From: Stylophora pistillata
Lineage: Eukaryota
Assembly: GCF_002571385.2 (NCBI RefSeq)
Contig: NW_019217813.1
Span: 326,130-390,129, forward strand
DNA length: 64,000 nt
Reading direction: 5' to 3'
The position numbers and the translations under genes were made by a program. This document shows positions 1 to 64,000 of this stretch, one piece after another (position 1 is the stretch's first letter; every line of letters begins with the position of its first letter). A model generated the notes under the pieces. That model saw only the letters and a list, made by a program, of their open reading frames with translations. It was not told the origin of the DNA and searched no databases.

Positions 1-24712: not shown

Positions 24713-25861
24713 TTTGAAGATGGCGTTCGGCAATATGATTTATAACATAACCAAAGTAAAGCGCGCGCTCTGATTGGTCAATTTAGCGTTCCCCAAAACG
24801 GGGAGTTTTCTTTAGACCGGATTCTTTGTTCTTCCATTCTTCGGATGACAGTATTCTTCCTGAAGTATAAAATATTAATGTAATTAGGGAATATGCTTAC
24901 TTTCCATGTGGACGAAAACTAAAATTTAAAATTCTGTATGATCGTTTTACTCCTTGACGCAATTATCAAAAAAGTGAAAACATCAAGTCTTTCAGATGTT
25001 ATTTACAATGAGGCAAAAGGCCAAGGAGTAAGAGCAGTCACACCTCGACATGGCTGCATTCAAATACAGAATAAAGCACCCGATAGATTTAGCAAGCAAA
25101 ACATTTTTATTTTAGCGTTTTACTAAAAATACTTTACGATCATCAATTTTGCTTCTCTTGAAGCCAACACCATAATTCAGTATAATTTCGAGTTGAAGAA
25201 GCGCTCAGACCAAGCAACCGATTTGTGCTACGTCGTCAAACTGAGGTAATACGATTCTTCTAGGTCTATGAAGGAGTTTAGGGCGATATTTCCAAAGGTA
25301 AAGCTCACCTGCTGTTGAAGTGACGTAAAGGTGCTTTCGTTGCTCTTCTTTACAAGGCCAGCGTGTTCTTCTTTCCAGAGCAAACACTATGTTTAACACA
25401 ATGGACGATACGTCTTCACCCTACGACGGACCGCGTGGTTTGCTGAAAATTCTACAACTTTTGATGAATATGGATTAACAACTGCAGCCAATAATCTACT
25501 GCTACGTCACAGATCTGGCGCGAAATCGGTTCTGCTTGCACGCTGAGCCAGCTAATCAAGAGCCAAGCTTAATCAACGGCATCGTGAGTGACGGCTGGGA
25601 AAAAAACATGAAGAAATTTAACGCATTGTTTTTCTCTCATGAAGGAAAAACAAGATTAAAAGTACACAAAATGAATCGAAAGCGCTGCCATTTTATCAAA
25701 CAAGGAGACAGCGACCGGCAGCACGACGCATCGAGATCCAGTATTCCATAGAGTTAAGACTAATGCAAGTAAAATAATAATTGGTAAAATAAATTTGAAA
25801 GGTTGTGGAGGAAAATGGTTTTTCGTCTTGACTCGCGCGTGGGAGACAAATAGGTATCCGT

Positions 25862-25932
25862 CTCCACGAGGAACCGAACTTCAAAACTTCAGATTTCGCA
25901 CTCCAATGCTCTACCCCTGAGCCACAGAGACT
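25862..25932 (-). mobile_element. Degenerate tRNA-derived repeat/SINE head
   Basis: Reverse complement agtctctgtggctcaggggtagagcattggagtgcgaaatctgaagttttgaagttcggttcctcgtggaga has A-box- and B-box-like elements, but the stems are decayed. Confidence 0.45.
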
Positions 25933-26073
25933 TCACAATAAGGTATATGATTAGAGGTACAGGATTACCAGCTCCAAATATGTGATGCGTTTAATATACA
26001 GCCGCGCTTAGCAATGTCGAAAGCGCCATTTGTGGGAACAGAAAGAGACGGTGATAAGACGAATAAATATCTT

Positions 26074-26198
26074 TAGCAAGATTTCCATATAACCCCATAC
26101 ATTTTTTACGCATAGAGTGTTGCGAAGAAACCTTTATAGTTAGTCGTTATGAAATGGAATGCATAATTAATGTATGGGGTTATATGGAAATCTTTCCA
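26074..26198. mobile_element. TGG..CCA palindromic MITE, copy 3
   Basis: Same TIR and core as 23619-23743; flanks tatctt/catctt. Confidence 0.8.
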
Positions 26199-28352
26199 CA
26201 TCTTTTCCTTCCACTTTGCTGATGTTGTGAGGTAAAATTGGAAATTGTTATTTTGAGACTTTTTCAGTTAAGCTTTTTGTTTTGTTGAACCTTCCCTTTT
26301 GCGCCTACGTATTATTTTGGTAGATCTATAGTTTTGATCTTTTATTTTTAGTGAGTGCTTGAACTTGGCTCAGTTCGCGGATTTTCTTCTTACCGTGCTA
26401 GACATTTTAATCGCTTGTTAAGGTTGAGAATTCCTGTGCGCAGTTGTTAGCGTTCAATTGGTTCCTTGGCGCTCGACAAGTCCTTCGGTGAGGGCCAACC
26501 AGTTTCCCCCTTTTTTGCAAAATAACGGATACACTGCGGAAACTCTAATGATCAGCTAACCCAAACATGTCTACGATTTTCCTACTTAAAGCGTTGGTTC
26601 CTCACGCTAGAGCATGATTATTAGATGCATAGAGCGTTGCTGTAGTAGCTCTCCAGAAGAGAATAAAAGAAGAAAAGTACAGAGTCATGGCACCTCTTTT
26701 TAATTCGTCCGAGCGAGCTGTAAAAAACCCGCCTGACACTGACTTCAAAATTTACAATTAATGAGAGGTTGCTCGAAGTTCTTGTTTAACTCTTGAAAGA
26801 GCGACGTGCCTCTCTCACCAGCTAACCCATGGCCAGTTTAAGAAAAATGCATTCGACCAGTTTCTTTCTCTAACAGTACGAATTGTGGTCATATTTTTTG
26901 GATTTTCCAGGCTAGCAGAGTAACGCGCGAGACGAGAAAGAAAGCGCGAGGGAAGAGATCCGCGCAAGTGGAAGATCGCGAAAAAAACCTCTACTTGTAG
27001 GTGTTTTGCCCCGAGCGCTTTCATCCGCTCGCGTAAAACACTTGAAAATACAAAATTGGCCCCTATTCCATAAGACAGGGCCTCGTCGACCTCAGGGAGC
27101 CTTGTCCGGCATATTGAGACTTATTACTTAACAAAGAAAGAAGCATCGATTGTGGTCTGTTATATGTTAAAGAGCGCGCGGGAAGTGGCTTGAGCATGAA
27201 GAAGTGTAGGGGGAAACACGAGATGTAGTTTTCCTTTTTCTTGAGTGCTTTAGCCGCTTCCAAAGTTCTTTTTTTTTTTTATAGTAAGTTATACATCAAT
27301 TTCCCCACGCATTCGTAAAGTTTAATTTATTGTTTAATCTAATATCTTCCACACAGAATACATTTTGCGGAGCTCTGAGTAACGGAAATAAAGCAATGCG
27401 AATTCAATGAAAACACTCTTTAAGCACTCAATGTTGTTTATGTTTTATATTCTAAGCATGTAGCACTCAAGGTTACTTCCAGATTCTTACTGACTTAAAT
27501 GAACACCAGAAAAACTCCTCTGTTTACATTGAGAAACAAAACTTAAGGTGGTAATAAATTCACACTGTAGAAAAGAAATACCCTCAAAACTTTGTTCAGG
27601 GTGTTTAAATGATTATAAAGTTCATTCATGCAAAACAAACTTCCCATTTTTACACTCATAACGAAAACACTCTTTGATTAATGGGATTATGCTAAGTATG
27701 ACACACAATGCTATGGAATTCACACATTCTAGAAAAAAAATCAAAACAACGACGACTGTTGACAAGCCAAACACAACAGCCATGCAACAATCATCTTACA
27801 CTCTAAAAGCCTAATAACCTTACACATAAATTCAGTCGAGTGCGCTACTCATCTTATTCCAAAAGAGTTTATGTTTTAACAAGCAGTGTATGATCTTCCT
27901 GAAAACTGTTTCGCTTAAAACATCCATCGACGAGTGTTGAAGTATTCTTGTGAATATCCTCTTAGATCTAATTTTCTCCCTGCTGATTTTAATATATTTA
28001 TTACTTTAGGTGCTGTTCTGAATTAATGGAATGAAAGATCTACGGAATCGCAGGAAGATACTCTACCAATTGCAAACGAGTTATGTATCGGCACTTAACA
28101 ACCATGAGAAGGTCACAACCGTTGAAAATCAAAACTATCTAGACGTCGACATCCACTTGCGTACTGTTCATTGGTTAGTGCAAAACATCATGTGTTATTC
28201 AAGTTCCTGTTAAGTGGCGTGTTTAAAAAGCATAAATATTCATTAAGATAACGTATTTAATAATAAACTAAAACCTTTGCATATCTACTGAAGAAAAAAA
28301 AATCAAATTTAAATATACGCTAATTATTTTCGAGTCAGTGTTCTCTATCAAA

Positions 28353-31300
28353 TCACAGTGTAGTCTCCTCCTCTCCGTCAAGCAACACTCCGCCAGCAGG
28401 ATCTCGAACCAACGGTCTTCGCGTAACTCTTGGTGTATCTTGCAGGCTTTCATCCATGTCCGGTTCAAAGTCGTACTCGTCCAACATCCGCCTCGCGGAA
28501 TCTGCATGAGGGTGGTGACCCTCCTCTCCAGCAACGTACTTATGCGATCTTTCACATCCAGCTTCATGAAGGTAAATCTGCTCCACTTCGGACTTTCTGC
28601 GCTTTCTTCTTCGACACATCACGATAATTATGATAAGCAAAAATAAAAGGAAGAGTAGTGAAGATACAGTAATAACAATTATCTCTGTTGGAGTGAGTTT
28701 GGTTTGTTTTTCTTCGCCTGGACAGCGCAGGAAAGCGTCGTAGGTTCCGTGTAGCAGGCACTCTTTTATTCCAAGGACCTTTTGGCAGTAAAAACCGAAG
28801 AGACTTACAGAAAGTTTGTGGTGTGCAAGACTGCCTGAATCGGCAATGTCCGTAAGGCAAGACTCGTAGTAAAACAGAGCTTGTGATACCAGTGTCGGGC
28901 TGCAATGTTCCTGTAGCTTTCCTTCATAGAATGACTCGTAACACTTCTTTAGGGCCTCCTCTTCCAGAGTTTTGTTAAGGAACGCAAGACTGTAGTTCGC
29001 TAAGGGAGTCAAGTGCACCCCTGACGGGGCCCATCCAGGGGAGTCTCCAGAATGAATAAACAGATGAATATTGGTCATATTAACGACTTGAGCCTCGAAT
29101 AGAGAGAGTGCTTCTTCAGTAGGAATCGGACTATAAAGGTGCCCCACCGTCGTTTGCCCCACTCCTTCGTCAAAAGGTATGCTTAACAACAGTCCTTCGC
29201 GGTAATCCTCGAACTTGACGCTCATGGACATCCTGATTTGTTCCATCGTCTTTGCATATTGCCACACCTTAAACTCGTCCAACGCACCAAACATGTCGTA
29301 TTCACTGTCTACCATATAGCCTCGCATGTAACGTCCTAGAACAAACAGACCATTGAAAGAGAATTGCTTCCCATTTTTTACCCCATATCTTGTTGATTGA
29401 CGATGCTGTCCGTTTGAATAAACGAACGCTTGCATTCGGCCATCGATCCTCCTCCATGTTACAGCTAAATGAGTCCAAACTCCTTCGTAAAGGTTAATAC
29501 CCGTTATAAATTTCTCCTTGTCCCATTTCACCTGTAGTCCGTCTTTGTAAACTATTGCAAAGTCCCTAATAGCGTTGGCAACAGAGAAAACTGCGTGACC
29601 CCCGGTGACAGGTTCAGTGGTGTTTCTCTGGTCCGTGGTACAGAGTGAAGCAACGCTAACGCCTGCATTCGTCAAACAGACCCATCTTTCAATAGTAAAT
29701 TCATCGAGAACTGGTAAACTTGTGTTGCTTGCATACATAACAGCAGTGTTACCAGATGAGAACTCCAACATGTAACCAGCTCCAGAATAACTACGCCAAG
29801 CATATTTTGTTGTCAAGAAATTGTCCTTTTCCATGATTCTGAACCGTGTAATCAGTTGTGTTTCAATCGTTGCTTGGGTAAGGCCTTGCTGATCTTTTGT
29901 GCTATTGTTAGAGGTATCAGGTACAAGGTTCTCCGATTTAAGGCTTTTGTTTCCTTGTTGTCTTATCCAAATACTCTCCTTCTCGCCACAGATGCCATCT
30001 GTTTGATCTTTCTGCTCTAAAACTTCAACTGCCGTTCCGATGGTTCCGTAATAGGATAGAATGTTAAACTGGATTTCCTCTTGGATGCGAACTTCCAGGA
30101 TGTTATCCGTTAGCCAACGGTATTGGATATCTGCATCCTCGACCCATTGATCAGACTTTGAAAGCTCCTTGGAGGTGTTGCTTGTTAAATCAAATAAACT
30201 ACTTGCTACTGTTTCTAAACCGTTGTAACGAACAGACAGCTCTCTTTTCGCGGTGCGCAGGGCAACCTCGCTGATTCTTCGACAGGACACTCTATTGTTG
30301 CATGGAACTATCAGCACCTGTGCAACTACAACCGATGAGTTGAAAAGGTGGTACGCCCCGGGAGCTTCGAAGTGAAAGTTTACTCCTGTAACGCTCGTAA
30401 AATGAGGATCACCAAAGTTGATTGCAATTCTGGGGATAGAGGAATTCTCCAGTATGGAGGAATCCTCTGCAATCGCACAGTCAGCTCCTGTCCAACCAGG
30501 TGTGCACTTGCTGCAAGGTATTGGCGGGATGGAATTGTTTTCAACGATTGGAGCGGTATATTCAGCCGATGTATTTCCTTTCCAGTGTGATTCACACTCG
30601 CAGGTACCATTAGTTACACTACAGACACCGTGTCCGTTGCAAGTTTCTCTCAACCCACCTGGACATAGATTTGCACAGTCCACTCCCCAATAGTTTTGTT
30701 CGCACTTGCAAGAGACGCCATCCGTTGAGTTTATATCTGGGATGGGATACCCGAATACGCATCGTGTATTACAACTTGAGCCAATCCAGTAGGGAAATCT
30801 TTGGTCGACAAAGTGATGACAAAGTTCCTTCGCTGGCCACTCGCTTAGATTGAGATCGTTCTGACAATGGTCTGCAAACGTAACCACGGGATAAACGGCC
30901 GAACGTAACTGAGACGACAGCGAAATGTCGTGCAGGCACACTTTGTAGTGGAATTGTGCTACCTGGATACCGAGATCTTCACACTTAGCATACAGCGGTC
31001 CACTGAGGATAAGGCTAAAACAGAAGGATTCTGCATCTCGCTGCAAGCTTAGGTTAACAAAAGCTGTTTCTTCCAGGTTCACGCGAGGAATATCAGCATC
31101 TGAAAACGTCCACTGCGGCTCATGAAACTTCGTCACAAATAGATCATTTTTTCCAAGTAAGTCAAGAATGATTCTTCCGTTAGCCTGGTTGAACTTCCAA
31201 AGGTGAAGCAGATCAGGGTAAATGCCAGTCTGTACATTCAGTCTCCAATTACTTTTCACGAGGTCTGAGTTCGTCCGTCGCTTCCAGATACGAAACTCGT

Positions 31301-34300
31301 CGATTTCACCAACAAAACTTGATTGAGGAAGCATGCTGTCTGAGCTGGGTGATGGCTGCCACTGTCCCAATACCAAGAAGCCGCCGTCTACGAAAACGTT
31401 TTTATCCAACTTGAATACGCGGACTTTAACTGCACCAGTGGAACTGACGTGGTAGAAGTAAAGAGTCCCAACGAGTTGCTTGAAGACAATTGTGAGTTGA
31501 TTCCACTGCTTGATCTCTAGTTTAAGCCCGGTATCATAAACAGTGCCTTTGTAGATAATTCCCAGTGTTGTATTATCGATTACAGCAAAGATATTTTGGC
31601 TTAAATACGAGAAGATGATCCCTCCTGTTTGGTGGGTTTTTATGAGCAGTTCAACTGTTAGCACATCAACAGGAGGTAAATGTAGGGGGCCAGAGCGCAC
31701 GGAGTGATCCCTGAAAAATAGATTGAATCCTGCACCAGTTGGACTTCGGTATTCAGAGTAATGCAGATACTTGTAAATGAACAATGTTTGTAACTTGTCA
31801 ACTACTGAACTCTGCTTCAGAGATGTGATGTGCGCTTGAAGACTGCTCGAGTTGTTAAAGGAGGTGCCGGTGCATGCACCAAGAAGGCCTGTTGAGTTTT
31901 GGCAGTACATAGCTGGCAGGTGAATAGTTACGGAAAGACTATTTCCCAAAGTTATACCAAACTTGACATCGTTTAGACCGTAGATCTCAAACGCGACCGT
32001 GGAGATACGCACCATAACAAAGTCAACCGATAGTTGCGTTCTGTGGTCAACTTGTACAAAATTTCCATTCAACCAAACAAGAGGAAAGATAGGAACTGTT
32101 CTTGAAAACGTAGTAACCGGCGCGCGGATGACAATAACATTACGATTCAGACTAAACGAGAAACCTGTCGTGCAAAGCGGGGTGTAACTGCCATCGACTA
32201 TACATGGTGTTTGTCGAAGCTGGATGACGAAATTCTGGGAAGCAGACTGCAGTACATAGAACTCACCAACCGCTCTGTAAGTAAAACTGACACCAAAAAA
32301 TGTTGTAAAGTAGCCATTTCCTCCTATAGATGCAACAAAGACGTTTTGCGATGTTATACCGGTGACACGCTTGACGGCAAATTGACAGTCTGTTCCATTC
32401 CATCCTGGACTACAACTGCTACAATTTTCGTCACCTTTCCAGTTCACTTGGCATTGACATTGTCCAGTTGTTCTATCACACCAACCGTGTCCTGCACAAA
32501 TATTTAGCAGCCCACCAGGACATATCTGCGAACAGTCACTCCCCCAGTAGCCTTCCATACAGATACATCGGTTACGGTCATCAGGATCCGCAACACCAAA
32601 AACGCATTTCACGTCACACCTATCTCCAATCCATAGTGGGAAGTGGGATCCAGGGAACTTATTGCACAGTGACTGAGCCGGCCAGGTAGTAGAGTTGAAG
32701 ACAGCTTGACAGTGATCAGCGAAGGTAACTACAGCTGTCAGGGCTGCACTAATGTAACTAGATGTTGCAATGTCTTTCAGGCAAACAAGATAATGAAACT
32801 CCAGCTCAGATTTTAATTGGCCGTGGCACTGGTCATGAAGTGTACTCTTGTAGAACAGCTCGTAGCAAAAGGTCTTTGCCATCCTCTCTAATGTCTCATT
32901 GGAAAAGTGCATTTCGAATGGTTGATCGGAAGATGTTAAGTTTGTTTTGATGTCAGCATCAGAAAATACCCAGTGAGGCTGTTGCCATGGTGATCTCGGT
33001 AGATAGATGTGTTCGTCGGTCAAAAGATTTACTATGATATCACTTTCACCTTCGTTCATTTTCCAAAGCCCAGAGAGGTCAGGATGAGTCGGTACAACAT
33101 TCATTCGCCAGTTCTGAAGTATGAATGCAGGATTAAAAGCTCGCTTCCATACACGGATCTCGTCAATGGTGCCAACGAAAGATGCGACTATATGAGCCTC
33201 GCTGTCTCCAGGGGATAGCTCCCATTGTCCAAGGGAAAGAATACCGCCCGGTAGAAATGGATTTGACGAGAGCACGTAGGATCGTCGTTGCACTTTTCCC
33301 TGAAAGTTGAAGTGATAAAACTCTAGCACTCGAGACTTGTGGTACCAAACAAGTGATACGTGGTTCCACTGGTTGATAGTCACGTTCACGCCCGTATCAA
33401 TGATCGCTTTTCCAAAGTGAATTCTAAGAGAACTTTCAATAGTAATTGCAAACGTTTGTAAGACTGCATAGGAGAAGATTGTTCCACCGAACTGGTATGG
33501 CTGTAGTAGAATTTCAAGCGTTATATCTGCATTGAAGTTGAACGTTTTTATCAGTGGTTTCGACGACGCCCCTGACTGATTAAACAGAAGAGCATAGATA
33601 CCTCCTGTTGGTAGTCGTTTCTCGTGGTAATGCTTATATTTTAGAACGATCACTCTGTCTTTTTCATACACAAAGGCATGACTTCTAATTTCTGTATTTA
33701 AGACAGGCTGAGAGACATTTGTTGGTACTATGCTTTCGTTGAAGCTAGCTTTGAAATCGTTGTTAGGCTCGTTGTCGCAGGATCCAAGTAGGCCTGTTGA
33801 GTTATAACAATAAGGTGACGTAACGTCGACTATAAAACTCAAGTATCGTCCATGAATTCGAATACCCATGGCAAAATTGTCTCTCCAACTAATTTGATAG
33901 TGGTTCCGCCCCTTGTAATTCAGTAAGATGCCAAGATGTGGTGATCCTAGTGTGGTAATCAGTCCTGAAAGAAGTAGAAGCTTTCCATTGACCCAGATTA
34001 ATGGAGCTCCACCGGTATTATAAGGAGCGTGAAAAGAAACTTCGGTCGACGAAATCCGTATTCCAATGGAATTAACACAAACCGTCTGATGTCTGCAGGG
34101 CACGTGGCGAACTTGAACCTGGAATGACAGGTGAGGTAGATTCATCAGATAAAATTCACCCAAGGACACGAGAGTATAGCTGTAGCCATCAAACGAGACA
34201 TAATGGCCGTCAGTCGATGAAATGGCGGTGGAGGTTTGACGGTTAAGGTTGAGTGATACAAGAGCCAAGGAACAGTCGAGGCCACTCCACCCTGGAGAAC

Positions 34301-37300
34301 ACTTGCCTCAGTCCTGGGTTCCATTATAATTAACAATACATTCACACTCTCCTGTGATGACATTACACAGTCCGTTGTTGTTACATGGGTTCGCAGCTCC
34401 GCCAGGGCAAGCATTTGTGCACTCCAGACCCCAGTAGCCGTGGTAGCATACGCATGTCTCAGAGGCCAGCTTCTTACCGTAGACACATTTTTTGTCACAT
34501 CGCTCTCCGAACCAAATGGGAAATTCTCTTCCAGGGAATTCATTACAAAGATGTTTCGCTGGCCAGACTGTTAAGTTGTTGAATGTTTGACAGTAATCGG
34601 CGTACGCTATAATAACTTCCATTGACATGTACAAGGACTCGAAGGTCGCGATTCTTTGGAGACACGACCTGAAGTAAAATGTTGACACGCCAGGTCCCAA
34701 GGATTTACAATTCGAATGTAATGTGCCCATTAATATTGTTCTGTTGCAAAATTGTTCCGCAGCTACTTGTAAACTTTAGTTGGTAAAGTTGAAATGTAGT
34801 GGTCTATCGTAGAAGGGCATTTGCAATACTGCATCAGAATATCTCCATTCTGGTTTTCTCCATGGCTTAAAAGGAAGGTCTAACTTCATACCAGTTACTT
34901 TATCGATCGCTGTAATTCCTTCTCCTTCGTTAAATTTCCATGCGTGCGCGAGGTCTTGGGCTTTTACGCTTACCGATCTGTTCCAAGTGTGCAGTATGAA
35001 CGCAGGATGGAAATACCGTGTCCATATGCGAACTTCATCTATGAATCCAGCAAAGAAATCAGTTGGTTGAGTTCCGGATCCGTCGAGAGATGGCATCCAA
35101 CCAGCCAAAGCAATTATTCCTCCTGGTGTAAAGATATCAACTCCCATGTTTAAGTCAAGGCGATGTAGCTGGCCTCCAGACGAAAAATAGTAAAAATGCA
35201 AGACTGTGGTGGATTTTCTGAACACCAGACTGACCTGGTTCCATTTGTTAAGCTCTGCAGCTATGTTTGTATGGTAAACATTGTCTCCATAGAAGATGGT
35301 GAACTTTCCACCTGTGTTCGTTACGAAGAATGTCTTTCTCAAGGTATAAGATATTATTACCCCGTAACGCACCGTTTTAAACATGATCTTAACAGATAGG
35401 TCTGTGAATGAGAATGCTTTGTAGATTACATCAGACACAACAGTAGTTTGGTCGAAGTAAAGCACATATCCTGCATTCGCTTCTCGATATTCTACGACTT
35501 CCCCATATTTGTACTCAAACAAACTATGGCATTCCTTCACCTTGAGCTTGGTGGTTATAAGAGTGTTAATGACATCTTGGGTCTTTGCTTTGGTATCAGA
35601 GGCATTCTTTTCACCAAGGGTGTCACCTTGACTAAACACATTGGGATGGTTTCGACTTAGGTTTAACATAAAGCCTTCTTCAGAACAATTTTTGGTCGGA
35701 TAATACGACATAAGCGATTCTAGTAGTCCTTGGTTACAAGCGCCTAGTAGGCCAATGGATGACTTGCAAACCAAACCCGATGCCTCAACACTTAGACTTA
35801 GGAAGCGCCCAATAACGCGTATTTTTAGGTACAAACCAGTGTATTTCACTTCCCACAGTTGAGCTGTGATTTTGCTGACAATCAAACCGTAGAGTTCATG
35901 AGTGATTGGATGCAAATCTATATCGATGACTTTTCCGTTTAACCATATGATCAGGCCTCTACCAGCACTGTATGGTCCATGCAAAACTACTCTGTTAGAT
36001 TCAATTTGCAGTGCAATAGAATTTATACATGATTCTTGTTGAGTGCAAGTTACCAGGCGAATTTGCACATTTACAGAGACGTGAATGGAGTAAATAAGAT
36101 AGTACTCCCCAGTCACTTGCAAGCTGTAACTAACCCCATTGAGTGATGTAAATTGCCCGCCAAGCAATACTGCACCAATGCCTATTACGACACTGCCGGA
36201 TGGCCACTGAGTGACTGCTATTGAGCAGTCTGTTCCAGCCCAGCCTCGAGTACAAGTTGAACAGTTTTCATTTCCTTGCCAATTAAGCTCACAAGAACAC
36301 TTGCCAGTGACGACATCGCAGACTCCATGACTGTTACACGCGTTACCTTTTCCTCCTGGGCAGATGCCAGAGCAGTTCGTTCCGTAAAATCCAGGATCAC
36401 ATACACAGACTTCGCTTTCGTTTGCAGCTTGACCAAAAATGCAAGGGATGGTACAGTTCCTTCCAATCCAGTTGGGAAAACGCTTTCCAGGAAATTTGTT
36501 GCACAAAGACTGAGCTGGCCAATGAGGCAAACCAAACAGTTTTTGGCAATAATCTGCGATTGTTATTACGACATCAATTGATTCAACTGTCAATCCTGTG
36601 TCCACTACTGCTTGAACACATGGGCGGAAGTAAAATTCTAGTGTGACATTGCCTAAGGCATCACAAGCTGAACGGATTGGTCCCTCATATATGAACTGGA
36701 AACAAGCCTTGATGGCGATTGTACGTAGAGTGGCATTATTTTCATTTGGGTTCACTGCGACAACAGAGGCTATTGGGGCATCAGAGAAAACCCATTCTGG
36801 CTTGCCTAATGGATACCTTGGGAAGAGTAGAGTAACACCAGTCACCAGGTCTTTAAGGATTGAATTCTTGCCCTCATTAAATTTCCACAAATTTGTAAGT
36901 TATGGAGCACCCGGTTGAATATTTGATCGCCAGCTTTGTTCAACCAATGCATAATCGAAGGGTCTTGCCCACACGTATACTTCATCTATTTGACCGAGGA
37001 AGAAACTGGTTGGCTGGATGCTAATAGATCCAGAGGCCGGTTGCCACATGCCTATAGCAAATGTTCCTACACTAATGAAAGGGTCGATAGAAAAACTAAA
37101 CTTTCGCACTTGCACAAGCCCAGATGAAAATGTGACGAACACAAAGAGTTGAAGCCTCTCACGGACAAATACTACTGTAATTTGATTCCACCTTTCTGCT
37201 TCAGTGGCAATGCCGGTGTCAAAGACGTCTAATCCAATAACAACCTTCACTGTTACATGGTTGCTGACGTAAAGCGTGACATTCGATGCAAAGGAGATCA

Positions 37301-40300
37301 CAGTTCCTCCGCAGATCTGGGGATCGCATGATTTGACTAAAAGCTGGAAGGTCAACGTTTGACTTGCAAAGAGTTTGACAACTGTTTGAGTGACCACAGC
37401 GGTAAAACGATAGTAGAGACTGTACACACCTCCGTACACAACCCGCGTTTCTTTGTGCATTTCTGTATCGATGATTATGATGGGATCTTGAACTGGCAAC
37501 TCTTTTTTTACAAATTCATTAACGTTCCCACTAGTGGCATTTGATCTTCCAAGTTCCTCCAAAACAGTCGTTGGTCTATCTACTGAGGAGACAGAACCAC
37601 CACTCCCCTGAGTTGCATTTTGACTGACACGTAGTTTAGCGCAGGAGCCGCATAAACCATCGACAAGCTGACAGAAATTAGACGTCACTGTTGACTCCAC
37701 GCTCATGTAACGATCTGAGAAGACTGTTTGTATAGTCAAATAGAGTGAGATAACAATCCTATAGGCAGACCTGGAAATAGGCTGAATGCTAATATTATTT
37801 TTTAGCATATCTTTACCTGGCTCTTCGCCTACAATTGTAAGTTCTCCGTTTACATGGACCACTGGAAATGAATCACTCTCGTAGGCCGCGTGGACACTAA
37901 TCGTTAAGTCATTGAACGTCACACCAATGGCATTTAAACAAACGCTGCTTTTCTCGCATGGCACTTGTCGAACTTGCACTTGAAGAATGGAAGAATTGAT
38001 CATTATGAACTCTCCTAATGTTGTGAAGGTAAAGAGTGAGCCATCAAATCCGGTAACATAGCCTCTCTCTAATATAGTACAGACTTTAGACGTATAAGTA
38101 GTCACTGGTGTTTCTGTTGTTGACACTGCCACTGCACATGTTTTTCCGATCCAGCCAGGAGTGCACTTAGAACAATTTTTGCGTTCATCCCAATTTGGCT
38201 GACAGTTACATTCACCACTTATGATATCACACTTCCCATGTCCATAACAGGGGTTTTCCGCACCTCCAGGGCACTTTATAGAACAATTTATTCCCCAGTA
38301 TCCATTCTCACATTTGCAATTGCCATCAGTGAACAGTCCAACAATGCACTTTGTGGAACAGTTTATCCCAACCCAGTCATTATACCGTCCACCCGGGATA
38401 ATATTACAAAGTCCTTGTCCTGGCACACTCGACAAGTTCAAGGCCACTTGGCATTCTTCTGCAAAGGTAGTTGCTATCATAAGAGCTGATTCAGGTGTTC
38501 CTGATGTAGATACCTCAGATATGCAAGCCTCGTAGTAAAATTCGGACCCTCCAGTCACATTAGCGCACTCATTGAATAGTGGGCCTTTCAGGAAAACATC
38601 TGAACATAGTTCTCGCGTCGAGTTGTCTGGCACTATTTCGGAGAGATCTGGCGTGATGAAAACATTGCCTACTTTAATAGCATCTGAAGGGTACCATACT
38701 GGACTCTTCCATGGAGGAGTTGGAAGGCCAAAGTTGAGGGATCCTACTGTAGCCCGACAAATAAATCCACTCCCTTCATTAAACTTCCATAAGAGTACAA
38801 TTCCTGGCGTCTCTGCTTGCAGGTTGGAATTCCAAGTTTGTTGTATGGTAACTGAATCAAATCGCTTATTCCAAAAGCTCAGCTCGTCTATCCAGCCTAC
38901 AAAGCCAGGCAGAGAGAGTGATGCTTTCGTCACCTGCCAAAGAGCAAGGGCCAGGGTACCACCTTCTGCAAATATTCCTACACCGACAAAGAATACTCTC
39001 GATTGAATGATTCCAATAGAGTTTACGAGATAGAACTGCACTTGACCTGAACGCCGCATGTAGACGAAAGATACGTGATTCCAAAGCCCTGTTTCAAGTA
39101 CAAGTTTAGTATCAATGACGGTGGTGCCAAAGTAAATGAAGATTGTTTTGTTTACAGCTATTGCAAATGTTTCAATTAGTGCATATGAGATAATAGTCCC
39201 AGCGTAAACATGTGGATTCTTGGCTTTGACAAAGAACTGGATTGTTACATAATTTCCAGAAAAAATGTTGAGCAGGGGTGCGCTGATTAGTGATGTGCCG
39301 TTGAAGTAAAGACAGCTCCCGGACACACTATTCAGTTGAGGTTCACCCGAAATGTTCAGTATGGGACCAAACGAACTTTCGTTTTGTGGAATAGCCCATG
39401 AGTTCACATAGGAAATCAAGAGTTCTTGAGTTATGTTTGATACATCGTAGGTATCCAAAATTCCTCCAGCGGTACAGTTTGACGGTGGAGCACGTGATCC
39501 TGGGATACGACACCTTCCAAGGAGACCACAGGTTTCCTGGCACAAATCTTTATTCATGGTTATGGATACGTCAAAATGAATTGCAAGGGAATTGATGACA
39601 AAGTTGAAGCCTTCTGGACCAACCACTACGTAAGTGTTGAGCGAAGTTCGTTGAAACATAAATCCTGAAACTCCTAATGAAACTAAGCTATTCTGACTTA
39701 TGGGTGTGCCATTCAGTGTCACCAAAACTTGGCCAGCAACTCCGACGCTGCTGTGGATAGCTAACACGTTCCGTTGTACTACCACTATCACGCACCTCAC
39801 TCATACGTAACTTCCGATTCGTACCTGACGAAACTGGATGCTGAGTCCATAGCGAAACAGGGACAGCACACTGAATTCCCCAGCAACGTTGACATTGATC
39901 TTGATGCCATCTAAGGTCACAATGTAGCCGGTCCCGAAGACTGATGTTACTGGTTGCTGTATTGTCGGTGGTACAACGGCTACCGAACAGTCTTTTCCAA
40001 AGAAACCTAGTGTGCATTGGCTGCAGTCAAGTGCTCCTTGCCATCTCTGTGAACACTTGCATATTCCATTGCTATGTATACAACTTCCATGTCCATTACA
40101 AACGTTCACAAGTCCACCGGGGCATACACCACTACAGGTCTGTCCCCAGAAGCCTGGATCACATTGACATCTTCCATACAGTCCAAGGGGCTGGTAACCA
40201 TAGGGGCAAGGGATATCGCAATTTACTCCTATCCAGTTCGTGAGCCCTGAGTTGCGGAACGCTTCATACGTACACATCTGCCTCGCTGGCCAAATGGTAA

Positions 40301-43300
40301 GGTTAGCTTGGATTTCACAGGCGTCCGCAAAGGCCACCACAACACTAATTCCAAGAGACACTTGATTACTTGAAGCAATTACTCGTAAACATGCTCTAAC
40401 GTAGAAGGCCACTGTTCCACCACCAAGCCCTCCGCACGCAATGCCCAGAGGTGAGTTTTGGATGTGCGTATGGCACCAGGACTCTGCTTCAACTTTCATC
40501 CTGCTCGTACTGAACGTAATCTCAGGGGCTACAGGTAGAATTTTGATGTCAGCGTAACTGAAAACCCATCGTGGAGCCTTTCGAATGGATGGAATGTATA
40601 AGTGCACTCTGCTTACCAAGTCGTGGATGACACTACCCTGACCTTCATTGAACTTCCACAATATTACAATGTATCGCGCAGTGGAAAGGACGTTCACCCC
40701 CCAGCTTTTTGTGACATCTTGCAGGCTAAATTCACGGTTCCAGAAGCGTACTTCATCAATCACTCCAACAAAACCTGGCAAGCTATCGTTTTCTTTGGTG
40801 CTGACTTCCAGAGATGGTATCCATTGCCCAATGGAAATAATGCTTCCTCTGTTGAATATTCCTGCAATCATAGTTCGTGTAGCTAGACGAACAATACCGA
40901 CGGAATTGATGTGATAAATGTAGACTGCTCCTGTAGTATTATAGTAGACAAGAGTAACTTGGTTCCAAGCGTCAACTTGTGGAGAAAGTCCGGTGTCCCA
41001 AATTCCTATTCCTATGCGTACCTTAAGGGTTCCTTCAATAAACAAGGTAAGTGATATCGCTTTGCTGTATGTTAAGAGAACACCTCCCGCGTTTGGGCCA
41101 GAATACATTTTGAAGAGAAGTTCTATTGTGATGGAGGAAGCGTTTATGACATCAGGCATCAGATCGCTACAGATGCCAATACTATTGAACATTAAAGCGT
41201 ACTCAGCACCGGTAACAACTCGTTCTTCTTCATAACCAGCCTTTTGATAAATAAAGAGGCTTTCTACTTTAGAAACTCTCCAAGTATCTTCAAGAGAAGA
41301 CCCAACTGTCACATTGAAGTCGTTATCCCTATTGCCGTCGCAGTTTCCACACAGAGCGTTCGTGCCATTACAAAAGGATTGGTTTACATGACCAGCAATT
41401 ACGAGTCCCCTTCCTACAACACGCAGTTGAAATTTAAGATCTTTTAGTACACTGCTCAGAAGATAGGTGGTTGAAGAAGTCTTCTCTAGGAATACTTCGC
41501 TGGAAATTTGAAGTCTTGTTGAACTATATACTGCTTCCTTCCCATTAACCCAAACAACAGGCTGTTTGCTCTCTTCGTATGGTGCATGGACTGTCACCTT
41601 CCATTCTGATAGGAATGAAAACGCTATCGCACTGATACAACGAGATTCTCCATTATGGCATGGAATTTGTCTAAGCTGGCCATGGAAGTGAATGCTTCGC
41701 ACAAACCAAAATTCACCTACTCCAAAAAAGTTAAAGTGAGCACTGTCGAAGTTTGTAAAATGTCCTCCGAGAAAAGCAGAACACGTCGACAACTGGGTTA
41801 CTGCCACAGCTACTCCGCAATCAGATCCTGTCCAACCAGGCGTACAGTTGGAGCAATCGCCATTTCCTCGCCAGTTCAAATCACACTCACAAGACCCAGT
41901 CTTGACGTCACAGTTGCCATGATCGTTGCAAGGTTTATTTCCACCTCCGGGGCACTCATTGGCACAGTCCTCCCCCCAGTATCCTCGATGGCACACACAT
42001 AAACTGGCATTATTTTTGTCCGCGCTTCCAAACACACACTTCACTGAACAGTCGGGACCAATCCATCGTCGAGGAAGACTTTGAGGTAATTGTTCACAAA
42101 GGCGTTGAGCAGGCCACGAAGAAAGATGTAGAACTGTCATGCAGTAGTCGGCATACGCAATCAGTGAGATATGAGAGGCGTCCAGGGAACTGGAGGACTG
42201 GACATCAAAAAGACAGGCCTTAAAGAAAAACTGGGTAACAGCACGAGACAGAAGCTGTCCACATTGACCTTGTAGATGGGGATGATAAATAAGTTCCAAA
42301 CATCGCTTTTTGGCCAGCAGCTCAAAGGTAATACTAAACTGCACAGATGTACTCACAACCATGGATGGAAACACTTCACGGACATAGGAGAACTGCCACA
42401 TTGGACGACGACTGATGACTTCTGGAAGGTACATATCTGGGGAGCCGGATATCAAATTTGCGATCACTCTGCCTACACCCTCATCAAACAACCAAAGGGC
42501 ACTCAGTGACGGCACTTTTGCTGTAATAACAAGAAGGAAACTCTGGCGAATAATCAAAGTGTCCAGTGAAAAAGACCAGATACGAACTTCATCAATGACT
42601 CCAAAGAAAGGTTGCAGCGGAACACCAGTTATATGTTCGTGTGATATGTGCCAGTGACCAAGCCATAGGGTACCACCCGAGGAAAACATTTCTACGCCAA
42701 TGTATGTCTGCTTGTAATAAAGGTCACCTTGAGCGTTCAGCTGGTAGTAAGTTAGGACTCCTGAAAAAAAAAATAGCAAACAACTGGGTTCAATACCTAC
42801 AAATATCACTTAAGATCTCATTTAATTGACTCAGTTGCACTAATGACAAACTTAAAAGACAAAGCAATATGCATATCCAATTTATTTACCTGTAGAAGCT
42901 CTGTACGCAATAGACACTTGTACCCAAGTTCCAGAAGGTAGTGCAATTCCCATATCATATGAAATTCCACCGAGGAAGATTTTGACTCGGACATCGTTGA
43001 CTAGGGCAAATGTAAATTGATTTGAGTAAGACAGGATTGTACCTCCAGATGAGTACACTTTTACGAACAGTTGAATAGTGAAGTCTTTGCCTTTGACAAA
43101 AGCGTTCAAAGATCCTGTGGAAGCAGTTGTACCATTAAAGCTCAAAGCGTAGCCGTTGGTAGTTATTTCTCGTCGCTCTTTATAGTTCGTGTATCCAAAT
43201 ATAAACAGTGAGTCAAAAGCAGGGACTTGCCACTGCGAACGTAAGTTATTGATTATAATACCTTCTGAAATACTGTTCCCCCAGTACACGGTACCTGTAC

Positions 43301-46300
43301 TGTTTGTAAAGTCATTTACAACGTTTGAGTCACAAGAGGAACAAATTCCAGAGCCAACAAAACACCACTGGGGAGCTGACGTTATTACAAACGAAAGATA
43401 GTCCTGCCATGCTTTCACTCTCAGTAAAATCTTACCAGGCCTGACGATCTCATACACGTCAGGAGAAGTTTTATGAAAACTGAAGTTGTTTTCCATTATT
43501 ACAGATGTCGCATCCGTAAATTTACGATTTAGCCACACCAAAGGCATTCCGGTGCCATTGTACGAAGCTCTAATGGCGATCTCTGTGGAGCCGATTTTCA
43601 CTCCTACTGATGAAATACAGAAAGAGGCATTCATACAAGGTATTTGTCGTACCTGCGCGGTGAACTGATTAGTTTTTATAACGTAGAACTCTCCGTATGT
43701 CCCAAAATTGTAACCTACGCCATCAAACGTTGTGTAATGAGTTGCTCCAAAACCTTGGCAAGTAAAGTTTTCTGAGCTGCTCCTATTTCCTCCGAGTGAG
43801 ACAGAGCAATCCGATCCAATCCATCCTGGACTGCAGACGCTACAATCGTACGTGGTGTTTGATGAAACTGGACAGTTACATGTTCCGATTGAAACATCAC
43901 ATGAGGATTGGCGATTACAGGGCATATTGTTGCCACCTGGGCATTCGCTTGAGCAGTTCAAACCAAAAAATCCTTTCATGCAAAAACACTTGTGCTCATT
44001 GGTACCTGGAAGGCCAAATTTACATTGATGGTCGCAGTCCTTTCCATACCAAACAGGGAAGTTGAAAGCAGGTACCGAATTACAAAGGCTCTGAGCAAAC
44101 CACGAACTGTGTTCTACGATCAATTGATTAAAATCTGACAAAGCCATTAAGGTCCAGTAAGAATGACTATCATCATTGCTCCTCGTAACTGATGTTACAC
44201 ACGACATGTGGTAAAACCATAGTGTCGAGGTAGTCAGAAGAATAAGTTCTGATTTCAACATGGACCCAAAGATAAGGTTGTAACATAACTGCTCTGCACT
44301 CATCCAGGAATTACCGAATCTGAAGCTGTATGCGGTACTAGTGTCTACTGAAAATTGAGGAATTTCAACCGTTGAGAAGACCCACGTTGGTCCTCGCCAG
44401 ATACCCGATTTGAAATATATATGTGCGCCTGATACACAGTCATGCGCGACAATGCCATCGCCTTCATTAAACTTCCAAAGACTTGCAAGGTTTTGAACCC
44501 GCATGGTGCAGCCAATGTTTCCTCTCCAGTTAGCTGAGATAGAAAATGGATCGAGCTTTTGGTTCCAAATTCGTAGTTCGTCAATTTGGCCGATGAATCC
44601 CTCTGTAACAGGTAGTGTCAGTCCACCTGGTGGTGGCATACAGTAACCTAAGGCAAGACTTCCTCCTGGTTGAAAGACATTCACATTACTGGCAATTGGA
44701 AAATTCCGACTGTTTACGCGTTTTCCAGTATCATCCCTGTGATAGAATTGAAGAATTCGCGTGGATAATGACCAGACCAAAGCAATATGATTCCATTGGT
44801 TCGTTTGAATTACCGCCAAAGTATCTAAAATGATATCATCGTAGCGTAACTTGATCTTGCCAGATTCCAGAATTACAGCAAACATGTCTGTGCTGGTGTA
44901 CGAGAGAAGAGTTCCGTTTTCACTCTCAGTGCGAACCATGAACTCAATAGTGATGTCAGATAAAGAGAAGCTGTAGATTTCTTCAGTATGGGCACCCGCG
45001 TTGTTAAAATGTAACGCGTAGCCACCACCATAGAGCTCTCTTTTCTCGTGGTAGTTGTTGATGTCGTAGACGAACAAACTGTCTCCTTCAGTCACTTCCC
45101 AAGACTTTCCATAAATTTCAGTAACGTAAGATTGAGAGACATTCAGTCTTGTAACTATTTTACCATCTCTGCTGTACAGATCATCAAATGAGTTGAGGTT
45201 ACAGTTACCCCACAGTCCCTGGCTTGTTTTACAATACGTTTGGTTGTCTGCACGCAAATGGACATCAAGATATCGGTCGTATAAACGAACGATGAGCCGG
45301 ACACCATAGGAGGATGAAAGCACAAATTGTAACCGGGAGGTCCGTTTGAAAGTAAATCGCTGACTTGCTGGGCCAAATTCAAAACTAACAGAATACACTT
45401 TCTTTCCATTTACAAAAACAAATGGTTCCTTTCGATCGATAAACCTTGAATGCATCAATACCGTGTGTTGTTCAATCCTCACAGCAATGGCATTGACACA
45501 AGAACTCGAAGAAAAGCATGTGACCATTCGAACCTGGACTTCCCATAAATGAGACAATAACAAATGGTATTCTCCGTTTCCCAAGAATTTGTACCCTGCA
45601 CCGTCGATCGTTATAAAGTACCCATGTGCATATGCTGCTGCGGTGTGATTATTTAGATTATGATTGACCACCGAGCAATCAAGACCATACCAATCTGGCG
45701 AGCATGCGGTACAGTTTTCGTCTCCGCGCCAGTTAGGATCACATGAACACAATCCCGTCGTTTTATTACAAAAGCCATTGTTATGACATGGGGCTTGAGG
45801 TCCGCCAGGACAATCAAACTGGCATGCAAAGCCCCAATGTCCATCAAGACAGGAACATGTGTAGTTTTCTCTTGAAACCTAAAGTATTGAATGTCATAGT
45901 ATTAGCTTCATATTTCTATTAACAAGAAACGCAGATGTGAATAGGCTTTATGTTTTGGACTGCAACATGATTTTCATACTGAATCCTTCGTGATTTCGGC
46001 TTGAGCTATTGCAGCATTAGTCCTCTTTCCCATAATCCGTTCGAGCTAAACCGCTTTTATTAGTCTTATGACAACATATCATGTAATTATTCTATAAGAT
46101 AGACATCAATTGGACTTACGTCACTCCCCTGTCCCTCAATGTTGGTACACTTCATGGTATGGAGAAGAGATTGATTTGCTACCGCTGCATTTCTCTCGTT
46201 TGATAGTGGGTACGCTAAAACCCAGGCAATCGGATAGGTGTCTTCCAGCCTGAAGGAAAATGGAAAACAACAAGACTACATTACAGTTCTGGTTGCTGAC

Positions 46301-49300
46301 GTTTTAACTGTGCTGGGATATGTTGAAGCCTTCAATAAACGGTTTCATTCATCTTTAGAAAGATTTGTGTTTGATTAAAAAACCCTTCGCTAGGTTTATC
46401 TCAACCAGAAGTTTCCAACAGTTTTAGAACCATTTAAGTAGCGGAACAACAAGTAATCTCAAAGGACAAAAAAAGGCACATATAACAAATTATTCCTTTT
46501 TTTCATACGTAAATGTGAAAGTTAAATACCAAATTAGTTACGGTAGTATCCTACTTCACGAGCGATATATGTGACTTATATGAATTCAGAGTTAATTATT
46601 ACTAGTAGTGTCAGTTTGTTCATACCTAACTTTAAAAGCTTTTTCGTGTCTGCCAGGTACGAACTTAATAGGCTGACCATAATCTTGGGTTGGTAAAGGA
46701 ACAAGGTTGTTAGTAGTATTGTCTGCACCACTGGTCTTCAGAACAAAACCCTTCAATCCTCCAGGAACAATATCAACGTAAGGTCTGGTGAAAAAGTTGT
46801 CCGCTCCAACACTCACGTATACATTGTGAGGATTTTTGTTGTGGTATCCAAACCAAGCGAAAACTTCGTTAGGGGCGTTCTCGTATAAACAGCTCACAAT
46901 TGGTTCCAGAGGACGTTTACCCCAGTCTCCGTCTAGTTCGTCACGGTATTGTGCATGTGCTGAAAAACAGTCAATATCGCAATTTTCTCCTACATGTGCA
47001 TCATCACACACCGCACAAGATGGCAAACCCCAGCCAAACACACAGTGGTCACAGCTTGTTCCATTCCAATAACCAAAATTTGCATCATTATGGCACGTAC
47101 AAATGTCCTTGTTATGTCCCGTTCCGTTACCATGGACGCAGTAAACGTTGCAGCCAACTGCCCATCCAATGTAATTTGATACGCATTCATCGCATTCTGA
47201 TCCAGTAAACTGAGGCAGACAACGCTCACATGAGCTTCCGTCAAAGCCATGATTACAGACACAGGCTGGAATTCCACCCACCAATGTACAGGTCCCTCTG
47301 TTACTGCACATGGGTTGACCAGGGCAGACAAGCTTTCTGCAGTCATCACCATCAAATCCTTGGTTGCAAAGGCATACCGCCGTGGGAGGAGATCCCTGCT
47401 GCACACAGGCTCCGCGTCCACTACAATCTGGCTCCCCAGGGCAGTCTAATGTTTCGCATGTTTGGCCTTTCCATCCCGAATCACATTCACATCTTTTAGG
47501 ATTCACGTCTTCTCTACAAGTTCCTCGTCCAGAACACTCAGTGTCACAAGCCAGGCCGTTATAGCATGGATCGCACTCGCATATAACGCTGTCTGGTGGG
47601 TTTTCCCTGCCATTTATGCAAGGAAATTCACACGAGGGGCCCATCGTATTGTTTGTGCAGTTCACGCATTTTGGTGGATCAACTCCTCCATAACATGTTC
47701 CTAATGCATTGCAGTCGGGAACACCGTGGCAATCTGGGATATCACAGCCTTCTCCTTTCCATCCATTAAAGCAGTCACATTGTTGTGTAACTAGCAAACA
47801 AACACCGTGATTGGTGCAATCGGCCCCTTGTCCTGGACAACCAACAGTTTCACACTTAGGTCCTCTCCAGCCACTATCACAAACACATTTTTCGTTTTCG
47901 CATTTCCCATGACCATTGCATTCAACACCACAGTCGACCCCAGTGTGGCAACTGTCGCACTTACAAGTATCGCCATCCCCCTTTATAACCGTTCCATTGA
48001 TGCATCTTTGCTCGCAGCCTTCTCCCATATATCCCGAGTCGCAAGAGACACATACTGGGGGATCGTGGTTGATCCCATCACAGACACCATGCCCACTGCA
48101 GTTTCCACCACCTGCACACTTAGGTATGTGACACCCTCTTCCAGACCAACCAGGTCGACAATAACATATACCTAAGGCAGTAATGCATGACCCATGACCG
48201 GAGCAGTCTGATCCCCAACCTGGACAACCTTTGGTGGCACACGTAGGACCGCGCCACCCTTCAAATCCACAGTCACAAGTGTTATTGGTACAGTTTCCAC
48301 GTCCAGAGCACTCCAGGTCGCACGATATACCGCTGTAGCAGTCATTGCACTGGCAAAAGAAGGATCCATCACCCGTTTGCTGCGGAGCACCATGTTCACA
48401 TTTGGTTTCACAAGCTCGGCCCATCCAACCCTTGTCACAAGAACAGAATGATATGGTTGCAAGGCTTTCACACGTACCATGATCGCTGCACATTGGGGTT
48501 CCAGGACAAGCTGGCTCATGACATCCCCGCCCGGCCCATCCTGGATTACAATCACACGTCTGTGTTGCACTGTTACATGTACCACGTCCGGAGCAATCTT
48601 TGTTAAACAAACCTGGACATCCCTTCTTTTCACAGAAATCTCCACGCCAGCCTTCGAAACCACAAAAGCATTTGCCTTCGGAACACGTAGCGTTGTCTCT
48701 AGCAGAACAAAACACATCGCAGCTTAATCCATTAAAACAGGGTTCGCAGTCACAAACTGTAGGATCTACTTGGTTTTGAGTGCCATTTACACAAGGTAAC
48801 TCGCAAGCTATGCCTGCCCAGCCTTGCGCACAGTTACCACAGTAAGGAGTCTCAGCCGGTATACATTGACCTCTATTGTTGCAATCTGGGTCGCCAGGAC
48901 AATCAGTTTGTTCGCAACCAATACCTGAGGATTTAAGAAAAGTCAGATAATTGACTTCAAGGTAAACTTAAACATTTTGAAATACTGTTTATGACTTGTA
49001 ATTCTTGGAATCCTTGGAGATCAAACTCGAACCACTCTCCATAGCTCTTTAAAGAAAGTTTTAGATTCATAGGATTATTTGCAGAGGCCCTTCATGATCA
49101 AATGTATACTGATATGGAGATTGCCCAAAACACAAATTTTAGCCGAGTGGAAAACGCCCTTAATGTGATTTACCGGAGGATTGGTTTCAGAGATATTTAC
49201 CGTTTAACTGCCTTTGACAGAAACCCAAATGGTTACAAAAGCACAATATCTAAATGCAAAGTTCAAACAAAAAGGCCTACCACTCCAGCCGGGATCGCAG

Positions 49301-52300
49301 ATGCACGTTTGTGATGCACTTAAGCACTGGCCATGCCCCGAGCAGTCTTTTTTGTAACCGGGACATCCTTTCTTCTCGCAATAAGTTCCACGCCACCCAT
49401 CAAACCCACAGTCACACTCTCTGTTTTCACAAATTGAGCTGTGGTTTGAGCAGAGCATGTCACAGGCAGGCCCATTGTAGCAATCGTCACAGACGCAAAT
49501 ATGATCAGCAGTTGGTGTGCCAAATTTGCAAGGTTTCTCACAAGCAACACCCATCCATCCCTGCTGGCAGGTGCACTTGGGTGTTTCATTGTCCGTTATG
49601 GGTGGGGTGCACGTACCGCGTCCATTACAGTCCGGATCACCTGGGCAGTCTGGAATGTCGCATGCAGCACCTGACCAGCCTGGAACACATGTACATTCAA
49701 AGGTCGCTCTGTTACAGCTACCATGGTTACTACAGTCGAAAGGCCACCCAGGACAGCTTTCAATTTCACAGACATCTCCTTTGTATCCCAAGGTTTTATC
49801 GCAGACACACTTGTCATTCATGCACTTTCCATTCAGCGAGCACTCGATATTACAGCCCGAACCGGAGAAACAAGGGTGGCAAATGCAACCTGACGAGTTA
49901 CCATAGTTCGTTCCATTAACACAAGGAATTTCACACCTCTCACCGGCCCAATCTGGCTCGCAGTTGCACCGTCGTGGGTTCGAATTACTGCATCTTCCAT
50001 GGCCAGTGCAGATGGGTTCCCCTGGACAATCAGGTGTGCTGCAATCGTCCCCAGCCCAACCTTGAGCGCAAATACATTTTTGAGTGTCCATGCTACAAAA
50101 GCCGTTATTGGGACTGGTACACTGGCCTGGACATCCCGGCAGTTCACAGTATTGTCCCATATGAGCAGTACCTTCTTCTTGGCCACAATCACATTTGTTG
50201 TCGATACATTCTCCAAATCCGGAGCATTCACTTTGGCATCCGCTCCCCGTAAAGCACGGATCACACACACAAATACCATCTTTGGGGTAACCATGGACAC
50301 AGGGGTCGTTGCAAGCAGGACCCATCCAGCCTTGAATGCAGTCCGTGCATTTCGGAGTCACACGATCAGTTGCGTTACAGTTTCCACGACCAAAACAGTT
50401 CGGAACGCCAGGACAGTCAGGGAGATGGCAACCAACACCCGTCCACCCTAAAGAAAGTTTTAAATAGGTTAAAATTACATTCCCCATACTTCAAGAACGC
50501 AGATGAACACCTGTAAGGTGTCTCCTCTTGACAGGAGGACAGCATTTCAACAAGTGTTTGATGATCCCTCGTGCAGGCACAAAAATTTAAGTTACGTTGA
50601 AGCACCTTTTTTTAGTGTTTACAATAATCAATCAAACTTTTGCCAAAATCTCTTCAAAAGTATTTTTCCTTTCTGCTTCCTTTCGAAATCAATTGTGGAG
50701 AATGTTGATTGATAGATAAAATTAAGATGATTGATAGCTATGATGATGAGGTCTATTTTCACAATTTAACGCCTTGCAGTGCAAGTTACAGGGATTTCTA
50801 TAAAGCCCTAAAAACCTTTACTTCAAGGTTTTTAAACGTTATTCAATTAGGGTTGTATACCTTTGCGAAATTTAACTTATACTGGGTTTACTCATCTCAC
50901 CTGGATCACATATGCACTTATGATTTGCACTGTCGCATTTTCCATTTCCACTGCAGTCCTTCCCATTAGATCCTGGACATCCGGGAACTTCACAGAGTGA
51001 TCCACGCCAGCCAGTAAGTTCATCACACTGGCACTTATTTTCCAAGCATGTTCCGTGTCCGGTGCACTCTACATTACATCCACGACCAGTGAAACACGGA
51101 TCACAAACACAGTTTCCACTATCCATTGGAATCTGAGTTCCATTCGTGCAAAGGTCTTCACATGCAGGGCCCATCCACCCAGCAATGCAATTTGTACACT
51201 TAGGAGGATTGTAAGTAATGTTGCAAAAGCCTGTGAGAGTAAACAGAAACTTTTGAAATTAAAACATCAGAGTGACAGCCTTTTGTCAGTACTCTGTATA
51301 CTTGCTTCTCTGTCTTGCTCGTCTGTCTTTCTATCCTGTCTTTTTATGTCTAACCTTACGGATCGTTCTGTTCAGGCTAACAATTAAACTTGGTAGCTTC
51401 AGACAATCGAGCAATACCTATGGCCCACTTATCGTAGAGATCTACAAACGAAACATGTAGCATGCAAGGTTGCTCTTATTGTACAATTCCAATGCTTTTG
51501 TAAGGAATGTCGGAAATTTACGTTGAGGGACTGTTCTGCTCGTTCCAGGAAGCAAACCTTTCGAGAGCCCGCTCGCTTATATCTCAAACAAAAGCAGAGC
51601 GGTTAAATCTTGCCCTTTCACCTTACGAGACGTCAGAGGATTGTTATTAGTATGGAATCTTCCGTTCATATTCCTATAAATAAGTCCTTCGAAAAGATCT
51701 GTCGTTAATGGCTACATTTATAACACGAAAAACCGAAACTTGGGTCGGTATGTTCTGGGAAACTAGAAATCTTTTTTTTTACATCGAAAAGTACTATTTA
51801 ATAGGACAAGATCATTTATTTATTATCGAAACCTGCGTTGTAAAGATTAAAATAGCTGAGAGAACTCCAAAAAAGTCTCGAGGTTTTCTTCAGTCTCACT
51901 TCGTGTCTCAAAGGTCACGAAGAACCCATCCAACAACTCGAAACTCTGCAGAATACTAAACGCACAGTTAAGGCGGTTTAAAAAAACAGTTCAATACAAT
52001 ATCCTAGTGCCGATGTATACACAAGATAATTGAATTTAATCAATAAATCAATAACCTTTAACTGTTCCCACGATTCTTGTTTTACATCAAATCGTTAACA
52101 GTCGATGCAATTCACAGTATTGGGTTTGAGCTTTCACTAAATATTTTTGGTCACGCGATAGGTGAAATTTAAAGCAACAGTGTTAAGTTTAAACTAACAG
52201 GCTATCGATTATGCGCGGTTACTAAGGCTCGGGAGAGTTCGCTATGACTAATTACCACTGTGTCTACAATTGAGTGAATAGCGAGTAAGTGATTTATTTG

Positions 52301-55300
52301 CATAACGAAGTCCCCATAAAAACTTGTTTCATCGCTTTGCGTACCATAAGTTGAAAAAGGGAATACCAATTGAAAGAAATCATCCCACATTCTTCATTTT
52401 AGGAATTATTGAAAATCCTGCTTAGAGCTTTGCTGAGTGCAAAAGAGCATGATGCGTATTTATTTCGCAGTACAACAAGCAAACACATATGAAGTACTAA
52501 GAAATATTCTACCGTAATTCAGACTTTTTACCTCTATTTGCACAGTTTGGATTTCCAGGACAGTCTGGTATATGACATCCGTCACCAGTCCATCCATTCT
52601 GACATATACAAGTATGGAGAGCACTGTTACATTCCCCACGACCGGAACAATCTTCTCCCTCACCGGGACATCCAGGATTTTCGCAATATGTTCCACGCCA
52701 TCCAACGTCACACTGGCACTTGCTATCAACGATGGTTCCATGCTCTGAGCATTCGCTATCACATCCCACTCCAACCCAACCAGGCTCACACACACAATTG
52801 GCACTGTCCATTGGAATTTGTTGACCATGCACACAAGGGTCGTTACAAGCCGGTCCCATCCAGCCTTTGGAGCAGTTTTGGCACTTGGGTGGGTTTACAG
52901 AGGCGTTGCAAATTCCTCGTTCAAAGCAATTGGGGGTCCCTGGACAGTCGGAAATTTCACAGCCTTTACCAGCCCAACCTTCGTTGCACGTGCAAACATG
53001 TGTTACAGTGTTACATATTCCGTGGCCTGTACAGTCTGAGCCAATACCAGGACAGCCTGGATTATCACAGAGGTCTCCTCGCCAACCGACGTCACACACA
53101 CAACTTTTGTCAACAATCTTACCATGTTCTGAGCATTCACTATCACACCCAACACCTTTAAAAGAAACAACTGAAAATAAGTACACGAGCAACCGGGTAG
53201 CCGTAGAAGGCAAAATAATAGACTTACGTTAATGTTAAAAGAGAAATTCAAATATATATGCTGGATAAACATCCTGCGTGAAAGGTTGTCATTTCACTAC
53301 TTCTGCACCCGTAACACTACCTTTTCTTTTCCATAAATTAAAGACCATATAATTTCTAATCAGACGTAATACACACCAAGGCGTTAAAATCAGAACATGT
53401 TATATAAAGTTAAAAACAGTTTTGTTTTAGGTTTTTCCACCCGATATTTTCATCTTTACCTGTGTATCCAGGCCAACAAATACACTGTCCACTGTCCATT
53501 GGAGTCTGCTCTCCAAACGTACACGGGTCAGCACATGCAGGTCCCATCCAGCCTCGACTGCAGTTCTGACATTGTGGAGGAGTAACAGACGCATTACAGT
53601 AACCTCGGTTATTGCAGTTTGGCGCCCCTGGACAATCGGGAATATTGCATCCCAAACCAGCCCATCCAGGGTAACATGTGCACTCGTGTGTAGCGCTGTT
53701 ACAGTCACCATTACCTGTGCAATCCTTACCATCACCCGGACATCCAGGAATTTGGCAAACGTCACCTCGCCAGCCTTGGAGAGGATCACAGTTGCAAATT
53801 TCATTATCGGAGCAAGTCCCGAGGCCCATACATAGAGAATCACAGCCCTTGCCAGCCCAGCAGGGATCGCACTTACAAAATCCACTGTCCATTGGCTCTT
53901 GTACACCATTGACACAAGGATCATTACAGGCAGGGCCCATCCACCCTACGCTGCAGTTGACACACATTACAGTACCATTAATCGCTGAGCAGGTACCTCG
54001 ATTATAACAATCCGGTTCACCAGGGCAGTCAAGCTCGCTGCAGTCAAATCCACGCCAGCCTGGGTTACAAAAACATGTCAGAAGAGCGCTGTTACAAATG
54101 CCGTTTCCTGAGCAGTCGTTAGGACATTTTGGAACCTCGCAGTAATCACCCTTCCATTCACTGCCGCAGTAACAAGTGCCGTTAGTACATGTGCCATGTC
54201 CCGAGCAGAGCGAATGACAGTGAGTTCCGATATAGCAGGGATCACATTTGCACTTGCCACCAATGCAAGTCCCATTACCTGAGCATTCATACCTACAGTC
54301 ATCTCCAGTATAGCACGGATCACATACACACTTCCCTGTCACGCTACAACGACCATTCCCGTGACAGTCACGTTTAGCGTCACACTTATGTTCGCATCGA
54401 TAACCCACATAACCAGGATCACAGTCACAACCTCCGGAAGCCGAGCAACGTCCGTGTCCTAAACATGTGATTGACGGGTCACACTGGTACAGACAACTTA
54501 CGCCGTAAGAACCAGCATCACACGTGCAATTACCTTCCTGGGCGGAAAATGTTCCATGACCGCTACATTCATTACCAGCTGCACTTATCTGTCCGCTTCC
54601 TCCGTTACCAGCACTTCCGCCACCCGCAGCCCCACCAGATACATCCCTTTTTCGAATTATATCGCGCCTGATGTAATCGGGAGAAAAGTGACGAAGGTGT
54701 CCGCCACCACCCCCACCGCCATTGTATTTTCTGTAGCTAGAGCAAGGATTACCACTGCAGCATGCGGAGCGACTGCTTCCTGCACCCCCTTTCAGAGTAA
54801 GATGCCCATGCCCTTCAAAATGTCTTCCAGCGACCCAAAGAGTTCCACCGCTCGCCCCACCTCCACCACCGTCTCCATTAGCGCCATCGGACTTGATCGA
54901 GCCATCGAGCTCCAAAAGCTTTTCTACACTTACAAAGACGACGCCTCCCCCACTAGCTGAAGTACCTCCACCTCCACTACCTGCTTGTATGGCTTGCGAT
55001 ACACTTTCATACTTGTTACCACCTGGAAATAGGAAAAATTAAAAAACAAATCGAGGAATAGTTTGGAATGCTACACTACACTAACGCCTCCTAAAGATAT
55101 ATTTATAATTTTATCGCTCGCATCCTTTCATTGAACCTTGCACAACAAATCGGATTGAAAAGAGAATGCACTCTCTCTTCTTTCTGACAAATTTCAGCAC
55201 ATATTTGGTGTGTCGAAAATAACGATTAATTAACATGATCTACAATAACAAAGAACACGAACCCAAGATGTCCTGCTTTGAAAATAAGTTTCCCTACCTC

Positions 55301-58300
55301 TCCGGATACAGAGAGGTCAACATCATTCTGTTCTGTTTGAACCCTGACTTCTGAATGTCTGTGACAACTGCTGAGCCTTTTACTGCGGCCGATTATATGA
55401 GGTCAAGTATTTATACCACTTCACAATTCACAAATCTTTATATCAAGAATTCCATAGGTTCACCTTGAGCGATAGCATCGTGGTTACCCTTATAAATTTA
55501 TTTCCATCTCCATTTCTATAGAAAAGCGACTTTATGAGTTCACTAACCTCCCGCTGTACAAGATGAACATCCACTGAAGTACCCAGTCCCCCCACGGCCG
55601 CCATGACCAGCTCCCGCTACACCTGAACAAGCTGTAGAACTTCCAGGCCCCTTTTGGGATGACCAACCAGAGCCTGAGGCATCCGTAACCGCGTCTAACT
55701 CAAGCCTGAAATATTCTGTTAGCAATTTGGCAGCGTCCGCCTTCAGTGATCCCGTGTAGTCTAGAGCTATTTCTCCCGTGTGAAGACGTACTGCCAGAGA
55801 TGAGATTGTTTGTACTGAGCTTTGCACTTGAAATGTTCCTCCCAAATCCACCTGCAGCTTTTTAAACCAGTAATGGCCAATGTAATCGGTTGTATAGTTA
55901 CTGTGACAATCTAAGCAAGCTGAGAAGCCTTTTTCTGTAACCAGGGTGCCGACGTTTGACGACAACCTTAGTTTCTCTATGCCATGGATCTCACCGTTGA
56001 CAGTTAATGCTGGAGCCCTGGTACCAAGAAGAGTGGTCTGAATTGGAAATACAATCTGACCTCCTGAATGGGCTTCGTAGTTCACAGGAGCCTCCGTGCG
56101 AACGCTGTGGCACTCAACGTATATTCTGGTATTCTGTAATGCCTGTAGTATGCCTGTCTTGTCACCAGTAGCTTTCCTTATGACTATTTTGACAAGCTTT
56201 CCCGAAACCTTCAAACGAAAATATCAAGTTTGAGAATTATCAACGTGGCTCCTAATTTTGTCAACAACAGGTAACTTGGATTCTGGGAACTGAAAAACGA
56301 AAAAAAATAGTCGGGTAGTGGTGGTTGGGTTCAATTTTCAGTTTTGTGATATAGCATGACTAGAAAAAGAGTAAATCAGGAATGCTTCTCGCATTATACC
56401 AAACACTAAATTAATATTTATTTGTCGTAAGACGCCGAAGATTTTTATTCATCTGAACCTTACCTCCTTAAAAGCGAGCGCTCCTTTCCTTACTAAGTGG
56501 ATTCTCTCAAACTCATAGAGAACTGTGTTTGCCTCAGCTAGTGTAACTGGTAACAAATTGTCCCTGTTATTGTTGTCAACCTGTATCATGCGATACGGTT
56601 CCTCGCCGACATCCACATCAATGTAAACTGTTCCTGGACTGCCATGATATTTGGTGCCACTATTGCCTCCTAGCGCAGTCAAGGTCCCTCTAAAGATGAA
56701 GTGCTCTGTGAGATACACAGCAATACGGCCCCCTGAACCAGCTCCTTCGTGACTGGGTCCTGCAAATTGATTGAAAATGCAAGATGGCTCTCAAAATTCT
56801 TGACTTAAAATTGATTCACGACCATCCTTTTAATTAAACAATGCAATCGAAAGTCACTCCTTTTTATAACTTATGACTGAAAACTGTTCTTTACAAAAAA
56901 ATACTGCCTATCTAAACAACTTTCACGAGCAATGAGCTAATAATAAGATCTAACAAGTTCTCGATATGCACGGAGCCAGATTTACACATGGCCAAACCTA
57001 TGATGTTTCACTTTTCTGTATTAAATACTTTTGCATTGATTAAGTTTAGTAAGCCACCTATTTTCATGCGGGAATAACCTGAAATCGCTTTAAAAGATAA
57101 GTTAAAAAAGCACGGCATAGTTTCGAGTAAGACTTTTATAAGGAAATCCACACAAAAAATAGATTTTACGAAATTGGTAACAATTGATACAAACCTCCAT
57201 GACACTCAACAGTACCTTAGCCTTTAAGGAATAAACTCTTCACAATGATAGCGCCACCGCTTCCACCTCCGGAGGACCTTGACGACGAACCAACACCATT
57301 GGCTCGAATAGTTCCCTCAACTATCACATATCCTCCGGTGTTAATATAAAACCGTCCACCACCGGCACCGTAGCCACCACCACTTCCTGGTTCATCGGGC
57401 CAATAAACAGAGCCGTGTTGTGTTCCTAAGGCAGCTCGCCCACCGGGTGAAGCGTGGCTGCCACCTGTACTTCCGGACCCAGCACCAGGACCACTCGCAG
57501 CTGTATAACCAGCACCTGAAGAGTCTATCAGACCTCCACTTTCGACAGTGACGAAGTCAGCATTAATGGTCACGTCGTTTGTAGAGAGGATGAGTTGACC
57601 ACCTGAAAGAAGAGTGCGAATACTATTCAGAATGAATTACACTTAAAGTTGTGTACACACAATTTGTAGTTCAGAATCCCTTGAGTTTTAATCGGGTAAG
57701 AAGTAGATAAATCTCCTATTTCTGTCAATATTTAAGCACTAGAGGAATGAAGTAATATTACCAGGGTCTTAAAGTCTCAGTGGCAGCTCGCTTCTTGCGA
57801 TTCATAATACTATAGCTAGGCTAGTTGTTCCCTGTTATCTATCTGAGTTCCACCAGTGAGTATAACAATAGAGTATGGACGATATTTCGGACGTTCTCCA
57901 GTATGTTAGACACCAGCATGAATCTTGGCTCACCTTTTTTAACAGTAGTGTCGGCGATATTAAGTACAACTCGGATTGGAGACATCTTGACTTTAGCTAA
58001 CCCAGCATTACTTATGATTAACTGTGGAACAATGATTAGTCCTGGAGTAAATGGGTCAAACGGATTATCAGCAAGCCACTGTGATTCCTCGGGTAACTGC
58101 GCACTGTGAGCTGTTCCTCCAAATTCTACTAGGCCATTTCTCTCAACTACAAGCCTCTCTACTCCAGTAATCCGCCCTCTTATGGTTGAGCTCTCCCCGC
58201 GAAGGATAACCTCCGTAGGAAAGACAATTTCAGCATAGTCTTCGACGTGAAAGCCACAAGGAGCGTCCATGTAAGTGTGAGTTGACTGCACCACAAATAC

Positions 58301-61300
58301 AAATAAGCGCTGTCGAGACACCAGCTTTATAATTCCAGTTTTATCTCCAGTTACTTCGTGTGCTATGACCGTCACATTCCGTGCCGTCTCTGGATGATAG
58401 AAGATTACTGTAGAATGACCCTCCACTTGCATCTCATCAAACTCATAAAACACTGTTTGATTTTCCATGATAACCGTCGGCGTAGCGACGTTGTTATTTT
58501 CATTGTCAACTTTGACCTTGGAGTGCTCTGGTTTGAAGGTTGTTAAGTTCGTGTCCGGATTGTACTTGAGGTCGCGGTATTGTGGACCACGGCGACTCTC
58601 GTATTTGTAAACTGTACCAGCTGCGCCTGCGTTGTCGTTATAGCCAGAAACATTACCCCCAGCGGACCGGAATTTACCTGGAGGGTACCACCAAATGTTT
58701 GAATTATAACATTAACACATCTGTGATTCATGCCTAAACAGGCAGACAAAGTCTTAAATATTTAACTTTCAAATCGGCACTTTTAGTCCTCACGGTATCA
58801 TCGAACGCTTTCCATTCAAAAAATTAACCCTTTTTTCACGTTACCATCTTCCCAAAACCAATGCAGCTCCATTTTTTTAATGTAAAACACACGCAACCCA
58901 CAATTCCTCTATTCACTCTGAGGAAGGACTAACACTCGAAACGTTCGCTTTTAGAAATTTTTTCGGCGGCCTATTTACATTATCAACCATTTCATAACAC
59001 CAAATTATCTTAAAACTAATTCTACACTTGTCTACACCATTATCAACTATTTCATAACACCAAATTATCTTAAAACTAATTCAACAGATGTCTACACCTA
59101 CCACCAAAATTATTCCGGAAGTCGACATGAATGCCGATTCTTCCACCAGCTCCTCCTCCTGCATTTGACTGCGCGTCCCCGCCGTTGACATTAATTTCTC
59201 CATGTCCAGTCATATTCGTGGTCTCTATCAGAACACTACCACCACTACCTCCGCCCCCGCTATTGCTACCACTCTGTCCTTTGGATGACAGACGGCCGTC
59301 CAGATGAATACGTTTTCCAACTTGCCACCAGAGAGATCCACCGCCTAAATATGTTTGAAAACATCAATATATATTGAGATATCTAAAGTCATAAGCATAA
59401 GCGGGAAACGATTGCATTTCAAAATCACGATAACACTACATTGGGGAGGTAGGAGTGCTTTAGACGATCTTTTTCACGTCAGGCTTGGTTTCTGGGCTCT
59501 GCCACAAGCATGTAAAGAAGTAAAGTGCTCTGTGCGTGAGTATCATGCACAGAATGATGCACAAATGTCCACCCATTGCCAGTTACCCGGTTCTTTGAAC
59601 TAGGAACTACAATCAGAGAGTTATACGTATACCCTTGTTCTTGGTTTGATCGTAACCTCGCCAGCGACAGCTGCAGTGGAAACTAAAATGAAGAAAACAA
59701 CTTATTCCGAGTTCTTTGAACTTGGAACTACGCCCACAGGACGTTAGTCTCCAAACACAAACTCCAAATCACTTGTTAAGATAAACTTATAACATTTTAC
59801 CTGCTCCTCCTCCACTCCACTTCCCATGTCCTCCTCCACTACCATAAGAGAGCGGCTTGTACACAGATCCGTAAGCGCCACCCCCGTTGTTATAACTATG
59901 AGATCGTCCTCCTTGTCCACCAAAACCACCACCAGATCCTGAATTTGACGAATCACTCAACCCTGCACCGGGACCCGTCGCTGCCTTGTAACCAGCACCA
60001 TCAAGTACAACTACACCTTTAGTTTCCACATCAGCAAAGGCGGAATAAAATATGCCATGGTTCACTTTCACTGTTCCCTTATGAAGAACTTCAAACACAG
60101 ACGACGTGACTGACACAACGACATCTTCCACACGCACCAGGTCCAGTAAACCGCCTTGTTTTATTATGATGTGGGCAAAAGAGCTGTTACCAGGTTGGGT
60201 GATATCAATGTAAGTGCGGTTCTCCGTTAGGGCCGTTTGTGCCGATGATGCTATCTTAAGGGTGGCTCCGTCTTCAAGGAAAAGAAAGTGCACACCTGTC
60301 ATCAAACCGTACAGCTCAGACCTAACTCCATGAACATGAAACTCTGCTGGCAGGACGATCTCAGCACCCTTGTCGATACGATAACTACATGGAGCTTCGG
60401 TTCTGTTTGTTTCAGATTCGACTAGTTCCACATAGATGGTTTGATTAACCCTCAAATGAAACTTTCCAGTCTTGTCCCCAATGAATCTATGTGCTATCAC
60501 TGTAACGTCCGTCTCGTTTGGATGATAAACGATAAGGCGTGAATACCCTGTGAGTTCAACCTCATCAAACTCATAATTTGTAGTTCCTTCCTCCATAAGG
60601 ACGGTGGCTTCAGGCACATCATGTCCCTCATTATCTACATGAAGATATGTATGATCTACAGCCAGGAAAGTCGTGTTAGTTTCTTTGCTGTATTTAAGTA
60701 TTCGGTATTCCAATGGACGAAGATTCTCCTGCTTGTAAACTGTTCCTGCAGGGGCACCATACTGACTTTGTGTTCCAAATCCACCTCTGTCAGTAAATTT
60801 TCCGCCAAATGTGTAACTAAAACGACAGTGTATTCCAACGCGACCTCCAGATCCTCCTCCCCCTTGGTTTACAGCATCTCCACCGGTTACAGCAATCTCG
60901 CCATGGCCAGTCATGTTTGTTGTTTTTATGAGAATGCTTCCACCACTACCACCACCAGCGTGGCCGCCATTACCTGTACCGCCTCTGGCTGAAATAAATC
61001 CGTTAAGTTCTAATCTTTTTCCAACTTCCCAAAGAAGTTGACCGCCTCCAATCCCTCCTGTTCCTCCCCCGTTTCCACCTCCGCTACCTAGTACCAAGGG
61101 GCGATAAACTGAACCATAGGATTGTCCCCCTGATCGAGCCCCTCTCCCTCCATGACCTGCTCCAAGGCCAATGGAACTTAGAGTACTTCCGGCACCGTGT
61201 CCCTTTTCAGCCGTATTTCCTCCCTCGTCCAAATTAAAATTACCTTGGCTGTCCAACCAAGCGAATGTTGAAAACACCTCTCCGTGGTTCATGCTAACTT

Positions 61301-64000
61301 TTCCTTGATACTTTATCTTAAGTTCGTCAACATTTATTCTCAATAATCCAGTGTTCTTTCGGAACTCGACGTCGCCTCCCTTCTTGACGATAACAATTGC
61401 GAAAGAAATATTTCCTGGCTTTGATATTGCAATGTAGTCGCCATTCTCTATCAATGCTGTCTGTGAGGTTGAATAGAAATCAGCTTCAGCACCAAAGGAC
61501 ACAAGTAAATCTCGAACGCCAATGATCATCCCTTCGAAAACTGAACGCGTGCCATGCATTGAAAACTCCGACGGTAAAATAATCTGTCCTCCCACATCGA
61601 TCCTATAACTGCAAGGCGCTTCAGTTTTGTTTGTTTTTGACTCAACATACTCCACAAAGATCCTTTGATCACGACGGATGTGGAACTGTCCACTCTTGTC
61701 ACCTATGAACTTGTGTACAACAGCTGTTACTGTGACGTTTCCAGGATGATAGACCAGAAGGCGTGAGTAACCTGTTAGCTCCATTTCATCGAATTCATAG
61801 TAGGTGGTATTTTCTTCCATCAAGAGAGTTGCGCCGGGAACATCATAACCATCATTGTCAATATGTACGTAAGTGTGATCAACTGCTAACATGGTAGTGT
61901 TCGTTTCTTTCATGTATTTAAGGTGTCGATATTGAAGAGGTCTGAAATTCTCTTCTTTATAGATTGTTCCGGCTGGTCCACCATACTTTCCTTCCTGGCC
62001 TCCATTATCAGTGAACTTTCCTCCATACTTGTATCGCCACCGGCAGTGAATTCCAACTCTCCCACCAGATCCTGCACTTCCCGAACCGGTTCCTGAGCCA
62101 CCAGGAACAGCAATTTCGCCGTGGCCAGTCATGTTTGTAGTAGTTATCAAAATGCTACCGCCGCTTCCTCCACCAGTATCGATTCCTTCTCCATTAGTTC
62201 CCCTTGAGGACAAAAGTCCATTGATCTGAAGTCTTTGACCTACGATCCAGAACAAAGATCCCCCACCAGAGCCACCTATCCCTCGGCCATTACCTCCACC
62301 ACTGCCATACATCCGTGGGGTGTAGACAGAATCGTATGGGGATCCACCTTCACCATGTTCTGTTTTTCCGCCCTCCCCGCCGTGACCAGCCCCAGAGCCA
62401 AAATTATTTTTGGTTGTTCCATGTCCAAAACCTTGTTCAGGGCCAAATCCTGTACCATCCAAAGACAGAATACCTTCGCTCTCTATCCAAGCAAATGCAG
62501 AGTAAATATAGCCATGGTTCATAGTCATCAGTCCTTCGTATTTAATCTTGAACTCCGAGCAACGCAAACTGAGAGTGTAGTTGAGAATGCGACTGAAAGT
62601 TATTCTTGAATTCCTTTCAACAGTTACAGTAGCAAACGAAAAGTTTCCATTTTCGTCTATCTCTACATAGCGGCGATTCTCCACCCTTGCTGTTTGAGCA
62701 GTGGACGAGAACTCAACAAACCCTCCACTTGCAATTATCAAATGTTCAACCCCTGTGATTCGTCCTTCGATAATGCTTCTAGTGCCATAGATGTTAACAA
62801 TAGCTGGGAAAACTACTTCAGCTCCTTGGTCAATCTTGTAACTACAGGGTGCTGTAGTCTCATTAGTCTCCGACTCCACTACTTCAACATATATGGTTTG
62901 GTTGACTCTGACGTGAAATCTTCCTGTACCATCTCCAAGAAAACGGTGTACAATAACGGTGACATTAGGACTCCCTGGTGGATGCCTGACTTGCAAATTA
63001 GCATGCCTTGTGAGGAACAACTCGTCTAATTCGTAGAATAAGTGCTCACTCTCCATCATTATTGAAGAGACCTCGGTTTTGCGATCTTCATTATCAACTT
63101 CCATGTACCTGTGAGTTGCTGTAATATAAGTTCTATTTGTGCTCTTTTCGTACTTTAAGTCAGCATATTGTGGTCCACGTGCAGTTTCTTCAACGTACAC
63201 TGTGCCTGCTGCAGCGTAAGTTTTTCCGTCTCCTCCATACGCCTTAAATACTCCAGCATACTTATGACGAAAGCGTACATGCGCCGATATTCTACCACCT
63301 GAACCCCCGGACCCACTTGGACCAGAGCCATCTCCTCCCATAACATTAATTTCTCCATAGCCAGTAAAGTTCGTTGTCTCGATTAAGATACTTCCACCAC
63401 TACCACCGCCAGCGCTAGTTCCAGAACCATCGCCACCACGTAAAGTAACGAGTCCATCCAGTTCGATCTCCTGTCCAATTCGCCAATGCAGCATACCCCC
63501 ACCGAATCCACCTTTTCCCTGCCCATTACCTCCACCGCTACCCAGGTGAACTGCTTTGTATATAGAGCCATATGACTCCCCACCGAGCTGCCCTGCCTTA
63601 GAAACTCCACCTATACCGCCATGGCCTGCACCAGATCCAATCAAGTTCACTGTATTGCCTTTACCTGAGCCCATTTCAGCTGGATGTCCGGTGAAGTCTA
63701 AAACAAGTTTACCTTCACTTTCAACCCAAGCCCAAGAGGAGTCGATCTCTCCATGGTTGATGTTGACTAATCCATGATATTTCAGTCTGAAAATGATTGC
63801 AGTAAACACTAAGGTGTTGTTGATCCGCGAAAACTCCAACTTTGAGCCTTTCTGTACGTACACCTCTGCAAAGGTGATGTTGCCTGGTGTGGTTAGGAAT
63901 CTGAATTTTCTGTCTTCTTTAATACCGGTCTGGGTTGTTGAAGCAAACACAACATTGGCGCCTTCAGCAACGATAAGTCGATGAACACCTATAACCAGTC
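28353..64000 (-). CDS. Giant (>10,000 aa) type I membrane protein: Gly-rich repeats + tenascin-like EGF array + 9x(EGF-VWD-LamG/pentraxin-C8-like) + TM + PDZ-binding tail; 5'-partial; five in-frame stops (possible pseudogene/null allele)
   Basis: Minus-strand GT-AG exons with compatible phases: 64000-59801, 59344-59102, 58677-57934, 57602-57195, 56759-56464, 56208-55548, 55022-53460, 53155-52532, 51230-50901, 50447-49281, 48924-46626, 46249-46120, 45878-42890, 42760-28353. These sum to 30,062 nt. The long ORFs in the track join into one frame. Internal stops are at 57217, 39801, 36900, 34776 and 34308. Confidence 0.88.
28617..28682 (-). other. Transmembrane helix of the giant protein
   Basis: IIVITVSSLLFLLFLLIIIIVM followed by CRRRKRRK (positive-inside), then an ~85-aa cytoplasmic tail ending EETTL*. 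Confidence 0.9.
28700..45878 (-). repeat. Nine tandem ~640-aa modules: EGF/laminin-EGF, VWD, LamG/pentraxin-like, C8-like
   Basis: VWD starts ((G/H)x(F/Y)xTFDG-like) near 45600, 43750, 41780, 39940, 38080, 36170, 34220, 32330 and 30420. Each is followed by a LamG-like block (YALxF..WNHVxLV..LxLGxW..FxGxIDEVRIW..LWKFNEG) and a Cys block (FYYxAC..ADYC..WPAxxLC). Confidence 0.85.
46970..54570 (-). repeat. Coding tenascin/teneurin-like EGF repeat array of the giant gene
   Basis: Dozens of CSGxGxC...CxCxxGWxGxxC units across exons 55022-53460 to 48924-46626. Confidence 0.9.
58767..59010 (+). mobile_element. Penelope-like retroelement 3' fragment (GIY-YIG C-terminus + hammerhead-bearing pLTR), antisense in an intron of the giant gene
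   Basis: 58767 onward translates FQIGTFSPHGIIERFPF, resembling the 'LGTLxPxGxN' end of Penelope GIY-YIG endonucleases. It is followed by ctctgaggaaggactaacactcgaaacgtt and homology to 5455-5705. Confidence 0.7.
58979..59098. repeat. 60-bp tandem duplication next to splice donor
   Basis: attatcaac(c/t)atttcataacaccaaattatcttaaaactaattc...tgtctacacc occurs twice. Confidence 0.8.

What the first reader, a model, noticed from the sequence alone, without database searches (positions are those of the whole stretch)
28353..64000. A >10,000-aa single-pass surface protein with an unfamiliar modular architecture
Seen: 14 exons splice in frame into about 10,020 codons, still open at the window edge. 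The order is Gly-rich ~410-aa repeats, a tenascin-like EGF rod, a small insert domain, nine EGF-VWD-LamG/pentraxin-C8-like modules, a TM helix and a tail ending ETTL. Known: VWD-C8 tandems typify mucins, FCGBP, tectorin and zonadhesin, but I do not recognise any characterised protein in which each VWD is separated from its C8-like block by a LamG/pentraxin domain and capped by these Gly-rich repeats. Inference: a giant adhesin, glycocalyx or pattern-recognition receptor (mucus layer, skeleton attachment, gamete or symbiont recognition) that automated annotation would fragment into several 'uncharacterised/tenascin-like' models.
Basis: partly seen in the sequence, partly recalled or inferred. 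Interest (0 to 1): 0.85.

Follow-up and report, generated by a model that had tools for sequence, protein, structure and literature searches.

The report
Giant coral beta-helix/EGF/VWDE-module surface protein
This is the 3' two-thirds of a real, expressed coral gene for one of the largest animal proteins (about 17,000-20,000 residues): a membrane-anchored surface fibre that nobody has studied. The reference sequence carries five premature stop codons, and most other samples do not have the four that could be checked.

Summary
The domain order is also right: ~410-aa Gly-rich repeats, about 48 teneurin-type EGFs, a 161-aa insert, nine EGF-VWD-pentraxin/LamG-helical modules, one TM helix and a tail ending ETTL.

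Three corrections:
1. Four were checked against other DNA and RNA samples. All four read as sense codons in two samples, and each stop reads as sense in at least three of the four.
2. The "C8-like" block is Pfam's Vwde helical domain, so the modules are VWDE-type, not mucin D assemblies.
3. The gene runs about 60 kb past the window edge, with about 30 Gly-rich units in all. It probably equals RefSeq's 17,517-aa "LOW QUALITY PROTEIN" LOC111321626, so in this species it was not fragmented. Its Saccoglossus orthologue is fragmented.

New here:
- Each Gly-rich unit folds as a right-handed beta-helix like bacterial adhesin stalks.
- A single GDPH motif about 575 residues before the TM, and an E-[ST]-x-[VLI] C-terminus, are conserved in all orthologues that reach the membrane.
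- Relatives occur in a sea anemone, a mussel, a hemichordate and a choanoflagellate, all uncharacterised.

Best reading: a giant apical surface or matrix fibre. It is a new variant of a known kind, of moderate to high interest.

The parts
59801..64000 (-). Exon 1 of the window model. It is open at the window edge; the exon really starts near 64469 in extended coordinates. It holds about 3.5 Gly-rich beta-helix units of 410 aa.
   Evidence: Open frame and translation. HMM matches 1-410 at 64430-63210, 63209-61974 and 61973-60750. AF2 model of 63209-61974: pLDDT 88.5, all-beta solenoid. VIA Z 19.1 to the EtpA TPS domain.
54568..59344 (-). Exons 2-6 and the first part of exon 7 (59344-59102, 58677-57934, 57602-57195, 56759-56464, 56208-55548, 55022-54568). 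They hold the last two, more diverged, Gly-rich beta-helix units.
   Evidence: Splice model and HMM hits. No Pfam or NCBIfam family matches.
57217..57219 (-). In-frame TAA (codon 1857 of the window model) inside exon 4.
   Evidence: It aligns with Tyr/His of the 'KGYG/TGHG' turn in sister repeats, and homologue alignments run through it. It was not covered by the reads call.
53460..55022 (-). Exon 7. One exon holds both the end of the last Gly-rich unit and the first 12 or so EGF domains. This is the physical link between the two parts.
   Evidence: Translation. Pfam EGF_TEN/EGF_Teneurin E 1e-37 to 1e-39. HMM hit 55023-54730.
46979..54567 (-). Teneurin/tenascin-type EGF rod (exons 7-11): 1,725 aa, 290 Cys, about 48 EGFs.
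   Evidence: Pfam EGF_TEN, EGF_Teneurin and EGF_2 in every piece. Counts. Exon junctions restore EGF consensus, e.g. CICDPG|WTGVGC.
46120..46978 (-). 161-aa insert domain of unknown fold. It comprises the end of exon 11 (46978-46626) plus the 130-nt exon 12 (46249-46120).
   Evidence: Splice model. No Pfam hit at E<=10. No PDB sequence hit.
30789..45878 (-). Modules 1-8, each EGF cluster / VWD / pentraxin-LamG jelly roll / Vwde-type four-helix block. Coordinates: M1 45878-44052; M2 44051-42066, interrupted by intron 42889-42761; M3 42065-40236; M4 40235-38376; M5 38375-36471; M6 36470-34515; M7 34514-32634; M8 32633-30789.
   Evidence: Pfam VWD, Laminin_G_3, Laminin_G_2 and EGF_Teneurin. Module alignment A2. 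AF2 of M8 plus Foldseek hits to MUC2/VWF D domains and to pentraxins. PDB profile hits to neuronal pentraxin 1 at E 5e-10 and MUC5AC at 1.6e-7. Nine profile matches, only at this locus.
39801..39803 (-). In-frame TGA in the VWD of module 4.
   Evidence: Other samples read AGA (Arg) in X1, X4 and X18. Orthologues have Arg. No other letter is listed for X14.
36900..36902 (-). In-frame TAA at the end of the jelly-roll domain of module 5.
   Evidence: X1, X14 and X18 read TTA (Leu). No other letter is listed for X4.
34776..34778 (-). In-frame TAA at the start of the helical block of module 6.
   Evidence: X1, X14 and X18 read GAA (Glu) and X4 reads AAA (Lys). Sister modules have Glu.
34308..34310 (-). 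In-frame TGA at a conserved EGF cysteine of module 7.
   Evidence: All four runs read TGT (Cys). Six of six orthologues and Pocillopora P0024 have Cys.
28689..30788 (-). Module 9, next to the membrane: EGFs, a diverged VWD that starts with GDPH, an enlarged pentraxin-like domain and a helical block.
   Evidence: Pfam Laminin_G_3 1.2e-24 and Pentaxin 8e-8. VWD is only E 0.02, covering 4-141 of 156 profile positions. Some homologues carry RGM_C, PF06534.
30402..30413 (-). GDPH motif (residues 9334-9337 of the window model), the only one in the protein. It is a candidate autoproteolytic GD|PH site.
   Evidence: Every homologue that reaches the TM has one GDPH 554-583 residues before it; here the distance is 577.
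28614..28682 (-). Single transmembrane helix (IIVITVSSLLFLLFLLIIIIVMC), followed by an RRRKRRK stop-transfer stretch.
   Evidence: Kyte-Doolittle scan finds one segment in 10,019 residues. Weak Pfam TM/juxtamembrane matches.
28353..28613 (-). 86-aa cytoplasmic tail ending EEETTL (ETTL at 28367-28356), then stop TGA at 28355-28353. The ending is a class I PDZ-ligand type.
   Evidence: Orthologues end ESAL, ESAV, ESCV, ESHV, ETDL or ETGV. The weak Cadherin_C_2 match (E 7e-5) is below the family cut-off.

Best explanation
The region is the 3' part (10,019 of roughly 17,000-20,000 codons) of one single-copy gene of the coral Stylophora pistillata. It encodes a giant type I membrane glycoprotein. 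Read from the far end to the membrane, it has:
- about 30 tandem 410-residue glycine-rich units, each a right-handed parallel beta-helix. I infer that they stack into a very long, Cys-poor solenoid fibre;
- a rod of about 48 teneurin-type EGFs;
- a small domain of unknown fold;
- nine VWDE-type modules (EGF cluster, VWD, pentraxin/LamG jelly roll, four-helix 'Vwde' block);
- one TM helix and an 86-residue tail.

Most likely mechanism (inferred):
- The protein is displayed on an epithelial surface as an adhesive or protective fibre of the apical matrix or glycocalyx.
- The jelly-roll and VWD domains provide lectin-like binding and lateral contacts.
- The membrane-proximal VWD cleaves itself at the conserved GD|PH, as in MUC4, SUSD2, RGM and MUC2. 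This would leave the huge ectodomain held non-covalently and releasable under force or at low pH.
- The conserved E-[ST]-x-[VLI] C-terminus ties the stub to a PDZ scaffold.

The five premature stops in the window belong to the reference sequence: base errors, or a rare null haplotype. They are not the normal state of the gene.
For: Shown:
- The exon model has consensus splice sites and a continuous frame.
- One exon contains both Gly-rich and EGF sequence.
- The repeat phase is kept across introns up to extended position ~123,000, on the minus strand only.
- The units fold as a beta-helix: pLDDT 88.5; Z 19.1 to EtpA and 17.6 to HMW1.
- VWD, pentraxin/LamG and a helical bundle are confirmed by Pfam, AF2, Foldseek and a PDB profile search.
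- PF26129 'Vwde' is recorded on the homologues.
- GDPH spacing and the PDZ-type C-terminus are conserved in 10 or more homologues down to about 40% identity.
- Modules and Gly-rich units occur only at this locus in the genome.
- The 5.7-kb stretch is held by 20 runs from 9 studies, including polyA RNA-seq. Contigs are colinear with no indels. One polyA run shows a 3'-high depth profile, 122 against about 5.
- Samples X1 (DNA) and X18 (RNA) read sense at all four tested stops. The alleles in the runs match the orthologue residues.
- About 40 orthologous ORFs keep the length of the 2,563-aa upstream exon.
- The Saccoglossus orthologue is colinear over extended 122,443-98,569.
Against: - No read or contig was laid across any intron, because the reads tool's single call went on the intron-free stretch. 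A single transcript is therefore inferred from exon content, frames and orthologues, not seen.
- The N-terminal exon and signal peptide were not located. There are assembly gaps at extended 101,191-102,950 and 130,776-132,665.
- The displayed rows show no other letter for X4 at 36901 or for X14 at 39803, and 58 rows were hidden. Those two stop alleles may therefore exist in another sample and be real variants.
- The fifth stop (57219-57217) was not tested.
- GDPH cleavage, PDZ binding, stacking of the units into one fibre, the tissue and the ligand are all untested.
- The VWD of module 9 is below Pfam's threshold (E 0.02).
Confidence: 0.6

Rival explanations
1. The copy in the window is a dead or dying gene. 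On this reading the five stops are real, and the reference haplotype is a null allele or young pseudogene.
For: - The window sequence holds five nonsense codons.
- Of 19 sites where at least 3 of 4 runs differ from the window, 17 are nonsynonymous, and the window allele is usually the non-conserved one.
- X4 and X14 each show no alternative letter at one stop site in the displayed table.
Against: - There are no indels or frameshifts in 30 kb of coding sequence, or in any of four samples over 5.7 kb.
- Two samples are open at all four tested sites.
- The differences are almost all transversions. At four sites the samples read C or T while the window reads A or G. That looks technical rather than evolutionary.
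- In X1 and X4, both branches of a heterozygous bubble differ from the window (table 8).
- An earlier follow-up on another window of this genome found the same kind of private stop (s1-775569).
Confidence: 0.25
2. There are two or more neighbouring genes. An upstream gene would encode only beta-helix repeats, and a downstream gene would encode the EGF/VWDE/TM receptor seen in the window.
For: - The 5' end was not found.
- There are introns of up to 2 kb and an assembly gap within the repeat region.
- In Saccoglossus the locus is annotated as separate models.
Against: - Exon 7 joins Gly-rich and EGF sequence in one exon.
- The repeat phase continues across every intron examined, and no stop-plus-TM end or signal-peptide exon appears in between.
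- The Saccoglossus split is an annotation artefact, since one coral exon bridges the two models.
- A 17,517-aa, one-TM RefSeq model exists in this species.
- At most, this rival could apply to the far-upstream units, not to the window.
Confidence: 0.1
3. It is mainly a skeleton-building or skeleton-anchoring protein, acting as a desmocyte or calicoblast attachment fibre, or as a skeletal organic matrix component.
For: If XP_022780303.1 is this gene, two peptides of it were found in cleaned S. pistillata skeleton (PMC7115838 supplement). Giant TM proteins with shed ectodomains are typical of coral skeletal proteomes (PMC3748352; PMC4890752).
Against: - Only 2 peptides were found, at 0.07% coverage and in one fraction.
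- Identity with this gene is not proven.
- Relatives of the beta-helix part occur in a sea anemone, a hemichordate, a freshwater mussel and a choanoflagellate. None of them builds a coral-type skeleton.
Confidence: 0.15
4. It is a gel-forming, mucin-like polymer built from VWD-C8-TIL D assemblies. This is the family the reader compared it with.
For: Nine VWD domains are present. Foldseek's top hits for the module are MUC2, MUC5AC, VWF and FCGBP D assemblies.
Against: - No piece has a C8 or TIL match.
- The block after the jelly roll is a four-helix Vwde domain.
- The window model shows no Pro/Thr/Ser-rich mucin region and no CTCK domain by Pfam, and the protein is membrane-anchored.
Confidence: 0.05

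Closest known systems
[quoted passage not shown]
   Same: VWD plus teneurin-type EGF repeats. Homologues of this gene carry the Pfam family named after VWDE (PF26129 'Vwde'), which covers the helical block. VWDE is itself almost unstudied (PMC7390686).
   Different: VWDE is described as a protein with one VWD plus EGFs and is thought to be a secreted ECM glycoprotein (PMC7390686). This gene has nine modules, a TM helix, a PDZ-type tail, a GDPH site and about 12,000 residues of beta-helix. Whether VWDE also has the jelly-roll domain between VWD and Vwde was not tested here. No vertebrate VWDE appeared in the word-seeded searches.
MUC4 / SUSD2 / RGM (membrane-proximal VWD with GDPH autoproteolysis)
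   Same: A single GDPH at the start of the VWD nearest the membrane, followed by a TM helix, with a giant ectodomain further out. Some homologues match RGM_C. Coral mucin4-like skeletal proteins are known (PMC4890752).
   Different: There are no NIDO or AMOP domains, no mucin repeats and no GPI anchor. About 575 residues (pentraxin-like domain and helical block) lie between GDPH and the TM. Cleavage is untested.
Bacterial beta-helical adhesins (EtpA, HMW1 and FHA TPS domains; Ag43, pertactin, TibA and IcsA autotransporters; Fap2)
   Same: The predicted fold of each 410-aa unit. VIA gives Z 19.1 (8cpk_A), 17.6 (2odl_A) and 11-12 for the autotransporters. Foldseek's top hit is EtpA. Bacterial proteins share the Gly-rich last 170 residues at about 40% identity.
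   Different: This is a eukaryotic, spliced gene whose units are fused to EGF and VWD domains and a TM anchor. There is no TPS or autotransporter secretion signal. The full 410-aa unit was traced only in eukaryote records (named kin: Saccoglossus, Salpingoeca, Potamilus, Actinostola), while the bacterial matches examined cover only part of it.
Gel-forming mucins, VWF, FCGBP, zonadhesin, alpha-tectorin (VWD-C8-TIL D assemblies)
   Same: Tandem VWD domains. The module profile hits the MUC5AC D3 region at E 1.6e-7, and Foldseek matches MUC2 and VWF D assemblies at about 1e-10.
   Different: There is no C8 and no TIL. Each VWD is followed by a pentraxin-like jelly roll and a Vwde helical bundle.
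Crumbs, usherin and ADGRV1-type giant EGF/LamG surface proteins with PDZ-binding tails (comparison from general knowledge)
   Same: A very large EGF/LamG-type ectodomain, a single TM helix (Crumbs, usherin) and a short tail ending in a class I PDZ ligand.
   Different: No sequence relationship was found. Those proteins have no VWD, Vwde or beta-helix parts. This is an analogy of layout only.
Pentraxins (neuronal pentraxin 1/2, SAP, CRP, PTX3)
   Same: The jelly-roll domain of the modules. The profile hits NP1 at E 5e-10, structural TM-scores (normalised by the target chain) are 0.6-0.7, and Pfam Pentaxin matches module 9 at 8e-8.
   Different: Here it is a domain embedded in a repeated module, not a free oligomeric lectin. 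Calcium and ligand-site residues were not examined.

Membership tests
VWD-C8-TIL D-assembly proteins (mucins, VWF, FCGBP, zonadhesin, tectorin) | VWD domain | tested here: met
   Pfam VWD at E 1.8e-18 to 6e-5 in modules 1-8. Module 9 reaches only E 0.02.
VWD-C8-TIL D-assembly proteins (mucins, VWF, FCGBP, zonadhesin, tectorin) | C8 and TIL domains after each VWD | tested here: not met
   No piece has a C8 or TIL match at E<=0.01. The position is taken by a jelly roll plus a four-helix bundle.
VWDE family | Pfam PF26129 'Vwde' domain | tested here: inconclusive
   The precomputed hits list PF26129 on nearly all homologues, including the 70-73% identical ones, and one search gives its name. The local Pfam copy lacks the model, so the window's own sequence could not be scored.
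VWDE family | VWD plus tandem teneurin-type EGF domains | tested here: met
VWDE family | Orthology to vertebrate VWDE (reciprocal best match or tree) | not tested
GDPH-autocleaving VWD proteins (MUC4, SUSD2, RGM, MUC2/5AC) | GDPH motif at the first strand of a VWD-type domain | tested here: met
   FGDPHFTS at 30413-30402. It is the only such motif in the protein, and it is conserved with fixed spacing to the TM in all homologues that reach the membrane.
GDPH-autocleaving VWD proteins (MUC4, SUSD2, RGM, MUC2/5AC) | Actual cleavage between Asp and Pro | not testable with these tools
   Needs protein chemistry.
Right-handed parallel beta-helix adhesin-like repeats | Beta-solenoid fold | tested here: met
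   AF2 pLDDT 88.5 and pTM 0.85. VIA Z 19.1 and 17.6 to TPS domains, and the other top rows are almost all beta-helix or beta-solenoid proteins.
ALK/LTK glycine-rich domain (Pfam Gly_rich) | Sequence match to the family, or an ALK-like fold | tested here: not met
   No Pfam hit at E<=10 on the Gly-rich part. No ALK or LTK chain appears among the Foldseek or VIA matches.
[quoted passage not shown] | Neurexin/Caspr-like layout of laminin G plus EGF, about 1,100 aa | tested here: not met
   XP_022804012.1 is 1,145 aa with a best primate hit to contactin-associated protein-like 2. The Acropora members align with neurexin. No second locus in the genome resembles this module.
Class I PDZ-ligand membrane proteins | C-terminal [ST]-x-hydrophobic motif | tested here: met
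   The protein ends ETTL. Orthologues end ESAL, ESAV, ESCV, ESHV, ETDL or ETGV. Binding is untested.

The most novel reading that the evidence does not exclude
The protein would define an undescribed family of giant surface fibres that is older than animals. About 12,000 residues form one continuous right-handed beta-helix made of about 30 units of 410 aa, the eukaryotic counterpart of bacterial two-partner-secretion and autotransporter adhesin stalks. This fibre is mounted on an EGF rod and a stack of VWDE-type modules, is releasable at a conserved GDPH site, and is tied to the cortex through a PDZ ligand. Kin occur in choanoflagellates, cnidarians, molluscs and hemichordates.
Probability: 0.4. 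Interest if true: 0.75.

Novelty: new variant of a known kind. Interest (0 to 1): 0.58.

Why it matters
At roughly 17,500-20,000 residues this would be among the largest proteins known in any animal, and nothing is known about what it does.

- It shows that the beta-helix stalk, the hallmark of bacterial surface adhesins, is also used on a very large scale by animals and their unicellular relatives. No Pfam or NCBIfam family yet covers the repeat.
- It gives the barely studied VWDE module a much older and richer context: nine copies, a GDPH site, a membrane anchor and a PDZ tail.
- Possible traces of it in coral skeleton make it a candidate for tissue-to-skeleton or apical-matrix attachment.
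- Practically, the reference genome of this model coral carries stop codons that most other colonies lack. Gene models and 'pseudogene' calls from that assembly need checking against reads.

Tried and rejected
- Stops as hidden short introns: rejected. Each stop aligns to a residue inside a domain in sister modules.
- Variant genetic code or selenocysteine: rejected. Both TAA and TGA occur, the gene ends on TGA, and other samples read ordinary sense codons.
[quoted passage not shown] They are Caspr/neurexin-like and about 1,145 aa.
- Mucin-type D assembly: rejected, with no C8 or TIL.
- Protein Atlas: only 'hypothetical protein' clusters for the Gly-rich unit, and generic Laminin_G_3 clusters at scores of 0.82 or less for the module.
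- PDB sequence searches with the Gly-rich unit and with the insert domain: nothing.
- Scoring PF26129 on the genome: the model is not in the local library.
- Locating the 5' exon and signal peptide: not achieved. One weak candidate was found at extended 127,018, and there is an assembly gap further upstream.
- Proving that XP_022780303.1 is this gene: not possible. Same-species records are withheld from the protein searches, and 17,517 aa lies outside the length range the search allows.
- Locus names of the named relatives occur in no searchable paper.
- It was used only inside local scripts, for coordinates, composition, motif and hydrophobicity scans. All searches used single exons or stop-free pieces by reference.
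- No contig that looked human was met.
Full report
**Where and what.** The window is G000:C30:326130-390129 of a 398-Mb genome. Earlier notes of this scan name the genome as the coral Stylophora pistillata. The closest named relative found is a Pocillopora meandrina protein at 87% identity. The feature lies on the minus strand. Its stop codon is at 28355-28353, and the reading frame is still open at position 64000.

**Checking the observation.**
- A splice-site search between successive open frames was refined by eye. I used the repeat and EGF consensus on either side of each junction.
- The result is 14 exons and 13 GT..AG introns of 129-1,301 nt, mostly phase 1. One exon is only 130 nt (46249-46120).
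- Pfam confirms the order. No family matches the first 2,335 residues. EGF_TEN/EGF_Teneurin covers the next 1,725. Then come VWD, Laminin_G_3/Laminin_G_2/Pentaxin and EGF_Teneurin, repeated.
- There are exactly nine modules by the CPGG landmark and by a profile of the module.
- There is one hydrophobic helix and an 86-residue tail ending EEETTL.
- The exon at 55022-53460 carries the end of the last Gly-rich unit and the first EGFs in one piece. The first two parts are therefore physically one gene.

- The model contains TAA 57219-57217, TGA 39803-39801, TAA 36902-36900, TAA 34778-34776 and TGA 34310-34308.
- They are not introns. In the alignment of sister modules they fall on ordinary domain positions, and the last falls on an invariant EGF cysteine.
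- The stretch 34200-39900 covers four of them. It is held by 20 public runs from 9 studies, including polyA RNA-seq.
- I laid the contigs of one DNA run (X1), one run of unknown type (X4) and two polyA RNA runs (X14, X18) on it. No indels and no joints were seen.
- Site 34308 reads TGT (Cys) in all four runs.
- Site 34778 reads GAA (Glu) in three runs and AAA (Lys) in one.
- Site 36901 reads TTA (Leu) in three runs.
- Site 39803 reads AGA (Arg) in three runs.
- X1 and X18 are open at all four sites. The run alleles equal the orthologue residues where the column is conserved.
- Caveat: the displayed rows show no alternative letter for X4 at 36901 or for X14 at 39803, and 58 rows were hidden. 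Those two stop alleles may occur in another sample.
It aligns with the Tyr/His of a conserved turn, and homologue alignments run straight through it.

**Is the reference haplotype broken or wrong?**
- Differences between the window and the runs are dominated by transversions: 32-36 per run against 4-18 transitions.
- At four sites the runs read C or T while the window reads A or G.
- Of 19 sites where at least three runs disagree with the window, 17 are nonsynonymous, with no third-position excess.
- Both branches of a heterozygous bubble in X1 and X4 differ from the window (table 8).
- With zero frameshifts in 30 kb, this looks more like base errors in the reference than like decay. A rare null haplotype is not excluded.
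- An earlier follow-up on another window of this genome reached the same view about a private TGA (s1-775569).
- Either way the species has an intact allele. One polyA run shows depth 122 over the 3' 5 kb against about 5 further 5', as expected for a very long polyadenylated mRNA.

**The gene is much longer than the window.**
- I fetched 70 kb upstream.
- An HMM of the 410-residue unit matches only the minus strand. The matches form a regular series from 54730 up to extended position ~123,350, about 30 units, with the repeat phase kept across introns.
- One upstream exon alone is 2,563 codons.
- The part beyond the window adds between 6,758 aa (HMM-matched) and 10,226 aa (open-frame upper bound). 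The total is therefore about 16,800-20,200 aa.
- A skeletal-proteome paper lists RefSeq XP_022780303.1 as 17,517 aa with one predicted TM and Notch (EGF) as best primate hit. [quoted passage not shown] Two peptides were found in one skeletal fraction (PMC7115838 supplement).
- Size, topology and the low-quality flag (which NCBI uses when a genome has frame problems) all fit this gene. I could not verify identity by sequence.
- The 5' exon and signal peptide were not found. The Saccoglossus relative starts with a clear signal peptide followed at once by Gly-rich sequence.

**What the parts are: the Gly-rich unit.**
- It has no Pfam, NCBIfam or PDB sequence match.
- It has 2,712 representative relatives, 233 of them at E<1e-30.
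- With an alignment of paralogous units and short homologues, AlphaFold gives a confident all-beta solenoid (pLDDT 88.5, pTM 0.85).
- Its best structural matches are the EtpA and HMW1 two-partner-secretion domains (Z 19.1 and 17.6). These are followed by autotransporter passengers, tailspikes and pectate-lyase-type helices.

**What the parts are: the module.**
- AlphaFold on module 8 (pLDDT 75.8) shows small EGFs, a VWD, a jelly roll and a four-helix bundle.
- Foldseek and a PDB profile search match MUC2, MUC5AC and VWF D domains, and pentraxins (NP1 at E 5e-10; structural TM-scores 0.6-0.7 normalised by the target chain).
- The helical block is the family that the precomputed Pfam hits call PF26129 'Vwde'.
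- The unit is therefore VWDE-like, not a C8-containing D assembly, and no C8 or TIL match exists.

**Conserved functional motifs.**
- The protein has one GDPH, at the start of the membrane-proximal VWD, 577 residues before the TM.
- Every homologue that reaches its TM has exactly one GDPH 554-583 residues before it. All but one of these end in E-[ST]-x-[VLI] (ESAL, ESAV, ESCV, ESHV, ETDL, ETGV); that one, P0009, ends ...FGRDR.
- From established knowledge, GDPH in VWD-type domains is the autocatalytic Asp-Pro cleavage site of MUC4, SUSD2, RGM and MUC2/MUC5AC. [ST]-x-hydrophobic-COOH is the class I PDZ ligand.
- Both readings are inferences here. They are strong on conservation but untested biochemically.

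**Distribution.**
- Modules and Gly-rich units occur only at this locus in the coral genome.
- The 2,563-aa exon has about 40 orthologous open frames of nearly the same length at 36-89% identity.
- More distant named kin are all hypothetical or uncharacterised: Actinostola sp. (sea anemone), Potamilus streckersoni (mussel, with an F5/8C domain), Saccoglossus kowalevskii and Salpingoeca rosetta (choanoflagellate).
- Many bacterial proteins share only the Gly-rich last 170 residues.
- The Saccoglossus protein XP_077861759.1 (4,555 aa) is colinear with extended 122,443-98,569.
- It is followed 808 nt later by a 5,938-aa model on the same strand. The hemichordate gene is therefore fragmented by annotation.
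- A 4,695-aa single ORF from a JGI contig combines Gly-rich units, Laminin_G_3 and EGF_TEN.

**Comparison with the known.**
- No characterised protein with this layout was found.
- The nearest named family is VWDE, itself almost unstudied (PMC7390686; PMC9117669).
- The membrane-proximal design resembles MUC4, SUSD2 and RGM. The stalk resembles bacterial adhesins in fold only.
- The coral 'EGF and laminin G' skeletal proteins are a different, neurexin/Caspr-like family.

**Verdict.**
- The stops belong to the reference sequence. The 'C8-like' block is a Vwde domain.
- It is probably already a single, low-quality, uncharacterised RefSeq model.
- I rate it a new variant of a known kind (giant mosaic surface/ECM proteins with VWDE-type modules), with interest 0.58. 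The beta-helix stalk and its pre-metazoan spread are the most novel parts.

Noticed in passing
window 34200-39900: Differences between the window and four independent runs are overwhelmingly transversions: 32-36 per run against 4-18 transitions. At 34778, 34796, 35342 and 35396 the runs read C or T while the window reads A or G. This is not a natural-looking spectrum. It may point to systematic base errors at polymorphic sites in this reference assembly.
   Followed up: partly
window 19027-19425 and 21320-21718: Two identical 132-aa open frames, with an identical opposite-strand one, lie 2.3 kb apart on either side of the N run at 20840-21143. This is probably a duplicated segment or an assembly duplication around a gap. 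No family was assigned.
   Followed up: no
window 1-28000: The 28 kb downstream of the gene is AT-rich (GC 24-39%). It has five N runs and no open frame above about 140 aa free of N. No second gene was evident.
   Followed up: partly
L011 (Saccoglossus kowalevskii GL018007.1:101518-170790): The hemichordate orthologue is annotated as two adjacent same-strand models (4,555 aa with an F5/8 type C domain, then 5,938 aa). One coral exon bridges them, so the true gene there exceeds 10,400 aa.
   Followed up: partly
window 46120-46978: The 161-aa domain between the EGF rod and module 1 (...VFAWFGYHNKNPHNVYVSVGADNFF...) has no Pfam or PDB sequence match.
   Followed up: partly
ENA assembly ERZ25878582, one 1.6-Mb contig (P0012, P0041): In an unidentified distant relative, a 3,163-aa Gly-rich ORF and a 2,761-aa VWD/LamG/Vwde ORF lie on the same contig. 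The latter is followed 4.6 kb further on, on the same strand, by a 1,165-aa LamG/Vwde ORF. This hints that the full architecture is conserved there, but the distance between the two parts is unknown.
   Followed up: partly
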